Positions 1 through 64,000 of a stretch of 64,000 bases of DNA are shown in pieces (positions within the stretch are counted from its first letter, which is position 1; each line of letters starts with the position of its first letter). The stretch is from assembly GCA_965218585.1 (NCBI GenBank), contig CBDCLE010000026.1, positions 288,001 through 352,000 of the forward strand, read 5' to 3'. Origin of the DNA: Terriglobia bacterium (GTDB lineage: Bacteria > Acidobacteriota > Terriglobia > 20CM-2-55-15). The notes under the pieces are model-generated. The model was not told the origin of the DNA, did no database searches, and saw only the letters and a list, made by a program, of their open reading frames with translations. The position numbers were made by a program, and so were the translations under genes.

Positions 1-1884
1 ATCCTCGTCCCAGCGCGGCTCCAGGAGAATCTCTTCAACCAGGGCCACGGTCTCTTCGTAGTTCCGGCGAAGCCCGCTTGCCGAAATCGTCAGGTTCTCC
101 CGTCCTGCTGAAACGTTGATTCGAGAACCCAACGCGTCAATCGCCTCTTCCAGTTCCGTCGGTGTCCGATCGGCCGTTCCTTCCGTCATCATTTCGGCCA
201 TCAGATTTGCAACGCCAACCTTGGACGGCTCATCCAACAGGAGTCCCCCACGCAAACGAATCGTGAACCGAACCAGAGGCAGTTCGTTGTGTTCGATGCC
301 GTACACATCGCTGCCGTTCGCGAGGCGGTCCGTCCAAATCAGAGGAACCGACAGTGAGGGCGCTACTCCAAGGGGCGGTTCCACGGATCGATCGAACGAT
401 GAGGCCGTCTTCGGGATGTCGGGCGATTCAGAAATAACCAACTCGGCCTCCCGACCTGTGACGATCGGTTCAGTGACCACGTCCGCTCGAACTGAATTCG
501 CCAGGGCCAGACCCGCTTCTCCCTTAGGTACGAAGCTGGCCGCGACAAAGTGTTTGTCCCGAATGTAGGCCCGGTAAACCCTCTGAACATCCTCCCCTGT
601 TACGGCCAGAAGCCGCCGGATGTCTTCGGCGATATATCCAGGTGAGTCCGCAAAAATGTTGTACTCGGCCAGAGCAAAAGCCTTACCCAGAAGGCTCGAT
701 ACACTGTTGTAGCCACTGTAGAACTCGGTCTCTCGCACAGCCTTCACCCGATCCAGGTCGGCCTCGCTGAACCCTTCGTCCTCAAATCGTTCGAATGCGG
801 TTTCAATCGACTGACGGACGTCATCGAGATCGGTTCCTTCGAAGCTTCGAACCGAAACAACAAACTGCCCGGCCAGTTCCGACATGTAGGTATACGCATC
901 AACGTCCGGTGCGAGAGCCTCTTCGTCCACCAGGATCGTATACAACGGTGAGTCCCGCGTTTCGGCCAGAAGTGCCGCGAGAACCTCCAGAGGGTAGGCG
1001 TCCTTGTGGTATTCCTCCACCGTGGGCCAGGAGAGCGTGAGGTTCGGGACGCGCGCAAAGTTGTCTTCGTGGACCAGTCTCTTGCTCCCGGCCAGTTCTA
1101 CCGCCGGAGGCCCCTCTCGAGGGGCGACATCCGCCGGTTGAATCTCTCCGAAGTACTTCTCGATCCACTCCCTGGCCTGGGCCGAATCGAAATCACCTGT
1201 GACGACCAACGTTGCGTTGTTGGGCCCGTACCACGTTCGGTAGAACTGGCCCACGTCTTCGAGCGTAGCGTTATCCAGATCCTCGAGTGACCCTATGACC
1301 TGCCAGTGATAGGGATGCGAAGGGGGATACATATTCTGGTCGATGACGGTGAACGTGTGGCCGTAGGGCCGATTATCGTAGCTCTGACGCTTCTCGTTCT
1401 TGACGACCTGCTTTTCCTTGGCAAGAACTTCCTCGGTCACAGTATTTATGAAAAAACCCATCTTGTCCGATTCGGCCCAAAGGACCTTTTCGAGGGCCGC
1501 GCTCGGCACGACCTGGTAATAATTGGTCCTGTCCCTGTTGGTCGAACCGTTCAGCGTCCCGCCGACTTCGTCGATCAGAACGTCGAGGCCTCCTGGGCCG
1601 AGATTTTCGGAGTCGAGGAAGAGCAGATGCTCGAACAGGTGGGCAAACCCCGTCTTTCCCGGTCGTTCACGTGCCGACCCGACGTGATACGTCATCGCAA
1701 CGGCCACTATCGGATCTGATCGATCGACATGTAAAACCACCTCGAGCCCGTTCTCGAGGATGTACTTCTCGTATTCGAGGGAAAAAGCGCCGTCGTTTTC
1801 AAGAGACGCCGGCTGACATCCGGTCACGAAGAAAGCAAGCAGGGGCAGGCAAAAGCACATCGGAGTATAGCGATTACATCCCAT
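1..1884 (-). CDS. M16 family zinc metallopeptidase (pitrilysin/PqqL-like) lipoprotein; 3' end runs off the window
   Basis: Absent from the ORF track because there is no stop inside the window. Manual translation: MGCNRYTPMCFCLPLLAFFVTGCQ...YILENGLEVVLHVDRSDPIVAVAMTYHVGSARERPGKTGFAHLFEHLLF (HxxEH motif), lipobox VTGC. Alternative start ATG at 1860. Confidence 0.92.
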   Translation of the reverse strand, partial: MGCNRYTPMCFCLPLLAFFVTGCQPASLENDGAFSLEYEKYILENGLEVVLHVDRSDPIVAVAMTYHVGSARERPGKTGFAHLFEHLLFLDSENLGPGGLDVLIDEVGGTLNGSTNRDRTNYYQVVPSAALEKVLWAESDKMGFFINTVTEEVLAKEKQVVKNEKRQSYDNRPYGHTFTVIDQNMYPPSHPYHWQVIGSLEDLDNATLEDVGQFYRTWYGPNNATLVVTGDFDSAQAREWIEKYFGEIQPADVAPREGPPAVELAGSKRLVHEDNFARVPNLTLSWPTVEEYHKDAYPLEVLAALLAETRDSPLYTILVDEEALAPDVDAYTYMSELAGQFVVSVRSFEGTDLDDVRQSIETAFERFEDEGFSEADLDRVKAVRETEFYSGYNSVSSLLGKAFALAEYNIFADSPGYIAEDIRRLLAVTGEDVQRVYRAYIRDKHFVAASFVPKGEAGLALANSVRADVVTEPIVTGREAELVISESPDIPKTASSFDRSVEPPLGVAPSLSVPLIWTDRLANGSDVYGIEHNELPLVRFTIRLRGGLLLDEPSKVGVANLMAEMMTEGTADRTPTELEEAIDALGSRINVSAGRENLTISASGLRRNYEETVALVEEILLEPRWDED

Positions 1885-1966
1885 TACAATGGTGTATCAC
1901 AAACGCTTGCAGAAGATAAGCTCTCCGACCTTATGATGGGGGCTCGATTCGGGAGGAGACCGGGAA

Positions 1967-2689
1967 ATGCCATCACTACTCGTCACGGGGGCAAGCCGCG
2001 GCCTGGGCTTGGAACTCTGCAGGCAGTACTCCGAAGCGGGATGGCGTGTGTTCGCGTGCTGCCGCAGCCCAGCGAGCGCCCGTGGCCTACAGCCCCTGAT
2101 CGATGCTGGGGGTGGAAGCGTAACGGTCCACAGGATGGATGTGAATGATCCTGACGAAATCCGTGCCGTGGCCGAGGCGTTGGGTGGCCATCCCATCGAT
2201 ATCCTGATCAATAATGCTGGTGTTGCGGACGCCTATGGAACAGGTGTGTTCGAAGGTAAGGACGATCCCGACCTTGGAAACTACGATATGGATGAATGGC
2301 TCGAAATATTCAGAACTAATGTCGTGGGTGCGGGACGTGTGACCGGAGCCTTCGCCGACAACGTGGCCAAAAGCGATCGCAGACTCATCGTCATGATGGC
2401 CTCGGGGCTTTCCTCTATAGCGAATACCTGGCAAGGAGGCCGCTACGCCTATCGAACCAGCAAAGCGGCGCTCAACATGTTGATGCGCGGCGTAGGTGCC
2501 TGGCTGGAGCCGCGCGGGATCACAGTCGTGTCCGTCGCTCCAGGCTGGACCCGGACCCAACTCGGTGGACCAAACGCACACAACAGTGTCGAGGAGGCCA
2601 TCGCAGGCATACGAACGGTACTGGACGGGCTGGGTATTGAAGATACCGGCTCCTACTGGAACTTCGACGGAGAGCGTCTTCCCTGGTAG
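1967..2689 (+). CDS. SDR family oxidoreductase (CsgA/C-factor-like)
   Basis: TGASRGLG, NNAG and YRTSK motifs. Confidence 0.9.
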   Translation: MPSLLVTGASRGLGLELCRQYSEAGWRVFACCRSPASARGLQPLIDAGGGSVTVHRMDVNDPDEIRAVAEALGGHPIDILINNAGVADAYGTGVFEGKDDPDLGNYDMDEWLEIFRTNVVGAGRVTGAFADNVAKSDRRLIVMMASGLSSIANTWQGGRYAYRTSKAALNMLMRGVGAWLEPRGITVVSVAPGWTRTQLGGPNAHNSVEEAIAGIRTVLDGLGIEDTGSYWNFDGERLPW

Positions 2690-2762
2690 TCTTCCCTGAT
2701 AAACGACAAACTTGTCCTGCGCTTCATTGGCCGGCGGGGATCCTTTCATCCGATACCTGAAG

Positions 2763-3143
2763 TTACGAGGGGGCATCGGTGTAGGTATGGGTAATGATTT
2801 CCCAGCTATGACCGTTTGCATCCTGGAAGTAGAAACCTCTCCCCTGATGTAGGTGGTTGATTTTTCCGTCCTGGGAGAACGGACTGCTTCCGTAGGCGAC
2901 ATCTTCCTCTTTCACCCGATTCAAAATCGCGTCAAACTCTTCATCGGCTGCCAGAAAAGCGTAGTGATGAGGTCCAACCTTAGCGCAGTTGTCGAAATCC
3001 AACGTTAATATGTCGTCGATCTTGACCGGAGCGAAGTGCCCCCACGGTCCGTCGTAATGAAGCCCGAAAATCCGCGCTATAAACCGCGCCGACTCCTCCT
3101 TGTCGTACGCAGGAACGATTGTGTGGTCGAGGTGGAGCGCCAT
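2763..3143 (-). CDS. VOC/glyoxalase family protein
   Basis: LDHTIV, HYAF and GFYFQDANGHSWEI motifs. Confidence 0.88.
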   Translation of the reverse strand: MALHLDHTIVPAYDKEESARFIARIFGLHYDGPWGHFAPVKIDDILTLDFDNCAKVGPHHYAFLAADEEFDAILNRVKEEDVAYGSSPFSQDGKINHLHQGRGFYFQDANGHSWEIITHTYTDAPS

Positions 3144-3194
3144 ACTTTCCTCCTTCGCTTTTCGGTTAACTCGAACATGATCGACGAACTACTC

Positions 3195-3557
3195 TTACAT
3201 GGCCGCCAGCATCCGCTTTAACGCGACGGTCCTATAGCTTGCTACGACCAGGTCCTCGACCTCGACCCAGTCGATCTGGCCCTCCTCAGCATCCAGGCAG
3301 ACCCATCCATACTTTGCCACATAGGGAGCAGCGAAGAATCCAGGCTTTCCCAGAATTTCGGTTTGCTGTTGAGGTTCGGTTCGAAAGGCGATGCACCAAC
3401 GGCCATGATAGCGGTCAAGAACTGCGAACAGCTTCTTGCCTGCCACGAAGGTCGGATTACCCCATTTTATTGTTTCTGTGGCCTCTGGAAGTCGAAGACA
3501 GATCTTACGCAAGCGTCGTAGCAGATGTTCCTTCCCGGCTGGACTGGTTCCCTTCAT
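3195..3557 (-). CDS. MmcQ/YjbR family protein
   Basis: CLRLPEATETIKWGNPTF...PYVAKYGWV...LVVASY. Confidence 0.85.
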   Translation of the reverse strand: MKGTSPAGKEHLLRRLRKICLRLPEATETIKWGNPTFVAGKKLFAVLDRYHGRWCIAFRTEPQQQTEILGKPGFFAAPYVAKYGWVCLDAEEGQIDWVEVEDLVVASYRTVALKRMLAAM

Positions 3558-3559
3558 TC

Positions 3560-4177
3560 CTACCTCTCGGCTGCGGTACCAGTATTCCCATCCTCCTTCA
3601 CCGCAATCTTCTCGTCCTTGACGTAGCTGATGCGCGGAGCCGGGCCGACACCACCGGGCACTCGGTACGAAAGGGCCACGATGCCACTTGCAGGCAGCGC
3701 CCTCTGGTCTACAAGCGTCAACTTCGTCGCAGCGCCTGGCGGAAGGAGTGGGACGCCGGCTCCAAGCAGCACAGGAATGACGGCAAGCTCTACCGTGTCG
3801 ACGAGGCCCTCGTCGAGGAGCGAGCGAAAGAGGACTCCCCCACCGAAGAGCCAGATGTCGCGGCCCGGCTCCGCCTTGAGCGAGGCCACATGTCCACGTA
3901 GATCATCGCCAATGATTCTGACACCCGGGTGCTCGGCGGCAGGAAGGGTCCGCGAGAACACGACGACGTCAAGACCGGACAACGCACCTTGCCCCCCCTG
4001 TGAGGCGACTACTTCATATGTCTTGCGCCCGATGACGGCCGTGTCGAATTCCTTCAACAGTGCGGCGAAGTCGATGGCCGGGTCCATCACGATCCAATCG
4101 TATTCCCCGTTGGGTCCCGCGATGAAGCCATCCAGGCTCACCGCCACTTGGTAGCGTAATCGTCTCGTCATGACCAA
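3560..4177 (-). CDS. dihydrofolate reductase-like (RibD C-terminal domain) protein
   Basis: VSLDGFIAGP, GRKTY, IWLFGGG and LVD..L...PVLLGAG motifs. Confidence 0.88.
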   Translation of the reverse strand: MVMTRRLRYQVAVSLDGFIAGPNGEYDWIVMDPAIDFAALLKEFDTAVIGRKTYEVVASQGGQGALSGLDVVVFSRTLPAAEHPGVRIIGDDLRGHVASLKAEPGRDIWLFGGGVLFRSLLDEGLVDTVELAVIPVLLGAGVPLLPPGAATKLTLVDQRALPASGIVALSYRVPGGVGPAPRISYVKDEKIAVKEDGNTGTAAER

Positions 4178-4208
4178 GCTCCATTTCGGGGGTCGATAAC
4201 TATCGCAC

Positions 4209-4640
4209 CTACGGCTCCCGCTGCCAGCTTGCGCGAATTCCAGCCGACTCCCCGCCAGGCACCCAGATCACCAGAGTCTTGGCTGGCTGATCTTCCGGAA
4301 CCTTGTGAACGACCTGGTCGCCGGCATGGACGAAGCCTGCCATCCCCGGTGTCAGGATGTGACTGGTGCCGTTGACTATGTGTTCGAGAACACCCTCGAC
4401 GACATAGAAGATCTCCAATGAGCCGTGCGCATGGGAGACCGATTCGGTTCCCGCCTGAAAGACCATCTCGCCGACTTCGATATCACTCGTTTCAAGATTG
4501 CTCTCGTCAAGCAGGACGCGCAGAACCGTGCCACCGGGGGCAACATACGTGGCACCGGGTGACGCAGACTGGGACAGTGCAGAGGAAGCCCAGAAAATCA
4601 GGGCGAGTGAAGATAGGATAGCGGTTGTTCGCTTTAGCAC
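4209..4640 (-). CDS. secreted cupin domain protein
   Basis: Signal peptide; HAH...EIFYVVEG...H cupin motif. Confidence 0.8.
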   Translation of the reverse strand: MLKRTTAILSSLALIFWASSALSQSASPGATYVAPGGTVLRVLLDESNLETSDIEVGEMVFQAGTESVSHAHGSLEIFYVVEGVLEHIVNGTSHILTPGMAGFVHAGDQVVHKVPEDQPAKTLVIWVPGGESAGIRASWQREP

Positions 4641-4904
4641 AATTGACTCCTTTGAAAAGCCCCGTAAATCTAACTACAGGTTGGATTTATCTTAAAGAAA
4701 AGTCTTGAGTCCGGACAAACGACATCGTCGGTAGTCGAAAATCGGTAAAGCTCATCGTGCACTAGACAGGACGAGATATTCAGAAAGTTACTGCGGCACG
4801 GAACAATTACGCCACCCTCTCCGTTAACTACTAACGAGTCGCGAAAGCTGAATGCAGCAATCGCACGTAGAAATAGCCAGAATAAGCACTTGAAGGGGGT
4901 TGCC

Positions 4905-5153
4905 ATGACAGTGATGACCGAGGACTCGACCGAAAAATCAACTTCGACGAAATACGACCTGGTACCGTTGAATCCGGAGTTGGCCTCACACTTGCCCGGG
5001 CTGGGCGAGGCCCTCCTTTCGGGCAGCTTGCTGCCTGACAGCAAGCGCAAGGGCTTCTTCGAGCTTCTCTCCGGGGTCGACTGGTTCTACGTTCACATCA
5101 GCCAGGCCACCAGTACGGTCTACCTCGTCGCCCACCGGATTTCATCGTTCTAG
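4905..5153 (+). CDS. small hypothetical protein
   Basis: ATG preceded by a G-rich RBS-like sequence; globular-looking 82 aa ORF filling the intergenic gap. Confidence 0.5.
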   Translation: MTVMTEDSTEKSTSTKYDLVPLNPELASHLPGLGEALLSGSLLPDSKRKGFFELLSGVDWFYVHISQATSTVYLVAHRISSF

Positions 5154-5184
5154 TACTTCCCGCAACGAATCGCCTGCCGCCCTC

Positions 5185-6717
5185 CTAAGGTGCCTCACCC
5201 AAGGCGGCCAGTGCCTCAAATTCTCCGCTTCCGCCATGCCCCCCGACAATGGTTTCGACGTCCAGTCCAAGGTCCGTTATCGATTCGAGCAAAGCAATCG
5301 CATCCGGCGTCGCCGCTGGAACTCCTGGCGTGTAGAGGTCGCTTTCGAACAGAATCCTCTGCTGCGGAAGATAGGCAATCACCATCGGCATAACATGGGG
5401 TGATTCCAGGGCGTGCAACGTCAGACTCTGGGAACCGTCGCTCAATTCATACTCCCCATCATAGGCTTCAATGCCACCGATGTTGTCAGCACGTCCCATA
5501 GTATTCACGACGGTGTGCAGCTCATCGGGCGTGTACCCGTGCCGGGCGTCGATGAGGTTCTGGACCGTCTCCCGGTGGCGCTCTTCGACAAGGACCGTAC
5601 TTCCGCTCGCCACGAACCTTCGGAGACCGCCAACGTGGTCGGGATGGGGATGCGTCACCACCACATACTCGATGGGCTTGAGCCGACCCAACTCGTTACC
5701 GATTTCGTCGATCAGGATCCTTGCCTGGCTGTCACTCCAGGGTGCTTCAACAACTACGATGTAGTCTGGGAACTCGATAACCAGGCTGTGGTGCGAAAAA
5801 CCGACGGCATGGTAGACACCGGCACTCAGACGGTTCAGTTCCAACGGAACGAAGTCCTGCCCTGTCGCGATCTCTGCATCTTCGGCCATCTCCTCGGGCA
5901 CCATGAAGTCCGCCTCGGGAAGGCTCTGGTTGGTTTCGATCGAGTCGTAGCTCATGTGCGCCACTTCGAGGCCGTCCTTTTGGACCCACATTTCGTGTGG
6001 CAGGAGCAGTCCGTCCACGTCTCGGTAGTCGTCGAAAATGTATGCCGTTTCGACGTCGCCAAGGTACGGATCGGTTTCAAACACCAGGTAACCCACCATG
6101 AGGTTCGTTTCGGGATCGAAGAAGAGCTCGGCCGTGCGACCCATGAGATCGATCTGGAACCGCAGGCAATCGATGCCGTTGAATTCCCTCTCAAGCACGA
6201 CCTGCATGGAACTCTCGGTGTCAACCGACGCCCGGAAGAGTACGGTAATGGGATCCCTTTGCGCTGCAAGCTGCGGCGTATGGTAAGGAGTCGCAAAACT
6301 GAGCAGAGCGCCTGGCGACACCACCGCACCCTGGTCATTGGCCATCTGGTAGCCAACCGTCAGGGCATCGGCTCCAGTTCCGTAGTCGGTCAGAAGTTCG
6401 CGCCGGTGCTGTTGGAATGCGCCGAACACAAAGTCATATTCGACCAATGTGCGGCCGTTTACGAAATCGATCGTTTCAGTATAGCTAGTCAACTCTGCCG
6501 ACGGTGTATCGGCGTCCGGTGTCGGCACCTGCCCGACCATCAGGCCGGTCCCGCTGCCACGCCGAACTATGGAGTTGACCGCCTCCAACTGCGCCTGGCC
6601 TCCCTGGGCCGCGATCGCGCTAGCAACAATCTCTTCGGCAGTCCCTGGGCCCGAGCAACCCACCAGTAGACTGATTCCAACCAATAAGACAAATAAGACA
6701 AAAGATCGAGTGGACAT
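5185..6717 (-). CDS. MBL-fold metallo-hydrolase lipoprotein
   Basis: Lipobox LVGC; THPHPDHVGG, H..., ESD and GGHG motifs. Confidence 0.88.
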   Translation of the reverse strand: MSTRSFVLFVLLVGISLLVGCSGPGTAEEIVASAIAAQGGQAQLEAVNSIVRRGSGTGLMVGQVPTPDADTPSAELTSYTETIDFVNGRTLVEYDFVFGAFQQHRRELLTDYGTGADALTVGYQMANDQGAVVSPGALLSFATPYHTPQLAAQRDPITVLFRASVDTESSMQVVLEREFNGIDCLRFQIDLMGRTAELFFDPETNLMVGYLVFETDPYLGDVETAYIFDDYRDVDGLLLPHEMWVQKDGLEVAHMSYDSIETNQSLPEADFMVPEEMAEDAEIATGQDFVPLELNRLSAGVYHAVGFSHHSLVIEFPDYIVVVEAPWSDSQARILIDEIGNELGRLKPIEYVVVTHPHPDHVGGLRRFVASGSTVLVEERHRETVQNLIDARHGYTPDELHTVVNTMGRADNIGGIEAYDGEYELSDGSQSLTLHALESPHVMPMVIAYLPQQRILFESDLYTPGVPAATPDAIALLESITDLGLDVETIVGGHGGSGEFEALAALGEAP

Positions 6718-7002
6718 GTCCCCTCCCCTTGCTTTCGCAATCGATTGTTTCGTTGAAAATCCCTCTCATTCAACTACAGGTGGGCGTTTCAGGCAAGAAA
6801 ACTGTCAATTTCTGGGACGGGATTCTGCTGCTCTTCCGGCACTCTGTCTCTCATCAGGTGAGGAGAAGAGGACGGGAATCTCCGCGTATTACTCGGGGCC
6901 CTGAACTGGAAAACCATAGCGGCGGCAGCCAGAGTCATTTCCCGTCAGGCAGGGAGCGACTAACCTGCCATCGGCCTTTTCCTTTCTCTGGGCGGAAAAC
7001 CT

Positions 7003-8016
7003 CTACTTGGCGCGGCCTCCGAAGCCCTCGGCCAGCATGGGAATCTTGTAGATCGTCTTCGAATTGTTTCGGACGTCCTCAGGGGTTTCGAATTCGCCTG
7101 TCCTGAACACATCGACAGCCAGACTCCCCACAATATAGAGGGTCTTTTTCTCCGGACCCGCAAAAGCGACGGTTATGGCACGGCGGGGCGTCTCGATGAT
7201 CCCCAGATGGTCTCCGCCGGAACTGAAAACATGAATGCCGTCCCTGACTGTCACGTAGAGCCGGCCCGCCGCATCGATCGCCATCCCATCGCCACCACCG
7301 GCCTCACCGAGCGAAGCGAAGTCGCGGCGGTTGCTCGTCGATCCGTCGGCCTCGACATCGAACGCCACGACGACTGTGCGGTTCGTCACGTACAGCGTCG
7401 CCCCGTCCGGACTGAGCATGATCCCGTTCGATCCGATTTCATCCCGACTCGCCACGGTGCTGACCTCACCATCACTATTAACGTAGTAGGCACCGCCCGA
7501 AGTGAAGTACGCGCCTCCCTTGCTGTCGGCGACAAGATCGTTGACACGTCCCAGGGAGTCGCCGTTTGGAAAACCATCTGTCATGACCTTTCGCTCGGGA
7601 GTAAGGACGGTGACTTTCGTGGGTTCCCCGCACCGTTCGGTCAGCCTCAGTCCCGGATCCGTACACGTCCGTTCAACGGCCCAGAGCCGACCCTCGGAGT
7701 CCATCGACAGGGACCCGGCGCCGAGGGTCCCTTCCATGTAAACCGAGGTGCTGTCGTCAGGGGCCAGCCTGCGCACCCTCCGCGGCTGTTCCTGGGCAAA
7801 CAGGAGGCTTCCGTCGGGCGCTCCCATGATGCCGTCGGCGTTGTCATAACCGTCCCAGACAAGATTCCACCGGGCGCCGGACGCGATCACACCTGGAATG
7901 GCCTCGATCGCCCACTCCCTCTCGCCCGGCATCAGTTCCTGTCCAGCCACCTCGCCCTGAACAAGGATGGAAGCAACAACACACGATAGGACGGTAAGCA
8001 CTGTGCTCGAATTCAT
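7003..8016 (-). CDS. SMP-30/gluconolactonase family protein
   Basis: NDLVAD..GG.YFT, NGIMLSPDG and DGMAIDAAGRLYV motifs; signal peptide. Confidence 0.9.
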   Translation of the reverse strand: MNSSTVLTVLSCVVASILVQGEVAGQELMPGEREWAIEAIPGVIASGARWNLVWDGYDNADGIMGAPDGSLLFAQEQPRRVRRLAPDDSTSVYMEGTLGAGSLSMDSEGRLWAVERTCTDPGLRLTERCGEPTKVTVLTPERKVMTDGFPNGDSLGRVNDLVADSKGGAYFTSGGAYYVNSDGEVSTVASRDEIGSNGIMLSPDGATLYVTNRTVVVAFDVEADGSTSNRRDFASLGEAGGGDGMAIDAAGRLYVTVRDGIHVFSSGGDHLGIIETPRRAITVAFAGPEKKTLYIVGSLAVDVFRTGEFETPEDVRNNSKTIYKIPMLAEGFGGRAK

Positions 8017-8235
8017 AAACCTCTCCAGGCTCGTGGACTCGGGAAACGCTCAAGACGCTGCCCCAAGACGCGCAATGGACGACTTCGGGAAGAAGCTGAG
8101 TGCTCATGATCATCTTCGGAACCTGCAGCGTCAAGAGGTATTGACGTAGCTCCTGTCGAGGAAGCCCAGTTGGCCTTAGACAAACCGACGGCATGCGGTT
8201 AAACTTACTGAAGTCTTTGAATCTGCATACCTTGA

Positions 8236-10749
8236 GTGGGAATGGTTTATTTACATCGACTGATTTTGATTGTTGTTTTGGCCTCGCTTCCTGCCTACGG
8301 ACAGTTGGTAACCCAGAACCCGCTCGACGAACTTCAGGAGCAACTCGCCGAAGTTCTAGCCGAAGCCGGGGTCCCTGTCACACCCGAACAGGAAGGCCAG
8401 GTGGCCCTGCTCATCGAAGAGCAGCGGAGGGCCTCCGAAGATCTGTTCGGGCAAATCATGGACTTCAGAAACGGGATCCCCGAAGGCGCGGATCGCGACC
8501 GCGCACTGGCGAGCATCCAGTGGATTCACGATGCATTCCGGGCCGCGCTGCCGGACTATCTGACGGCCGACCAAAGGGCAGCGATCGAAGAGTTCGAGTC
8601 TCAGGGGGGGACACTCGCGGCAACAATCGAGGGCACGGAGGAAGCCGGCACCGAGGTCACGCAGATCCAACAGATCCGACTCGTCAACAATCCGTTCAAC
8701 GTTCAAAACGGGCGAAGCGGAAGCACAGGACCTCGAGGGGGCCGGAGAACTGAGGTCATCGAGCGGGGCGGTTCGGGCGCCTTCCACGGGAATTTTCGCG
8801 CAGAGTTCGAGGACGATGCGCTGAACGCTCGCGATCCCACCGCGGACAACAAACCCCAGGCTCGGGAACGTACGATCAGTGGAAACATCAGCGGTCCAGT
8901 CCTTCGTGACCGCCTCACGGCCAGCTTCTCGTTCGATAACAACCGGTGGGAAAACGTCGGAAGTGTCAACGCGCTGCTTGCAACGAACGAGCTGTTCACG
9001 CTGGGCATCACACGGCCTCGCGTTACTAAAAGGTACGAGGGCCGCGGGATCCTGCAGTTGAACGAATCGAATTCACTCCATTTCGGAGTGGATTACGACT
9101 CCAACACGAGGGAAAACGACGGTATCGGCCGTGAGACTCTGCCCGAGCGGGCGACCAACTCTTTCGATCGCAGCTTCGAGCTCGACGTGCGTCAGATTAC
9201 CGTGTTCTCCGAAAGTACGGTCCACGAAACAAGCTTTTCCTGGCGGGACGACCGCGAAGAGACGATACCGATCACCAGCGGCCAGGCGATCAACGTTCTT
9301 GACGCATTCAACAGCGGCGGAGGACGGAATCGTAACGAGCTCGACGGTACGAGCATGCACTTCAGAAACCTGCTCTACTACGTTGGCGACCGCTTGACCC
9401 TGCGCGTGGGAAGCCACGTCGGCACGTGGGAAGAGACTTCGATACAACAGAACAATTTCAACGGCCAGTTCACGTTTTCAGACCTGGAAAGTTTCCAGAA
9501 AGGACAACCGCAACAGTACGACGTCAACGTGGGCGACCCGTTGGTCGAACAGACCCACATCGAAACCGAGCTTTTCGTTCAGAGCGATCTTCGACTCACC
9601 AACCGCTTCACGCTCAACCTTGGCTTGCTCTACTCGACGCAGAACAATCTCGAGGACAGGAACGATTTCGATCCCCGTCTGGGATTTGCCTACGCGGTTG
9701 GAAATTCCACAGTCATCCGTGGAGGCGTGGGCACGTTCCATCAAAGACTCAATTACTGGGAATTCCGGCGAATCCTGCAAGAGGACGGCACACGTCAGAG
9801 CCGCATCCGGATCTCGGATCCAGGGTGGCCGGATCCCTTCCAGGGAGGCAGCGTAGAAACGATTCCACCCAGGTCACGTCGCCTCCTCCAACCCGGTTTT
9901 CTCGCCAATTACTACGTGAGCACGCTGATATCGGTCGAACAGAGTCTGCCATCAAACTTGTTTCTGACGGTGAGCTTTGACTACAACCGGGGCCTGAAGA
10001 TGCGCCGGACGCGGAACATCAACGCACCGCTGCCCGGCACTATCAGCCCGGAAACCCCGGACGGTATCCGGCCCTTCCCCGATGAGGGAGACATTCTTCA
10101 ACTCGAATCCAGCGGCCTGTCGATTCACAAGAATTTGAAAGTCCGGATGCGGCAGCGTTTCAGCATCTTCAACGTCAACGCCGACTATACGTTCAACGTA
10201 GGCCATAGTGACGGTGACGGATTCCGACTGCCTGCCGACAGTTACAATCTGAGGGGCGAGTGGGGCCGGGCCGGTCTCGGCCAGACACACCGTTTCAACG
10301 CAAGCGTCAACTCCAGATTGCCGTGGGACGTTTATCTCACCACGGCTCTCAATTTCAGAAGCGGGAGCATGTTCACGATCACGACTGGAGAGGACACCAA
10401 CAGGGACGGGGAATTCAGGGAGCGGCCTGCGATTGCTACGGATCTGACCCGGCCCAGCGTCATCGTCACCGATTTTGGAACCTTCGATCTGAATCCGCTT
10501 CCGGGACAGGAAATCCTTTCCCGTAACAGCGCGACCGGCCCCCATTTCCTGTCGATAGGATTCAATATATCCAAGGCCTTTGAAGTAGCAAACGGTCAGC
10601 AGGTCAGCGTGTTCGTCAATTTAAACAACGCGTTCAACATGACCAACCTGAGCAACCCCAGCAGCGTTCTGACTTCCAGCAGATTTGGCACATCTACGAG
10701 TGCCAACGATCCCCGGCGAATCGAAGCGGGCATGCGGTATCAGTTCTAG
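8236..10749 (+). CDS. TonB-dependent-receptor-like outer-membrane beta-barrel with an N-terminal helical (LTxxQ-like) domain
   Basis: DDALNARDP, FDPRLGFAY and VIRGGVGTF motifs; C-terminal ...GMRYQF; stop TAG is part of the IS1380 target duplication. Confidence 0.8.
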   Translation: MGMVYLHRLILIVVLASLPAYGQLVTQNPLDELQEQLAEVLAEAGVPVTPEQEGQVALLIEEQRRASEDLFGQIMDFRNGIPEGADRDRALASIQWIHDAFRAALPDYLTADQRAAIEEFESQGGTLAATIEGTEEAGTEVTQIQQIRLVNNPFNVQNGRSGSTGPRGGRRTEVIERGGSGAFHGNFRAEFEDDALNARDPTADNKPQARERTISGNISGPVLRDRLTASFSFDNNRWENVGSVNALLATNELFTLGITRPRVTKRYEGRGILQLNESNSLHFGVDYDSNTRENDGIGRETLPERATNSFDRSFELDVRQITVFSESTVHETSFSWRDDREETIPITSGQAINVLDAFNSGGGRNRNELDGTSMHFRNLLYYVGDRLTLRVGSHVGTWEETSIQQNNFNGQFTFSDLESFQKGQPQQYDVNVGDPLVEQTHIETELFVQSDLRLTNRFTLNLGLLYSTQNNLEDRNDFDPRLGFAYAVGNSTVIRGGVGTFHQRLNYWEFRRILQEDGTRQSRIRISDPGWPDPFQGGSVETIPPRSRRLLQPGFLANYYVSTLISVEQSLPSNLFLTVSFDYNRGLKMRRTRNINAPLPGTISPETPDGIRPFPDEGDILQLESSGLSIHKNLKVRMRQRFSIFNVNADYTFNVGHSDGDGFRLPADSYNLRGEWGRAGLGQTHRFNASVNSRLPWDVYLTTALNFRSGSMFTITTGEDTNRDGEFRERPAIATDLTRPSVIVTDFGTFDLNPLPGQEILSRNSATGPHFLSIGFNISKAFEVANGQQVSVFVNLNNAFNMTNLSNPSSVLTSSRFGTSTSANDPRRIEAGMRYQF

Positions 10750-12486
10750 CCCGCATGTTTCACCAGTCCGGCGATCAGGGGGATTTGGGCAGTAAGAATC
10801 GGATTCGGGAGGATCTGGGTTCGAATTGGGCATGTGTGGCGTGACTCGCCGGTGTCGACAAGCGGGAGTTGCTGCGTTTTCGGGTTCAGAAGAGGGTGAC
10901 GAAACGCACTGAGACAAACCTCGGCGGAGCCGAAAAGAGCGAGTCGATTTTGGCGCAGGGGATCGGGTCGGTTCTCAGCAGCGCAGAGGAAGCGCCTGCA
11001 GGTTTCGATGGACGAGGGCAAAGACCTCGGCGTAGGGATAGGCTTCCGACATGGAGATCCAGATGTTGCGAACCGTCAGACGGACTTGAGCTCCGATCTT
11101 GAGGAGCTTCAAGCGGATCGTCTGGCACTGAGCGCGGGCCAGATCGGTATTCTTCAGTCCCAGACGGCGTAACGCGTGCAGGAGCATGTAGGCGGCCGAG
11201 GACAGATAGAGCCGGAGTTGATTGGCGCGCATGGTTGCCGCGCTGGTCCGGTCGGCGAATAGATCCAACTGCTGTTCCTTGATGCGATTTTCCATGTCGC
11301 CCCGCGCACAGTAAAAGTCTTCATAGAGGGCGCGGGCGTCCAGGCGTTCCGGCGACAGTGAGGTCACAACGAATCGAGGATTGGCGCCTTTCTCCAGGAA
11401 CTCGGCCTTGCCGATGACGCGTCGGGTGCAGGTCCAGCTCTTCCGAGTGCGATACCGGAAATCGTTAAACACCCGCGCCGGTTTCCCGGTGTCGTTAAAC
11501 TCGGCTTCGGCCTGACTCATCGATTCAGCGATCTCGCGCTTGAGCCGATCGTTCTTGGCCAGACCCACCACGTAATCGACCTGGTGGGCCTCGCACCAAC
11601 TCAGCAATTCATCCCGGCAAAAGCCCGAGTCGGCCCGGATGATAATCGACACCTCCGGCCAGCTCTGCCGGATCTGGCCGATGATGCGGTTCAATTCCTC
11701 GACGGCGCCGTCCGCACCGTCGACATTGGAGCACCGCAACCGGGCGCATAGCAGATGCTCTCCCGAAAAGATGTAGAGCGGCAGATAACAGTAGTTGCCG
11801 TAGTAGCCGTGAAAGAACCGTCCTTCCTGATGGCCATGGATCGGATCATCGGTCGCATCCAGGTCCAGAACAATCTCCTCGGGCGCCGATCCGTGAGCCG
11901 CCACAAATGCATCCACCATCCAGCGGTCGATCTTGTCCGGGTCCATGGCAATCTTCTTGTACCGCTCCTTCCCATCGACTTGCTCCCCGGTCAGTTCCAA
12001 CCGGTTCAGCGTACACTTGCCCGCCAACGCTTTTCCCCGGTCTCGGGCCTGCCGCCGCTTCTCCCCCAGTGGATCGGCCTTATCCACCGCCACGGCCAGC
12101 ATCGGATCGGTCCGCAGTTGGTCATGATCGTTCAGATCCTCGTAGCCCAGACAGAGTCCGTAGACGCGCTGCCCCAATAACTCGCTCACCGTGTGTTCGA
12201 TCAACCTCGCGTCCCGGTAATCCCTGAAACACTCGGCCAGTCCGGCGATCAGACCCGTTCGCTTTTCCACTTCCCTCAACAGCAGAACCCCAGCGTCGGA
12301 GGTGATCTTTCCGCCGTCAAAACGCGCCTTCACTTTTCGTTGAAGAAGTCCGTGAAATTCGAACGTCGTTTGGTTACACTCTGTTCTCATAAGGGCCGTC
12401 TCCGTTTGGCTTGTTAAACGTTTATTTCAAAACGCTTTATGCCAGACAGGGCGGCCTTTTCTGGTCCTATTGGTGAAATATGCGGG
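10750..12486 (-). mobile_element. IS1380 family insertion sequence
   Basis: Terminal inverted repeats CCCGCATGTTTCACCA (10750-10765) and TGGTGAAATATGCGGG (12471-12486), 15/16 match; flanked by CTAG at 10746-10749 and 12487-12490. Confidence 0.93.
10975..12390 (-). CDS. IS1380 family transposase
   Basis: FDGGKITSDAG, GYEDLNDHD, LDLDATDD, RADSGF and RGDMENRIKEQQ motifs. Confidence 0.95.
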   Translation of the reverse strand: MRTECNQTTFEFHGLLQRKVKARFDGGKITSDAGVLLLREVEKRTGLIAGLAECFRDYRDARLIEHTVSELLGQRVYGLCLGYEDLNDHDQLRTDPMLAVAVDKADPLGEKRRQARDRGKALAGKCTLNRLELTGEQVDGKERYKKIAMDPDKIDRWMVDAFVAAHGSAPEEIVLDLDATDDPIHGHQEGRFFHGYYGNYCYLPLYIFSGEHLLCARLRCSNVDGADGAVEELNRIIGQIRQSWPEVSIIIRADSGFCRDELLSWCEAHQVDYVVGLAKNDRLKREIAESMSQAEAEFNDTGKPARVFNDFRYRTRKSWTCTRRVIGKAEFLEKGANPRFVVTSLSPERLDARALYEDFYCARGDMENRIKEQQLDLFADRTSAATMRANQLRLYLSSAAYMLLHALRRLGLKNTDLARAQCQTIRLKLLKIGAQVRLTVRNIWISMSEAYPYAEVFALVHRNLQALPLRC

Positions 12487-12633
12487 CTAGCAGCCTGTGT
12501 AAGACACACCACTGTCGGCCCGAGTCCCGATTGATAGATTGAGTCGTTCCCGGTTCTCCTTCGAGGGAGAGGTTTGCTGTACACTCTCGTGTCAGCGAAG
12601 ACAGCAACCACTTTAGACATCCTCTCGAATGAC

Positions 12634-13881
12634 GTGAGAACAGACGCACTCCGAGCGGTCCGTCGACGCCTGCCCCTGGTACTGGCGGGAAATACCATCA
12701 TCAGGATTGCGGGCGGCGCAGGAGGCGTTCTGATCGGGCTCTATTTTTCCGATCTGGGAAACCGGGGCCAGGACGTGAACGCAATGGTCGTCGGCCTGCT
12801 TGGCGCGGTGACATACGGCACGGAACTCATCGGGGCAGTACCGATGGGCGTCCTGACCGACCGGTTATCCCCACGATTTCTGATGATTGCAGGAGGCCTG
12901 CTTGGCGCGACCGGAATGGGCCTGCTGGGATTTGTTCGACAGGTACCGGCGTTCTTCGTTTCACGAAGCCTCGAGGGAGGGGCGTGGGCAGCCAGCGCGA
13001 CATCGATCCTGGCCTACCTGACGGACCTGACCGAGGACGCAAAACATATTCGCGGCCGGGTTATGGCCATATTCGAAGTGACCCTCCTTACGGGGATCGC
13101 GCTCGGGGGGCCGGTCGGTGCAGGCCTCTGGCAGCGGCTGGGAACGACGGCGTTCGTCACCACAGCAGGTGTGTACCTGCTGAGTTCAGCCGTATTCTGG
13201 ATTGGAGCAAGGGGGAGTGAGAAACGGAGCACGGAAGAAGCCTTCGCCGGGCTCAGACACGCCTTCAACGAACCCTCGATACGAAGGCTTGCACCGGCCT
13301 GGCTAGCGATCAACGCCATTATCGGGATCTGGATGGGGCCCATGATCACCTTTCTGCTCACCTTCCGCCAGGAAGGTAGCCAGTACCTGAACGGGCTGTT
13401 CGCCGACAACCCCGAACAGGTGGGTTGGGTATTCCTGGCCTACACGCTGGTGTTTGGTCTTGGGGTGACAATCTGGAGCTTCTTTATCGACCGCCTCGAT
13501 AGAAAAACAGTCCTTTCAGCCTGCCTAACAGCCACCCTGGTCGTCTGCGGAGCACTATACCTGGTGAATCACACACCGGACCTGGGACCCGGACCTCGCG
13601 TGGGATTACTGGCTTTCCTGGCCCTGGCCCTTATGGTCGAAAGCGGATTCACACCTGCAGCACTGGCCTTGCTGGCCGACATCGTCGGTGGAGTCACCGG
13701 TCGTGGCGCAGCGATGGGCATCTACTCGGCGCTACTTGGAATCGGAGCCTTGATCGGCGCTCTGATTGCCAGTGTTCTGGGCGCCCAGTTTGGAATTGAC
13801 GGTCTGATCCACGGGACCGTCGCCCTCGTCGTTGTCGCGCTGATAACGATTCGCAATCTCTCTGTAAGAGGTTCGTCTTGA
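12634..13881 (+). CDS. MFS transporter
   Basis: About 12 hydrophobic segments; GVLTDRLSPR motif A; start GTG 12634 chosen (ORF is open from 12574); stop overlaps the next start (TTGA). Confidence 0.85.
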   Translation: MRTDALRAVRRRLPLVLAGNTIIRIAGGAGGVLIGLYFSDLGNRGQDVNAMVVGLLGAVTYGTELIGAVPMGVLTDRLSPRFLMIAGGLLGATGMGLLGFVRQVPAFFVSRSLEGGAWAASATSILAYLTDLTEDAKHIRGRVMAIFEVTLLTGIALGGPVGAGLWQRLGTTAFVTTAGVYLLSSAVFWIGARGSEKRSTEEAFAGLRHAFNEPSIRRLAPAWLAINAIIGIWMGPMITFLLTFRQEGSQYLNGLFADNPEQVGWVFLAYTLVFGLGVTIWSFFIDRLDRKTVLSACLTATLVVCGALYLVNHTPDLGPGPRVGLLAFLALALMVESGFTPAALALLADIVGGVTGRGAAMGIYSALLGIGALIGALIASVLGAQFGIDGLIHGTVALVVVALITIRNLSVRGSS

Positions 13882-15287
13882 CAGAATCCGAGTTCGACCT
13901 GGCGATCATCGGCGCCGGATCGGGCGGAATAACCGCGGCGAACTTTGCCGCGAAACTGGGAGCACGCACCGTTCTGGTTGAAAAGGGCCGGATCGGAGGG
14001 GATTGCACTTGGACGGGTTGCGTCCCGAGCAAAGCGCTCCTCAAGGCAGCTAGGGTGGCACACGAAGCACGCATCGCCTCCCGCTATGGCATCACCGTTT
14101 CTGCACCCGCAGTCGATATGGCCAGGGTCCGTGATTATGTGACCTCAGCCATCGAAAACGTCTACCAGTACGAGACACCGGAAACATTTGAACAGTCGGG
14201 TATCGAAGTGGTCAATGCACCGGCCCGATTCGTCGACGCTCGAACGATACGTGCCGGTGACCGTATGTTGAAGGCAAAAGCTTTTCTGATCACGACCGGT
14301 GCACGGCCGATGGTACCCCCTGTCCTGGGTCTGGACGAAACTCCTTTCGTCACCTATGAACAGATATTCGACAACGCACAACTGCCTCGGACAATGACGA
14401 TCATAGGAGCGGGGCCGATCGGGGTAGAAATGGCACAGGCCTACCAGCGGTTCGGTACCCGGGTCACGCTCATCGACATTGCGCTACTGCCGAGAGAAGA
14501 GCCTGAAGCACGAAGGATCATTCTGGAAACACTCCAGGGGGAAGGCGTTCGATATCTGGAAGGGTTGGCGACGAAGGTGTACCCCGACGGCGATGAGGTT
14601 GTCATCGAGACGGCGTCTGGTCAAACTCGTTCCCAACTCCTGCTTGTGGCCACAGGGCGGGCACCCAACGTCGATGGACTCGGCCTGGAGGAAGCCGGCG
14701 TCCGTTATTCAGCCAAAGGGATTGAAGTCGATGATCGACTGCGTACCAATGTCGCTCACATATATGCCGCCGGTGACGTGACAGGAGGTTACCAGTTCAC
14801 ACATTTTGCCGCATGGCAGGCCTTCCAGGCTGTCCGCAATGCCCTGCTGCCGGGTCACAGTTCCGGCTTCACACATAACGTTCCCTGGGTGACGTATACG
14901 GATCCGGAAGTCGCGCACGTTGGGCTCGGGGAGGAGGAAGCTCGTGAAAAGTTTCCCGATGCTATCCACGTCCACCGCCATGAAATGGACCACGTTGATC
15001 GCGCCGTCTGCGAAAACGACACGCGGGGATTTCTCAAGGTCGTGACGAAACCGGACGACACGATTCTGGGGGCCACCATCGTTGCGTCCCGGGCCGGTGA
15101 AGTCATCACCGAGTTCGTCATAGCGATCGACAACAAGCTACGTCTCAGTGACCTGGCCGGCACGATCCACCCCTATCCGACCTATTCGACCCCAGTGCAA
15201 CAACTGGGGGCGGATGTTGCGGTGGAACGGGCCCTGGAGGGCGCGCGGGGAAAAGTGATCCGGGGAATCTCGAAGTTGATCCGGTAA
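13878..15287 (+). CDS. pyridine nucleotide-disulfide oxidoreductase, mercuric-reductase-like (not canonical MerA or LpdA)
   Basis: GAGSGG FAD motif, GGDCTWTGCVPSK redox centre, IYAAGD, C-terminal HPYPT; no NmerA domain, no C-terminal CC. Confidence 0.88.
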   Translation: MTESEFDLAIIGAGSGGITAANFAAKLGARTVLVEKGRIGGDCTWTGCVPSKALLKAARVAHEARIASRYGITVSAPAVDMARVRDYVTSAIENVYQYETPETFEQSGIEVVNAPARFVDARTIRAGDRMLKAKAFLITTGARPMVPPVLGLDETPFVTYEQIFDNAQLPRTMTIIGAGPIGVEMAQAYQRFGTRVTLIDIALLPREEPEARRIILETLQGEGVRYLEGLATKVYPDGDEVVIETASGQTRSQLLLVATGRAPNVDGLGLEEAGVRYSAKGIEVDDRLRTNVAHIYAAGDVTGGYQFTHFAAWQAFQAVRNALLPGHSSGFTHNVPWVTYTDPEVAHVGLGEEEAREKFPDAIHVHRHEMDHVDRAVCENDTRGFLKVVTKPDDTILGATIVASRAGEVITEFVIAIDNKLRLSDLAGTIHPYPTYSTPVQQLGADVAVERALEGARGKVIRGISKLIR

Positions 15288-15328
15288 TACGTTCGAACGG
15301 GGGATTTATGACAAACCAACTATTATTA

Positions 15329-16786
15329 CTGTGTTACAAACGAAGCGGTCCACAGAACGGACAACGAGGAAGCTGCTGAATCAGGAAGCGGGCGATGCGA
15401 ATGCGAAGCGTGGCAATCGAGCAGGGGTTATGTCGTTCGGGCCGGATCCGGGGTTCCGCGGGGTTTGAAGTGTTTGGGGAGTTTGGGGACGGATAGTCCA
15501 ACATGCTCGACAAATGCAGAGGGGGAAAAACGGCTCCGCTCGGCGACCAGGAACCCATAAGAGGCAATACATAAGGTGCCATGATGGTGAAATCCACGCC
15601 AGCCGCGACCTTCGTAGTGTCCCAGACCGAGTTCCTGCTTGAGTTCCTGATAGTCGCGTTCGATGATCCAGCGCTGTTTGGCCTGACCGGCCAGATCGGA
15701 AAGCGAGGTATGGGCCCCAAGAGTGGAGAGCCAGTACCGGATCGGTTCGGATGCGGTCTTGGGCCACTCGACCAACAACCACTCTTTCGGATGCGGCGAG
15801 TGGCGCTCGTGATCCAGATGAGCGGGACGAATGCGAACTGCGGCGAAACGGGAACGCAGGGTCTCGGAGGTGCCTTCGCGCCAGGAGACGTTCTTCCAAC
15901 GCTGGGGAGACAACGAGAGGGCCAGTTGCTTGACCGAAACCGGTTGATGTTTCTTGTTGCGCTGCATGCGGGTCGGTGTCCGTCCGCGGCCGGTCAAGGA
16001 TTTCGGCGGCAAGGGACCCTGGCCCGGTTTCCACACGGTCGTGGTGCCTTGCACCCCTAGGACGTAGCTAAGTCCGAGTTCGGTGATGCCGTGCCGGAAC
16101 TTGTAGTTGTTGCCGTAGGCCGTATCGCCCAGAACCGGTGTCGGAGCAATGCCGTCATCGACGGCCTGCCGGATTTGTTCCAAAGCAATTTGAGGTTTAG
16201 TTTGAAATCGAACGTCTTCGGGAATAGCGGCTTTGCTTCGACGTTCCGGATCCTTCGCCCAGGTCTCGGGGAGGTAGAGTCGCCATGCCACCGGCAAGCT
16301 GGATTTCGCTGTCGCCACCGACAGGCTCACCGCCACCCGGCAGTTCTCAGGTTTGCCGACCTGTCCACAGTATTGCCGGGCCACACCCACCGAGTGGGTC
16401 CCCTTTTTCACGAATCCGGTGTCGTCGACAATCCAGGCTTCAATCGGACCGTTGGCTTCCATCGCCCCCAGCGCGTACTGTCGAACTTCTGCCAACAGAG
16501 CCGCATCGTCCCAGGGCGCATCCGCGACCAGATGATGTAGCGACTGGTGCATTCGGCGTACATTATCCGGAGCCAATCGTGCAGCCATCGGCTCCACACT
16601 CTTACGTTTGATCGGCAGCAACAACCCGGTGCAGTACGACTTCAACGGTTCATGACGATCGGCGTGTCCTGCGGCCGACGCCAGGCGTTCCAAATAGGCC
16701 GCAAAACGTTTTTCCTGAGTGCCTGGCGCCTTCGATTTGGCGCTCATGACCGGATGCTAACATAAAATAGACCGTTTGTAACATAG
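15329..16786 (-). mobile_element. IS701 family insertion sequence
   Basis: Inverted ends CTGTGTTACAAACG (15329-15342) and CGTTTGTAACATAG (16773-16786); TA on both sides; reconstructed target TTAG. Confidence 0.9.
15428..16747 (-). CDS. IS701 family transposase
   Basis: RKSVEPMA, IVDDTGFVKKG.HSVGVARQYCG, GDTAYG and RWIIERDYQELKQELGL motifs. Confidence 0.95.
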   Translation of the reverse strand: MSAKSKAPGTQEKRFAAYLERLASAAGHADRHEPLKSYCTGLLLPIKRKSVEPMAARLAPDNVRRMHQSLHHLVADAPWDDAALLAEVRQYALGAMEANGPIEAWIVDDTGFVKKGTHSVGVARQYCGQVGKPENCRVAVSLSVATAKSSLPVAWRLYLPETWAKDPERRSKAAIPEDVRFQTKPQIALEQIRQAVDDGIAPTPVLGDTAYGNNYKFRHGITELGLSYVLGVQGTTTVWKPGQGPLPPKSLTGRGRTPTRMQRNKKHQPVSVKQLALSLSPQRWKNVSWREGTSETLRSRFAAVRIRPAHLDHERHSPHPKEWLLVEWPKTASEPIRYWLSTLGAHTSLSDLAGQAKQRWIIERDYQELKQELGLGHYEGRGWRGFHHHGTLCIASYGFLVAERSRFSPSAFVEHVGLSVPKLPKHFKPRGTPDPARTT

Positions 16787-16788
16787 TA

Positions 16789-18288
16789 GTACTATCCGCG
16801 CCGCAGCCACTCGAGAAGAAGGACGCTGACTACATATTGTATGAATTCACACGCAGCATCTGCCCCGAATGCCGAAAGGTCATCGACGCCCAGGTTCTCT
16901 TGCGCGACAACAAGGTCTATATGCGCAAACGCTGCCCGGATTGCGGTCCGTTCGAGGGATTGGTTTATGGCGACGCCCAGATGTATGTCTCCCAGGCCAA
17001 ATACAACAGACCCGGCACTATTCCGTTGGAGTTTGGAACGGACGTCGAGGATGGGTGTCCACATGATTGCGGGCTGTGTCCCGATCATCAGCAACACGCC
17101 TGCCTTGGAATAATAGAAGTCAACAGCGCGTGCAACATGAACTGTCCGCTCTGCTTCTCTGAGGCGGGAGCAGGTTTCAGCCTCACGCTGGAAGAAGTGG
17201 AGAACATCCTGGACGACTTCGTCCGTACCGAAGGCGATCCTGAAGTCATACAGTTTTCCGGAGGAGAACCGACGATTCACCCCCAGATCATAGAGTTCAT
17301 CGCCGCGGCCAAGGCGCGAGGAATTTCCCTGGTTATGATCAACACGAACGGAAAACGAATCGCTGATGACGATGCGTTCCTGGAACAGCTCAAAGGGGCG
17401 CAGCCTTCCATTTATTTTCAGTTCGACGGGTTCGACAGCGAAACATACAGGATCATCTGGGGAGAACCCGACATTCTCGAACAGAAACTCCGGGCGCTGG
17501 ACAGGCTGGCGGAAATAGGACTCAGCGTAACGCTTGTCCCAGCAATTGAACGAGGCGTCAACGATCACGAGCTGGGAAGAATCATCGACCTGGCAATCAA
17601 ACATCCCGCGATCTGCGGCATAAACTTTCAGCCGGCGTTTCACGCAGGCCGCCACATGGCACACGACCCGATGGAACGCATGACCATCCCCGACGTCCTC
17701 AAACTGATCGAAGAGCAGACGAAGAAACAGTTCATGGTCAGCGATTTCGTACCGGTCCCCTGCTGTTTCCCCACGTGCAACTCGGTAACTTACGGATTCA
17801 TCGACGGGGACACGGTGACGCCGATACCCCGTGTCGTCAACGTGCACGACTATCTGGACTACATCACGAATCGCGCCCTGCCGGATTGGAATCAGGACGT
17901 GACCCGGGCACTGGAGGGCCTGTGGTCTTCCTCTTCGGTTCCCGGTTCAGACAAGTCGACCCAGCAGATTGCACTCTCTTGCGAGGCTTGTGGAATTCCC
18001 GAGTCGTTTGCCGTAGGTGACATCGCGGAACACGTCATCATGATCATGCTCCAGGACTTCATGGACCCATGGACATTCAATCAGAAGAACGTGATGAAGT
18101 GCTGCAAGGAATTCCTGCTGCCGGGCAGCAAGCAGATCCCGTTCTGCGCGTACAACACAATCGGCTATCGCGAACAGGCCCGAGAGCAGCTCGAAGCCAT
18201 GGAGCCCTTGCGCCTCGAAGCCCGCAGGGATGGCTCCCGCTACGAACCTCAACCGGTCAACTTCTCGTTCAGTAACGGTGACTCATGA
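16789..18288 (+). CDS. radical SAM enzyme of the Tes/GDGT-MAS (MJ0619-like) family; native first 7 codons (15308-15328) cut off by IS701
   Basis: N-terminal CPEC...CPDC, CPHDCGLCPDH auxiliary-cluster motif, CNMNCPLC SAM motif, FSGGEPT, YFQFDG, GINFQP, FMD...KCC...IPFCAYN; the ORF track starts it at TTG 16837. Confidence 0.85.
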   Translation, partial: VLSAPQPLEKKDADYILYEFTRSICPECRKVIDAQVLLRDNKVYMRKRCPDCGPFEGLVYGDAQMYVSQAKYNRPGTIPLEFGTDVEDGCPHDCGLCPDHQQHACLGIIEVNSACNMNCPLCFSEAGAGFSLTLEEVENILDDFVRTEGDPEVIQFSGGEPTIHPQIIEFIAAAKARGISLVMINTNGKRIADDDAFLEQLKGAQPSIYFQFDGFDSETYRIIWGEPDILEQKLRALDRLAEIGLSVTLVPAIERGVNDHELGRIIDLAIKHPAICGINFQPAFHAGRHMAHDPMERMTIPDVLKLIEEQTKKQFMVSDFVPVPCCFPTCNSVTYGFIDGDTVTPIPRVVNVHDYLDYITNRALPDWNQDVTRALEGLWSSSSVPGSDKSTQQIALSCEACGIPESFAVGDIAEHVIMIMLQDFMDPWTFNQKNVMKCCKEFLLPGSKQIPFCAYNTIGYREQAREQLEAMEPLRLEARRDGSRYEPQPVNFSFSNGDS

Positions 18289-19094
18289 AGGAAACCATCG
18301 ATCTGGTAACGACAGCCGAAGAAATCAAGTCCTGCTGCGCACAGCTCTATGAACAGGATTTCGTTCGGATCCTCCTCGGTGACTCATTTCATCCCGGCGG
18401 TCTCGACCTGACGACGCAGTTGGGCCGTGCGATGGGTCTCAAACCGGAACTGAGAGTCCTGGACGTGGCTTCGGGCACGGGCACCAGCGCGCTACATATC
18501 ACGAAAACGTTCGGCTGTGAGGTGGTCGGTGTCGATTACGGGAAGGAGAACGTCCGCGTCGCGAACGAGGAAGCAGCCCGGCGTGGACTTAGCGATCGCG
18601 TCCGGTTCGAACACGGCGACTCAGAGCGTCTGCCTTTTGGAGACACCTCGTTCCACGCCATCGTGTGCGAATGTGCGTTCTGTACGTTTCCCGACAAAGC
18701 CGTGGCCGCCGGGGAGTTCTATCGCGTCCTCGGCCCGGGTGGTCGCGTAGGTCTCGGCGACATTACCCGAAGCGATACGCTTGCAGCCGAACTCCGTTCA
18801 TTGATGGCGTGGGTCGCCTGCATCGCTGACGCTCAACCGGTAGCTGGCTACCAGGAAAGACTTACGGCGGCCGGTTTCCGTATGGACTCGGTTACCCCTC
18901 ACGACGATGCGCTCACTGAAATGGTAAATCAGATTCGTGGGAAACTACTCGGACTGGAGATTGCGGTTGGCCTCAAGAAGATCGACCTGCCGGAAGTGGA
19001 CTTCACGAGCGCAAAAAACATGGCAAGGGCGGCTCTTGAAGCGATCAGTCGAGGTCAGTTGGGATACGCGCTCCTGACAGCGACCCGCCTGTAG
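18285..19094 (+). CDS. class I SAM-dependent methyltransferase, Cys-rich (ArsM-like)
   Basis: VLDVASGTG motif I; KSCCA, VCECAFC and WVACIADA; ATGA overlap with the radical SAM gene. Confidence 0.8.
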   Translation: MKETIDLVTTAEEIKSCCAQLYEQDFVRILLGDSFHPGGLDLTTQLGRAMGLKPELRVLDVASGTGTSALHITKTFGCEVVGVDYGKENVRVANEEAARRGLSDRVRFEHGDSERLPFGDTSFHAIVCECAFCTFPDKAVAAGEFYRVLGPGGRVGLGDITRSDTLAAELRSLMAWVACIADAQPVAGYQERLTAAGFRMDSVTPHDDALTEMVNQIRGKLLGLEIAVGLKKIDLPEVDFTSAKNMARAALEAISRGQLGYALLTATRL

Positions 19095-19147
19095 GTGCGG
19101 TCATGACCGCACGTTCCGCTCTGTGCGCTCATAGAGCGCACCTACAG
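19089..19147. repeat. GTAG-type REP doublet (REPIN)
   Basis: CTGTAGGTGCGGTCATGACCGCAC...GTGCGCTCATAGAGCGCACCTACAG; supplies the TAG stop of the methyltransferase. Confidence 0.85.
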
Positions 19148-19154
19148 TAAGAAT

Positions 19155-19859
19155 TCAGTCCTTCGGATTAGTCGCAAAGATCGTCAATTCTGTCGTGAAC
19201 CCGCGACCGTCCATTTCCAGGACGGCTTTTACCATGTGTGCGATGTCTTCGGCGTGAAGCTTCGTCGGGTTCTCTTTCTGATCACGGCCCGCCGTGGCCG
19301 CAAAGTTCGTAAGGACCTCGCTGGGGTTGATCAGGAACACGCGAACATTGTGAGGCCGCAATTCGGCACGCCAGCATTCAGTCATACCCCGAAGAGCAAA
19401 CTTACTCGCGTAGTAGACCGACCCGTTGGGACTGCCTTTCAACGCAGACGTCGATGCGATGTTGACGATGTTACCCTGCCCTCGCGATACGAAATGACGG
19501 GCCGCCTCGCGTCCCATCAACATTGCACCGGTTACGTTCGTCTGAAAGACGGAATCGAACTCCGCACGATCTGTATCCACCAGCGGCCTGAAGATCCCAT
19601 AGCCTGCATTGTTGACCAGTATGTCCAGGTGTCCGAAGGCCTCGAACACCTCCTGATACGTCCGCTCGACGTCTGCTTCGCTTGTGACGTCGGCCTGAAT
19701 CGGGACGGCGTTCAGAGCCTGGGCCGTCTCTTCGAGCCGCTCCGTGTTTCGCCCTGTAACGGCGACGCGTGCGCCGGCCCTTGTTAGAGATTCGGCGATG
19801 GCGCGGCCTATGCCGTTGGTTCCGCCCGTGATCAAAACACTAGCGTTCTCGAGGTTCAT
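19155..19859 (-). CDS. SDR family oxidoreductase
   Basis: TGGTNGIG, NNAG and YYASK motifs. Confidence 0.92.
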   Translation of the reverse strand: MNLENASVLITGGTNGIGRAIAESLTRAGARVAVTGRNTERLEETAQALNAVPIQADVTSEADVERTYQEVFEAFGHLDILVNNAGYGIFRPLVDTDRAEFDSVFQTNVTGAMLMGREAARHFVSRGQGNIVNIASTSALKGSPNGSVYYASKFALRGMTECWRAELRPHNVRVFLINPSEVLTNFAATAGRDQKENPTKLHAEDIAHMVKAVLEMDGRGFTTELTIFATNPKD

Positions 19860-19872
19860 CGGTAAGCCTCTT

Positions 19873-19939
19873 CTGTAGGTGCTCTCTATGAGCCATCCCT
19901 TTCGGAACGAATTTGTGCGCCGATAGAGCGCACCTACAG
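19873..19939. repeat. GTAG-type REP doublet (REPIN)
   Basis: CTGTAGGTGCTCTCTATGAGC...GTGCGCCGATAGAGCGCACCTACAG. Confidence 0.8.
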
Positions 19940-19965
19940 GTTCGCAGCATTATTCGGGATGTGAC

Positions 19966-21333
19966 GAGGTCGTTCCAATCGGTGTGTAAAAAGAGAAGGC
20001 GGTGTACGCTTTCGGTGAATTCGAAACCGTAAGCAATCCCGGCAGCAATCGGGAGAAAGGTACACCACCCATGAAGAAGAAGAAGAACATACCGGCATCA
20101 GTGGCGTCAACGAACGCGTATGAAGGTTTGGAGGACTGGGCGCGATCCCGGGTCCAAGTCTGGCTACAGGAGCTGCTTGAGGACGAAGTCACTCAATTTC
20201 TGGGTCGGGAAAAGTCGGAGCGGAGTCCGAATCGACGAGGATACCGGAACGGTCACGGGAAGCCGCGACGCTTCGCAATGATGAACGGCACGATGGAGGT
20301 TCGACGACCTCGGGTTCGAAACACCGCCGAGCGGTTCGAGAGTCAGATCCTGCCGTATTTTCGACGGAAATCGAAACAGCTGGGCGAGCTACTTCCCGAT
20401 CTCTACCTCCACGGCCTGGCCACAGGGGACTTCGAGCAGGCCATGCGCGGACTGCTTGGCGCTGGCGCTCCGTTGTCGCGAGCATCGATCCAACGACTGA
20501 AATCGACCTGGCAGTTGGAGTATGACGAGTGGGTCCAGCAGGACCTGTCCGGCCTCGAGGTCGTGTACCAGTGGGCAGACGGCTTGTACGTGAAAGCGGG
20601 GATCGCGAAAGAGCGAGTGGCATTGCTGGTGATCATCGGAGCCTTGTCAGACGGGCGCAAAGTGCTGTTGGCCTGTGAGAGCGGGCAGCGGGAAAGCAAG
20701 GAGTCCTGGAGCCGCATTCTGCGCAATCTCCAGAGACGGGGCCTGAAGCTGGGACGGCTGACTGTCGCGGACGGTCACCTGGGCATCTGGTCCGCGCTGG
20801 CCGAGCAACAGCCCCAGGGCCAGGAACAACGCTGCTGGAACCACAAGTCGATCAACGTGGTCGATCATCTGCCGAAGACCGAGCAGCCCGCGGCCAGACA
20901 GCTGCTTCATGGGATGGCCTTCGCGAACTCCCGCGCGGCCTGCGAACGAAAGCGGGATCAGTTCGTCCGCCGATATGAGAAGAACTATCCCAAAGCGGGT
21001 GAGACGCTGTTGCGGGACTGGGACCGGATGATTACTTTCTATGAGTTCCCGAAACAACACTGGGTGCATCTGAGAACAACCAACATCGTCGAATCGCCCT
21101 TCGACATGGTTCGCCTCCGCACCAACGCCGCTCGCCGATTCAAGCGTGTCGAGAATGCAACGGCAATGATTTGGAAGCTACTACGTGTCGCTGAGAAGGC
21201 TTGGCGACACTTAAAAGGATCCGAACTCTTACAAGAGGTCTATGATGGTCAGCAATTCGCTGACGGCATCAGAGTCGTGATGAAATCGAAGGCCGCCGCC
21301 TGATGACTTTTACACACCTTTTGTAATGACCTC
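19966..21333 (+). mobile_element. IS256 family insertion sequence
   Basis: Imperfect inverted repeats GAGGTCGTTCCAATCGGTGTGTAAAA and TTTTACACACCTTTTGTAATGACCTC; 9-bp direct repeat GGATGTGAC at 19957-19965 and 21334-21342. Confidence 0.93.
20071..21303 (+). CDS. IS256 family transposase
   Basis: GYRNGH, LYLHGLATGDF, WADG, ADGHLG, QRCWNHK and LRTTNIVESPF motifs. Confidence 0.93.
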   Translation: MKKKKNIPASVASTNAYEGLEDWARSRVQVWLQELLEDEVTQFLGREKSERSPNRRGYRNGHGKPRRFAMMNGTMEVRRPRVRNTAERFESQILPYFRRKSKQLGELLPDLYLHGLATGDFEQAMRGLLGAGAPLSRASIQRLKSTWQLEYDEWVQQDLSGLEVVYQWADGLYVKAGIAKERVALLVIIGALSDGRKVLLACESGQRESKESWSRILRNLQRRGLKLGRLTVADGHLGIWSALAEQQPQGQEQRCWNHKSINVVDHLPKTEQPAARQLLHGMAFANSRAACERKRDQFVRRYEKNYPKAGETLLRDWDRMITFYEFPKQHWVHLRTTNIVESPFDMVRLRTNAARRFKRVENATAMIWKLLRVAEKAWRHLKGSELLQEVYDGQQFADGIRVVMKSKAAA

Positions 21334-22031
21334 GGATGTGACAGTTCGATCCAGTCAAACAGTGTGTCGGTAGGATAAGGAAAAACGTGGCCCGCACCGG
21401 GGATGACGTCGACTCTTGGTTCGGCGCCAGCCAGCACTAACAGGTCGCGCGTACGCTGGGTCAAACTGACCCACTGCGTATCCCGTTCGCCGACAGCCAA
21501 CAAGACAGGTTTTCCGGCCAGCTGTGCCAGATCTCCAGAGGATCCGTATCCTCCCGGCATAACGACGACCGACCCGAAACGGTTGGGATCGACCCGTGCC
21601 ACATGGAAGGCTCCGAGTCCCCCGTTAGACTGCCCGGCCAGCGTCACACGCGCCGTATCGTAGCTGAGGTTCGCATCTACCCATTCGAAGACCGCGTCCA
21701 CAACCGAGCGGGCCGAAGTTTCAAGACCGGGACCGAACACAGCAGGTGAAACGAGAATATATCCCCGTCGGTCTGCTTCATCGAGCCAGTAGTTTCCAAG
21801 AAACGCATTTACCATGTCTACGTTTCCGGGTCCCGGGGGCAAGGCGAAGACGAGCGGATACTCTGTTGCTTCGGTATAGCCGAGGGGCAAGACGACCGTC
21901 AGGGACAGGCTCTGACCGGCCCCATAGTTCAGCGTTACGTTCCGGCGCTCTCCTGCTTCCATATTCAAACCCCAAAGGCCGAGCAGAACAGTCAAGACAA
22001 GGCCTGCGATCCACGGCAACGGTTTAGACAT
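21249..22031 (-). CDS. alpha/beta-hydrolase (esterase-like); C-terminus extended by IS256 sequence
   Basis: GQSNGG nucleophile elbow, D (ERD), H (AGHVF); the native end ...SHPE* now lies beyond the IS at 19950-19965. Confidence 0.8.
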   Translation of the reverse strand: MSKPLPWIAGLVLTVLLGLWGLNMEAGERRNVTLNYGAGQSLSLTVVLPLGYTEATEYPLVFALPPGPGNVDMVNAFLGNYWLDEADRRGYILVSPAVFGPGLETSARSVVDAVFEWVDANLSYDTARVTLAGQSNGGLGAFHVARVDPNRFGSVVVMPGGYGSSGDLAQLAGKPVLLAVGERDTQWVSLTQRTRDLLVLAGAEPRVDVIPGAGHVFPYPTDTLFDWIELSHPRSLQKVCKSHQAAAFDFITTLMPSANC

Positions 22032-22509
22032 TCGAATCACCTTCCACCAGTTCGTAGGACGACGTTATCGGTATAGCCGGGTTAATACTGCGGTATACGG
22101 GACACTTGTTGGCAAACATTCCGTGGACCCGTTCGACAACCTCACGCGCGTCTTCCGATGCATAGAGACGCATGTTCACATGAATACGTTTGATAACCAG
22201 CGTGCCGCCGTCGGTCTCCACCTCACCTGTGACGTCTGCCGTGAGCCGGCCGGCGGAAGCATCAATCTTGCGCGCCTCCAGCGCGCCCCCGAAGGTTCCC
22301 ACCATTCAACCACCGGCAGCGGCTACGACGTAATCGAGCGTTGTCGCGTGGACTTCGCCGAGTTTTTCCGGATCTACGCCGTAGTGTTCGGCAATAGCGC
22401 CATGAACGCCGAACCATACCGGTTCGCTTTCTGCGGGAATCGTCGCCAGACGCAACGGACCCTTTTTCCGTTCGAGCTTAACGCGCGAAACGTATTTCAC
22501 TTCACCCAT
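22024..22509 (-). CDS. OsmC-like selenoprotein (Sec encoded by TGA at 22306-22308)
   Basis: Track ORFs 22306-22509 and 22024-22305 are in frame and separated by a single TGA at the catalytic Cys position (LDYVVAAAGG-U-MVGTF); second Cys in NKCPVY; downstream hairpin. Confidence 0.85.
22270..22286 (-). promoter_or_regulatory. putative bacterial SECIS hairpin
   Basis: GCGCGC-UGGAG-GCGCGC starting 19 nt after the UGA. Confidence 0.65.
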
Positions 22510-22558
22510 GGAATCCTCCCCCGCAATGGTAACCCTCGATCGGACATTTCAGGACTTA

Positions 22559-22581
22559 TGTGCGCTGATAGAGCGCACCTA
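22559..22581. repeat. single GTAG-type REP unit
   Basis: TGTGCGCTGATAGAGCGCACCTA overlapping the peptidase stop codon. Confidence 0.65.
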
Positions 22582-23568
22582 GAGTTCAGACAGGTCAAAC
22601 TCCGTCAGCACCTCGAACAGAAGCGTCGCGAACAACTCCAGCCGCTCGTTGATCCTGCCGGGGAATGTCGACTCGATATAAGCCAATGTGTCGAATGGTG
22701 TGTGCCAGATGTAACCCGCTTCTCCGAACCGGGGATCAACCTGAACATAACCGTCCCGTTCCCCTAATGCCCAATTGGTCGATTCAAAATACGCGTACTG
22801 TATGCCGACGTCTTCAAACGGCGCATGGTCGGAGAAGTCACCGGTCGTCCCGGCGGGAAATCTCGGATTTTCGCCAGATTGTGTTCGGACGTCGAGATTC
22901 TGTTCTTGCGCTCTCGCCAGAATCCATTCGCGGACCACACCTTCATCTCCGGCGTCCCCATAGACATAGGCGATGTCCCCGGCGACCAGACTGTCCAGGT
23001 TGATCATCGCCACAACCTGTTCCCGCTCTTCGGTCGTCAGCTGGTCCACGTAGTGGCGCGACCCTGCAAGACCCGCTTCTTCAGCGCCGAAAGCGATGAA
23101 CCGTATCGTGTAGTCTGTCTCTACGTCCCAGACGGCAGCAGCAATCTCGAGCATCACGCCGACGCCGGACGCGTTGTCACCGGCGCCCCGGCCGCGAACC
23201 TCCGAGTCGTAATGGGCACCGACAACGATCTCCCGGGCAGAAACGCCTCCCTTCACTGCAACGACGTTCGCCGATTCCTCGATCGAGGGACGGCCCCGTG
23301 GCCCGACGTTAAAAGTGAAGGGTTGAATCAGGGTCGGATAGCCCGTTTCGCGGAAGACACCTTCAATGTAAGTCGCTGCCCGAGCCTCTTCGCGGCTGCC
23401 GGCCACACGCGCGCCGATACCTTCGGACAGCATGTCGATGTGTTGACGCGCCACAACCCCGAAACCGGTCTCGGTGACCTGGCCCGATCCGATCAATGGG
23501 CTGTTCAGGGAAAATGTGAGAGCCGCTACAAGAAAACAGGACAGCGCGGAAGCTTCAGGAGATCGCAT
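22579..23568 (-). CDS. M28 family aminopeptidase (Iap-like)
   Basis: GAHYDS, GAGDNASG, FGAEEAGL, NLD, SDHAPF and WHTPFD motifs. Confidence 0.9.
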   Translation of the reverse strand: MRSPEASALSCFLVAALTFSLNSPLIGSGQVTETGFGVVARQHIDMLSEGIGARVAGSREEARAATYIEGVFRETGYPTLIQPFTFNVGPRGRPSIEESANVVAVKGGVSAREIVVGAHYDSEVRGRGAGDNASGVGVMLEIAAAVWDVETDYTIRFIAFGAEEAGLAGSRHYVDQLTTEEREQVVAMINLDSLVAGDIAYVYGDAGDEGVVREWILARAQEQNLDVRTQSGENPRFPAGTTGDFSDHAPFEDVGIQYAYFESTNWALGERDGYVQVDPRFGEAGYIWHTPFDTLAYIESTFPGRINERLELFATLLFEVLTEFDLSEL

Positions 23569-24568
23569 GTTCGATCCGAGGATAAACCTTTCGCGCGTTC
23601 TCTTCGAAAATCTTCTGCTTCTCTTCATCGCTCAACCAGGAAGCCTGATCTATGTAACGCTTCGTATCGTCGTAGTAATGTCCCGTTTCCGGGTCGATCC
23701 CCCGGACGGCGCCCACCATTTCGGAACCGAAGATTATGTTGTCGACAGGTACGACCTTAGTCAGCAACTCGATGCCTGGCATGTGATAGACACAGGTGTC
23801 GAAGAAGATATTGTCGCGTATGAGATCAGTTAGCAACGGAAAGTTCTTGTCCTGAGCGATACCCCGATAGCGGCCCCAATGGTAGGGCACGGCACCCCCC
23901 CCGTGCGGGATCACAAACCTCAACGTCGGGAAATCCTTGAAGAGGTCTGACGTCAGGAACTGCATGAAGGCCGTCGTATCGGCGGCCAGATAATGCGCGC
24001 CGGTCGTATGGAAGGCCGGGTTGCATGAGGCGCTGACGTGGACCATCGCCGGCACATCCAGCTCGACCATCTTCTCGTAAAACGGATACCAGTACTTGTC
24101 ACCGAGCGGGGGTGCGGTCCAGCTTCCACCGGACGGGTCGGGGTTCAGGTTGCAACCAATCATGCCCAGCTGGTTGACACACCGTTCGAGCTCAGCAATG
24201 CAGTTATCCGGCGGCACTCCGGGAGACTGCGGCAACTGACAGACCCCAACGAAGTTTTTCGGGTACAACATGCAGAGCCGATAGATCAGATCATTACAGT
24301 GCTCACTCCAGTACCTGCTGACGTCGGCATCTCCCAGATGATGGGCCATCCAGGACGCGCGTGGCGAAAAGATCGTCATATCTGTTCCGCGCTCGCGCTG
24401 CAGCTTCAACTGCGCACCTTCGACGCTCTCACTGAGGCGGTCGTCGGTAATGTCTAGTGTGCCTTTTGAAGCAGGTTGGGCTGCTTCGAACGCCGCGATC
24501 TGCCCCTGGCGGTATTCTCCGAGTTCCTCGGGCGCCGTTGTGTAGTGTCCGTGGCAGTCGATGATCAT
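23555..24568 (-). CDS. ligJ: 4-oxalomesaconate hydratase (amidohydrolase superfamily)
   Basis: MIIDCHGHYTTAP, FSPRAS, NLNPDPSGG, HGGGAVPYHWGRYRG and FGSEMVGAVRGIDP motifs. Confidence 0.88.
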   Translation of the reverse strand: MIIDCHGHYTTAPEELGEYRQGQIAAFEAAQPASKGTLDITDDRLSESVEGAQLKLQRERGTDMTIFSPRASWMAHHLGDADVSRYWSEHCNDLIYRLCMLYPKNFVGVCQLPQSPGVPPDNCIAELERCVNQLGMIGCNLNPDPSGGSWTAPPLGDKYWYPFYEKMVELDVPAMVHVSASCNPAFHTTGAHYLAADTTAFMQFLTSDLFKDFPTLRFVIPHGGGAVPYHWGRYRGIAQDKNFPLLTDLIRDNIFFDTCVYHMPGIELLTKVVPVDNIIFGSEMVGAVRGIDPETGHYYDDTKRYIDQASWLSDEEKQKIFEENARKVYPRIEHAIS

Positions 24569-24576
24569 GGTTCCCT

Positions 24577-26871
24577 TCAAAACCGGTGCGTGTAGACCAA
24601 TTTTGTGGCCGCAGTCCGGTCGAGTGTAATCCGCCCGTCTCGGGCCGGGTCGTCGAGCCAATTCTGGGCGTAAACGAAATGGAGATCGTTGCCCGGACGC
24701 AAGATCCATCGAAATCGCATCTGCCAGCCCAGAACCCGACTGACCGAATCATACTGGATATTGTTGACGGCGAATATCCAGGGAGTGAATTGCGTGTTGA
24801 CGTTCAGACGGTGAACGCGTGTTGAAAAATCGCCTTCGGGAAGCTCGATACGGTTCCACTCGTTGTCTAGATTGATGAGGACGCCGGCTCGCGGACGAAT
24901 TCCTATATCCAGTGAAAAATCCCTACGGTCTCCGGTGAAGAAAGTCCCGTCTTCGTAGCGGGCCGACAGCGACAAGATACGCCGGCTCGCAGTACTGGCG
25001 TCTATCCGATACCGCGTGAAGTTGTACTCCACACCTCCTGGGAGAACCACACCATCAGAAATCTCAAAGTCCCGTAAGAGTCGCTCGTAACTCGGATTCA
25101 GAAGGAACAAGAGGCTGTCGCCGCTCTGAAAGACCACCTCGAAAGGGTAGATATTCATATTGCGGGTCAGTAGCTGGTTCGCCGTGTCGGTAATGATTTC
25201 GGGATCAAACCGGAAACCGAAGCGGCGTACTAGACGGGATTCACTCGGTCGTGGAAGCCAAACGATGTCGGGGTTGTAACGTCGGATACCCCTCCGGTTG
25301 ATGAATCCAACAGCCGGGTCGTAGTGTTCCTGGATCTCCCGCGCCGCCATGCGGATATCCCACACGTCGTTAGGATATTCAACCCGTAATCCCCACGCGG
25401 CACGGTCTTCCAACCCGGCGCCGGTGGTCCAGACATAGAAGCCGCTGAAGTTCAGGTTGTCGGAACCTCTAAATCGCGCAGTCCTCAACTGAAAATCGAC
25501 ACCAGCCGTGTGCTCTACTTGCCGACGCGTTCCACGGGGGGCACGCCGTGTGTAGATACCACCCACGTAGGACTGCAGCAGAAAACGCCTCTTTGTTCTC
25601 AGGACGGTGAAATCCTCTCCAACCTGCGCAGTGTTCGCCCCGGTTCGGACCTGGAGCACTCCCAGATCGAACGCCCCAGCCTGACCGGTCAACTTTGCTC
25701 CAAAATCTATCCGTTGCGGTCGTCCGTCCGTCAGGCCGATCCGGCGGCTGAAAAAGGGCCGGACGCCGCCGCCCTGCTCCCGGGAGAAATCGAAAAACGT
25801 CGAGCCATCCAGGAAGAAATCACGTCGTTCAGCGAAGAACAGTGGAAAACGCGTCAGGTTCACTCTGCGATTGTCGACTTCAGTCTCTGCGAAATCCGTG
25901 TTGACAGTGAAGTTGGCTTTGAGCTGCGGAGTCACGCTATAGATGAAATCAACTCCAACATCTCCCTGATACAGGGAATCGACGGCTCGAAGCGTCGAGT
26001 CCGTGTACGTACCTGTCGTGTACGGCTGCACGTCCAAACCCAAACCCTGACTGACATCTGAAATGCCGGTCAGCAATCCGGCATTCGACATCCGTTCAAG
26101 GCCCTGGTTCCTCGCAAAACCTGTCCACAAACTCTCTTCGTTCCGCCGCTGGAGCGTACGCTGAAAATTGATCCCCCATGCCGGCACATTGGGATCGAAG
26201 TTCACTGTCCGAAACGGAATTTCAATCTCGATCGTCCATCCGATGTCACTTTTTTGGACACTGCCGTACCAGATACCGTCCCAAGCAAGTTCGCCACCAC
26301 TCCCTTCCCTATTGAAGTCGGTCACGCCACCACTGTTCATCAGGGTGTCTCTCATGGCACCGCTGGGATTCATCTCGAAAAGGTATCCGGAACGCCCGTC
26401 GAGATACGTATCGATCGTCCACCGGAACCGGTCGTCGGCCGAAAGCGACGCGTCGCGTTGCATTGTGTTCGCTATGATCGCATCCGGTTCGGAGTCATAA
26501 CAGATCACTCCGATGTATAGAGCGTCTTCAGTGAAGAGGATTCGTACTTCCGTCGGTTGGGTCGCGGGTTCGCCGAGATCCGGATCCTGTTGGATGAAGT
26601 CGGAAGCTGGAACGGCACGTTCCCAGGCGGCTTCATTCAGAAGACCATCAACATTCACGTTTTCGCCCGGACTTAGCCGGACCGCTGCGACGCGAGGCTG
26701 TCCTTCATAAAGCGAGAGGTCGTACCCTTCCAAATCCGGACGGTCTTGCTGGGCTATACCGGGAATGACGGCAAAGATCCCCAAGACGCACGACAGAGGG
26801 AGGGTTCGAAAACCACGGGGCTTCAACGAGGCCCGGTGCCGTTTCGAGCCCATCCCATCAGAATCTGTCAT
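24577..26871 (-). CDS. DUF5916/CBM9-like-domain outer-membrane protein
   Basis: DG.L.EAAW, IEIPFRT, WGINFQR, NTDFAETEVD...NLTRFPLFF.E.RDFFL; C-terminal YTHRF. Confidence 0.85.
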   Translation of the reverse strand: MTDSDGMGSKRHRASLKPRGFRTLPLSCVLGIFAVIPGIAQQDRPDLEGYDLSLYEGQPRVAAVRLSPGENVNVDGLLNEAAWERAVPASDFIQQDPDLGEPATQPTEVRILFTEDALYIGVICYDSEPDAIIANTMQRDASLSADDRFRWTIDTYLDGRSGYLFEMNPSGAMRDTLMNSGGVTDFNREGSGGELAWDGIWYGSVQKSDIGWTIEIEIPFRTVNFDPNVPAWGINFQRTLQRRNEESLWTGFARNQGLERMSNAGLLTGISDVSQGLGLDVQPYTTGTYTDSTLRAVDSLYQGDVGVDFIYSVTPQLKANFTVNTDFAETEVDNRRVNLTRFPLFFAERRDFFLDGSTFFDFSREQGGGVRPFFSRRIGLTDGRPQRIDFGAKLTGQAGAFDLGVLQVRTGANTAQVGEDFTVLRTKRRFLLQSYVGGIYTRRAPRGTRRQVEHTAGVDFQLRTARFRGSDNLNFSGFYVWTTGAGLEDRAAWGLRVEYPNDVWDIRMAAREIQEHYDPAVGFINRRGIRRYNPDIVWLPRPSESRLVRRFGFRFDPEIITDTANQLLTRNMNIYPFEVVFQSGDSLLFLLNPSYERLLRDFEISDGVVLPGGVEYNFTRYRIDASTASRRILSLSARYEDGTFFTGDRRDFSLDIGIRPRAGVLINLDNEWNRIELPEGDFSTRVHRLNVNTQFTPWIFAVNNIQYDSVSRVLGWQMRFRWILRPGNDLHFVYAQNWLDDPARDGRITLDRTAATKLVYTHRF

Positions 26872-27032
26872 TTTGAAAACGTTCGCTTAATGCTTAATGA
26901 ATGTAGGTCAAGCCTGGAAAACCGATGCCACTGTGGCCGGCGCGGCATGTAGACTCAAACCTTAAAATCCTACCATGAGATCAATCCCGCTCATTCCAAA
27001 ACCAAGGCGAAGAGCTTGATGGCGCTGGTGCG

Positions 27033-28448
27033 CTAGAGTGTGGGGTGGCTCTGGCTCCACGGTGTCGCACGTTCGTAGACCGCCCCGATCTGCAGTATTC
27101 GGGCTTCTGTCCAGGCGCGGCCGGCAATCTGGAGACCAATGGGCAGTCCCTCCGAGCTAAATCCGCAGGGCACAGAAACTGCAGGCGAACCTGTGAGGGA
27201 AAAAGGGGCGGTCAAACCGGCCAACAGCTCGAACTCATTGATGGACTTGCCATCGACGGTCGCGAACGGCTCGCCGATCGGGAAGGCAACAGCGCGGTTG
27301 GTCGGGGTGACCAGCGCGTCTAGATCGCTCATGATCCCATCGAGCTCCTGCCGCATGGCTGTCCGCAGCCGCTGCGCCCGGATGTAGTCGGTCGCAAGCA
27401 TCATTTCTCCGGGTTCAACTTTCCCCCGGACGTCCCCGTAGTCGTCGGCCCGCTTGCGGAGAAAGTCTGATTGAAAAGAAGCCGCTTCTGGCCTGCTCAG
27501 AAACGGGAAAATAGTTGTGGCTTGCGAGGCGCTCGGGAATCGAACCTCTCGAACAGTGGCGCCAAGGTCTCGAAACACGTCGATGGCCGCTTCGACGGCG
27601 GCCCGCACTTCCGGATCCAGGGGCTCGAACAAATACCCACGAGGCAACCCTATCCGAACTCCCCTCAAGTCGGTCTTCAATTCACGAGTGAAGTCGGGGA
27701 CTTCGACGTTTGTCGAACCCGAGTCCTTCGGGTCGTAGCCTGAAATCGAATTCAGGACGAGAGCGGTATCTTCTACCTCGCGCGTGATGGGACCTGCATG
27801 GTCGAGGCTCCAGGACAAGGGAACGGTTCCATACACGCTGACCCGCCCGAAGGTTGGCTTCAGACCCACCAGGCCACACAGGGATGCCGGATAACGGATC
27901 GATGCGATGGTGTCTGTTCCCAACGCTGCGTAACAGAAACCCGCTGAGACGGCTGCGGCTGACCCACCGCTCGACCCGCCCGGAATGCGGTCCAGTTTCC
28001 ATGGATTGTGCGTCGCGCCGTAGTGAGGATTCGTCGTCGTCCCCCCGAGCGCGAGCTCATGCATGTTGAGCTTGCCTGTGATGACGGCACCGGCAGCGCG
28101 AAGCCGCGAGACTGCGGTGCCGTCTTCGGCCGGAACAAAATCGGCCAGAAGCCTGGACCCGGCTGTCGTTGGGATCCCCTCGGTCCAGTAATTGTCTTTG
28201 AGCCCGATCGGAACTCCGTGCAGGGGGCCGCGGTACTTACCGGCAGAGATCTCGCTCTCTGCGCGGCGGGCGTCGTCCATCGCCCTGTCGAAGGTGGTAG
28301 TGATGTAGGCGTTTACCCGCGGCTCAACGGCATTGGTCCGCTCGATCGCGGCATTCAACACTTCGACAGGAGATAGTTCCCGCCGTGCGATACGTTCGGA
28401 TACCTGCTTGAGAGAGAGGTAGAAGACGTTCCCACCGCCGGGACTCAT
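27033..28448 (-). CDS. amidase signature family protein (GatA/AtzE-like)
   Basis: GLKD, GGSSGGSAAAV and GTDTIASIRYPA motifs. Confidence 0.9.
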   Translation of the reverse strand: MSPGGGNVFYLSLKQVSERIARRELSPVEVLNAAIERTNAVEPRVNAYITTTFDRAMDDARRAESEISAGKYRGPLHGVPIGLKDNYWTEGIPTTAGSRLLADFVPAEDGTAVSRLRAAGAVITGKLNMHELALGGTTTNPHYGATHNPWKLDRIPGGSSGGSAAAVSAGFCYAALGTDTIASIRYPASLCGLVGLKPTFGRVSVYGTVPLSWSLDHAGPITREVEDTALVLNSISGYDPKDSGSTNVEVPDFTRELKTDLRGVRIGLPRGYLFEPLDPEVRAAVEAAIDVFRDLGATVREVRFPSASQATTIFPFLSRPEAASFQSDFLRKRADDYGDVRGKVEPGEMMLATDYIRAQRLRTAMRQELDGIMSDLDALVTPTNRAVAFPIGEPFATVDGKSINEFELLAGLTAPFSLTGSPAVSVPCGFSSEGLPIGLQIAGRAWTEARILQIGAVYERATPWSQSHPTL

Positions 28449-28666
28449 TCCTGTTCGTCGCCGGCCTGCGGCACCGGAACCCGGAAGTTCAGATCCGGAG
28501 CCAGGTTTTCGTACCCATCAGGGCGCATCCCTCTTAACTTGGTCAGCGCGGGATCCAGATACCTGGCCAGGTCCCCGGCCCTGTCCGATTCGAGCGGCAA
28601 GCCAGCATATCGGGCTAATTCGGCTATAAGTTCAGGCGTCACTTTTTCGGTCATTTTGCTTTCCAA
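28445..28666 (-). CDS. small GatC/AtzG-like partner of the amidase
   Basis: 73 aa, LARYAGLPL motif, ATGA overlap with the amidase. Confidence 0.6.
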   Translation of the reverse strand: MESKMTEKVTPELIAELARYAGLPLESDRAGDLARYLDPALTKLRGMRPDGYENLAPDLNFRVPVPQAGDEQE

Positions 28667-28787
28667 CCCCTCACATCCTACACTGGCTCCACATGAGCCG
28701 CCAGGCTGATGCTGGCCTCATGGCTAAGGGCTGCGACTACTGCCTACCGGATCAATCCGAAGTCAGAAGCCCGATTGGAACGATCGA

Positions 28788-29363
28788 ATGAAACTCATCG
28801 TCGGCATTACAGGCGCAACCGGAACAATCCTTGGAGTCCGCCTGTTGGAAACACTTCGGCAATCCAAAATCGAAAGCCACCTCGTCATGAGCAAGTGGGG
28901 CGCGCGCACGCTTGCCCACGAGACCTCACATACGATCGATGAAGTCAAAGCACTCGCCACCCATACCTATCCCGAGAACGCTCAGGGCGCGCCCATTTCG
29001 AGCGGTTCGTTCGTCACCGATGGAATGATCGTCGCACCGTGCAGCGTCCGGTCCCTGGCGGCCATCGCCCATGGCCACGGAGACAATCTCATTCATCGCG
29101 CAGCCGACGTTGTGCTCAAGGAAAAACGGAAACTCGTTCTGATGGTCCGGGAATCACCGCTCGGTGAAATCCATCTCGAAAACATGTTGAAGCTCTCGCG
29201 GATGGGGGTTGTCATAGTTCCCCCGGTGCCCTCCTTCTACAACCGTCCCGAAAACCTGGACTCTGTCGTCGACCATATCGTTATGCGCGCCCTGGACCAG
29301 TTCGGCATTCACACAGAACTGTCAAAGCGATGGGACGGTAAACTCGGCGGAACTCGGCGGTAG
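28788..29363 (+). CDS. ubiX: flavin prenyltransferase
   Basis: VGITGATG, ISSGSF, APCS, RAADV.LKE.RKL.L..RESP and P.FYNRP motifs. Confidence 0.92.
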   Translation: MKLIVGITGATGTILGVRLLETLRQSKIESHLVMSKWGARTLAHETSHTIDEVKALATHTYPENAQGAPISSGSFVTDGMIVAPCSVRSLAAIAHGHGDNLIHRAADVVLKEKRKLVLMVRESPLGEIHLENMLKLSRMGVVIVPPVPSFYNRPENLDSVVDHIVMRALDQFGIHTELSKRWDGKLGGTRR

Positions 29364-29393
29364 GAGCTTGAGGCTGAACCAGGCAGGGATACG

Positions 29394-30461
29394 CTATGAC
29401 TCTTTCCGGCGCGCCCTGACGGCACCGGCAAGCTCGTCCAATACCGGGACCGTGTCTTCCCAGCCGATGCAGGCATCGGTAATGCTCTGGCCGTAGACCA
29501 GATCCTGGCCCGGTTCCAGATCCTGGCGGCCGCCTTTCAGATGGCTTTCAACCATCACACCGAATATCCGGGCGTCTCCGCCGGCGATCTGGGAGGCGAC
29601 GTCGCTGCCGACCTCGATCTGACGCATGTGTTCTTTCCGACTGTTGGAATGGCTCAGATCGATCATCACGCGTTCCCCCAGCCCGGCTTCCGCTAGCTGT
29701 TTGGACGCCCCGGCCACACTCGCTCGATCGTAGTTCGGTTCCTTGCCACCGCGCAGGATGAGATGACAGTCTTCGTTACCACTCGTCGATACGATCGCCG
29801 AGTGGCCGGCCTTGGTCACAGACAGAAAATGGTGCGGATTCTGGGAAGTTCGGATCGCGTCCACTGCGATCTTCAGATTACCGTCGGTTCCGTTCTTGAA
29901 CCCGACCGGGCACGACAACCCGGACGCAAGTTCTCTATGAACCTGGCTTTCAGTAGTGCGCGCGCCGATCGCTCCCCAACTCACCAGGTCGGCAATGTAT
30001 TGGGGTGAAATCATATCCAGGTATTCGACGCCCGCCGGCATCCCCATTTCGTTGAGTTCCAGAAGCAGCTGCCGGCCAATCCGTATACCCTCGTTGATCT
30101 GAAAACTGCCATCGAGGTGCGGATCGTTGATCAGGCCCTTCCAGCCGACGGTCGTCCGCGGCTTCTCAAAGTACACCCGCATGACGAGGAGTACATCTCC
30201 GGCCAGTCGATCTTTTTCGGCTTTGAGCCGCCCGGCATACTCGAGTGCAGCCCTCGGATCATGGATCGAACAGGGGCCCACGATCGCGAGTATCCGGTCG
30301 TCATCTCCATGCAGTATCTGATGAATCGCCTCGCGGGTCTCGTATGTAAGCTTCGCTACAGCCTCGGTGATGGGGAATTCGCGCAGCACGTGACTTGGAG
30401 GCGACAGCTCTTTGATTTCGGCAACGCGAAGGTCGTCGGTCCTGTGGAGCATCTCGGTCAT
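29394..30461 (-). CDS. aroG: 3-deoxy-7-phosphoheptulonate (DAHP) synthase, class I-alpha
   Basis: GPCSIHD, RVYFEKPRTTVGWKG, GARTTESQVHRELASG and YGQSITDAC motifs. Confidence 0.95.
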   Translation of the reverse strand: MTEMLHRTDDLRVAEIKELSPPSHVLREFPITEAVAKLTYETREAIHQILHGDDDRILAIVGPCSIHDPRAALEYAGRLKAEKDRLAGDVLLVMRVYFEKPRTTVGWKGLINDPHLDGSFQINEGIRIGRQLLLELNEMGMPAGVEYLDMISPQYIADLVSWGAIGARTTESQVHRELASGLSCPVGFKNGTDGNLKIAVDAIRTSQNPHHFLSVTKAGHSAIVSTSGNEDCHLILRGGKEPNYDRASVAGASKQLAEAGLGERVMIDLSHSNSRKEHMRQIEVGSDVASQIAGGDARIFGVMVESHLKGGRQDLEPGQDLVYGQSITDACIGWEDTVPVLDELAGAVRARRKES

Positions 30462-30671
30462 AGTTCAATCGACCATTATAGACAAAACGGGATTGAAGTT
30501 TGTAATGGGTGGAGTGAAGGGGGCGTCTGAATGCGACCAACCATGATTCGATCGCCCCTTTTCATCAGTCATTCGACTGACGCCTCGGCTTTGCCTCGTT
30601 GTCCCCCCGCACGGAGGAACCGTGCGGGGCCTCTTGTTCTCTAGCGCACCATTCCGCTTCTTCCCAAGAGG

Positions 30672-30748
30672 GCTCGCGATCACGATGATCGCGAGCGTCG
30701 CCGGTCGTTCGGACAGGATGTCCGAATGAACGACCGAGCGAAATCTTC
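30672..30748. repeat. structured two-hairpin element, copy A
   Basis: GCTCGCGATC-ACGAT-GATCGCGAGC GTCGC CGGTCGTTC GGAC-AGGAT-GTCC GAAT GAACGACCG AGCGAAATCTTC; homologous to 62555-62631. Confidence 0.75.
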
Positions 30749-30789
30749 CACGACCGCACACCTTCGCACTGTTAGGCCCCCCCCGATTC

Positions 30790-31197
30790 TCAAGTCTCTA
30801 ATCCGCCAATCGCCGCGTTCGCCACTTGCTCGTCCTCGGCGGACTTTACACCGCTCACACCGACAGCTCCGAGGACCTTACCGTCGACCACTACCGGAAC
30901 ACCTCCCTGGATTGGAACGATGCCGTCCACAGCCATGAAACCGGGCCGGGGACCTGTGACCATCTCCTCCACTTCCTTTGAAGTTCGGCTGAAATTGGCA
31001 GCTGTCCGTGCCTTTCCGATGGCCACGGCGAGGCTTCCGGTCTGGACCCCGTCCATCCTCTGGAACATGATCAGGTTCGCCGCTCGATCGACAATGGCAA
31101 CGGCAACCGTCCAGTTGTTATCGCGGGCCTCGACTTCAGCCGCCGCCATCATGGCCTGTGCGCCTTCTAACGTGATGAATTGATTAGTTCCAAGCAT
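30790..31197 (-). CDS. GlcG/HbpS family heme-binding protein
   Basis: VAVAIVD, QRMDG, KARTA and GGVPV...GAVGVSG motifs. Confidence 0.88.
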   Translation of the reverse strand: MLGTNQFITLEGAQAMMAAAEVEARDNNWTVAVAIVDRAANLIMFQRMDGVQTGSLAVAIGKARTAANFSRTSKEVEEMVTGPRPGFMAVDGIVPIQGGVPVVVDGKVLGAVGVSGVKSAEDEQVANAAIGGLET

Positions 31198-31370
31198 GCT
31201 TTTCGACTCCTTAGACAGATGGTCATTCGTAAGACTCCGGATAGAGGTGTTCGTTGCTATTGTGACGACTGATTCTGCCCTGAAACACGTGACCATTTCC
31301 ATAAGACACTGATATTACTCGCATTCGATGTCTGGACAGACTGTTGCACATTACTCCCCTGGAGCGCGAT

Positions 31371-31784
31371 ATGAAAACGCAGATTTCAGCAAACGAGTTA
31401 CTCAAGCGCTACACACGGACACTCCTGCCTACAGTGAGGCCCTCGCCCGGGGACGGTTTCCTATCTTCAGAGGGTCTGTCAGCAGCGAAAAGGATCGAAT
31501 CAGGGGCACGGTTGTCGAAAACATCCTCTGCCACAACGTCGTCGTCAAGAGCGAGATCGAAGAGCTGTCCGCCTGAGTTTCGACGAGCATTTCGGCAACG
31601 AACTCGGGAACCTCAATGAATTCGAAAGAGACGTCCTTGTAGGGATGGAATCGGGAACGATCAAGGTGACTCCGACAGGCCGCCTGTTCATCCGGCGAAT
31701 AGCCCAGGTTTTCGATCAGTATCACGCCGCAGCAGTCGCGTCCCAAACCGTAAAAAAAGGGGTCTTCCGAAAACCCTGCCATAG
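31371..31784 (+). pseudogene. hemN-like remnant (N-terminus joined to the C-terminal domain, frameshifted)
   Basis: MKTQISANELLKRY followed directly by PAYSEALARGRFPIFRG...DRIRGTVVENILCH and LSFDEHFGNEL...IKVTPTGRLFIRRIAQVFDQY in changing frames; no CxxxCxxC core. Confidence 0.72.
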
Positions 31785-31888
31785 TCGTCAGAGTCCCCCT
31801 AAAATCTGCCGTTTCCGAGATCGGCTGTTGTATAGTTTTCGAGTCGCGACGCGGAAATTTTTTGTCTTTGTTGTCAGAAGGAACAGGT

Positions 31889-33553
31889 ATGAGTTCGAAT
31901 CACAGAAGGGAGCCCACTGGGATGAACCGGCGGACGTTCCTTGGGACAGGAGCAATGGCCGCGGCGGGTCTGCTTGTGGGTGGCAAGCCGGCAAACTACG
32001 CCTCAGCCCAAGACATGCGTTTGACCACAGCGGGCGGCACCGTGAGGACCCAGGCCGGACGCGTCCGGGGTCCCCTGAAGGACGGCGTCCATCAGTTCTG
32101 GGGCGTGCCCTATGGCGCGCCGACCGACGGTATGAACCGTTTCATGCCCCCTCAAAAGCCGGCGCCCTGGTCCGGTGTTCGTGACCATTTCCAGCTTGGC
32201 TTCAGGGCACCGCAAGCACCCGGAGCCAGCGAATCCGCCCCTGTTGTCTTCGCATTGAATCGAGGAACCCGGGACGGCGAAGATTCTCTGACGACGAACA
32301 TATTCACGCCCGGTCTGGACAACCAGAACCGACCGGTGATGGTCTGGTTGCACGGAGGCGGCTTCACTGGCGGGTCGGGAAACTTCCTCCTATACGACGG
32401 CACGAACCTGGCCAAGAAGGAAGACGTCGTCGTTGTCGTCGTCAATCACCGCCTGAACATCTTCGGATTCCTCCACCTGGCAGATATCGGCGGCGACAAG
32501 TGGGCGCAGTCGACCAACACGGGCGTGCAGGATCTTGTCGCAACATTAGAGTGGGTCCGGGACAATATCGAGAATTTCGGCGGAAATCCCGATAACGTCA
32601 CGATCATGGGTCAGTCAGGTGGCGGAGGAAAGACCACGACGCTGATGGCCATGCCCTCAGCCCAGGGCCTGTTCCATCGCTCGATCGCCCAGAGCGGTTC
32701 GGCCTTCAGGGGCACGCTGGCCTCGGACGCGGGCGAAGGCGCCGAACGCTCTCTCGCCAAGCTCGGACTCGGAACCCACCAGTTGGATGAGCTTCAACGA
32801 ATCAGCGTGGCCCAGATCCAGGATGCCTTCTACAGTGAACCGCGGATCCGTGGCCTGGGTAATGGCCCTGTCATCGACGGTAACATCATCCCGCGCCACC
32901 AATGGGATACAACCGCACCCGCGTATTCTGCGAATGTCCCCCTGATGATGGGTTCGACCGAAACCGAGAACGGCTGGGTCGGCCCGCCACCATTCGATCT
33001 GTCGGACGAGGACATGCTCGATCGGTTCACCACACGGCTGGCGAATGACGATCCGGCAAGGGGACAGGGGTTGCTCGAACTCTATAAACGACTCCATCCG
33101 GAAAAGAGAAACCAGATACTATGGCTGACGGCAGAATCGGACAACTCGCGGCGGTGGAACGCTCAATCCCTGGGGCGGCTGAAGTATGACCAGGGAACAG
33201 CTCCCAGCTACCTGTATTTCTTCGACTGGTATTCGCCGGTACACGACAACCGGATGGGCGCTTACCACACGCTGGATATTCCCTTCGTGTTCTACAACGT
33301 GGACATCGCGGCGTCGATGTTGGGCTCGGCCCAGTCGCGCTACCCACTGGGACACGTGATGAGCGCGGCATGGGCCGCGTTTGCCAGAAACGGGAACCCG
33401 GACCATGCGGACATGCCACACTGGCCGGCGTTCAACCCGAATGAGTACCCGACGATGATCCTGGGCGACAACGTCCGGGTTGAAAACGACCCCAACCACG
33501 AAGAGAGGATGGCCCTGGCCGACTTGCGGGGAAGCGAACTGAGCGACGACTAA
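31889..33553 (+). CDS. type-B carboxylesterase, Tat-exported (paralog 1)
   Basis: NRRTFLG twin-arginine signal; WLHGGGF, GQSGGG, E (ETEN), H (AYHTLD). Confidence 0.92.
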   Translation: MSSNHRREPTGMNRRTFLGTGAMAAAGLLVGGKPANYASAQDMRLTTAGGTVRTQAGRVRGPLKDGVHQFWGVPYGAPTDGMNRFMPPQKPAPWSGVRDHFQLGFRAPQAPGASESAPVVFALNRGTRDGEDSLTTNIFTPGLDNQNRPVMVWLHGGGFTGGSGNFLLYDGTNLAKKEDVVVVVVNHRLNIFGFLHLADIGGDKWAQSTNTGVQDLVATLEWVRDNIENFGGNPDNVTIMGQSGGGGKTTTLMAMPSAQGLFHRSIAQSGSAFRGTLASDAGEGAERSLAKLGLGTHQLDELQRISVAQIQDAFYSEPRIRGLGNGPVIDGNIIPRHQWDTTAPAYSANVPLMMGSTETENGWVGPPPFDLSDEDMLDRFTTRLANDDPARGQGLLELYKRLHPEKRNQILWLTAESDNSRRWNAQSLGRLKYDQGTAPSYLYFFDWYSPVHDNRMGAYHTLDIPFVFYNVDIAASMLGSAQSRYPLGHVMSAAWAAFARNGNPDHADMPHWPAFNPNEYPTMILGDNVRVENDPNHEERMALADLRGSELSDD

Positions 33554-33566
33554 AAATTGATTTTTT

Positions 33567-33637
33567 CTGTAGGTGCTGTCTATGACCGCACGTTTACGAT
33601 TCGCAAACTTTTGTGCGGTCATAGACCGCACCTACAG
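33567..33637. repeat. GTAG-type REP doublet (REPIN)
   Basis: CTGTAGGTGCTGTCTATGACCGCAC...GTGCGGTCATAGACCGCACCTACAG. Confidence 0.85.
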
Positions 33638-33657
33638 TTTTGTCAGGAGGTATGAGC

Positions 33658-35319
33658 ATGAGTTCGAAACGTGACAAGGAGCGGTCCGGGATGGATCGAC
33701 GAACTTTTCTCGGAACGGGAGCCATGGCCGCGGCAGGCCTGCTTGTTGGGAGTAGGACAACTCAGGCTTCGGCCCAGGATATGCGACTGACAACTATGGG
33801 CCACACGGTGTCGACCCGGTCGGGGCGGGTTCGGGGTCTCGTCAAGGACGGTGTCCAACAGTTCTGGGGTGTGCCCTACGGAGCACCCACCGATGGAATG
33901 AACCGCTTCATGCCTCCGGAAAAGCCAGCACCGTGGTCCGGTGTCCACGACCACTTCCAGATCGGCCACAGAGCACCCCTTGCGCCCGGTGCCGGGCCGC
34001 CGGCTCCCGTCGTCCTAGCACTGGACCGAAGAGACGAGGAGGGCGAAGACTGCCTCAGCGTCAACGTGTTCACGCCGGGTACGGACAACAAAGCCCGGCC
34101 GGTGATGGTGTGGATGCACGGCGGTGGATTCTCAGGAGGAGGGGGAAACTACCTCCTCTACGACGGGACGAACCTGGCCAAGAAAGAGGACGTGGTCGTG
34201 GTGGTGGTCAACCACCGCCTGAACATCTTCGGATTCCTGCATCTGGCGGATATCGGCGGCGACAAGTGGGCACGGTCGACCAACATGGGTGTTCAGGATC
34301 TGGTCGCAACATTGGAGTGGGTCCGGGACAACATCGAAAACTTCGGGGGCAATCCGGATAACGTAACGATCTTCGGTCAATCCGGAGGCGGCAGCAAGAC
34401 GACGACGCTGATGGCCATGCCCTCGGCTGAAGATCTGTTCCATCGCTCGATTGCCCAGAGCGGTTCCGCGTTCACCGGCACACTTGCATCAGACGCCAGC
34501 GAAGCGGCCAAACGGTTCATTCGAAAGCTCGGACTGAACACCAGCCAGTTGGACCAACTTCAGAGGCTGCATTTCAGAGAGATCCAGGACGCGTTTTACA
34601 GCGATCCCCGGATTCCACGATTGGGCTCGGGCCCGGTAATCGATGGCACGATAATCCCGCGGCACCAGTGGGATCCAACCGCTCCGTCCTACTCGGCGAA
34701 CGTGCCACTGATGATGGGTTCCACCGAAACCGAAGACGGCTGGAGTGGGCCGCCACCATTTGAACTGACTGACCGAGACATGCTGGATCGGTTCGTCACG
34801 CGGCTGGCCAACAGCGATGCGACCAGGGGGCAGGAGTTGCTCGATCTCTACAAGCGGCTCCATCCCGAGAAACGAAACCAGATGCTGTGGCTCACGGCAG
34901 AGTCGGACAACTCGCGGCGCTTCAGAGCACAGACCCTGGGCAGGCTCAAGCACGAACAGGGCGCGGCCCTCAGTTACCTGTACTTCCTCGACTGGCATTC
35001 GCCGGTACACGACAACCGGATGGGCGCCTACCATACTTTGGACATTCCGTTCGTCTTCTACAACATGGATATCGGCGCATCGATGACGGGCTCTTCTCAG
35101 TCGCGTTACGAACTTGCTCATGTGATGAGTGCCGCCTGGGCCGCGTTCGCCAGAAACGGCAACCCGAACCATGCAGACATGCCGAACTGGCCGGCGTTCA
35201 ACCCCACCGACTACCCGACGATGATGTTTGGCGATGAGGTCAGACTCGTCAACGATCCGAACCGGGAAGAGCGCCTGGCGTTGGATAATTTACGTGGAAG
35301 TGAGCTGAGCGACGACTAG
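33658..35319 (+). CDS. type-B carboxylesterase, Tat-exported (paralog 2)
   Basis: DRRTFLG, EDCL, WMHGGGF and GQSGGG; AGGAGG RBS; highly similar to paralog 1. Confidence 0.92.
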   Translation: MSSKRDKERSGMDRRTFLGTGAMAAAGLLVGSRTTQASAQDMRLTTMGHTVSTRSGRVRGLVKDGVQQFWGVPYGAPTDGMNRFMPPEKPAPWSGVHDHFQIGHRAPLAPGAGPPAPVVLALDRRDEEGEDCLSVNVFTPGTDNKARPVMVWMHGGGFSGGGGNYLLYDGTNLAKKEDVVVVVVNHRLNIFGFLHLADIGGDKWARSTNMGVQDLVATLEWVRDNIENFGGNPDNVTIFGQSGGGSKTTTLMAMPSAEDLFHRSIAQSGSAFTGTLASDASEAAKRFIRKLGLNTSQLDQLQRLHFREIQDAFYSDPRIPRLGSGPVIDGTIIPRHQWDPTAPSYSANVPLMMGSTETEDGWSGPPPFELTDRDMLDRFVTRLANSDATRGQELLDLYKRLHPEKRNQMLWLTAESDNSRRFRAQTLGRLKHEQGAALSYLYFLDWHSPVHDNRMGAYHTLDIPFVFYNMDIGASMTGSSQSRYELAHVMSAAWAAFARNGNPNHADMPNWPAFNPTDYPTMMFGDEVRLVNDPNREERLALDNLRGSELSDD

Positions 35320-35472
35320 CGGCCCCTGCGACTGGATGGATTCCGGAATCTGAGAATTCCCTTCTCAGGTTCCGGCTCCAGGCAGTTACCCACCCGGCTC
35401 GAATATCTTTTGGTATAGTCTGAAGACATCAGAAATCCGGTATTCTGTCCCCCTAATTCAGAGAGGAGAAGC

Positions 35473-36270
35473 ATGCGTCGAAGATTTACGTTCTTTCTCG
35501 TCACAACGGCTCTGTTTCTTGGCCTGACGGGCGGCGTGTTCGCCCTGAAGGTTCGGGCCGGAACATTGCAGGCCTCGGCCGAGAACGTCCGAACAGTCCT
35601 GGACGGTGTCTACAGCCAGGAGCAGATGGAGCGCGGCCAGGCCGCATACGAAGCCACCTGTTCGGGCTGTCACGCCTTGAATCTGGTCGGAGGGCGAAAC
35701 GCGGCACTTAAAGGCGACCTCTTCCTCGACAAGTGGAGGGAGTTCAATCTCGACCTGCTCTACGGATTTATTTCTGGTGCCATGCCACCCCGCCAAAACG
35801 AAAACGCGGTGATATTGCCTGACGAAGAGTACCTGGACATCCTGACCTACATCGTCAGCGGGAACGGCGCACCGGCCGGTGAAGACGAACTGACGATGGA
35901 TGAGCTGGCCGAAGTCCGGTTCGTAGGACCGGATGGCCCCCAGCCCCTGCCCCTGGGTGCCCTGGTAAGCGTCGTGGGGTGTCTGGAACGTTCTCCAGAT
36001 AACGACTGGGTCCTGACCAACGGGAGCCAACCGATCCGTTCTCAGACGTTGCCGTTTGACGCAACCACGGATGAACTCATGGACGCTGAGTCTATTCCGC
36101 TCGGCACCGAGACATTCGGGTTACAGGATATGGCCTTCGTCAGAGGCTTCGAGCCGGACGATCATGACACGCACAAGGTCCAGGCGAAGGGCTTATTGAT
36201 CCCGGTGGCCGACAGCCGAAATATCTCGCTCACCACCATGGAAATGATCTCGGCTGAATGTTCGGAGTGA
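35473..36270 (+). CDS. periplasmic monoheme cytochrome c with an extra C-terminal domain
   Basis: Signal peptide, CSGCH, distal Met (GAMPP). Confidence 0.85.
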   Translation: MRRRFTFFLVTTALFLGLTGGVFALKVRAGTLQASAENVRTVLDGVYSQEQMERGQAAYEATCSGCHALNLVGGRNAALKGDLFLDKWREFNLDLLYGFISGAMPPRQNENAVILPDEEYLDILTYIVSGNGAPAGEDELTMDELAEVRFVGPDGPQPLPLGALVSVVGCLERSPDNDWVLTNGSQPIRSQTLPFDATTDELMDAESIPLGTETFGLQDMAFVRGFEPDDHDTHKVQAKGLLIPVADSRNISLTTMEMISAECSE

Positions 36271-38489
36271 TTTCCCGGCGGAGGAATCCTCTTCGCCACG
36301 TTGTCCTCTGCTTCCTGATATCTGCCGTCTTTGCTTCGGGCCCATTGGCCGGACAGGTTTCCGACCCAGCCCCTGACCGGCCGAGTGTCCGCGCGATTCG
36401 TTTAGGTCCCGGTGATGAAATCACCCTGGACGGCCGGCTTGACGAGGCTGTCTGGGATCGGGCCCAACCCGCGACGGACTTCAAACAGGCGGATCCTCTC
36501 AGCGGTGAACCTGCCACCGAAGACACGGACATCCGCGTCGTTTTCAACGAAAACAACCTCTACATCGGCGCAGCATTCTTCGACTCCAATCCTGACGGAT
36601 TGCTTGCCAACCAGATGGTGCGCGATGGAAGCCTGGACTCGGACGACCGCTTCATGTGGACGATCGATCCCCTGTACGACCAGCGCAGCGGGTATTTCTT
36701 CGAAGTCAACCCCGCGGGCGCGATGGGGGATGCCCAGTTGGTGCCTGCAACGGGCGGAACGTTTGGTACCAGCCAGAACCGCGCATGGGATGGCATCTGG
36801 ATGGCGCGGGTTGAAACACACGATGCGGGCTGGACAATCGAAGTTGAAATTCCTTTCAGCACGATCAACTTCGACCCGGAGGCCGAAGCTTGGGGGGCCA
36901 ATTTCCAGAGGACAGTCCGAAGGAAGAACGAAGAAGACATCTGGTCCGGTTGGGCACGGAACGAAGGCCTGTTCAATCTGACAGCCGCCGGCCGAATTGA
37001 AGGCATCGAAGGCGCCAGTCAGGGCGTGGGCCTCGATATACAACCCTATGTGATCGGTACCTACAGTGAAACTGTCGGAAACCCCACTCCAGCTGACTAC
37101 AACGCAGAAGCCGGACTCGATGTTTTTTACAAGCTCACACCTCAGCTCCAGGCGAACCTGACGATCAATACCGATTTCGCGCAGACCGAGGTCGATGACC
37201 GACAGGTGAATCTCACACGATTCCCACTTTTTTTCCCGGAAAAGCGGGACTTCTTCCTTGAGGGAGCGGGCGATTTCGACTTTACGCGGGAACCAAGCAG
37301 GACCATAAGCGCGTTCTTTTCACGCCGTATCGGCCTCAATAACGGACGACCCCAAAAGATCGACTACGGCATGAAACTCGCTGGACAGGCCGCGGGTTTC
37401 AATCTGGGTGTGATGCAGGTCCGCACTGCCCAAGAGCCCGGCGTCGCCGGCGAAGACTTTACCGTCATTCGCCCGAAGCGTCAGTTTTTTAGCCAGTCGT
37501 ATGCGGGCCTGATCTACACCCGCCGCGCGGAACGAGATTCCAACTCCCCCGACCGCCAAACTATTGGTGTGGATTTTCAGTTGGCCACAGCTCGGTTTAG
37601 AGGCGACAAGAACCTTCAGTTCAATGCCTACTATGTGAATACTCCCAATGGCGACGGAAAAGAGGACACCGCTTCTTACGGACTCCGGTTGGTCTTCGCG
37701 AACGAACCCATCAGCAGCCGGATCTGGTTCGTCGCTGTTGATGAAAACTTTGATCCAGCCGTGGGATTCGTCCAACGGACGAACTACCGGCACTTGCAAC
37801 CCGTGATCACGTGGATTCCGCGTCCAGCCAACCATCCATGGATACGTCGGATGCAGCTTCGAACATGGGCCGCACTGATCACCGATGGGGATGGCCGGTG
37901 GTCAGAGCGTAATTATCCGTTCCAATTCGACATCGACCTCCACTCAGGCGACCGGATCAACATCAATATCACCCGAACTACATTCGAACGCCTGCAACGG
38001 GACTTCCGCATCACGCCGGACGTCACGCTTCCCAAGGGCACCGTGTATACATACACGCGCTACCAGTTCAGTTTGAATACGGCAAGCCGGCGTGCGGTTT
38101 CCGGTAGCGCCAGCGCGACAGTGGGTTCGTTCTATTCGGGAACCCGCCGGGAGATCGCGTTGGGGTTGAATCTGCGGCCACGGCCGGGAGTGGTCGCAAC
38201 ACTGAGTTCGTCATTCAACCGGGTAGAGCTCGACGAAGGGAGTTTCTCCACAAAACTCCTCAGAGCCGTGGTTGATACACAATTCAGCCCCTTCGTATCG
38301 ATCTCGAACAATATCCAGTACGATACGATCAGTCGGATTCTGGGATGGCAGGCCCGCTTCCGCTGGATCGTGGACCCCGGCAACGACATCTACGTCGTGT
38401 GGCTGAACAACTGGCTCGACACGGGAGAAACACTGACTGCCCTGGACCGCAGCGCGGCAGCCAAGTTGGTCTACACACATCGGTTCTAG
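36267..38489 (+). CDS. DUF5916/CBM9-like-domain outer-membrane protein (paralog of 24577-26871)
   Basis: DGRLDEAVW, NTDFAQTEVDDRQVNLTRFPLFFPEKRDFFLEG, C-terminal YTHRF. Confidence 0.85.
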   Translation: MISRRRNPLRHVVLCFLISAVFASGPLAGQVSDPAPDRPSVRAIRLGPGDEITLDGRLDEAVWDRAQPATDFKQADPLSGEPATEDTDIRVVFNENNLYIGAAFFDSNPDGLLANQMVRDGSLDSDDRFMWTIDPLYDQRSGYFFEVNPAGAMGDAQLVPATGGTFGTSQNRAWDGIWMARVETHDAGWTIEVEIPFSTINFDPEAEAWGANFQRTVRRKNEEDIWSGWARNEGLFNLTAAGRIEGIEGASQGVGLDIQPYVIGTYSETVGNPTPADYNAEAGLDVFYKLTPQLQANLTINTDFAQTEVDDRQVNLTRFPLFFPEKRDFFLEGAGDFDFTREPSRTISAFFSRRIGLNNGRPQKIDYGMKLAGQAAGFNLGVMQVRTAQEPGVAGEDFTVIRPKRQFFSQSYAGLIYTRRAERDSNSPDRQTIGVDFQLATARFRGDKNLQFNAYYVNTPNGDGKEDTASYGLRLVFANEPISSRIWFVAVDENFDPAVGFVQRTNYRHLQPVITWIPRPANHPWIRRMQLRTWAALITDGDGRWSERNYPFQFDIDLHSGDRININITRTTFERLQRDFRITPDVTLPKGTVYTYTRYQFSLNTASRRAVSGSASATVGSFYSGTRREIALGLNLRPRPGVVATLSSSFNRVELDEGSFSTKLLRAVVDTQFSPFVSISNNIQYDTISRILGWQARFRWIVDPGNDIYVVWLNNWLDTGETLTALDRSAAAKLVYTHRF

Positions 38490-38581
38490 AAAGCTGACGG
38501 AGATCAGGCCTCAACCGTCAGCCGCGGACGCAAAACTGACAAGTGAGGCCAGGACTGAATCGTTAGACAGGAGGAATTCAC

Positions 38582-39301
38582 ATGAGTGATGCAGGCAGGG
38601 TAGACGCCAACGGAACACCCGCGTACGTCGCCCGGCCGGAGGGGACGCCCAGAGGCGCCGTCGTCGTATGCTTTGAGATCTTCGGTCTGAACGGGCATAT
38701 GGAAGACCTTTGCCGCCGCTTTGCAGAAAGCGGTTACGTGGCGGCAGCACCGGATTTTTATCATCGAAACGAAGGTGAACGGACGGCTCCGTACTCCGAC
38801 AAGGACGGCGCCTTCACGCTCGCGAACACGATTACAGATTCTTCAGTCATGAGCGACATCGACTCCGTCTACGAATATCTGAAATCGCAGTCCGACATCG
38901 ATGAAACTCGCCTCGGAATCGTCGGCTACTGCATGGGTGGTCGCCTGGCTTTCCTGACCACATGCCGGAATCCGTTCTTAAAGGCGTGCGTGTCTTTTTA
39001 TGGAGGTGGGGTCGCCACGAAAAGTCGCTTCCAGGGTCTTACGACAATCCCGCTAGAGGAAGCCGAGGCGATAGAGACACCGATGTTCCTTGCCTACGGA
39101 GGACAAGACCAAAGCATACCGCCCGAACACATTCAGACCATAAGGGACCGCCTTCGAGAGCTCGGAAAGAAGGCCGAGATCCAGATCTATCCTGAAGCCG
39201 GGCACGGCTTTCTCTGTGACGAGAGGGAATCCTACAACGCCGAGGCCGCGAAGGACGGCTGGACCAGAACAATTGCGTTTCTGAACGAACACATGGTCTG
39301 A
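38582..39301 (+). CDS. dienelactone hydrolase family protein
   Basis: EIFGLN, GYCMGG and AGHGF motifs. Confidence 0.92.
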   Translation: MSDAGRVDANGTPAYVARPEGTPRGAVVVCFEIFGLNGHMEDLCRRFAESGYVAAAPDFYHRNEGERTAPYSDKDGAFTLANTITDSSVMSDIDSVYEYLKSQSDIDETRLGIVGYCMGGRLAFLTTCRNPFLKACVSFYGGGVATKSRFQGLTTIPLEEAEAIETPMFLAYGGQDQSIPPEHIQTIRDRLRELGKKAEIQIYPEAGHGFLCDERESYNAEAAKDGWTRTIAFLNEHMV

Positions 39302-39358
39302 AAAGTGGGACAGATCACTCTTTTTGCGTGCAAAAAGAGTGACCTGTCCCCACTTTTT
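39301..39358. terminator. long palindrome between convergent genes (bidirectional terminator or repeat element)
   Basis: AAAAGTGGGACAGATCACTCTTTTTGC-GT-GCAAAAAGAGTGACCTGTCCCCACTTTT. Confidence 0.65.
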
Positions 39359-39370
39359 CAACCTGCCTAC

Positions 39371-40033
39371 TCAATCAGCGGCAAAGCAGTAGAAGTAGCC
39401 GTTGCCACCGGTCCCGATCAGGTTGTCCTGGCTGCAGCCCCTGCTGAAGTGTGTGGCATTCCATGAGGTATTTCCCCCACCGGTGCGGTCATGGTGACCG
39501 AGCATGGCATTGCCTGCATCGTTGCTGCTCCAGTTGTTACAGGTTGTCACTTCGGGGTTTATTCCAATCAGAGCAAAGCCGCGTGAGTCCGATCCTGTCA
39601 GCATGTCATGCTGGTTGCCCGGAATCTCATTTCCCTCTTCTGTGATTGCCGTGGAGCTTCCGATTGCATTTCGATCACGCAAAACGTCTCCGTGGAGATC
39701 GGCCACATTCGCGGCGATCATCTGGCCGTTGGCGTTATACCAGGGACCCGTGCCGATGCGGTCGCGCGCATTGATCCGCATCTCTGGGCCCCCGAAACGC
39801 GCGGATTGACTCAGATACGCCCGCCACGTCCGGTTGCCGGCTCCGGCGGCCGCGGCCAGCATCTGGCAGTGAGCGTCGGCCCCGTCCAGGCCACCCAGGT
39901 TGGCGCCGTCGCCCGACCCTCTACTGGTAATGAAAAAACTCATCCCCGGACCGTCCTGGGCACTGGCGATATTGGGAATCACGATCAGCGCCGCAACTGT
40001 GAGCGCAACAACTATGCCTGTTTTCCTATTCAT
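39371..40033 (-). CDS. secreted endostatin/C-type-lectin-fold protein (paralog 1)
   Basis: GANLGGLDGADAHCQ.LA, WRAYLS, ARDRIG.GPW, TCNNW and YFYCFAAD. Confidence 0.78.
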   Translation of the reverse strand: MNRKTGIVVALTVAALIVIPNIASAQDGPGMSFFITSRGSGDGANLGGLDGADAHCQMLAAAAGAGNRTWRAYLSQSARFGGPEMRINARDRIGTGPWYNANGQMIAANVADLHGDVLRDRNAIGSSTAITEEGNEIPGNQHDMLTGSDSRGFALIGINPEVTTCNNWSSNDAGNAMLGHHDRTGGGNTSWNATHFSRGCSQDNLIGTGGNGYFYCFAAD

Positions 40034-40110
40034 AATATTTTCCTCTTTCCTTCTTGTGTGGTTTCTCCGGGCGAGGTTCAAACGCCCGACAAAATGATTC
40101 GAAAACTGTC

Positions 40111-40791
40111 TCAATCTGCGGCGAAGCAATAAAAGTAGCCGTTGCCTCCCGTCGAGTTCAGATTCTCCTGGCTGCAGCCGTTCGACATGTGTACGGCATT
40201 CCATGAGACATTCCCGCCACCGATGCGGTCATGATGACCGACCATGGCATTACCCGCGTCGTTACTTGTCCAGTTGTTGCATGTCGTCACATCCGCCCGG
40301 CCAATCAACGCAAAGCCCCGGGAGTCGGAACCGGTCAGGATGTCATGCTGGTTGGGTTGGTCACCGACACCATTGATGGGATCTCCGTTCTCGTCTACGG
40401 CGCTCTGTTTCCTGACGTTGTTGCGGTCGCGCTGAACGTCACCGTGAAGATCGGCCACGCTCGCGGCGATCATCTGGCCGTTGGCGTTATACCAAGGACC
40501 GCTGCCGATACGATCACGCGCGTTGACGGCGGGGCTCGCACCTCCGCGCCCGCCCGTCTGAGTTCGGCTCAGATAGGCATGCCAGTGACGGTCGCCGGCT
40601 CCAGCAGCGGCAGCCAGCATCTGGCAGTGGGCGTCGGCCCCAGCAAGGTCTCCCAGATTGGCGCCGTCTCCGGGACCCGAACTGGTAACGAAGAAACTCA
40701 TCCCTGGCCCGTCCTGCGCACTGACAATATTGGGAACTGCGAGTAGGGTTGCTACTGCTAGCGCAACGGATATCCATGTCTTCCTGTACAT
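40111..40791 (-). CDS. secreted endostatin/C-type-lectin-fold protein (paralog 2)
   Basis: Same motifs as paralog 1; signal peptide MYRKTWISVALAVA. Confidence 0.78.
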   Translation of the reverse strand: MYRKTWISVALAVATLLAVPNIVSAQDGPGMSFFVTSSGPGDGANLGDLAGADAHCQMLAAAAGAGDRHWHAYLSRTQTGGRGGASPAVNARDRIGSGPWYNANGQMIAASVADLHGDVQRDRNNVRKQSAVDENGDPINGVGDQPNQHDILTGSDSRGFALIGRADVTTCNNWTSNDAGNAMVGHHDRIGGGNVSWNAVHMSNGCSQENLNSTGGNGYFYCFAAD

Positions 40792-41021
40792 AATACTTTC
40801 CTCTTTTGATCTTCGGTTTATCTGGGTGTCGCCCGGTGGACGCACCGATCCAAAAAAGCCAAATCGGCTGAACTTTACTAGTACGGCGAATCATAGTCCT
40901 GTGGACGAAGGTTTACAAGTGTAACGGCCATTCTCGAACTGATGCAAAGGTTCTTGACTCCTGTGCAATCTGGAACAAATATGGACCGGAATCATCAAGA
41001 TAAGGATTGGAGAAAAGGAAC

Positions 41022-42455
41022 ATGAGAAATCTAAATCGTTGGGCGTACCGACTGACGTTGGCTACCGTCATCCTGGCAGTCGGAACGACAACTGTTTGGG
41101 GGCAATCGGCAATCCCCACACGCGGTGGAAACGATGGGATCGAGAGGCAGGGTTTCCAGGGTCGCGGTGGGACAGAGGCGGAAGAGCCTTTTGAGCAGGT
41201 GGTATCTGCGCTGGCCACGATTTCGGGAGAAATCACAGGACCGGGAACGATGTTCGAGTCGTTGATGGAACTGCCTCCAACCGACGACATGGCTCATTAC
41301 GGCTACGTAGCGAAGGAATACTTCGTTTCAGGCATGGCCAACGGAGCTCCGTACAAAACCCGCATTGTCGTTCGCAAGCCGGCCGACGACGATGACTTCA
41401 GTGGACTGGTCCTTGCCGAATCGATGCATCCGAGCGGGAACGCCTGGATGTTGCATTTCACTCATCGCTATACCATGAATTCCGGACACATCTCGGTCGA
41501 CATTCTTACGAGCAACCCGACGGCATTCGCCGAATACAACGAAGAACGCTATGGAGATCTCGAAACGACGAACGGACAGTCCAGCGAGATCATTGCTCAG
41601 GTCGGGGCCCTTCTGAAATCACGGCAGGCCAACAGCCCGCTCGCCGGACTACCCCTGAGGAAAATGGTTCTTGCAGGGACTTCCGCGTCTGCAGGAGTGT
41701 TGATTCGATACCTGCCCACACATATGTCGATGCGGCTCGCGGATCTCGGGCCCATCTTTGACGGTTTCCTGCCCACGAGCACAGGCGGAACGATCCAGTC
41801 AGTCGATGTGCCGTTGATCCAGGTTCCGACAATGACTGAAGTGCATCGCGGCAACGCCACGACGCGGCAGGATGGCGACGAACCCGACAATCAGTACCGG
41901 TCGTACGAGTTTGCAGGTATGGCCCACATCGATTCCCGGGACGCTGCAGCTTACTACCCGGATCCGTGCAAGTTCCCGATCAGCCGATTCCCGATGGCCG
42001 CTTACATGTCGGTGGCCCTGGACCACCTCTTAAAATGGGTGGATGAAGGCATCACGCCGCCACGTGCCCAGCGAATCTGGGTTGACCGCACGACGGCCAA
42101 TGACGGCTCACACATGGCTCTGGACGAGTACGGGAACGCAATCGGGGGCATCCGCAACCCGTACGTCGACGTGCCGACCAAGAAGATCTCTGTTCGAAAC
42201 GAAGGAGCCGATCCGCCGATTCCGGACGCCCATCCGTTTGTCGGAACTCGCGGACCGCAGGCACAGAATCAGTTATGCGGGCTTGCGGGCTACGAAATAG
42301 CGTTCTCCCGGAACCAATTGAAAGAACTTTACGGGGACATGCGTAACTACAAGGCCAAGGTAGAGCAAAGCTATGACCAAAGAGTGCGGGAAGGCTGGGC
42401 CCTGCCCGTATACAAGGACGTGGTCATGGCCGACGCCGCTTCGGTGGAGTTTTAG
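41022..42455 (+). CDS. secreted alpha/beta-hydrolase-domain protein
   Basis: Signal peptide; EYFVSG, YKTRIVVR.P, GTSAS, YEFAGMAH and DEYGNAIGGIR. Confidence 0.75.
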   Translation: MRNLNRWAYRLTLATVILAVGTTTVWGQSAIPTRGGNDGIERQGFQGRGGTEAEEPFEQVVSALATISGEITGPGTMFESLMELPPTDDMAHYGYVAKEYFVSGMANGAPYKTRIVVRKPADDDDFSGLVLAESMHPSGNAWMLHFTHRYTMNSGHISVDILTSNPTAFAEYNEERYGDLETTNGQSSEIIAQVGALLKSRQANSPLAGLPLRKMVLAGTSASAGVLIRYLPTHMSMRLADLGPIFDGFLPTSTGGTIQSVDVPLIQVPTMTEVHRGNATTRQDGDEPDNQYRSYEFAGMAHIDSRDAAAYYPDPCKFPISRFPMAAYMSVALDHLLKWVDEGITPPRAQRIWVDRTTANDGSHMALDEYGNAIGGIRNPYVDVPTKKISVRNEGADPPIPDAHPFVGTRGPQAQNQLCGLAGYEIAFSRNQLKELYGDMRNYKAKVEQSYDQRVREGWALPVYKDVVMADAASVEF

Positions 42456-42470
42456 CAGCGTCTCGTCCAA

Positions 42471-42505
42471 AGAGAACGGGATGCCAGATAGGCGTCCCGC
42501 TCTCT
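42471..42505. terminator. hairpin between convergent genes
   Basis: AGAGAACGGGATGCC-AGATA-GGCGTCCCGCTCTCT. Confidence 0.55.
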
Positions 42506-42552
42506 TCTCAAACTGTCAAACCCACCAGCGAAATCTTCGGCGCCAGCCGAGT

Positions 42553-42960
42553 CTAGTTGACGGCCGGATCGTTCGGATTAGAAGATCCCGCAAACAGACT
42601 GCGGCCTTCCTTTGTAACCGTCGAAGCGTTCACCATCGGCGATCCATCCCGCGCCAGAGCGCCTTCCACGCTTACAGCGTCACCTGGCTGCAACGTATCG
42701 GGCAACCATCCCTGCCTGAAAAGACGGGTTGGAGGGCCGCCTTCAACGGCGTAGTTGGTCACCTGGCCGTTTTCGCCTCTCACATCCACATAGAAATAGA
42801 TGTGCGGGCTCATCCACTCCATCTTCGTCACGGTACCTTCGAGCTCGATCCGTTTGTCCGCGTCGTATTGCGCGGCAAACGAATGGTGGGCGCTTGCCGT
42901 TGCGCCTGCCAGCGCGAGGCCAAACACTACGCCAAAAACGATCAACAGATTCCATTTCAT
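42553..42960 (-). CDS. DUF6152-like periplasmic protein (copy 1)
   Basis: Signal peptide ending ASA|HHSF; GTVT..EW.SPH; GW...TLQPGD.V.V.G. Confidence 0.8.
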   Translation of the reverse strand: MKWNLLIVFGVVFGLALAGATASAHHSFAAQYDADKRIELEGTVTKMEWMSPHIYFYVDVRGENGQVTNYAVEGGPPTRLFRQGWLPDTLQPGDAVSVEGALARDGSPMVNASTVTKEGRSLFAGSSNPNDPAVN

Positions 42961-42980
42961 CAGATTCTTTACCTCCAGAC

Positions 42981-43697
42981 CTAGCCCTGGGGACCTATAA
43001 CGACGCCAGGTACCAGATGTTCCGCATCTCTTTCGTTCTCCGTGCATGTGTAGTCCATGACGCGATCGTTTTCCATCAGTTCGAAGGTCTTGCTTACCGT
43101 GAACGGCTCTGTATAGAAGAGGGGGTCCTCTATGGTGATTTCCCAATCGAGCGTGTTCGAATCGGTTCTTCGAATGCGCTCCTCCAGCCGCAATTGATCA
43201 CTGTGCTGGTGACCGATATTGTCCAGATCGGCTCTCGCGTTGATGCCCACGGTTTCGAAGATCAGCGTATCTCCTTCATAACGACCCACAGAGTGTCCCA
43301 TCCATTCGGGAGCGGCGAAAACGATGTCCGGATGATCCCGGCCATCGGTGTACACGATTCGAAAGGTGCGGCGGACCTCATAGGCGATAATGAGCATTTC
43401 AGGCGTCTGCATGATCCTGAAGGGAAAGTTGGCCATCCAGGTTCGGCTTGGGCCCATCGGCAGACAGCGCGCTGCGGTGTTCAGGGCGTGATCGAAGTTC
43501 ATATAGCGTTCAAGCCCGTAGTCGGTATAAGGAAGTTCGCCCACCTGTCGCTCGAAGTTCGGGCTCAGGACGGCGTTGCCCGATCCGATCCAGAGCCCAC
43601 TTACATCGGGCATGGGTCCGGACTGAGCGAGGGCGGCGGCCGGAGCTATGCTCAACAACACCACAGCAGCCATGGTCGGTACAAAAGCTGATCTCAT
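42981..43697 (-). CDS. conserved periplasmic hypothetical protein, partner of DUF6152
   Basis: PDVSGLW, RCLPMGP, DGRDHP, WMGHSVGRYEGDTL, HSDQLRLEER and YTCTEN. Confidence 0.8.
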   Translation of the reverse strand: MRSAFVPTMAAVVLLSIAPAAALAQSGPMPDVSGLWIGSGNAVLSPNFERQVGELPYTDYGLERYMNFDHALNTAARCLPMGPSRTWMANFPFRIMQTPEMLIIAYEVRRTFRIVYTDGRDHPDIVFAAPEWMGHSVGRYEGDTLIFETVGINARADLDNIGHQHSDQLRLEERIRRTDSNTLDWEITIEDPLFYTEPFTVSKTFELMENDRVMDYTCTENERDAEHLVPGVVIGPQG

Positions 43698-43875
43698 CTG
43701 AAATTCCTCCCCTACACATTGAGCGCTGAGATTGACGCAAGTCTACAAGATTCGACCAGCGGCATCAATTGAATCAGACGGTCTGGGTCCTGACTTGAAA
43801 ACTTCCCGGTGCGGGCGTAGGCTAGGCTTCGAAATGGCACCCACAACACGACAGAAAAACGAAGAGGCTTTACCT

Positions 43876-44958
43876 ATGAGAAGAACACATTTCCTAACCT
43901 GGATCCTGGTCTTTACAGCAACGGCCAGCCTGTTTGCCACCCGAGGCATTGCCCAACGGGATCCGTTCATGCAAACGCTGACAAACATGATGGTCCAGGG
44001 CCAGATCGAAGCTCAGCGAAGCGGAGCCGAGCCGGTGCGCGAGATCATAAACGTGACTGGAGATCTGTACCGATTCCGAAGCGGCGGACATTACGGGCTC
44101 TTCCTGGTGACGTCGGGGGGAATCATCCTCGTCGATCCACTAAACACAGATGCGTCGACCTGGCTCAAGGGTGAACTGGACGAACGGTTCAATGTGCCGG
44201 TTCGCTACGTCATCTACAGCCACTTCCATTACGACCATATCGAGGGCGGCGGCGTCTTTTCCGACACCGCAGAGATCGTCGCTCATGAGAACACGGTGGA
44301 TGCGATCTACCGCGGCGTGGCCCAGACCCTTCCGGGCGCCAGCTATGACGAGAACGGTGACGCTATCCTCCAACGCGAGGAAGCCGTCACAGGGATGAGG
44401 GCTGCCTTCGATCGCCTGGATCGGAACGGAGATGACCTTTTGACGGGCGCAGAGATGTTTGCGGAGATTCCCCCGCCGGACATCACCTACTCCGACAGGC
44501 ACACCCTGACGCTGGGCGGCAAGAACGTCGAACTGATCTATCCGGGTCCCAACCACGCACCCGATATGACAGTGGTTCTCTTCCCCGATGAACGAACGAT
44601 GTTCACTGTGGATATCATCAGCATCGGTGGGCTACCTCTGGAACCGTATTTCGACCGGAGGCCCCTGACATCGTGGATCCAATCGATCCGCACGATCGAA
44701 TCGCTCGACTTCGACATCGCGGCCCTCGGACACGGCAACACGATGGGGACCAAGGCCGACGTCAGTGATCAGCGCGCCTATTTTGAAAACCTTGTCCGAA
44801 TCGTGTCGGAGGCGATGGATGCGGGCATGAGCCTCGATGAATTCAAAGCCACTTCACCCCTGGAAGAATACAGTGATTGGGGCAACTACGAGATGCTCAG
44901 TGGGCCGCATGTCGATTGGGCGTGGGAGAACCTGACGGCGTATCCTCTATCAGACTAG
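43876..44958 (+). CDS. MBL-fold metallo-hydrolase with inserted EF-hand pair
   Basis: SHFHYDHIEGG, NH, D and GHG; EF-hand loops DENGDAILQREE and DRNGDDLLTGAE. Confidence 0.85.
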   Translation: MRRTHFLTWILVFTATASLFATRGIAQRDPFMQTLTNMMVQGQIEAQRSGAEPVREIINVTGDLYRFRSGGHYGLFLVTSGGIILVDPLNTDASTWLKGELDERFNVPVRYVIYSHFHYDHIEGGGVFSDTAEIVAHENTVDAIYRGVAQTLPGASYDENGDAILQREEAVTGMRAAFDRLDRNGDDLLTGAEMFAEIPPPDITYSDRHTLTLGGKNVELIYPGPNHAPDMTVVLFPDERTMFTVDIISIGGLPLEPYFDRRPLTSWIQSIRTIESLDFDIAALGHGNTMGTKADVSDQRAYFENLVRIVSEAMDAGMSLDEFKATSPLEEYSDWGNYEMLSGPHVDWAWENLTAYPLSD

Positions 44959-44966
44959 TTTGCTTG

Positions 44967-45029
44967 CTGTAGGTGCGCTCTTGTGAGCGCATACAAACGA
45001 AAACGTGCGCTCATAGAGCGCACCTACAG
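44967..45029. repeat. GTAG-type REP doublet (REPIN)
   Basis: CTGTAGGTGCGCTCTTGTGAGCGCA...GTGCGCTCATAGAGCGCACCTACAG. Confidence 0.85.
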
Positions 45030-45207
45030 TCGAAAAGGCGGATACCGGTTTCAAGGCACCAACGGAATAAGCGGTAACACGAACACAAGCGAGAACGATC
45101 AGCCGCTTGCATCGTCAAGGAAGGGTTCCTTGCCGAGAGTGTCGACCCGCGCGACTAAACGTCGATGTTGCCATTCACCGAACAAAGGATTTGCTTCGTT
45201 TGAAACT

Positions 45208-46014
45208 TCAGTCGATCAAGTTCCCCGATCCGATCAGTCTCTGGAACGCAAGCTCCTCTTCAGGCACGCAGTAGACCTGCTCATCCCAGTCGCTGTTCTT
45301 CTCACGGTTCAACTCGAAGATCTTCCGATCACTCTCGAATGGTTCGGAGTAAACGACGGGATCGATGATCGTCATCGTGAGTTCCATCGTATCGGCGTCC
45401 AGGCGGCGGTAGCGCTCCTCCAGCCGCATCTCTCCGGAATGTGGATAACCGAACTTGTCCAGCCAGCTTCGCTCGTCTATCCCGATGGTCTCAACAACGA
45501 GTGTGTCGCCCTCCATCCGGCCGATGGAATAACCCTGCCACCTGGGACCGAGCTCATCGATCGAGGGAAACTCCCGCCCGTCCATCCAGATTTCGCGCCA
45601 GTCATGCCGGTACTCGAAGAACTGAAATATCCGTCCCGGCGTCTGGACGATTTCAAACGTCGAGTGCGGATCCACAATCTCGACATTGACGTTTCGAGGT
45701 ATGCCCGCGGGTTCGCACCGGCCAAGAGGGTCGTTTCTTTCAAGCGCTCTTCGGGGCCCATAGCCCGGTTTGTTGGCATCGTACATGGCCCGGCCTTCTT
45801 CAGTGAACGGAGCCTCCTGGGCACCGGGGTCCTCGCCGGCTGCACCCGTCGGTACATTACCGAAAGTAATGATGGGTGTCGTGCGCACCCAGTCACCGGA
45901 TAAGTCACCCGGGTCGAACGAGCCCCCGGATTGAGACGCCGCCTCGGCCATGAGGGCCGGTGCACACACCGACAGCACAACAGCCACCATACTCAAAAGA
46001 TTTATTCGTCGCAT
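45208..46014 (-). CDS. conserved periplasmic hypothetical protein, partner of DUF6152
   Basis: DLSGDW, RCEPAG, DGREFP, WQGYSIGRMEGDTL, PHSGEMRLEERY and YCVPEE. Confidence 0.8.
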   Translation of the reverse strand: MRRINLLSMVAVVLSVCAPALMAEAASQSGGSFDPGDLSGDWVRTTPIITFGNVPTGAAGEDPGAQEAPFTEEGRAMYDANKPGYGPRRALERNDPLGRCEPAGIPRNVNVEIVDPHSTFEIVQTPGRIFQFFEYRHDWREIWMDGREFPSIDELGPRWQGYSIGRMEGDTLVVETIGIDERSWLDKFGYPHSGEMRLEERYRRLDADTMELTMTIIDPVVYSEPFESDRKIFELNREKNSDWDEQVYCVPEEELAFQRLIGSGNLID

Positions 46015-46018
46015 CGTT

Positions 46019-46416
46019 TCACATACCCTCGTCAAGAAACTCGCCGTTCACTTCAATACGGCGAGCGAAGCCAACGGTCGGTGCCGTCCTGTGGGGAGAA
46101 TAGATCAACGTGATCGTGTCGCCCGGCTTCAATGAATCGCGAGTCCAACCTCTCCGTCGCAATCCCACCGGGGAGAGCCTCATCACCCCAGCCCATTGGA
46201 CAATTTCGCCGTTCTCATCGGTATGGTCGAAAAAGACCTGGGGATGAGGGAACGTGAAGTTGAATCGCGTCACGGTTCCGCTGATCGGCCCCCGGGTCTC
46301 GTTCATGCGATATTCGACGCCGCCCCCGTGATGGGCGAGCGTAAGACCCGAGGGAGCCGAGATCACAACTGCTGCCAGAACAGAACACAAAAAACCTTTC
46401 TCATAAGAACAGCCAT
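46019..46416 (-). CDS. DUF6152-like periplasmic protein (copy 2), apparently frameshifted in its signal peptide
   Basis: LA|HHGG, GTVT.F...FPH and GWTRDSLKPGD; GGAGG-ATG at 46416 is one base out of frame across a T6 run (46389-46394). Confidence 0.72.
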
Positions 46417-46518
46417 CTGGATTGACCTCCTAATTGCAGGCCGTATCGAAACCATTACCGAAAACTGGCTAAATGATAATAAAGGGGGGAGTTAGAAGCA
46501 ATTAAAGTCTCCCCTAAC

Positions 46519-48123
46519 CTAGCCCGTTGCGGACTGGTCTGAGAGGTCTGACTGGCGGGTGCCCTTCATCAACTTGAAGTGGAGACTGTCGGCAAGAGCG
46601 ATCCAACTGGCCTCAATAATGTTTTCCGATACTCCGACGGTTCCCCAAACATCTTGTCCGTCGGAGGACTCGATCAGGACCCGCACCTTTGCGGCCGTGC
46701 CGTCTGAGCTGGAAAGGACACGGACCTTGTAGTCTTCCAGATGGACCTGGTGGATATTGGGAAACTCGGCTTCTAACGCCTTGCGCAGGGCCTGGTCCAG
46801 GGCGTTCACCGGGCCGTCCCCACCCGCCACCATGTGGTAGTGTTTCCCGTTCACCTCTACCTTCACGATCGCTTCAGCTTCGTCAGCCTCGGTTCCAATG
46901 CGCCTGTTGATTGTCCGGAACTCGACGAGCTTGAACATATCCTTGTACGTACCCTGGACGCGGCGTGCCATCAGCTCAAAAGAACCCTCGGCGGCCTCGA
47001 ATTGATAGCCTTCGTGCTCACGCTGCTTGACGCGTTCGAGCACCTGTCCCACCAGCGGGTCCTTCTTGTCGATGTCGGGGATGTACCGCCGCAGCTTGTT
47101 CACGATCGTGCTGCCACCGGACTGATCCGAAACCAGAAAACGTCGCGCGTTGCCCACCGTCTCAGGCTGGACATGTTCAAAAGAGTGCGCAACCTTCATC
47201 ACACCGTCGATGTGCGCCCCGCCCTTGTGTGCAAAGGCGCTGTCTCCAACGTAGGGCTGACGATGATCGTGGGGTGCGTTGGCGATCTCGCTCAGGAATC
47301 GGGAAAAATCTACCAGGTCGTGAAGTTTGTCGGGCCCGATACTCTGCTTTCCCATCTTGAGTTCGAGGTTGGGGATGACCGAACAGAGGCTGGCATTGCC
47401 GCAACGTTCACCAAAACCGTTGAACGTGCCTTGCACCTGTGTGGCCCCCAGCTCAACTGCGAGAAGAGAATTGGCAACGGCCAGGCCGGCGTCGTTGTGG
47501 GTGTGGATACCGAAGGGCGCGTCGATGTTTTCTCGAACATCTCTGATGATACGGTCCATGTCACTGGTAAGCGTCCCGCCGTTTGTGTCGCATAAGACCA
47601 ACACGCGTGCCCCGCCCCGTTGGGCAGCCAGCAGAGTCTCAACAGCGTATTTGGGATCCGCCTTGTAGCCATCGAAAAAATGCTCGGCGTCATAGACCAC
47701 TTCCCGATCATTCCCCACGAGAAACGCCACGGAATCTTCGATCAAAGCGAGATTTTCTTCGAGCCGGATACCAAGAACATTTTCGACGTGCAGCGTCCAG
47801 CTCTTACCGAAGATGGCAATGCTGTCGGTGCCGGCCGCAAGCAAGGTGTTCAGTATCGCGTCTTCGTCGGCAGGGTTCGAAGCGCGCCGCGTGCTTCCGA
47901 AGGCCGTGACCTTCGCCCGAAGCCCGAGCTTTCCGACTTCTTCAAAAAAGGCCAGGTCTTTCGGATTGGTAGGATTCGGCCAGCCGCCTTCAATGTAGTG
48001 GACTCCAAGTTCGTCGAGCCTTCGCGTGATGAGGAGCTTGTCCTGGAGGGAGAAAGCAATCCCTTCGCCCTGTGCGCCATCGCGCAGCGTGGTATCGTAT
48101 ATTTCGACGAACTCGGGCATCAC
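46519..48123 (-). CDS. cimA: citramalate synthase
   Basis: DTTLRDGAQGEG, IEGGWP, YDAEHFFDG, HTHND, GERCGNA, FAHKGG.H and W.TVGVSENIIEASW. Confidence 0.93.
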   Translation of the reverse strand: MMPEFVEIYDTTLRDGAQGEGIAFSLQDKLLITRRLDELGVHYIEGGWPNPTNPKDLAFFEEVGKLGLRAKVTAFGSTRRASNPADEDAILNTLLAAGTDSIAIFGKSWTLHVENVLGIRLEENLALIEDSVAFLVGNDREVVYDAEHFFDGYKADPKYAVETLLAAQRGGARVLVLCDTNGGTLTSDMDRIIRDVRENIDAPFGIHTHNDAGLAVANSLLAVELGATQVQGTFNGFGERCGNASLCSVIPNLELKMGKQSIGPDKLHDLVDFSRFLSEIANAPHDHRQPYVGDSAFAHKGGAHIDGVMKVAHSFEHVQPETVGNARRFLVSDQSGGSTIVNKLRRYIPDIDKKDPLVGQVLERVKQREHEGYQFEAAEGSFELMARRVQGTYKDMFKLVEFRTINRRIGTEADEAEAIVKVEVNGKHYHMVAGGDGPVNALDQALRKALEAEFPNIHQVHLEDYKVRVLSSSDGTAAKVRVLIESSDGQDVWGTVGVSENIIEASWIALADSLHFKLMKGTRQSDLSDQSATG

Positions 48124-48267
48124 AAACTCTCAAGAAAACAGGAAATAGGGGGTCAGAGCCCTATTTCCCCAATTTAAGTCTCTGCAATTATTACGGATAG
48201 ACGGATTTGGAAGCAAATCAAAGCGATAAGTGACGGCTAGATAACGGTGGCTTAAAGGTCTGAACGG

Positions 48268-48966
48268 CTACCGGACGGCTTCGTACATGCGTTGATCGAG
48301 CGGGCTACCGGTAGTCGGTCCCAACTCGTCGCGATATTGCCGCGTGTGGTCCGCCTCCACATGGGCCTGGTGCGCCTCCTGGCTCTCCCAGGACTCGATG
48401 ACCGTGAAATGATTCCCGCGCATCGCATGCTGCAGAACGTCGAACCGGCCATTCCCTTCGTCCCGACGGCCCTCCTCGGCCGCTCGCCGCAACAGGCCCT
48501 CAGGCGGAACCGCCGAATTGGGAGACACGTCGACGTGTGAGATGACATGAACCGCCTGGCGGTCTTGGGAAGCCGTCGACGAACCGACGGTCAACGTCTT
48601 GTATGGACGCTGGTCGTAGTCGCTGATACGGATTGGCCCGAGCGCAGCAAGGAGCTGTTCCTGGACAGCCGCCCCGCGCGTCCGGTAGGCATTCGCGTCC
48701 CGCCAGGTCTCGATGACGGCTAAATGACCCGGCGCGCCCGATTGTTCGAAAATCTCGAAGCGAACGTACCCCGGTTCTTCACTCCTGGCGGCTTCGTATT
48801 CTCTGAATGCAGCCAGCGCAGCGGCTCTGGATGCGGCCGAAGACATCACCTCAACGTAGGACACGGTGTAGGAAGCCTCGTCTGTCGGCATATCGGCCTG
48901 TCTCTGGGTTCCGAAACCGGGTGATGCCATCAGCGTGACGACCAGCAGAAGAAATAATCGTTGCAT
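48268..48966 (-). CDS. secreted double antibiotic-biosynthesis-monooxygenase (ABM) domain protein
   Basis: Two ABM repeats (EPGYVRFE...IETW; DEGNGRFDV...IESW...AH); signal peptide. Confidence 0.78.
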   Translation of the reverse strand: MQRLFLLLVVTLMASPGFGTQRQADMPTDEASYTVSYVEVMSSAASRAAALAAFREYEAARSEEPGYVRFEIFEQSGAPGHLAVIETWRDANAYRTRGAAVQEQLLAALGPIRISDYDQRPYKTLTVGSSTASQDRQAVHVISHVDVSPNSAVPPEGLLRRAAEEGRRDEGNGRFDVLQHAMRGNHFTVIESWESQEAHQAHVEADHTRQYRDELGPTTGSPLDQRMYEAVR

Positions 48967-49151
48967 GAGGAATCTCCGCGTATCGAGCATACTCTTCAAG
49001 CTTGGGACGGCGCCTCTTTTTTTACCACAACCAACGGCCCCGACAAACGCTGGAGTTCGCGACTCCTGCAGAGACATTTAATCCTTGTGTTGAATCGCAC
49101 AGTTGAGCTGGCATGATTTGTCGTTAACTTGAACCCGGGACGCAAGGACAA

Positions 49152-49559
49152 TCAAGTCTGCCCTCCCGTCTTCTTCTTCATGATCGGCTGTCCGTCCTGG
49201 AATGCCGGCGCTTCGATTCCCCAACTCCAATATTTGTCGGGGGTGACCTTCAAGTGCTTCGGAGATCCACGATCCACCGGACGCTCTACGATTTCGGCTG
49301 ATCCATGCATCTTGATCCCTCTCAGTTCCAACGGATCCGTCGATGGCACATCATCGATCACCAACGCCACCTTTGTGTTGCCATTGGCCACGTTCCTATA
49401 CTTGTGCGTTTTCTCCTGCTGGAATCCCCCGATATAAAAAGCTTCACCGTCGAATTCGAACACAACCGGAGCAACGTCGGGCTGGGACGGAGTTGAAACC
49501 GTCGCGATTCTCGCCAACCGCTGGGATTGCAGATATTCAACCTCAGACTCTGAAAACAT
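49152..49559 (-). CDS. PPOX-class (split beta-barrel) flavin/F420-dependent oxidoreductase
   Basis: YLQSQRLARIAT, PDVAPV and KYRNV...VALVIDD. Confidence 0.82.
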   Translation of the reverse strand: MFSESEVEYLQSQRLARIATVSTPSQPDVAPVVFEFDGEAFYIGGFQQEKTHKYRNVANGNTKVALVIDDVPSTDPLELRGIKMHGSAEIVERPVDRGSPKHLKVTPDKYWSWGIEAPAFQDGQPIMKKKTGGQT

Positions 49560-49575
49560 AACTCACCTCATCCGA

Positions 49576-49606
49576 ATTGATACTTCTCACCATTGATACT
49601 TCTCAC
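49576..49606. repeat. tandem 15-bp direct repeat
   Basis: ATTGATACTTCTCAC at 49576-49590 and 49592-49606. Confidence 0.8.
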
Positions 49607-49620
49607 TCCGGGCAACAACA

Positions 49621-51820
49621 TCAATCCTCAGCGCGTATCCGATAGTCCGCCGGTGGATCAGCTCCGAGCAGGTGCCGGACGAAGTAGTCCCAGCGCCGCC
49701 GGACCATGTAAGGCTCGTTGCCAAAACCGTGTCCCCGGTTGGGCAAGACGACCAGGTCGAAGTCCTTATTTGCCGCAATCAACGCGTCGACCACCAGGAG
49801 CGTGCTGTAGAACGGAACGTTTGGTGTCCATCGTTCCGTGCGCCAGGAGAAGCTTGCCCTCCAGGTTTTCGGCCTGCAGCTGATTGGCCTGGTTGTCGTA
49901 GTTGGTTTCACCGTCTGCGTTGACGGTCAGGAGACCTTGCCATTTCTCGGCCCAGTCGTCTTCGTAGTTGCGGTTGTCGTGATTTCCGGCCTGGGAGACG
50001 CCGACCTTGAAGAAATCCGGATACTGGAACATTGCCGCAGCCGTGGCGTAGCCGCCGCCGGAATGGCCGTAGATACCGGCTCGCTCGATGTCGATCCAGT
50101 CGTAAAGTTCCCCAAGCTGCTCCATCCCGTTCACCTGGTCAGGGAGCGTGTTGTCGCTCATGTCTCCGTAATAGGCGTCCTGAAACTCCTTCGACCGCCA
50201 CCGGGTTCCCATCCCGTCAATCTTGACGACTACGAAGCCCAGATCCGCAAGCGCCTGAGCATCGCCCCGGGCCGCGGAGAAGCTTCGGCTCCCGACGCTG
50301 CCAGTCTGGGGTCCCGGGTAGACGTTGTTGATGATCGGGTACTTCAGTGACTCGTCGAGGTGGGTGGGGACGAACATCAAGCCGTACAGGTCAGTCATCC
50401 CGTCTCGGGCCTTGACGCTGAACGGAATCGGCGGCCGCCAACCTTTCTCCGTGAGTCGGGAGATGTCTGCGGTTTCGAGGGTCAGGACCAGTTCTCCCTC
50501 GCTCGATCGGAGCACGGCAACCGGCGGGGCGTCCGGGCGCGAATATCGGTCGACGAAGTAACGGCCCGAATCCGAGAAAGTCACGGAATGATTGGCGTCC
50601 TCGGGCGTCAGCAACGCCGGCTCTCCGCCATCGAACCCGACCCGGTAGAGATGGATGAAATATGGGTCCCGGCCCTCGCGTCCAACTCCTTCGAAGTACA
50701 GCATTCGATTTTCGTGGTCTACGCCCAGGAGTTCGGTGACGTTCCACTCCCCACCCGTAATAGCGTGCTTCAAGCCGCCGTCTTCGAGGTCGTACATGTA
50801 AAGATGTCCCCAGTTGCTGCGCTGGGAATACCAGACGACCTCGTTGGATTCGGGCAAGAACCACCAGTTCCGAGCCCCCATGCCGGACTCGAAGAACGTG
50901 GCGACGTTCTCCTCGAACACATCACGGACGATGCCGGTAGCCGTATCGGCGAGGCGAAGTGTTGCTCGCTTGTGATCCCTCGGTGTGGAAACGAACGCGA
51001 TCTGGGAGCCGTCCTCGCTCCACTGGACATCAGCCCACCGGCCCCTGCAAACCACGTGGTCGCATACGGTGGAACGATGGGGATCCGGGTCCATCTGGAA
51101 CCACACGATTTCACCTGAGACGACGTCGACGATGAGCGGTTCGATCGTGAAGATGTCGTCGTCGCCAGGAAGCGGATACTTCCAGGCTTCCAGATTCGGG
51201 TGTCCGACTCCGGTGTCGGCCAGATACATCTCGCCCACGTTTCGCCCGTCGTGCCGGAAAGTGACGATCTTCTCCGAATCGGGCGACCACACCACGACCG
51301 GACGGTTGCTCCGAATCCATCCTGCGTTGTTTGTCGCGTAGCCGTAAGCCTCGAAGCCATCGCTGGTGAGCTGGATTTCTTCCCCGGTTCCGGTAGTGCG
51401 GACCCAGAGGTCATAGTCCCTGACAAAAATCTCCCGAGCGCCGTCGGGGGAGGCCACCGTGGGCGAGGCGCCGCCGCTATCGGCACCGGCGTCCCCGCTC
51501 TCCCTGCAGTCGTAGGCCTCGAACTGGCAGACCCAGGTCCGGTCATCCACGTCGAACCGGATCCCGCGATCATCGTCCAGGAATTCGAACCGATTGAACC
51601 CCAGGTCGTAGGTTGAGTGCTCCATTGCCGAAGCAAGGGACAGCCCTCGGGCCAGGAGGTCGCCGGTGTTGTAACCCATGAAGCGCTCGGCATCGGCGTA
51701 ATCCTGTTCGGTCAAGGCCTCGGGAGCGTACGGCTGCTGAGCTTTAAGGGGCCCCGCCGTCGCAGTCGCCAGAATCGCGCCCAGTGCGATCAGGCGGGAG
51801 GGTTTCAAGAATCGTCGCAT
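49621..51820 (-). pseudogene. S9 family dipeptidyl-peptidase IV-like peptidase, frameshifted near the 3' end and probably internally deleted
   Basis: GIYGHSGGG; HGTMDT then +1 slip (ACC AAA CGT for ACC AAC GTT at about 49820) puts NVPFYSTL...RGHGF in another frame. Confidence 0.75.
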
Positions 51821-52126
51821 CGTGGATCCTCCGGCGTGCAAGATGCTGAGTACTTCGTAAGTGGCCAGGTTTGTACCTGTGCCGAAAGCGCCATATTAGC
51901 CCTAAAACGGCGTACCGGGAAGGCTGAGGATCTCCGAGTGGCCGAGTTCTATCGGACTCGGTGGCTTTACGCACCGACACTTGTCAGGTAAGAGCGTGCT
52001 TTACTGAAGCGACTTATGTTTCGTGAAACCCCATTCAGTCGCAATCTCGGTCTGTACAGCCCTCCAGATCATATGTATCGTTATGTGTCCCGAATGTGTC
52101 CAGAACCCGACATCAAGGAGAATGAA

Positions 52127-53866
52127 ATGAAGAGCCTCAGCCTGCCAATCCTCGCGATCGCGATCCTGGCGGTTTGTTTTCCCGTCATCGCCCAGGAAGG
52201 TGAGTTCGTATCGGTTACCGATGCGATGCTGGAGAATCCCGATCCGGCCGACTGGCTGATGTGGCGCCGGACACATAACGGATGGGGCTTCAGCCCGCTG
52301 GACCAAATCGACCGCAATAACGTTAACCAGATGCAGTTGGTCTGGACTCGGGGCCTGGAAGAAGGTGTCCACGAAGGAACACCTCTCGTCCATGACGGGG
52401 TCATGTACATACCGAATCCAGCCGACGTGATCCAGGCCATGGATGCCGCGACAGGAGATTTCAAATGGGAATACAGGCGGGAGTGGCCCGACGACCTGAC
52501 CGACATGCTCAACGCGCCGCATCTGAACCGGAATATCGCGATCTACGGTGACGTGATCATCGACACGACTGGAGACGGTTACGCTATCGGCCTCGACGCC
52601 CGGTCAGGGGATCTGGTCTGGGAAACGCTGGTCAGCGACTATCGGACCTATCCCGTCCAGCACAGCGGTGGGCCCATTGTTGCAAACGGAAAAGTCGTGT
52701 CGGGCCGAAACTGCGGATTGCAGGGCCCCAATGGTTGCGTGATCGTCGCACACGACCCGGTAACAGGCGAGGAACTCTGGCGCACGGGAACGATACCGAA
52801 ACCCGGCGAACCCGGGGACGAAACCTGGGGTGAAATCCCCTATGAGAATCGGTTGCACGTCGGTACCTGGATGCCCCCGACCTACGATGCGGAATTGGAT
52901 CTCGTCTATTACGGGACGTCGGTCACTTCGCCGGCACCGAAATTCATGCTGGGTTCCAACGACAACCAGTACCTCTTTCACAACTCGACACTGGCCCTCG
53001 ATATCGACACCGGCTCTATCGAGTGGTACTACCAGCACGTGGTCGATCACTGGGACCTGGACCATCCGTTCGAGCGCCTTCTTGTGGACACGGAAGTGTC
53101 GCCGGACCCGGACGCAGTCCAGTGGATCAACCCTAACGTCCAACCCGGAGAAACGCGGCGCGTCGTCACGGGAATCCCGGGCAAGACCGGCATTGTCTAC
53201 ACGCTGGATCGAGAAACTGGCGAGTTCCTCTGGGCGCGGCCCACGGTCGAACAGACGGTCGTCTCCGACATCGATGGCGAGACGGGTGAAGTAACCGTGA
53301 ATCCCGAGATGCTCTTCTCTGGCGCAGGCCAGCAGCGCCTGGTCTGCCCATCGACCCGCGGCGGGAAAAACTGGCCGGCCGGCAGTTACAGTCCGTTGAC
53401 ACATACCATGTATTTCCCGCTTCAAAACACCTGTATGAACGTGACCGCCCTTGCTGACGAGCCGATCCCGGGCAGCTTCTATGCAATCCGTATGGACACC
53501 CAGATCACTCCGGGCACGGACGATGTGGGCACGATCCAGGCGATCTCTGTTGAGACGGGCGAGACTCTGTGGCAGTTCCAGCAGAGGGCGGCCATGCTAT
53601 CGCTTCTGACAACAGGCGGCGAACTCTTGATAGGCGGTGATGCGAACGGTCGCTTCCGCGCCTTCGATCAGGACACCGGAGAAGTTCTCTGGGAGGTCAA
53701 TCTCGGCGCGCCCGTCACGGGATATCCGATTACGTACTCTGTGGATGGCCGGCAATACGTCGCCGTCAGCACCGGGACGTCCTTTGCCACGCCCAGTCTC
53801 AATCAGGTAGCCGGGGTCAATCCCCGAGTCAACAACGGCGTTTTCGTGTTTGCTTTACCCGACTAA
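52127..53866 (+). CDS. PQQ-dependent dehydrogenase (beta-propeller)
   Basis: DWLMWRRT...FSPLDQI, EGTPLV.DGVMY, WYYQH...HWDLD, G.NWP and YSVDGRQYVAV. Confidence 0.9.
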   Translation: MKSLSLPILAIAILAVCFPVIAQEGEFVSVTDAMLENPDPADWLMWRRTHNGWGFSPLDQIDRNNVNQMQLVWTRGLEEGVHEGTPLVHDGVMYIPNPADVIQAMDAATGDFKWEYRREWPDDLTDMLNAPHLNRNIAIYGDVIIDTTGDGYAIGLDARSGDLVWETLVSDYRTYPVQHSGGPIVANGKVVSGRNCGLQGPNGCVIVAHDPVTGEELWRTGTIPKPGEPGDETWGEIPYENRLHVGTWMPPTYDAELDLVYYGTSVTSPAPKFMLGSNDNQYLFHNSTLALDIDTGSIEWYYQHVVDHWDLDHPFERLLVDTEVSPDPDAVQWINPNVQPGETRRVVTGIPGKTGIVYTLDRETGEFLWARPTVEQTVVSDIDGETGEVTVNPEMLFSGAGQQRLVCPSTRGGKNWPAGSYSPLTHTMYFPLQNTCMNVTALADEPIPGSFYAIRMDTQITPGTDDVGTIQAISVETGETLWQFQQRAAMLSLLTTGGELLIGGDANGRFRAFDQDTGEVLWEVNLGAPVTGYPITYSVDGRQYVAVSTGTSFATPSLNQVAGVNPRVNNGVFVFALPD

Positions 53867-53929
53867 ATAGTAGCGGGCATCAATGAGAAGGCATCGGCTC
53901 CTATCGTCACCGCCGATTCTTGCAATCTG

Positions 53930-55405
53930 CTATCGACGCGCCCGGGCACCAGACCGTTCGTCGGCCAGGCCCGCGTATCTGGATGCTCGAAATATGCCGA
54001 GGTGTTCCCCAAAAAAACCTTTGACTCTTCGGACAGGCAAACCCATATCCGTCATCAGGTCATCGACGTAGTGAGAGATATGCGGTCCGATAAAACCCTC
54101 TGTCCCACGGTTAGGAAGATTATCGTTAGCCCAGGTGTGTACTCGATCAATGTCCCGGTTCATCTCGTCTAGGGAAGGTAGCTGAAGAGTTCCGATAAAG
54201 TGCTCGGCTAGCCAATGAGCACCGATTTCTGCAGTCAACTGGCACGCAAAAGACGATGCGTATCCTACAAAGCCTATGTCTTGTGCCGTCGGTGGCAATA
54301 TCTGCCTGAAGAGCCGCAAGTATCCGTCACCGGCGATTTCGTTCTGAAGTTCCTCGCCGAGGAACGAGACGCTCTGGTGCCAACCAGTTGCGAAGATTAC
54401 GACGTCAGCCGGAAGTAGTGTACCGTCACCGAGCTCGACACCGTCTCTGGTGAATCTGCTGACTGAACCACGCACCAATCGTGCGGCGTCTTCGTTTACA
54501 GCGTCATATAGGTCGCTACCGACACCGATCTTCTCGATACCCGACGGAAGGTTTTCTTCCGGAATCAAGTCTGCCGGCATCTTCAGGTCTTTGCGCCAGC
54601 CAAGAGCTATTAGTCCTCACCAGAGACGTACAAGCGGTCTGCCCACGCTATGCATTAGGCGTCCGATCCTATTGGTGTGGTAGTAACGTAGAAAGAGCGA
54701 CATCAAACGCGAGGTGACCAGCCAGTCTCCCGGTATGCGCCCGCCGGGCAAGAACCTTGGCGCCATCCATTGTGGCCGCCGATATACCAAGACCGGATTT
54801 ACGCTTTGTCGGGCAGCGTAGGCCGCACAGTCAAAGGCGGATTTGCCTCCACCGACGACGACCTTGTCACCCGGCTGGTAGGCCGATTCGGTCACCTCGC
54901 TTGAATGCAGGATCCGGCCCCGAAACTGGTCTACCCCTGCAACCGTTGGGAGCTTCGGCCGATGGAAGACCCCATTGCAGACAACCACAAAGTCGAACTC
55001 GCCTTCGTAACCCGTGTTTCTATCGTCCCCATGCCGACACCTGATCGAAAACTTGCCAGTCTGCGGGGATGAGCGGTCGACGGCGACCACCTCTTCATTG
55101 AAACGGATTCGTTCGCGAATTTCGAAGCGATCAGCATACGACTCCAGGTAACTCCGCACCTCCTCTGCACGGGGAAACAATCCCGTGCTGTCTGGATACG
55201 GATGGTCTGAGAACTCGTAGGTCTGCTTCGAGTTGTTGGTTCGTAGGCCTGGATACGTGCGTGACGGCGCCCAGGTGCCCCCTAAATCAGTGTCTTTCTC
55301 AAAAACACGGACATCAAATCCATCCTGAGTCAGGGTTTTCGCCGTGACTAGTCCGGCGATACCAGCGCCAATCACAGCCACCGTTTTCTTGTTATCTGGT
55401 GTCAT
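53930..55405 (-). pseudogene. flavin-containing monooxygenase with an in-frame TGA at 54617-54619
   Basis: GAGIAGL, GGTW, FRGRILHS, GGGKSAFD and ATGW; the two track ORFs are in frame across RLW*GLIALGW. Confidence 0.75.
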
Positions 55406-55462
55406 CTGCTGGTCGCCTTCAGGTTCTTCTGACCGAATACCGAATCGATTCAGTTTGACAAC

Positions 55463-56044
55463 TCATCGAGCAAGGACCTCTGACACACGTTTCCTAAGCG
55501 CCGGGAGCACGTCAGCCTCGAACCAGGGATTCCGGCGCAGCCACACGTTGTTTCTCGGACTGGGGTGTGGAAGCGGAACTCGGTGCGGCCAATAGGTACG
55601 CCACGACTTCACACGGTCGGTCAGGGACGAACTCGCGTCACCCAAGTGGTACGCCTGGGCATACTGTCCGAGCACCAAGGTGACTTCCAACTGGGTAAGC
55701 TCGCCGAGAAGCTGCTCGCGCCAGGCAGGCACGCATTCCGGTCGTGGCGGAAGGTCTCCGGACTTTCCTGAACCCGGAAAGCAGAAGCCCATTGGCAAAA
55801 TCGCGATCTGCTTCGGATCGTAGAACACGTCGCGTGTCACGTCCAACCACTCGCGCAAACGATCTCCGCTGGCGTCATCAAACGGCAGACCCGAGTCGTG
55901 AACCTTTCTGCCCGGCGCTTGCCCAGCAATCAGCACCCTGGCGTTAGGGTGCAACTGAACGACGGGCCGAGGACCGAGCGGTAAGTAGGCCTCGCAGATG
56001 GCGCAGGCCCTAACCTCAGATAGTAACGACGAAAACTTGCTCAA
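55463..56044 (-). CDS. uracil-DNA glycosylase family protein
   Basis: GQAPG, FDDASGDRLR, PMGFCFPG and LPHPSPRN; start uncertain. Confidence 0.88.
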   Translation of the reverse strand: MSKFSSLLSEVRACAICEAYLPLGPRPVVQLHPNARVLIAGQAPGRKVHDSGLPFDDASGDRLREWLDVTRDVFYDPKQIAILPMGFCFPGSGKSGDLPPRPECVPAWREQLLGELTQLEVTLVLGQYAQAYHLGDASSSLTDRVKSWRTYWPHRVPLPHPSPRNNVWLRRNPWFEADVLPALRKRVSEVLAR

Positions 56045-56201
56045 GTGACATGTCCCTCCAGTCTGACTCTGAGGTAGGTTGGAAACCAATTCAGAGTTTT
56101 TCTGTTTGCATGTGGCACCAGCTTATATCCGTGTGACGAAAGACTGGATGGATCTTACGGTTGAAGCTCATCCCCCGAAGCCCGGTTCGACATATCAACT
56201 C

Positions 56202-57005
56202 TCAATTCTCTTGTCTCGCTTCCAACGACGCCGCGAGGGAAGCCAATTCTGGCTCGTCAGGTTGCGTGTTGTGATTGAAGTACGTCTCGATGGAAACACG
56301 CGACTCGGCGAAGCCGGCCTGGACCCACGCCTTCCGCCACAGGTGGACCATGTCGCCGCGGCCTACGAGATGGATGTGCGTCTCATCGAGCGCCGTGAGT
56401 TGACCGGGCACGCTTTCCTGGACCCGGCCCGCCAGACCCGGCCAATCTGAAGGCGGCTCTGTTAGTGAAAAGGCAAACGAGAAGTTCGAATGCTCGCGGG
56501 CGAGTTGGCCAAGCTCAGGCAGCAGGACCCGGTCTTCTTGTTCCCGAAAACCGGCATAGAGTGCAAGCGGCCGGGATTCACCCTCGGCCAATGCCTTTCG
56601 GGCAAAGCCGTACAACGGGCCGATTCCCGTCCCGGTCGCGACACCGACGATGCGTGTAGCTTCTGGATCGATTTCGTTCTGGATCGGGTTGTGATAAGGG
56701 CCGTCGAAGTATATGTCGTCACCTTGAGACAGTTTTTCGAGGCGCGGTGTGAGCTTCCCGTCGGGAATCACGCGGAAGAGGTGCGAAAATCGCCGCCTGT
56801 CCGGGTCTCCATGCGAGACCGTGTAGGCATGCCGTGCATAAGTACCATTGCCGTTTCGTAAGGCCAGGGCCAACACATGACCGGGCTCGTAGGCCGCCTC
56901 GTTGTCATCGGCGGCTTCAAGCGTCAGCCAGACGCTTCCCCGTGCCATCGCACGATTCTCAATGACCCGCGCCGGACGCCAGTATCCCAACCCTACTCCT
57001 CTCAA
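56202..57005 (-). CDS. ferredoxin-NADP-reductase-type FAD/NAD(P)-binding oxidoreductase
   Basis: HAYTV, GKLTP, GPY, ATGTGIGP and GRVQ motifs; start uncertain. Confidence 0.82.
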   Translation of the reverse strand: MRGVGLGYWRPARVIENRAMARGSVWLTLEAADDNEAAYEPGHVLALALRNGNGTYARHAYTVSHGDPDRRRFSHLFRVIPDGKLTPRLEKLSQGDDIYFDGPYHNPIQNEIDPEATRIVGVATGTGIGPLYGFARKALAEGESRPLALYAGFREQEDRVLLPELGQLAREHSNFSFAFSLTEPPSDWPGLAGRVQESVPGQLTALDETHIHLVGRGDMVHLWRKAWVQAGFAESRVSIETYFNHNTQPDEPELASLAASLEARQEN

Positions 57006-57041
57006 ATCACAAATGAAGATTGCTCGACTGCCTTCACGATC

Positions 57042-57590
57042 TCAGTTGGGAAACAGGTCGAGCAAACAGGCCATCGTCCTCTGCAGCTGTGCGCTTTGGG
57101 CGGGCTTGAAATCCCTTTCCACGAATGAATCCCTCGTCGTGACCCTCATCCACTCGATTTCGGTTTCAGCAAGTGTTTCAGCCTGTTCCAGGTTCCCCTT
57201 GAAATCTCCAAACCAGACGAACAGGCTCGAAATGCAGTTGGAGTCGCTGTCGCTCGTCGCCTCGATTCGGGAACCGTCTATCAAAAGGATACTGACACTG
57301 TCACCGCCATTAATGCATTGACCGCCACCTGATGCCTGAACCGACATCGAGACAACTTCGAACCCCGGCCGGTTAACTTCCGCAGCAAAACGGATGCTGA
57401 AACCTGTCTGACCATCGTCTTCCGAGATCACAATGAAATCACGCGAGACAACATTGGATCGCCCTGAAGCCAGATCCTGATTGGTTACGACCAACTCTGA
57501 ACATTCGGTCTGGGCTGGTTCAACTCCGTGGCCATATGACGGCACTCCAAGGATCAGGATCCATGTACTTAGAAGGGCGCTTCGGGTCAT
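57042..57590 (-). CDS. hypothetical exported protein
   Basis: N-terminal hydrophobic stretch, four Cys, no recognised motif. Confidence 0.55.
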   Translation of the reverse strand: MTRSALLSTWILILGVPSYGHGVEPAQTECSELVVTNQDLASGRSNVVSRDFIVISEDDGQTGFSIRFAAEVNRPGFEVVSMSVQASGGGQCINGGDSVSILLIDGSRIEATSDSDSNCISSLFVWFGDFKGNLEQAETLAETEIEWMRVTTRDSFVERDFKPAQSAQLQRTMACLLDLFPN

Positions 57591-57616
57591 TAGGCCTGTG
57601 TCGGTGAGATTTTCGA

Positions 57617-57668
57617 CTGTAGGTGCACTAGGATCGCAGGTCTGTGCGGTCATAGACCGCACCTACAG
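57617..57668. repeat. GTAG-type REP doublet (REPIN)
   Basis: CTGTAGGTGCAC...GTGCGGTCATAGACCGCACCTACAG. Confidence 0.8.
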
Positions 57669-57676
57669 AAAGAAGC

Positions 57677-58819
57677 TTACTGTGGCCGCCTGGATCGACT
57701 CCCCAGCGAACGCAAGGGCAACGTCCAGGAAACCGTGACCGAACTCGGGCTGTAGCAAATACTGTCGTCACAGGCCTGATATTCGATCGTCCCCGTAAGG
57801 GTCAGCGCCTCCTGTCCCCGAAAAACCGCCTGCGCGCGGGGCGTGCCTTCGAGGATAACCTCCTGGATCAGCGTGAACGGCCCTTCACACACCGGCACCG
57901 TTTCGTCCAGCGGTTCAAAGTAGTACGTCGTCCATTCCGGATACTCCATCGAACGTAGTCTCACGAAGGGTTGCGGGTCGATCCTCAGGCCGATCACCTG
58001 ATAGTCGGTCGCACCTGGAGCATAGACGTGCATCCCAGGTCCGGGTTCGACCTCGAGTGCCAGCGAGAAACGGTTCCCGGCCGCAACTTCCGCATCGCTC
58101 GCATACGTCGTGATGTCGAGTTGAGGTGTTGAGATCCTCGTCGCTTCAACAGGAGCTTCGCTGGCTCCAAGCCGCATGATGATGCTCGACACGGTATTCC
58201 GTTCGATATAAAAATCCTCGAAATACCGTGACGACACCCGGCCGTCGGTCTCGAGAACGAACGTACCTGGAAATGCGATCCCGATCATTATGGGCCTTGG
58301 ATTCATGACCGACACGTAGGTGGCGATGTCGGCAGCCACTATGGGATCGTCGCTGTTCGGACCCTGCGCCCATTCGGGAACGGGGTTGAGGATTCCGTAT
58401 TCTCGGATGGTTCGAGAACCTAGATCCGAGAGCAGCGGAAAGGTAATGCCCTGTTCCTGGGCAAAAGCGCTCAAAACATCAACCGCGTCGTAACTGATCG
58501 CGGCTAAACCGATTCCACGTTCCTGTAGCTCTTCGACCTGGCTTTGCAGCTCCACGAGCTGCGTGCGGCAATACGGTCACCAACTGGCCGAACGGAAAAA
58601 CACCAGCATGGCTCCGTTCGGTCCCATGATGGCATCGCGCGTCCAGGTTTCTCCGTTCTGGTCCATCAAACTGAAATCCGGGACGATCTCGTCCACTTGA
58701 GGACCCAGCTCGGACACATCGATCTTAGAGGGCTCCAGCGTCTGAGCTGCAACCGGGGCCGGCATGATCAGTCCAGCCAACAACAAGAGACTCAGTGATG
58801 AAAGGATTCGAAGTTTCAT
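57677..58819 (-). CDS. secreted AhpC/TSA-like redoxin selenoprotein (W-U-P-Y-C) fused to a DsbD N-terminal-like domain
   Basis: Track ORFs 58577-58819 and 57677-58555 are in frame through TGA 58577-58579: FFRSASW-U-PYCRTQLVELQ; PDFSL.DQNG, FPLLSD; C-terminal HVYAPG...YQACDDSICYSP. Confidence 0.88.
58546..58562 (-). promoter_or_regulatory. putative bacterial SECIS hairpin
   Basis: Perfect GCAGCUC-GUG-GAGCUGC stem-loop starting 14 nt after the UGA. Confidence 0.75.
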
Positions 58820-59013
58820 AGTTTGCCTAATTTATAAGTTTCTGCCTGGAAATTCCAGAAACGGACGCCTAAGTCCAATTCGTCTTCGATGATCGCGGCA
58901 ATCACCTCGAAACGGCGATTACCTGCCGAGCGCTGTTCTTGGGGGGCCTGCGCTCCGAGAACGAGCGTCGGCGCAAGGACCCAGACGCAAATACCGACGA
59001 CACCTAGTCTCAT
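58816..59013 (-). pseudogene. probable DsbA-paralog remnant (signal peptide joined to the C-terminal helix)
   Basis: MRLGVVGICVWVLAPTLVLGAQ...GNRRFEVIAAIIEDEL resembles the neighbour's C-terminal GSHPYQSIVEVIESEL. Confidence 0.5.
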
Positions 59014-59085
59014 ACGCTTCCTCCCTTTAAAGAAGCGTGGCACAAAGAGCGCCCCTTACACTGGAAGCTCGATTACAGGCGGGGA

Positions 59086-59706
59086 TCACCGGCCGGATTC
59101 GATACGCTCCAGTTCCGACTCGATCACCTCAACGATGCTCTGGTACGGGTGGCTGCCTTCCATGATCAGACCGTTGATGAACATCGTGGGAGTGCTGAAC
59201 ACCGCAGCGTTCACGCCTTCCTCGATGTCGACTTCCGCATCGGCCCACTTGACCCCAGAATCCAGGCATTCGTTAAACCGAGCGGTGTCGAGACCGAATT
59301 CCACGGCCCGGCGTTTCAACGCGGGGACGTCGATGTCTTCCTGATTCTCGAACAGGGAGTCGTGAAACTCCCAGAAACGATCCTGCTCGTGAGCGCACAA
59401 GGAGGCTTCGGCTGCCTTCTGAGCGTACTGGTGCGTAAAGATCAACGGAAATTGCCGAAACACGATCCGAACCTGGTCCGGATAGTTCCGCCGCACGGCC
59501 TGGAGCGTGGGATGCAGCCCCGCGCAGAACGGACATTCGAAGTCCCCAAACTCGACGATCGTTACCGGCGCATCGGCCGGTCCGCGGGACGGATGCCCCT
59601 CGGTTCTGATGTCTTTCCGTGACAATTCGAATTGCTGGGCTGCGCCGGCCGAACCCGAGGCCAATGCCAACGCGAAGGTCAGGATTAGAACACGATGGAT
59701 TTTCAC
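59086..59706 (-). CDS. DsbA family thiol-disulfide oxidoreductase
   Basis: GPADAPVTIVEFGDFECPFC, FRQFPL and STPTMFING; signal peptide. Confidence 0.92.
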   Translation of the reverse strand: MKIHRVLILTFALALASGSAGAAQQFELSRKDIRTEGHPSRGPADAPVTIVEFGDFECPFCAGLHPTLQAVRRNYPDQVRIVFRQFPLIFTHQYAQKAAEASLCAHEQDRFWEFHDSLFENQEDIDVPALKRRAVEFGLDTARFNECLDSGVKWADAEVDIEEGVNAAVFSTPTMFINGLIMEGSHPYQSIVEVIESELERIESGR

Positions 59707-59848
59707 TGTGACATCCTCCTCTGGAAGTGTTTCAGTATATTATGAAATTCGTCCTGAATCAGAATTCAGTAAGTCTTCGCCGAAGCCAACGCGAGAACAA
59801 AGTAGGGCTTATGAACAGCGCACAATTCACGCACCGAAAGGGTTCGAA

Positions 59849-60442
59849 ATGAGACAGTACATCTTGTTTTTATTGATCGGAGCCTCGGCATCGATCGTCC
59901 TGGCCTGCGCTCCGGCAGCCGAACCGGTCGAGACCGGACCGGAGTTCAGGCCTACAGCCACCATCAAGGACATCATGCTCGGGGTCATCGACCCGAACGC
60001 CGACGCAATCTGGAACGCGAGTGCGATCGTCGTCGACTTCGAAGGCATCCACGAGAGCTTTCCCGAGACCGACGAAGAGTGGGACGCGCTTCGTTATTCG
60101 GCCCTCACGATCATCGAGGCCAGCAACATGATGCTGATACCCGGACGTCAGGTGGCCGCCCCGGGAGATCGATCAGAGTTTCCGGGTATCGAACTCGAAC
60201 CAGAAGAGATCGCAGATCTGATCGCCGCCGACCCCGACACTTATGCCCAGCTCACGCTGGGACTCCACGACGCTGCAACCCAGATGCTGGCAGTCATCGA
60301 GGACCGGGATTCGGAAACACTGCTGAACATTGGCGACCGCCTGGACCGCGCCTGCGAAAGATGCCATCTCGAGTACTGGTATCCCGACGACGAAGCCGCC
60401 AGGCGAGCCTTTGAAGAGACCGAAGCCCTTCTAGAGCAGTAA
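59849..60442 (+). CDS. cytochrome c'-like lipoprotein
   Basis: Lipobox VLAC; helical; C-terminal ACERCH heme motif. Confidence 0.8.
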   Translation: MRQYILFLLIGASASIVLACAPAAEPVETGPEFRPTATIKDIMLGVIDPNADAIWNASAIVVDFEGIHESFPETDEEWDALRYSALTIIEASNMMLIPGRQVAAPGDRSEFPGIELEPEEIADLIAADPDTYAQLTLGLHDAATQMLAVIEDRDSETLLNIGDRLDRACERCHLEYWYPDDEAARRAFEETEALLEQ

Positions 60443-60454
60443 GACGGTGTATCT

Positions 60455-60906
60455 ATGCAGATAAGACGCTATTGTCTCGGGTTGCTGGCATTGTGCCTGG
60501 TAGCGTTCGGCATCGTGGGTCATGGGAATGGGGTGGCCTCGGCCCAAGGTGGAACCGGATCAATCGAAGGCCACGTCACCCTCAGCGGGAGGCCGCCTGG
60601 TAATCGTGTGATACGGATGGGCGCCGATCCGAAGTGCACGCAAGTGGACATGGGCGAGCTGGTGATCCAGGAAGCGGTCATGGCCACACGGAACGGCAGC
60701 CTCGGCAATGTCTTTGTGAACCTGGAAGGAGATTTCCCCGCAACGCCGGTGACGGAAGAAACGGGTATGTTTGAGATGTCAGATGTGCCCGAGGGAACCT
60801 ATACGATCTACGCCTGGCATGAGGTGTACGGGGAGAACTCAGTCGGACCGTCGAGGTGACTCCCGGCGCCCGGGCCGTCGTGGATTTCACATACGACGGA
60901 GAGTAA
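60455..60906 (+). pseudogene. carboxypeptidase-regulatory-like domain protein remnant (internal deletion plus frameshift)
   Basis: GSIEGHV...DPKC...NVFV then abruptly TEETGMFEMSDVPEGTYTIYAWHE; the natural-looking tail ELSRTVEVTPGARAVVDFTY* is out of frame after GGGGAG at about 60830. Confidence 0.65.
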
Positions 60907-60918
60907 CCCAAGCCGATC

Positions 60919-61290
60919 CTACTGGTACGTCGTTCCGTCGGCTGCTACTACTGAAGTGTAGTTTCCACCCTGCCTGCCATTCTTCAGCGGGTTCATCGTC
61001 ACCGTTATCACGTCGCCGGTTTTGAAGGTCGAGCCTCCGATACCGCGCCGGATCGTGTTTCCGATATTCGACATTTCGATCGCCCAGGCAACAACTTCAC
61101 CGTCCTCACCTTCGACGTCGACATAGAGAAAGACATGCGGGTTTCTGAAGGAAAAGTCCTTAACGGTTCCCGTGACAGTGACTTCAACCTCGTGGTCGAA
61201 CATCGCGTGTGAATGGTGAGAAAGCGCGGGCATTGTCACGCCGATCATTAATCCAGAAGCCAACACGCCTACGACGATGTATTTCTTCAT
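60919..61290 (-). CDS. DUF6152-like periplasmic protein (copy 3)
   Basis: ALS|HHSHAMFD, GTVK.F.FRNPH, W.IE and FKTGD.ITV. Confidence 0.82.
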   Translation of the reverse strand: MKKYIVVGVLASGLMIGVTMPALSHHSHAMFDHEVEVTVTGTVKDFSFRNPHVFLYVDVEGEDGEVVAWAIEMSNIGNTIRRGIGGSTFKTGDVITVTMNPLKNGRQGGNYTSVVAADGTTYQ

Positions 61291-61358
61291 TTCATCCTCT
61301 CTATCTGGCTTTCTGTCGCACCCCTCGCATCATCGAGCGCGCCTACAGACGCAGTGTA

Positions 61359-62423
61359 TCAGTTCTCCCCAATTGCGTAGTGTGCGGCCCACGGGCGGGG
61401 ATCTGTAGGATCCCAGTATCCGGGGGTTCCAGGAGTGCGTTCGTCTAAAATGCCATCGGCGTTGACGAATATATTGCTCGCCGGTCCGTTCGTGTCCGTG
61501 CACGTACTGAAGACCGGCCGGATCTGTGGGTTCGTCTGCAGGTTGTACGTGAAATCTGCGTGGAGCGGCTCGACGAAAGCCACCGGGTCGTAGAGGGTCA
61601 CCTCTCCTATGATCGAGTCGCCCACGCGCTCGTAGCGTTCGACCGCCCTCATCTGGTCGCTCCACTCGAACATCGAATGCGTGGCGTTCCACTGCCGGAT
61701 CTGGTTGGTATGCACCACGAGCGCATCGCCGTCCCAGAAGGCGATCGATTCACCCAACCACTGCGGAAATTGAAAATCCTCGGGCACGTGCCCGCCATCG
61801 GTCTTAATCCAGCGGACTTCGATCGAACTCAGCATGTCGCTGATGAAAACAACCTGGTTCGGACGGACAATAAAATGTTGGGCGCGTGACAAGGCGCGGA
61901 TAAATCCATCGGGAAGGCAGAATGCTGCCGCCCACCAGTGGCGGCCTTCCGCTTCGGCTTTGACCTGCTGGACGTAATACTCCTGATACTGGGGTGCCAG
62001 CGAGGCGGCTATTGTACTGGCCTGGATGTTCCGGCTCCCCAGCCAGCTTCCGCCACCACCCCAGAGCCCGTCCCAATCGGGCAAGGTTTCAATTGTGTGT
62101 GCTGTCCCGCCGTTTGCTTCTTCGAGCCAGGCTTCATAGTGTTCTTCAGCCGTTCTATAAGGATAGGGACTCCTGGTATCGAAATCGTCCCGGCCAGAAC
62201 CCTCTTCACCGTATCTAAAATCGACCTGCATGTCCGTCAGCTGCCGGGCCGTGTTATTTCTGTAGTACGCGGGATCGGTCCAGTGCTCGCGATCCTGGCG
62301 AAAGTCATCGGTTGTAAAGATGGTTTGCGCAACCGCCGGTGCCGCACACAACATGCCGAGTAAAACCACCGCGATCCGGAACCCCTTGCGGTCTCGACTC
62401 ATGCCTGCCTGCTCATGTTTCAT
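61359..62423 (-). CDS. conserved periplasmic hypothetical protein, partner of DUF6152
   Basis: PDWDGLW, FCLPDG, WLGESIAFWDGDALVV, SDQMRAVERY and STCTD. Confidence 0.78.
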   Translation of the reverse strand: MKHEQAGMSRDRKGFRIAVVLLGMLCAAPAVAQTIFTTDDFRQDREHWTDPAYYRNNTARQLTDMQVDFRYGEEGSGRDDFDTRSPYPYRTAEEHYEAWLEEANGGTAHTIETLPDWDGLWGGGGSWLGSRNIQASTIAASLAPQYQEYYVQQVKAEAEGRHWWAAAFCLPDGFIRALSRAQHFIVRPNQVVFISDMLSSIEVRWIKTDGGHVPEDFQFPQWLGESIAFWDGDALVVHTNQIRQWNATHSMFEWSDQMRAVERYERVGDSIIGEVTLYDPVAFVEPLHADFTYNLQTNPQIRPVFSTCTDTNGPASNIFVNADGILDERTPGTPGYWDPTDPRPWAAHYAIGEN

Positions 62424-62554
62424 CTGAATAATCTCAAGAGTCTTACCACATCCTGAATGGGAGCCAAAGCATTTGAAGCGGATCGGGTTCGATCTGATCG
62501 TTCTTCACACTGACTGTACCGTGCTTGCTCCAAAGAGTCGTTCAGCCCCTGAGG

Positions 62555-62631
62555 CCACGCAATCAGGATGATTGCGTGGGTCGCCCCTCGTTCGGTCAGG
62601 ACGACCGATTGAACGAGGGAGCGAAATCTTC
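62555..62631. repeat. structured two-hairpin element, copy B
   Basis: CCACGCAATC-AGGAT-GATTGCGTGG GTCGC CCCTCGTTC GGTC-AGGAC-GACC GATT GAACGAGGG AGCGAAATCTTC. Confidence 0.75.
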
Positions 62632-62685
62632 TGCCGATGTCGGGGCACGATCGGGCCCATGGTGTTCGACTTTGAACAACAACGG

Positions 62686-63585
62686 TTACGGCCAGGCCAA
62701 CTCTCTCGCCGAAACAAAAGTCCGCGGCTCGCCGTTCACAGGATCGACAAACTCCAGCCGGTCCGCGAGTAACTGCAGCGGAGGTTCTTCATCTTCAGCG
62801 TCTCTTATCTCGGGATAAAGACGCTCGCCCATGATCGGAAACCCGATCGACGCCATGTGGATGCGGATCTGATGTTTCTTTCCGCTTCCAGGCCGGATCC
62901 TGAAGAGTCCAATGCCCTTTCGATCATCGATAAGTTCAATGTCCGTGAACGCGTTGGCGGCTCCCTCGACGATCTTCTGCCTGTACCAAGGATCCCCTGC
63001 TTCTAGCCTGTTGCTGACTTGCCATCGATTCACTTCGGGACGAACCTCAAGGCCCGCCAACGCAAGGTATTCCCTTTCAATCTCTCCGTTTGCGAAAAGT
63101 CTATGGTAACGGGGCCGCGTCTGGGGAACAAGACTGAAGAGGATCACTCCAGCTGTCTCACGGTCCAACCTGTGTAGAGGTACGAGCGATGTAAGCCCGG
63201 TCCTCCTTTGAAGGCGCACCAGGAGGGAACGCTCGACGTGGTCCCCGGCAGGCGTGACGACCATCCCGTGAGGCTTGTCGGCAACCAGGATCTCGCCGTC
63301 GCGATAGAGGACGGTTTCTTCTTCACTAACGCCCGGCTCGGAATCCACTTCCCTGCCGTAATAGACGGTTGTCCCGTGGCAGTAGGGCGTATCCGGAGTA
63401 ATAACCGTGCCGTCGTCTAATGCAACCCGGCCGCGCGCGACACGGTCCCCCCAGGTGTCGGCCCCCACCTGGGGGAAATGTTCGATCAGGTGCTCCAGTA
63501 TCGTCGCTGGAGGATCATCCAGCTTGGGAAGGTACAGGCGGGAGAGCAGAGGGGACCCGCGATGGACATCATTCGAATCCTTCAT
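62686..63585 (-). CDS. RluA-family pseudouridine synthase
   Basis: DKPHG, LHRLDRETAG, GKKHQIRIHM and LQLLA motifs. Confidence 0.9.
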   Translation of the reverse strand: MKDSNDVHRGSPLLSRLYLPKLDDPPATILEHLIEHFPQVGADTWGDRVARGRVALDDGTVITPDTPYCHGTTVYYGREVDSEPGVSEEETVLYRDGEILVADKPHGMVVTPAGDHVERSLLVRLQRRTGLTSLVPLHRLDRETAGVILFSLVPQTRPRYHRLFANGEIEREYLALAGLEVRPEVNRWQVSNRLEAGDPWYRQKIVEGAANAFTDIELIDDRKGIGLFRIRPGSGKKHQIRIHMASIGFPIMGERLYPEIRDAEDEEPPLQLLADRLEFVDPVNGEPRTFVSARELAWP

Positions 63586-64000
63586 TCACCCTCGTCCCGG
63601 TTCCCCGGACTTTCCTGTTACTGCCCGCTACAAGCTTGAACTCGAACAGACGGCAGTCGAGCGCGCCGTTAAACAGTGGAGTACGCCGGGACGCACTCAA
63701 CCGGATCAGTTTCGGCAAGCGCATGTCAGCTGTAAAAATATACGCCGTCCAGCCGCTATATCTCTTCTTCAGAGCGTCTCCAAGTTGAGGATAGAAGCCG
63801 GCCAATTGTTCCTGTTCGTCCATCCGTACCCCGTAAGGCGGATTCATGACGATGATGCCTGACGGCGCGGGCGGTGAGGATTCCAGAACGTTGGCGCGTT
63901 CGAGCCGGACGAGAGGCCCCACTCGGGCCCCAGTGATATCGCTTCGCGCCAGCGTGAGGGCCTCACCGTTCCGATCGCTCCCGAAGATGCTGGCTTCGGC
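63569..64000 (-). CDS. RlmL-like RNA methyltransferase, 5' part outside the window
   Basis: IFGSD, NPPYGVR and PLFNGALDCRL; frame open to the window edge. Confidence 0.85.
   Translation of the reverse strand, partial: AEASIFGSDRNGEALTLARSDITGARVGPLVRLERANVLESSPPAPSGIIVMNPPYGVRMDEQEQLAGFYPQLGDALKKRYSGWTAYIFTADMRLPKLIRLSASRRTPLFNGALDCRLFEFKLVAGSNRKVRGTGTRVNEGFE

What the first reader, a model, noticed from the sequence alone, without database searches (positions are those of the whole stretch)
12634..19094. Candidate new pathway: Tes/GDGT-MAS-like radical SAM coupled to an ArsM-like methyltransferase, a MerA-like reductase and an MFS transporter
Seen: four co-oriented, tightly coupled genes. 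MFS and reductase overlap at TTGA (13878-13881), radical SAM and methyltransferase overlap at ATGA (18285-18288), and the radical SAM's native ATG lies 20 nt after the reductase stop. Established: Tes/GDGT-MAS activates terminal methyl carbons of lipid chains; ArsM uses Cys residues to methylate As(III); the radical SAMs ArsS and ArsL form C-As bonds; arsenic fatty acids and hydrocarbons carrying a terminal dimethylarsinoyl group exist in marine organisms, and I know of no assigned enzyme for them. Inference: the reductase keeps the metalloid or thiols reduced, the methyltransferase makes a methyl-As(III) species, the Tes-like enzyme attaches it to a lipid terminus and the MFS moves substrate or product, i.e. 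an arsenolipid (or Se/S-lipid) cassette. The alternative is a role in acidobacterial membrane-spanning (brGDGT/iso-diabolic acid) lipids.
Basis: partly seen in the sequence, partly recalled or inferred. Interest (0 to 1): 0.9.

Follow-up and report, generated by a model that had tools for sequence, protein, structure and literature searches.

The report
Conserved Tes-like radical SAM–methyltransferase cassette
Four neighbouring genes form a real cassette that travels between soil bacteria and probably attaches a sulfur-type atom and a methyl group to a greasy molecule, but here a jumping gene has cut its key enzyme off from its start.

Summary
MFS (12574-13881), FAD disulfide reductase (13878-15287), radical SAM (ATG 15308; body 16795-18288) and methyltransferase (18285-19094) lie as described. 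An IS701-family element (about 15321-16794) splits the radical SAM gene after codon 5.

The linkage is not chance. The methyltransferase follows the radical SAM gene in 75 of 75 testable loci. Reductase and MFS lie nearby in 34 and 33 of 42 loci, in three arrangements. Within the order, radical SAM, methyltransferase and reductase orthologues occur in the same 8 of 35 genomes.

None of the names fits as family membership. The radical SAM sits in a third, unnamed branch beside Tes and TrsS. The methyltransferase is sister to the DVU_1556 family and keeps two ArsM-type cysteines. The reductase is MerA-like but has no C-terminal cysteines.

No ars genes accompany the cassette. Canonical ArsM co-exists with it in 31 of 50 carrier genomes. 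Recurrent neighbours are thiol-redox proteins (VKOR, CcdA/thioredoxin-like, AhpC).

My best reading, which is inferred, is radical C-H activation followed by capture by a cysteine-held sulfur-type atom and methylation. Arsenolipid synthesis is not excluded but has no specific support. A role as the general acidobacterial membrane-spanning lipid synthase is unlikely.

The parts
12574..13881 (+). MFS transporter. TTG start at 12574; GTG at 12634 is an alternative start. Its stop codon overlaps the reductase start (TTGA).
   Evidence: MFS_1, 129.5 bits. Orthologues lie beside the cassette in 33 of 42 loci that have at least 7 kb of flank on both sides.
13878..15287 (+). Class I FAD/NAD(P)H pyridine-nucleotide disulfide oxidoreductase. 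It has the redox-active pair C43-x4-C48 and a conserved H.YPT motif, and no C-terminal cysteine pair.
   Evidence: It scores below the cut-off against MerA (362.6 against 454) and against NF004991 (444.6 against 620). Orthologues are present in 34 of 42 well-flanked loci. Orthologues of at least 59% identity occur in the same 8 of 35 genomes of the order as the radical SAM.
15308..15322 (+). Codons 1-5 of the radical SAM gene (MTNQL). A GGGGA ribosome-binding site precedes them, and the ATG lies 20 nt after the reductase stop codon.
15321..16794 (-). IS701-family insertion sequence. The transposase ORF is 15428-16747 on the minus strand. Terminal inverted repeats lie at 15321-15342 and 16773-16794, and the element is flanked by a CTA/ACTA repeat.
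   Evidence: The genome gives 37 matches to this element, 23 of them (almost) full length at 99-100% identity.
16795..18288 (+). Body of the radical SAM gene, codon 6 to the stop codon. It carries an N-terminal zinc ribbon (C23, C26, C47, C50), an auxiliary-cluster motif (C88, C92, C95, C103), the radical SAM motif C113-x3-C117-x2-C120, and C-terminal cysteines C323/C324/C328, C396/C399 and C436/C437/C451.
18285..19094 (+). Cysteine-rich class I SAM methyltransferase with motifs KSCC, (H)PGG, CECAFCTF and WVACIADA. Its start overlaps the radical SAM stop codon (ATGA).
   Evidence: It lies directly downstream of the radical SAM gene in 75 of 75 testable loci.

Best explanation
SHOWN.
The four genes form a conserved accessory cassette that is patchily distributed across several phyla.
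- Its invariant core is a pair of genes. One is a radical SAM enzyme with a GDGT-MAS-type N-terminal half, from an unnamed third branch beside Tes and TrsS. The other, directly downstream, is a cysteine-rich methyltransferase that is sister to the DVU_1556 family, the methyltransferase found beside TrsS.
- The core is accompanied by a thiol:disulfide redox partner of interchangeable type. In most loci this is a class I FAD disulfide reductase paired with an MFS transporter. In others it is a VKOR-like protein, and in a Mycolicibacterium plasmid it is CcdA plus a disulfide oxidoreductase.
- In this genome a recently expanded IS701 element has separated the radical SAM gene from its start codon and from upstream transcription. 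The cassette is therefore probably inactive or decoupled here.

INFERRED.
- The radical SAM enzyme abstracts hydrogen from an unactivated aliphatic carbon. A lipid tail is the favoured substrate.
- Instead of C-C coupling, the carbon radical is captured by a soft heteroatom, most likely sulfur. The heteroatom would be held on a cluster or on cysteines. Candidates are C323, which aligns with the selenocysteine of one TrsS sequence, and the methyltransferase pair C130/C179.
- The methyltransferase adds a methyl group from SAM.
- The reductase (or VKOR, or CcdA) resets the cysteines or disulfide used in each turnover, or keeps a thiol product reduced.
- The MFS transporter moves the product or the substrate.
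For: Linkage.
- Methyltransferase directly downstream on the same strand in 75 of 75 loci with at least 900 bp downstream. Gaps range from -3 to 212 nt, median 76.
- Reductase in 34 of 42 and MFS in 33 of 42 loci with at least 7 kb on both sides. Arrangements: 18 co-oriented upstream, 15 divergent, 2 downstream, 7 with neither.
- Of the 7 loci with neither, 5 carry a VKOR-like gene just upstream.
- In the order, radical SAM, methyltransferase and reductase (at least 59% identity) occur in the same 8 of 35 genomes.
- Carriers include Acidobacteriota, Eremiobacterota-type MAGs and Gamma- and Alphaproteobacteria at 72-86% identity.
- A 53%-identical copy with an overlapping methyltransferase (44% identical, same cysteine motifs) lies on a Mycolicibacterium vanbaalenii JOB5 plasmid. 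Beside it are CcdA, a protein disulfide oxidoreductase, glutaredoxin, a deiodinase-like protein, a CMD-family protein and an MFS.

Third branch.
- FastTree of 92 rows: the window's family falls in a 56-row half. Of 6 representatives tested from that half, none reaches the Tes or TrsS cut-off.
- The other half holds TrsS-scoring proteins (P0230 569.9 bits, P0204 545.3 bits) and a Tes-scoring protein (P0256 592.6 bits).
- The Tes model matches only residues 19-327 of the window's protein. The TrsS model matches its full length.

Parallel with TrsS loci.
- Among 80 metagenome loci, gene clusters whose one scanned representative matched these families were found as follows: DVU_1556 methyltransferase in 43, a pyridine-nucleotide disulfide oxidoreductase/dicluster protein in 37, DVU_1555 in 36 and DVU_1553 CoA ligase in 45.

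Cysteine signatures.
- Seven methyltransferase cysteines are 97-99% conserved.
- C130 and C179 align with the 'SNCV' and 'GC(I/V)AGA' cysteines of six bona fide ArsM proteins.
- C130 is kept in 97% and C179 in 59% of 32 TrsS-linked methyltransferases.
- C323 aligns with an in-frame TGA in 1 of 75 TrsS hits and with Cys in most of the others. It is absent from the Tes-scoring proteins.

Thiol-redox and oxyanion neighbours, counted out of 80 loci.
- VKOR 9, AhpC-type 5 and 3, CMD 5, GRDB-like 6, DoxX 3.
- PiT-like transporter 13, SulP 3.

Lipid hint.
- A sister subfamily of the third branch pairs with an Lgt-family gene in 6 of 8 acidobacterial loci and on two plasmids.
- A fatty acid hydroxylase gene is present in 3 loci.

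IS insertion.
Against: - No chemistry was measured. Neither the heteroatom nor the substrate is shown by any search.
- The selenocysteine alignment rests on one TGA-containing metagenome sequence out of 75. That TGA could be a sequencing error.
- Eight sister-subfamily loci at about 35% identity have no methyltransferase, reductase or MFS. The pairing is therefore not a trait of the whole branch.
- The methyltransferase fold is closest to O-, N- and C-methyltransferases of natural products and to phosphoethanolamine methyltransferases. This does not point to S-methylation.
- 7 of 42 well-flanked loci lack both reductase and MFS.
- The reductase in TrsS loci belongs to a different family from the one here. 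That parallel is analogy, not orthology.
- The Haft and Tolstoy 2025 paper that names TrsS is not held. It may already propose a function.
Confidence: 0.45

Rival explanations
1. Membrane-spanning lipid synthase. The radical SAM enzyme couples two iso-C15 tails, as Tes does, to give iso-diabolic acid or brGDGT. The methyltransferase and reductase add the extra C5/C6 methyl groups.
For: - Homology to GDGT-MAS: 272.8 bits, with about 310 N-terminal residues well aligned.
- Most carriers are Acidobacteriota.
- Published hypothesis that bacterial Tes homologues make brGDGTs (PMC8941075 and PMC10087280, passages read). Solibacter usitatus was picked as a producer by a search for Tes homologues (bioRxiv 10.1101/2022.04.07.487437, passages read).
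- Five of five Bryobacterales MAGs that carry the cassette hold just two kinds of Tes-like match, the cassette type and a long type (a further 275-aa fragment scored in one, G355).
- A fatty acid hydroxylase gene lies nearby in 3 loci.
Against: - Orthologues were found in only 3 of 301 evenly sampled Acidobacteriota genomes, plus one fragment, and in 8 of 35 genomes of the order. Iso-diabolic acid is reported in almost all subdivision 1, 3, 4 and 6 strains (PMC13159169, passages read).
- Carriers also include Proteobacteria, Eremiobacterota-type MAGs and a Mycolicibacterium plasmid.
- The C-terminal half does not match the Tes model.
- The same genome has a paralogue that matches Tes over its full length and groups (support 99) with a Tes-scoring protein. 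Matches of that long type are the commonest kind among the rows listed for the phylum sample.
- Seven conserved methyltransferase cysteines, a disulfide reductase and an MFS have no role in this model.
- I could not determine which type the published S. usitatus and Koribacter homologues are.
Confidence: 0.15
2. Arsenolipid or organoarsenical cassette. The methyltransferase makes a methyl-As(III) species held on its cysteines. The radical SAM enzyme joins it to a carbon radical on a lipid terminus. The reductase keeps As or thiols reduced, and the MFS exports the product.
For: - Methyltransferase C130 and C179 align with two conserved ArsM cysteines, in similar sequence context: WVACIADA against W(A/V)GC(I/V)AGA.
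- The second-best NCBIfam hit of the methyltransferase is the ArsM subfamily.
- Radical SAM plus ArsM pairs are known to make C-As compounds. ArsS/ArsM and arsQML include a permease (PMC8552651 and PMC12159101, passages read).
- A PiT-type anion transporter adjoins the cassette in 13 of 80 loci, in three different positions.
Against: - ArsM model score is 95.2 against a cut-off of 263, and only the core is matched.
- The ArsM loop carrying the 'LGCGNP' cysteine is deleted.
- Nearest folds are not ArsM.
- No ars family is among the neighbour clusters annotated, which are those present in 3 or more of 80 loci apart from three not scanned.
- A canonical ArsM is present in 31 of 50 carrier genomes and in 21 of 31 relatives. 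There is neither complementarity nor enrichment.
- An apparent complementarity inside the family failed its test: G333 has both, and G340, G341 and G332 have neither.
- The PiT-like protein scores equally poorly as CysP sulfate permease (74 bits) and as PitA (70 bits).
Confidence: 0.07
3. Non-lipid maturation system of the TrsS type. The pair modifies a cofactor, a small metabolite or a protein-bound group. In TrsS loci this would be for a neighbouring molybdenum aldehyde oxidoreductase. The reductase supplies electrons.
For: - The TrsS model aligns over the full length of the radical SAM enzyme.
- The methyltransferase's best family is DVU_1556 (124 bits against a cut-off of 155).
- TrsS loci contain a homologous methyltransferase and a pyridine-nucleotide disulfide oxidoreductase. 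24 of 80 contain a gene cluster whose scanned representative is a molybdopterin aldehyde oxidoreductase.
Against: [quoted passage not shown]
- No CoA ligase, DVU_1555, DVU_1557 or molybdenum enzyme is among the conserved neighbours of the 80 cassette loci.
- An MFS partner and membrane thiol oxidoreductases (VKOR, CcdA) suggest a transported or membrane-associated product.
- The function of TrsS itself is not known to me. The paper is not held.
Confidence: 0.15
4. The adjacency has no functional meaning. These would be four unrelated genes brought together in an IS-rich region.
For: The window's copy is flanked by three different IS transposases: IS1380 at 10975-12390, IS701 at 15428-16747 and IS256 at 20002-21303.
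Against: - 75 of 75 methyltransferase adjacency.
- Identical presence and absence of three of the genes in 35 genomes.
- Linkage kept through three rearranged layouts and across phyla.
Confidence: 0.02

Closest known systems
TrsS radical SAM (seleno)protein with its DVU_1553-DVU_1557 neighbourhood (NCBIfam NF045646, NF045667 and others). It is cited to Haft and Tolstoy 2025 in the table and reference list of PMC13188914 (passages read). The paper itself was not seen.
   Same: - The radical SAM enzyme aligns with the TrsS model over its full length.
- It shares the Cys/Sec position C323.
- Both have a homologous methyltransferase partner with the (H/R)PGG, E-C and G-Y motifs.
- A pyridine-nucleotide disulfide oxidoreductase is present in both neighbourhoods.
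   Different: - Scores are below the cut-offs: 311.9 against 490, and 124 against 155.
- The window's family is on a different half of the tree.
- There is no CoA ligase, C-GCAxxG-C-C protein, DVU_1557 or molybdenum enzyme.
- The methyltransferase lies directly downstream here, not upstream.
- The methyltransferase has extra cysteines (C17, C18, C78, C133) that are absent or nearly absent from the TrsS-linked methyltransferases; C128 is Cys in 31% of them.
- The reductase is of class I type and is paired with an MFS.
- The record titles of the carriers name soil and peat lineages.
Tes / GDGT-MAS (archaeal tetraether synthase; PDB 7tol; NF045702)
   Same: - Zinc ribbon, auxiliary-cluster motif, radical SAM motif and about 310 N-terminal residues align at 222.6 bits.
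- The C-terminal 'CC...PFC.YN' motif is shared.
   Different: - The Tes model covers only residues 19-327, at 329.5 bits against a cut-off of 450.
- Tes-scoring proteins have a 20-residue insert and no cysteine at the C323 position.
- The window's family is not in the Tes clade.
- It has a conserved methyltransferase, reductase and MFS context.
arsQML arsinothricin cluster and the ArsS/ArsM arsenosugar pair
   Same: The architecture is the same: transporter, ArsM-type methyltransferase and radical SAM enzyme as a small self-contained cassette. Two ArsM cysteine positions are kept in the methyltransferase.
   Different: - By its best family and structure matches (Tes, TrsS, GDGT-MAS) the radical SAM enzyme is of the Tes/TrsS type. 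No ArsL or ArsS model appears among the 25 listed NCBIfam hits, and I made no direct comparison with ArsL or ArsS.
- The methyltransferase fails the ArsM cut-off and lacks one cysteine loop.
- The cassette is not embedded in an ars operon.
- No arsenic link was found in the neighbourhoods.
MerA and other class I pyridine-nucleotide disulfide oxidoreductases
   Same: FAD/NAD fold, the redox-active C-x4-C motif and the dimerisation domain are shared. The MerA core is the best solved match at 241.8 bits.
   Different: - Below the MerA cut-off: 362.6 against 454.45.
- The protein has only three cysteines (C43, C48, C378). It therefore has no C-terminal cysteine pair and no metal-binding N-terminal domain. 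That these are MerA hallmarks is recalled, not tested.
- It keeps a conserved His in H.YPT, as glutathione and lipoamide reductases do. That comparison is also recalled.

Membership tests
Tes / GDGT-MAS (NF045702) | Score at or above the curated cut-off (450 bits) with a full-length match | tested here: not met
   329.5 bits. The best stretch covers residues 19-327 against model positions 2-315 of 486.
Tes / GDGT-MAS (NF045702) | Groups with Tes-scoring proteins in a tree | tested here: not met
   The window's family lies in the 56-row half. The Tes-scoring P0256 and the genome's other paralogue lie in the other half. FastTree, local support only.
Tes / GDGT-MAS (NF045702) | Tail-to-tail C-C coupling of glycerolipids | not testable with these tools
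   This needs a lipid analysis of an expressing host.
TrsS (NF045646) | Score at or above the curated cut-off (490 bits) | tested here: not met
   311.9 bits, although the match is full length (3-431 of 441).
TrsS (NF045646) | Neighbourhood with DVU_1553 CoA ligase and DVU_1555 C-GCAxxG-C-C protein | tested here: not met
   These were seen in 45 and 36 of 80 TrsS loci. They are not among the neighbour clusters of the 80 cassette loci.
TrsS (NF045646) | Cys/Sec at the 'PPG(C/U)' position | tested here: met
   C323 is invariant in 54 aligned sequences. It aligns with the TGA codon of L143 and with Cys in most other TrsS sequences.
DVU_1556 family methyltransferase (NF045667) | Score at or above the curated cut-off (155 bits) | tested here: not met
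   124 bits. A methyltransferase from a TrsS locus scores 212.3 bits.
ArsM arsenite methyltransferase (NF008823) | Score at or above the curated cut-off (263 bits) | tested here: not met
   95.2 bits, matching model positions 74-238 only.
ArsM arsenite methyltransferase (NF008823) | [quoted passage not shown] | tested here: inconclusive
   Alignment with six ArsM proteins that score above the cut-off. The 'SNCV' and 'GC(I/V)AGA' cysteines are matched by C130 and C179. The 'LGCGNP' cysteine lies in a segment that is deleted here. An N-terminal CC pair exists but is not in register.
MerA mercuric reductase (TIGR02053) | Curated cut-off (454.45 bits) and a C-terminal cysteine pair (the second feature is recalled) | tested here: not met
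   362.6 bits. The only cysteines are C43, C48 and C378.
IS701 family insertion sequence (NF033540) | Transposase above the cut-off, terminal inverted repeats, a short flanking direct repeat and multiple copies | tested here: met
   433.9 bits against a cut-off of 150. Inverted repeats of 22 nt at 86%. CTA/ACTA repeat flanking the element. 23 near-full copies at 99-100% identity.

The most novel reading that the evidence does not exclude
A Tes-fold radical SAM enzyme that does not couple two carbons. Instead it installs a methylated soft heteroatom (S, Se or As) on an unactivated lipid carbon, working with a cysteine-rich methyltransferase and a dedicated disulfide reductase. This would be the first enzyme route to heteroatom-terminated lipids, such as methylthio-, seleno- or arseno-lipids. 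It is carried as a mobile four-gene cassette in soil bacteria.
Probability: 0.2. Interest if true: 0.85.

Novelty: new variant of a known kind. Interest (0 to 1): 0.6.

Why it matters
1. 'Bacterial Tes homologues' are used to predict brGDGT producers and to interpret palaeoclimate proxies (PMC8941075; bioRxiv 10.1101/2022.04.07.487437). Here these homologues split into at least three kinds.
   - A long Tes-like type is the commonest kind of match among the rows listed for Acidobacteriota genomes.
   - A subfamily is paired with an Lgt-family gene.
   - This patchy subfamily is paired with a methyltransferase and thiol-redox proteins.
   Counting them together would mislead.

2. The cassette is compact, strongly conserved (the radical SAM enzyme is 72-86% identical across phyla) and present on a plasmid of a cultured Mycolicibacterium. 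Its chemistry is therefore directly testable.

3. If the heteroatom reading is right, it extends GDGT-MAS chemistry from C-C to C-S, C-Se or C-As bond formation. It could also supply the missing enzymes for heteroatom lipids.

4. It gives an aerobic, selenocysteine-free counterpart for studying the unexplained TrsS system.

Tried and rejected
**Complementarity with ArsM.** In the family, 7 cassette genomes lacked a canonical ArsM and 11 ArsM genomes lacked the cassette. The test on five more genomes failed: G333 has both, G340, G341 and G332 have neither, and G342 has ArsM only. Among carriers, 31 of 50 genomes have ArsM (50 of the 80 loci were given). The idea was rejected.

**Complex prediction.** Radical SAM enzyme plus methyltransferase gave no verdict. 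It is not used as evidence either way.

**Rfam.** No riboswitch or other RNA family was found in the window. Seven cassette loci gave only a tRNA and a group II intron fragment.

**Promoter and terminator scan of 12300-19300.** Counts were at chance level. Nothing can be said about expression of the truncated radical SAM gene. A TTG at 16837 with an AAGGA sequence upstream could serve as an internal start, but this is untested.

**ESM Atlas for the methyltransferase.** It returned only generic methyltransferase cluster names.

**Selenocysteine in sister homologues.** The 'TGA inside' flags lay outside the coding body.

**Literature.** Searches found no paper that describes this cassette. The library lacks most subscription journals and does not hold Haft and Tolstoy 2025. 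'Not in print' therefore cannot be claimed. Supplementary files were not requested because they are closed. Table S21 of PMC13159169, and Figure S10 and Table S5 of PMC10087280, may say which Tes homologue type the cultured strains carry.

**Unpublished genomes.** The tallies include G053, G077 and G180. G053 and G077 each gave one weak match of the long-paralogue type and G180 one weak match whose detail row was not shown. The count of 3 orthologues in 301 genomes uses them only as negatives.

**Rows dropped.**
- Tree: 64 of 150 representatives outside 420-570 aa were left out.
- NCBIfam check: 10 of 86 full-length representatives were scanned.
- Neighbour clusters: one representative per cluster was annotated.
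- IS flanks: 3 of 8 loci gave exact anchors.

Full report
**Observation.**
- MFS: 12574-13881, with a GTG at 12634 as an alternative start.
- FAD disulfide reductase: 13878-15287.
- Methyltransferase: 18285-19094.
- The TTGA overlap (13878-13881) and the ATGA overlap (18285-18288) are both real.
- The reductase stops at 15285-15287. An ATG at 15308 follows 20 nt later and is preceded by GGGGA.

After five codons (MTNQL) the radical SAM gene is interrupted.
- Inverted repeats at 15321-15342 and 16773-16794 bound an element whose minus-strand ORF (15428-16747) is an IS701-family transposase. It scores 433.9 bits against a cut-off of 150.
- The element is flanked by a CTA repeat, ACTA in this copy.
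- The reading frame continues exactly across the junction into the 16795-18288 body.
- The genome gives 37 matches to this element, 23 of them near full length at 99-100% identity. The insertion is therefore recent.
- Same-genus orthologues have uninterrupted ORFs of 518-600 aa.
- The cassette is also flanked by IS1380 and IS256 transposase genes.

**Is the linkage real?** A scan of one genome per species returned 309 relatives. The best 80 loci were kept, at 72-86% identity. They come from several classes of Acidobacteriota, Eremiobacterota-type MAGs, Rhodanobacteraceae, Steroidobacteraceae and Alphaproteobacteria.
- The methyltransferase lies directly downstream on the same strand in 75 of 75 loci that have at least 900 bp downstream. 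The median gap is 76 nt.
- In the 42 loci with at least 7 kb on both sides, the reductase is present in 34, the MFS in 33, and both in 32.
- The layouts are co-oriented upstream (18), divergent (15) and downstream (2). Seven loci have neither gene.
- Five of those seven have a VKOR-like gene just upstream of the radical SAM gene.
- In the window's order, orthologues of the radical SAM enzyme, the methyltransferase and the reductase (at least 59% identity) occur in exactly the same 8 of 35 genomes.
- A 53%-identical radical SAM gene lies on a Mycolicibacterium vanbaalenii JOB5 plasmid. It overlaps a methyltransferase that is 44% identical and keeps KSCC, ECSFCTF and WVACIADA. Beside the pair are CcdA, a protein disulfide oxidoreductase, a glutaredoxin-domain protein, a deiodinase-like protein, a CMD-family protein and a non-orthologous MFS.

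The core pair is therefore constant. A thiol:disulfide partner and a transporter recur, but in non-orthologous forms.

**What the proteins are.**

*Radical SAM enzyme.*
- It has an HMPTM-type zinc ribbon and a radical SAM domain.
- Against NCBIfam it scores 329.5 bits for Tes (cut-off 450), matching the N-terminal 19-327 only. It scores 311.9 bits for TrsS (cut-off 490) over its full length.
- The best solved relative is GDGT-MAS 7tol at 272.8 bits.
- A search of 1.84 billion representatives found 696 relatives at E up to 1e-30.
- I built a FastTree of 86 full-length representatives plus six reference sequences (the window's protein, its paralogue and four family members). The tree splits into two halves. 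One half contains a TrsS clade (P0230 569.9 bits, P0204 545.3 bits) and a Tes clade (P0256 592.6 bits). The other half has 56 rows and contains the window's family. Of 6 members tested from it, none reaches either cut-off.
- The genome's second homologue (contig C24, a 740-aa ORF) matches the Tes model over its full length at 320.9 bits. It pairs with P0256 at support 99.

*Methyltransferase.*
- Its best family is DVU_1556 (124 bits against a cut-off of 155). The ArsM subfamily is next (95.2 bits against 263).
- Its AlphaFold model (pLDDT 91.5) is closest to AtmM, TleD, MitM, RebM and the phosphoethanolamine methyltransferases. ArsM is not among the listed hits.
- Seven cysteines (17, 18, 78, 128, 130, 133, 179) are 97-99% conserved.
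- I aligned it with six ArsM proteins from related genomes that score above the cut-off. C130 matches the 'SNCV' cysteine and C179 matches the 'GC(I/V)AGA' cysteine. The 'LGCGNP' segment is deleted.

*Reductase.*
- It is a class I enzyme with C43-x4-C48 and a conserved H.YPT motif.
- MerA cores are its best solved relatives (241.8 bits), only just ahead of lipoamide dehydrogenase (232.1 bits).
- It scores below the MerA cut-off and has no C-terminal cysteines.

**The TrsS parallel.** I retrieved 80 metagenome loci with an alignment of the TrsS clade.
- A homologue of the window's methyltransferase lies within about 1 kb of the radical SAM gene in 43 loci.
- One representative of each gene cluster was scanned against NCBIfam. 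The clusters are DVU_1556 methyltransferase (43 loci), DVU_1553 CoA ligase (45), a pyridine-nucleotide disulfide oxidoreductase/dicluster protein (37), DVU_1555 (36), a molybdopterin aldehyde oxidoreductase (24) and DVU_1557 (10).
- The radical SAM + methyltransferase + NAD(P)-disulfide-oxidoreductase theme is therefore shared with a neighbourhood that NCBIfam already encodes. The other members differ.
- The two methyltransferase families share (H/R)PGG, E129-C130 (97%), C179 (59%) and G260-Y261. C17, C18, C78 and C133 are absent or nearly absent from the TrsS-linked methyltransferases, and C128 is Cys in 31% of them.
- One of 75 long TrsS hits has an in-frame TGA. It aligns with C323 of the window's protein ('PVPC' against 'PPGU'). 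Most other TrsS sequences have Cys there. The Tes-scoring proteins have an insert and no cysteine at that position.
- C323 is invariant across 54 sequences, down to 38% identity.

**Context clues.** Beyond the four genes, no neighbour is found in more than 13 of the 80 loci.
- PiT/PHO4-like transporter: 13 loci, in three different positions. It scores equally weakly as CysP sulfate permease and as PitA.
- ECF sigma factor: 13 loci.
- Thiol-redox families: VKOR-like 9, GRDB-like 6, AhpC-type 5 and 3, CMD 5, DoxX 3.
- Others: HAD 6, DUF2063/MbnB 5 and 4, SulP 3, fatty acid hydroxylase 3.
- None is an ars family.
- A canonical ArsM occurs in 31 of 50 carrier genomes and in 21 of 31 relatives. An apparent complementarity inside the family failed its test.

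A sister subfamily of the third branch, at about 35% identity, has no methyltransferase, reductase or MFS in 8 acidobacterial loci. It does have an Lgt-family (diacylglyceryl transferase-like) gene nearby in 6 of the 8. The same pairing is seen on plasmids of Chondrinema and of Mycobacterium avium. This hints that the third branch still works on glycerolipids.

**Distribution.** In 301 evenly drawn Acidobacteriota genomes, only G000, G188 and G307 have a full-length orthologue (68-100% identity). G139 has a fragment. By contrast, 177 genomes have some Tes-like match. The commonest kind among the listed rows is a long (about 630-890 aa) ORF matching residues about 30-316. The cassette is therefore accessory and patchy, which fits horizontal spread. 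It does not fit the near-universal iso-diabolic acid of subdivisions 1, 3, 4 and 6 (PMC13159169, passages read).

**Mechanism.**

*Shown.*
- The architecture, the conservation, the cysteine signatures and the IS disruption.

*Inferred.*
- Radical C-H activation on an aliphatic carbon, probably a lipid.
- Capture of the carbon radical by a soft heteroatom held on a cluster or on cysteines. I favour sulfur because the neighbours are thiol-redox proteins and anion transporters.
- Methylation by the methyltransferase partner.
- Recycling of the cysteines or of the product by the reductase, VKOR or CcdA.
- Transport by the MFS.

From memory, not from any call: GDGT-MAS is reported to pass through a carbon-sulfur bond to an auxiliary cluster. 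That would make a thiolating relative chemically natural.

The arsenic version remains possible. It has the two ArsM-type cysteines and the arsQML and ArsS/ArsM precedents. It has no genomic support of its own.

**Comparison and novelty.** The closest known systems are the TrsS neighbourhood, Tes/GDGT-MAS, arsQML and the class I disulfide reductases. Every family cut-off that I tested is missed. I therefore file the cassette as a new variant of the TrsS-type radical SAM/methyltransferase kind, in an unnamed third branch of the Tes/TrsS superfamily. My literature searches found no description of it.

**Verdict.** This is a real and interesting conserved cassette. Its function is unproven. The arsenolipid reading is not supported beyond analogy. 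The brGDGT reading is unlikely for this subfamily. In this genome the cassette is probably disabled by the IS insertion.

Noticed in passing
window 15321-16794; own genome, 37 matches: The IS701-family element has 23 near-full-length copies at 99-100% identity across the 4.55 Mb genome, plus fragments. This is a recent burst of transposition. The left-end sequences differ slightly between copies (TATTATTAC, TACTACTAC, TAGTACTAC).
   Followed up: partly
own genome G000:C24:143059-143919 (locus L087:568-2790, minus strand): A second Tes-like paralogue, a 740-aa ORF. It matches the Tes model over its full length (320.9 bits) and groups with a Tes-scoring protein. Similar long ORFs are the commonest kind of Tes-like match among the rows listed for the 301 Acidobacteriota genomes sampled. 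This type is a better candidate for the acidobacterial membrane-spanning lipid enzyme than the cassette's radical SAM enzyme.
   Followed up: partly
L211-L217; L220:5253-7374; L221:4201-7521: A sister subfamily of the third branch (27-37% identity) sits next to an Lgt-family (prolipoprotein diacylglyceryl transferase-like) gene. This is seen in 6 of 8 acidobacterial loci, on a Chondrinema litorale plasmid and on a Mycobacterium avium plasmid. It is a second conserved pairing and is unexplained.
   Followed up: partly
L219 (Mycolicibacterium vanbaalenii JOB5 plasmid NZ_CP126902.1, 120227-139648): A cultured carrier of a 53%-identical radical SAM/methyltransferase pair. Around the pair are CcdA, a protein disulfide oxidoreductase, a second radical SAM gene, a PhnD/SsuA-type binding protein, an acyl-CoA dehydrogenase, an MFS, a glutaredoxin-domain protein, a deiodinase-like protein and a CMD-family protein.
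   Followed up: partly
L143:6001-7503 (metagenome TrsS locus): An in-frame TGA in a TrsS homologue, in the sequence context 'PPG*ENALCSF'. It is the only one among 75 long hits and is probably the selenocysteine site of TrsS.
   Followed up: partly
G004:C21:682879-684281: The reductase orthologue of a same-genus genome is split into two pieces (residues 2-288 and 288-469). This suggests a frameshift or decay of the cassette's reductase in that genome.
   Followed up: no
G002:C41:582375-583034; G004:C21:936000-936674; G018:C43:30870-31535; G013:C7:1189267-1190022: ArsM-model matches that each contain one in-frame TGA. Three score below the cut-off and the G013 match (313.2 bits) scores above it. 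They may be selenoprotein variants of ArsM-like methyltransferases in relatives.
   Followed up: no
window 10975-12390 and 27033-28448 (both minus strand, 471 aa): Two ORFs of identical length. The first is an IS1380-family transposase (397.9 bits). The second may be another copy. In the closest relative (L006) the outer-membrane protein gene abuts the reductase directly, with no IS and no MFS between them.
   Followed up: no
L036:12941-13079: A group II intron D1-D4 fragment (52 bits against a cut-off of 49) lies downstream of the cassette in one locus.
   Followed up: no

Follow-up and report, generated by a model that had tools for sequence, protein, structure and literature searches.

Hairpin repeats in a Terriglobia genome as the probable core of a decayed IS630-type MITE

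The window analysed here, a stretch of 64,000 nucleotides from the 4.55-Mb genome of a Terriglobia soil bacterium (G000), contains two hairpin elements, copies A and B, which are very probably the best-preserved inner core of a decayed IS630-type MITE. On this reading the two elements are ordinary mobile DNA, not a new RNA gene. By comparison with four other species of the genus (G001–G004), the intact element would be about 277 bp long, with 22–24-bp terminal inverted repeats starting GTGTCCTGAGTCAG and three interior hairpins (hairpins 0, 1 and 2). Insertion would duplicate a target TA, often the TA of CTAG or CTAA, in the manner of IS630/Tc1-mariner transposases. Movement in trans by an IS630-family transposase is likely, for example by that of the 1150-bp insertion sequences of the congeners, because the element ends and the TA target fit IS630/Tc1-mariner insertion.

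Results

Two hairpin elements in the window

No gaps are needed to align the 77-nt segments at 30672-30748 and 62555-62631, and six base pairs differ between them through compensatory changes, as a preliminary description of this DNA had stated. Three pairs change in stem 1 (GCTCGCGATC/GATCGCGAGC versus CCACGCAATC/GATTGCGTGG), two in the outer stem 2 (CGG/CCG versus CCC/GGG) and one in the inner stem (GGAC/GTCC versus GGTC/GACC), and pairing is kept throughout. AGGA is present in three of the four loops (ACGAT, AGGAT, AGGAT, AGGAC). Hairpins 1 and 2 of the proposed 77-nt unit are real, but the true repeat is longer than 77 nt: the repeated part of copy A begins near 30571 and takes in a third hairpin, hairpin 0, which belongs to the long form of the repeat. 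Nor is GTCGC simply an invariant linker, as it had been called, since its TCGC pairs with GCGA of the tail and lengthens hairpin 2. The original 77 nt would comprise hairpins 1 and 2 together with the inner margin of the right terminal repeat, and the tail of copy A corresponds to the inner portion of the G003 element's right terminal repeat region. The features of the window are as follows.

29394-30461, minus strand: DAHP synthase gene (Pfam PF00793, E 3.6e-95), downstream of copy A and on the same strand as the HbpS-like gene
About 30509-30784, plus strand: copy A block homologous to the ~277-bp MITE consensus of G003 (global alignment, 194/277 identical)
To about 30802, plus strand: copy A block as inserted relative to the congeners, with TAAT at each boundary
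30509-30530, plus strand: eroded remnant of the left terminal inverted repeat of copy A (partial alignment to GTGTCCTGAGTCAGAAGTTCG)
30605-30629, plus strand: copy A hairpin 0 (10-bp G+C-rich stem, loop AGGAA), followed by T-rich CCTCTTGTTC
30672-30696, plus strand: copy A hairpin 1 (10 bp, loop ACGAT), with both-side changes in 7 of 10 pairs among 40 copies
30697-30748, plus strand: copy A linker GTCGC, hairpin 2 (loop AGGAT) and tail AGCGAAATCTTC
30749-30784, plus strand: eroded remnant of the right terminal inverted repeat of copy A (alignment to the G003 consensus)
30790-31302, minus strand: HbpS-like gene (Pfam PF03928, E 1.2e-34), its stop 39 nt past the copy A tail
42527-42555, plus strand: solo tail AGCGAAATCTTC plus 14 nt, reaching CTA, read on the minus strand as the TAG stop of ORF 42553-43146
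61359-62423, minus strand: 354-aa ORF downstream of copy B, without Pfam match
62447-62651, plus strand: copy B block homologous to the MITE, with hairpin 0 deleted (global alignment, 153/277 identical)
62555-62631, plus strand: copy B hairpin 1 (62555-62579, loop AGGAT), linker, hairpin 2 (loop AGGAC) and tail
62686-63585, minus strand: pseudouridine synthase gene (Pfam PF00849, E 1.6e-23), its stop 47 nt past the copy B tail

Both copies sit between minus-strand genes, as first described, and the 354-aa ORF beside copy B is not a paralogue of the DAHP synthase gene near copy A. The left part of copy B is alignable only weakly. Three occurrences of the tail AGCGAAATCTTC were counted in the window (30737, 42527 and 62620), one of them on its own as had been noted, against 0.38 expected by chance; three were reached in 1 of 100 shuffles. 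The solo tail, which lacks hairpins 1 and 2, is probably the right-end remnant of another copy, an assignment of low confidence; its layout agrees with the G003 pattern of a right end abutting a stop codon.

A dispersed family nearly confined to one genus

A genome search with a family model, one of the checks first proposed, returned further copies, for a total of about 60 in the window's genome (60–61 by nhmmer, 63–65 by covariance model). By covariance model, 52 copies were found in G001, 46 in G002, at least 90 in G003 and 55 in G004. With the same model, two of 20 genomes from other genera of the family had copies (one and two hits), and one weak hit was obtained among 16 genomes of other families. 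The element is thus nearly absent outside one genus. Counts of the tail motif were 34 in G000, 37 in G001, 16 in G002, 94 in G003 and 8 in G004, and the reversed control gave 0.

Empty sites, which the preliminary description had suggested looking for in relatives, were present, and sites A and B, the two examined, are both polymorphic. Site A is empty in all four congeners, and its two flanking genes nearly abut there. The orthologues of site B are empty in G001, hold fragments in G002 and hold a hairpin-0 module in G003, where hairpins 1 and 2 are not recognisable after hairpin 0 in the printed alignment. Modules of the element are gained and lost between copies.

The full-length element in a congener

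The full-length consensus from G003 is 277 nt long, and its 24-nt ends form inverted repeats that agree at 22 of 24 positions. Both terminal repeats were found within 4 errors in 24 of the 94 G003 copies, with lengths mostly of 276–301 bp. A flanking TA was present on the left in 27/49 copies and on the right in 24/33, compared with a background TA frequency of 3.4%, and 10 of the 24 copies having both repeats carried TA at both ends. The commonest flanking triplets were CTA on the left (20/49) and TAG (10/33) and TAA (7/33) on the right. No transposase is encoded inside the consensus. IS630-family elements are described as targeting TA and duplicating it (PMC2170065), and the terminal inverted repeats and duplicated TA of the G003 element are the signature expected of a MITE of the IS630/Tc1-mariner kind. 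The earlier suggestion of a non-autonomous mobile element was right in kind: the element is dispersed and genus-specific, orthologous sites differ in whether they hold it, and in a congener it has terminal inverted repeats and a duplicated TA.

For 20 of the 94 G003 copies, the TAG stop of an adjacent convergent ORF is made up of the repeat's final base and the TA that flanks it. Since the element starts with G, insertion into the TA of a stop codon would rebuild TAG, which would explain why many copies lie exactly at gene ends.

A candidate IS630 partner

IS630-family insertion sequences occur in the congeners, and their junctions read cTA|GTG...CAC|TAg, as in the MITE. The congener insertion sequence is 1150 bp long and contains a 363-aa ORF with DDE_3 and HTH domains; its transposase reached 268 bits against NF033545, above the cut-off of 100. 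At its right end the insertion sequence agrees with the MITE repeat at 14/24 positions, against a background mean of 6.1 and maximum of 13 over 2132 windows, and at its left end at about 11/24 by eye. The interior of the insertion sequence has nothing in common with that of the MITE. Another element, or one now extinct, may be the true transposase partner. An IS630 transposase was not found in the window's genome, which is weak evidence, since the assembly has 26 contigs and a completeness of 95.5%, and multicopy insertion sequences tend to drop out of assemblies of this kind.

Loss of the ends and retention of the core in the window's genome

Copies in the window's genome have kept the hairpin core but retain only eroded terminal repeats. 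A terminal-repeat pattern allowing at most 3 mismatches was matched 79 times in G003, 23 in G002, 17 in G004, 4 in G001 and once in G000. When 34 G000 copies were compared with the G003 consensus, mean identity was 0.00 in the left repeat and 0.12 in the right repeat, and 0.41, 0.74 and 0.81 in hairpins 0, 1 and 2. None of the G000 copies extends into model positions 1–37. The copies were located through the hairpin core, so the apparent conservation of the core is partly ascertainment; the right repeat is nearer to the anchoring motif than hairpin 1, yet it is more decayed. At site A, the right end of the consensus alignment falls about 18 nt short of the TAAT boundary. Because neither terminal repeats nor a clean TA duplication is demonstrable in the window's own genome, the MITE anatomy rests on the congeners. 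The G000 copies look immobile.

Covariation within the hairpins

Across 40 G000 copies, 91.2% of cells were paired, compared with 30–40% when partners were slid. The proposed covariation check was borne out: both-side changes occurred in 15 of 27 pairs, and the observed values were reached in 0 of 500 shuffles. The compensatory changes are mostly subfamily differences. Selection on the hairpins would have kept them, perhaps aided by palindrome-templated mutation, which is suggested by loops flipped to ATCCT (hairpin 1 in 5/40 copies, hairpin 2 in two copies). Among canonical copies, G.T mismatches numbered 20 and A.C mismatches 11, a weak strand test because 11 of the 20 G.T mismatches trace to one inherited position.

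Orientation relative to neighbouring genes

With genes called by our own ORF and codon-score caller, as distinct from curated annotation, the tail faced a gene stop in 79/94 copies in G003 and 33/44 in G000, with a median distance from copy to stop of about 40 nt in G003. Between co-directional genes, the AGGA-loop strand was antisense in 50 copies and sense in 7 in G003, and antisense in 17 and sense in 2 in G000; among the 24 most intact G003 copies, the counts were 17 and 0. The AGGA-loop strand is therefore mostly antisense to flanking transcription, and retained copies would be almost only those in which it is antisense to the gene whose stop precedes. A DDE transposase is not expected to select orientation. 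Selection against one orientation in transcripts may explain the bias. Sense copies were expected to have lost hairpin 0, but this prediction failed: hairpin 0 was retained in 6/7 sense and 43/50 antisense copies in G003.

Discussion

Has the host kept the core?

We considered whether the elements might be an exapted hairpin cassette, that is, a former MITE whose core now serves the host at gene ends as a signal in RNA or transcription that depends on orientation, such as a 3'-end stabiliser, an attenuator or a one-way terminator tolerated in one orientation only. This is possible but doubtful. It would account for a core that outlasts the terminal repeats in the window's genome (hairpin 1 at 0.74, right repeat at 0.12), for pairing maintained through both-side changes, and for the strong orientation bias with respect to an upstream gene that stops about 40 nt away in G003. 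It would also parallel SPRITE and BOX in pneumococcus, as these are presented in PMC3049150. Hairpin 0 of copy A with its T-rich tail is terminator-like, and is the sole such site that the scan returned there, but it lies on the plus strand; terminator-like sites were found on that strand only, and none on the strand of the upstream gene at either window copy. The retention of hairpin 0 by sense copies also runs contrary to the prediction, single copies decay in the core, as in G003 at site B, and ascertainment contributes to the core conservation. A specific version, in which the host kept the core of dead MITEs after the transposase was lost, functional in one orientation only, seems to us rather unlikely. 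A core kept in this way might protect upstream messages at their 3' ends or adjust read-through into the adjacent gene, and on its other strand might present AGGA loops to CsrA.

An RNA family that titrates CsrA

The preliminary description had offered a structured ncRNA family with CsrA-binding repeats. Under this reading the AGGA-loop strand would be transcribed into a small RNA with two or three A(N)GGA loops that titrates CsrA, like the repeats of CsrB/RsmZ, which we regard as very improbable. AGGAT loops are indeed common (hairpin 1 in 19/40 copies, hairpin 2 in 23/28 canonical copies), homologues of csrA, whose presence had been raised as a check, occur in the genome (two PF02599 matches, 78 and 59.5 bits), and a T.G wobble in hairpin 1, seen in 16/40 copies, is a legal pair on the AGGA-loop strand only. 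As an RNA gene, however, the family found no support. Rfam 15 gave 0 matches in the window at the gathering threshold, and at E values up to 10 six copies gave three chance-level hits, none to a Csr/Rsm family. A crude consensus scan returned 0 sigma-70-like promoter sites around both window copies, and the AGGA-loop strand is mostly antisense to neighbouring transcription. The flips of the loop to ATCCT are a DNA-level event that destroys the motif, and a transposon would account for the copy number, the empty sites and the terminal repeats.

A REP-like element moved by a RAYT

Least credible of all is a REP/REPIN-type element moved by a RAYT, an HUH tyrosine transposase that recognises hairpins in single-stranded DNA, although the G+C-rich hairpins are extragenic and present in many copies, Y1_Tnp matches occur in every genome of the genus, and the linker of one subfamily has CGTC, recalling the CGTC-tagged REPs of PMC3733652. 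The C of this CGTC turns to G (GGTC) wherever its paired base changes. None of 12 Y1_Tnp loci in 5 genomes showed nhmmer or BLAST similarity to the element, and the covariance model, run on 8 of the 12, gave three weak hits of 7.7 to 13 bits. The Y1 gene on contig C10 of the window's genome is flanked by its own unrelated inverted repeat, holding GGGGTCAG, of the kind reported for acidobacterial TIR-associated tyrosine transposases (PMC3733652). Orientation correlates with GC skew, the top strand lying on the skew-negative strand in 34/44 G000 copies (p = 4e-4) and 61/94 G003 copies, but the G003 bias is about what the gene-relative bias yields, with 61% of flanking genes on the leading strand. 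Terminal inverted repeats and TA duplication, moreover, are not products of single-strand HUH transposition. The idea of a hairpin-recognised element with a RAYT/HUH partner was accordingly set aside, with 12 Y1 loci unflanked by the element and ends that point to an IS630-family DDE transposase.

Comparison with known repeats

The closest parallel to the IS630-type MITE proposed here is RUP of S. pneumoniae, a MITE whose terminal repeats and TA target connect it to IS630-Spn1 (PMC2229807, PMC3049150). As described there, RUP is likewise small, non-coding, present in about 100 copies, inserted at TA, confined to one species group and mostly intergenic. The terminal inverted repeats of RUP resemble those of a resident IS630-family insertion sequence; the resemblance between the present repeats and the candidate insertion sequence (14/24) is weaker. 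RUP is given as 107 bp with one tight hairpin and paired ends, whereas the element here has three internal hairpins in ~277 bp. The present element also shows a strong orientation bias to the upstream gene, and in the window's genome nothing but a core lacking its ends is left of it.

BOX and SPRITE of Streptococcus pneumoniae are also modular hairpin repeats enriched just downstream of genes; BOX gives a stop codon to 36 genes, and SPRITE is described as terminator-like and possibly co-opted (PMC3049150). Like BOX, the present element provides a TAG, in 20/94 G003 copies, and lies at a median of about 40 nt from stops. BOX and SPRITE are unrelated in sequence and belong to another phylum, whereas the element here has TA/IS630-type ends, and in contrast to SPRITE the scan gave no terminator on the strand of the gene. 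REP/BIME elements and the CGTC REPs share the extragenic G+C-rich palindromes, the frequent position after genes and the mosaic arrangement, and CGTC REPs are likewise reported without a dedicated transposase (PMC3733652). REPs are units of 20–40 bp, usually in inverted pairs with a fixed unpaired tag (GTAG or CGTC), whereas the element here is polar, about 277 bp long and has terminal inverted repeats, TA duplication and no linked RAYT. CsrB/RsmZ share the several hairpins with A(N)GGA loops, and csrA homologues are present here, but these RNAs are encoded by one or a few genes, each having a promoter and a terminator of its own, and not by 50–100 mobile, mostly antisense copies.

Significance

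A repeated hairpin with compensatory changes is not necessarily an RNA gene, and one false lead is removed. In the family described here such changes mark transposon subfamilies, and the flipped loops reveal DNA-level palindrome processes as well. Our literature search found no such elements for Acidobacteriota, in which a MITE family with a candidate IS630 partner is now documented. For annotation, copies should be masked as repeats, and the 3' ends of abutting genes, where the element supplies the TAG, treated accordingly. The near-absolute orientation bias, together with a core that outlives its ends, offers a natural test of insertion filtering and co-option at gene ends. If the core has in fact been kept by the host, shared, portable gene-end signals would have reached an entire genus through a burst of selfish DNA.

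The two copies in the window

As the preliminary description had stated, the cores of copies A and B align without gaps. Six base pairs distinguish them (three in stem 1, two in the outer stem 2 and one in the inner stem), all with pairing kept; AGGA is present in three of the four loops. Both copies do lie between minus-strand genes, each antisense to them and past the stop of an upstream gene.

Features of the hairpin element in the window
~30571–30748, plus strand: long form of the element at site A
30605–30629, plus strand: hairpin 0
30672–30748, plus strand: core of copy A, 39 nt past the stop of an HbpS-like gene
42456–42552: 97-nt spacer between two convergent ORFs, both with TAG stops
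42527: solo tail, 15 nt before the TAG stop of a minus-strand ORF
62555–62631, plus strand: core of copy B, 47 nt past the stop of a pseudouridine synthase gene

Both hairpins of the proposed 77-nt unit are real, but the repeated unit is larger and includes a third hairpin, hairpin 0. Part of the proposed linker and tail is paired: RNAalifold joins TCGC of the former to GCGA of the latter, making hairpin 2 longer than originally drawn. The tail, AGCGAAATCTTC, occurs three times within the window, against 0.38 expected. Its counterpart in the whole element is the inner edge of the region of the right repeat, where G003 (one of four congeneric species, G001–G004) has a short tandem duplication that is absent from G000, the genome of the window. 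At 42527 the tail stands alone and is probably what remains of a right end. The spacer in which it lies contains a 14-bp hairpin (GAGAACGGGATGCC...GGCGTCCCGCTCTC) followed by the tail, and could be a relative of the hairpin element in much-reduced form.

The genes downstream, DAHP synthase for copy A and an ORF without a family for copy B, are unrelated (355-aa and 354-aa ORFs), and the element is therefore not a shared leader of paralogous genes.

Copy number and spread

In G000 (4.55 Mb, 26 contigs, 57.2% G+C; the window is C26:288001–352000), the exact tail occurs 22 times. A search with nhmmer found 60–61 copies at E < 0.01, 42–44 of them below 1e-9, and a covariance model (R1) built on 40 copies and 27 pairs found 63–65. 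Over the 40 copies, 91.2% of cells were paired, against 30–40% with partners slid; changes on both sides were present in 15 of the 27 pairs, and none of 500 shuffles reached the observed values.

All four congeners were positive with the covariance model (52 matches in G001, 46 in G002, at least 90 in G003 and 55 in G004). Among 20 genomes from other genera of the same family two were positive, with one and two matches, and 16 genomes from other families of the class gave one weak match. The strict tail motif was counted 34, 37, 16, 94 and 8 times in G000 to G004, respectively, and its reversed control 0 times. A scan of public genomes with the tail pattern matched at least 39 stretches, mostly through single matches in unrelated phyla, which are probably chance; among the matches listed, the only informative ones were several in one Terriglobia MAG, identified by its coordinates as G002. 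Two exact matches on 2.4-kb viral contigs were unconfirmed by the covariance model at E <= 0.01 and were taken as chance.

The one or two copies found outside the genus hint at old presence or transfer. A diverged copy in G022, from another genus of the family (L048, 1501–1617), scored 65.9 bits and showed further compensated stems and the loop ACGAC. In metagenome runs X1–X4, the summed contig depth over window 30276–30977 was 259–691 in the bin of the element, against ~2–17 in neighbouring bins. Related copies are therefore very numerous in these metagenomes and presumably stem from more than one member of the genus, probably several.

Anatomy of the element in G003

Alignment of the G003 copies (94 with the tail motif, each with 18 kb of surroundings) gave a consensus of 277 nt, with 24-nt ends (GTGTCCTGAGTCAGAAGTTCG... 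and its complement) that form an inverted repeat matching at 22 of 24 positions. Recognisable repeats were present on the left in 49 of the 94 copies, on the right in 33 and on both sides in 24, with lengths mostly of 276–301 bp. TA stood just outside the repeat at 27 of 49 left and 24 of 33 right junctions, compared with a TA background of 3.4%, and the commonest flanking triplets were CTA (20) on the left and TAG (10) and TAA (7) on the right. Such junctions show the target and its duplication as known for IS630/Tc1-mariner elements, which use TA, including TA within CTAG (PMC2170065). In 20 of the 94 copies, the last repeat base and the flanking TA together form the TAG stop of the adjacent convergent ORF (178–1316 aa); the CTA or TTA of the left flank would then be the displaced original TAG or TAA stop.

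Aligned with this MITE consensus, copy A is identical at 194 of 277 positions, spanning 30509–30784. Copy B, from which hairpin 0 is deleted, is identical at 153 of 277.

Erosion in the genome of the window

The terminal-repeat pattern, with up to three mismatches, was found 79 times in G003, 23 in G002, 17 in G004, 4 in G001 and once in G000. A full-length profile built from 17 intact G003 copies matched 52 places in G000. None of these reaches model positions 1–37 and few reach the right end; positions ~170–250, comprising hairpins 1 and 2, are covered by 46–49 of them. Mean identities by region follow the same division.

Mean identity to the G003 consensus (G000, 34 tail-anchored copies; G003, matching regions)
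Left repeat: G000 0.00; G003 0.49
Hairpin 0: G000 0.41; G003 0.78
Spacer: G000 0.42; G003 0.74
Hairpin 1: G000 0.74; G003 0.92
Hairpin 2: G000 0.81; G003 0.92
Right repeat: G000 0.12; G003 0.56

Site polymorphism and module forms

At site A, almost nothing separates the HbpS-like gene from the DAHP synthase gene in all four congeners, and an insert of ~294 nt (window ~30509–30802), with TAAT at each border, is present in G000 only. Site B is empty in G001 and contains fragments in G002; in G003 it carries a hairpin-0 module, after which hairpins 1 and 2 are unrecognisable in the alignment. Metagenome contigs of four runs over 27000–34000 showed the organism at ~2x depth and broke at the element; in these runs and this interval, no contig joined across an empty site.

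A BLAST search of G000 with the copy A region recovered ~15 copies of the long form. It also recovered a short form, made up of hairpins 1 and 2, and hairpin 0 on its own in a few places.

Several further variants were observed in G000. Three short copies (C9 ~110.3 kb, C9 ~114.4 kb and C16 ~20.8 kb) have another hairpin, GGTGCGCTCA(C/T)AGAGCGCACCTACAGG, in the place of hairpin 0, and the copy at C5 ~138.1 kb has yet another long palindrome there. It seems that modules are exchanged in the left half of the element. Copies C5:32.6 kb and C5:44.8 kb contain a 24-nt hairpin within the loop of hairpin 2. In a further subfamily, an extra mini-hairpin (about CTTTCACATAGAAG) is inserted in the 5' arm of hairpin 2.

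Copies of the mini-hairpin subfamily in G000
C2:482.6 kb
C23:16.9 kb
C14:6.9 kb
C10:51.0 kb
C15:42.0 kb
C16:22.6 kb
C3:138.8 kb
C24:294.6 kb

A candidate IS630 partner

Matches to DDE_3 (PF13358) numbered 35 in G001, 59 in G002, 3 in G003, 18 in G004 and 0 in G000. One G003 copy encodes a 363-aa protein with HTH and DDE_3 domains, scoring 268 bits on the NCBIfam model 'IS630 family transposase' (cut-off 100), in an insertion sequence of ~1150 bp with junctions cTA|GTG...CAC|TAg. Its right end agrees with the MITE repeat at 14 of 24 positions (background mean 6.1, maximum 13, over 2132 windows) and its left end at ~11 of 24 in register, counted by eye. Internally, the two share no similarity beyond words of at most 11 nt. 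Neither the transposase (tblastn) nor the insertion sequence (blastn) had a match in G000, which is weak evidence of absence in a 95.5%-complete, 26-contig assembly. Assignment of the element to the IS630 family is well supported; this particular insertion sequence is only a candidate for the partner.

IS630-family (DDE_3) insertion sequences are expanded in G001, G002 and G004 (loci L216–L227), many of them identical. MITE copy number does not track the number of insertion sequences: intact MITEs are most numerous in G003, where insertion sequences are few.

Orientation relative to genes

Genes of G000 were called with an ORF and codon-score script (3878 genes, 83% of the genome). The stop of the tail-side gene faces the tail in 33 of the 44 best copies, and in 27 of the 30 best-scoring, at distances typically of 1–106 nt. 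Between co-directional genes 17 copies are antisense and 2 sense (binomial p = 7e-4), with 16 copies between convergent and 9 between divergent genes. The same arrangement was found in G003, where the tail faces the stop of a convergent gene in 79 of 94 copies (median distance ~40 nt); 50 copies are antisense and 7 sense between co-directional genes, 29 are convergent and 8 divergent. The 24 G003 copies with both repeats comprise 17 antisense, 0 sense, 6 convergent and 1 divergent.

In G000, 34 of 44 copies have their top strand, which carries the AGGA loops, on the GC-skew-negative strand (Fisher p = 4e-4), as do 61 of 94 in G003; the leading strand carries 57–61% of genes. A replication-strand bias as the primary cause was rejected: it is significant in G000, but the G003 figure is close to that predicted from the gene-relative bias, which we take to be the primary one.

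Both ends rebuild TAG equally, and the bias must therefore stem from the interior of the element. One explanation is that hairpin 0 and its T-rich tail would act as a one-way terminator, polar in the sense orientation. A scan found these, on the plus strand, as the sole terminator-like site in copy A, and found none on the strand of the genes in either window copy. The polarity idea predicted loss of hairpin 0 from sense copies, but hairpin 0 is kept in 6 of 7 sense and 43 of 50 antisense copies, which does not support the idea.

RNA and other transposon readings

The preliminary description had proposed either an unannotated structured RNA with CsrA-type loops or a hairpin-recognised mobile element. 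As a CsrA-sponge RNA, the element has in its favour two csrA matches in the genome, a gene whose presence that description had asked about, and nothing else; against this, the motif strand is mostly antisense. No Rfam family matched the window at gathering threshold, and at E <= 10 six copies gave three chance-level matches (e.g. RAGATH-16, 17.5 bits against a cut-off of 65.6). In a wobble strand test on 28 canonical copies, G.T pairs numbered 20 and A.C pairs 11, with 11 of the 20 coming from one inherited position.

The compensatory changes need not denote RNA. Many copies share the pair variants by which A and B differ (first pair of hairpin 1, GC in 19 and CG in 15; inner stem of hairpin 2, AU in 20 and CG in 16), and these variants are thus largely subfamily markers. 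The loop sequence AGGAT is replaced by its exact reverse complement, ATCCT, in hairpin 1 of 5 of 40 copies and in hairpin 2 of two copies. Template switching within palindromes leaves loop inversion and multi-base compensation as its footprints (PMC8794818). Given such footprints, the covariation shows that the hairpins are maintained, not that the maintained object is RNA.

The linked HUH/RAYT transposase that had been suggested was not found, and a RAYT/REP mechanism was rejected: 12 Y1_Tnp loci from five genomes have nothing in common with the element by nhmmer and BLAST, and the covariance model gave only 7.7 to 13 bits on 8 of the 12. The Y1 gene on contig C10 of G000 has its own inverted repeat, containing GGGGTCAG. 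This locus (L001:1135–1999; G000:C10, ~115.4–116.3 kb, outside the window) comprises a 252-aa Y1_Tnp (IS200-like) ORF flanked by a 40-nt inverted repeat that includes GGGGTCAGAGCCC; it has no relation to the hairpin element and fits the acidobacterial 'TIRYT' arrangement. TIR-associated tyrosine transposases of this name, with a GGGGWSAS motif, are reported for Acidobacteria (PMC3733652). The terminal inverted repeats of the copies and their scatter among housekeeping genes spoke against integron attC and retroelement readings, which were dismissed.

Relation to known elements

Among known cases, RUP of S. pneumoniae comes closest to the hairpin element: its repeats and TA target tie this MITE to IS630-Spn1. 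BOX, which supplies stop codons, and the terminator-like SPRITE offer parallels for the location of the element (PMC2229807 and PMC3049150). In the literature covered, we found no description of such elements in Acidobacteria, although the catalogues of a large MITE census (PMC11602168) may already include this family. Only two features go beyond the ordinary: the orientation bias and a core that has outlived its decayed ends.
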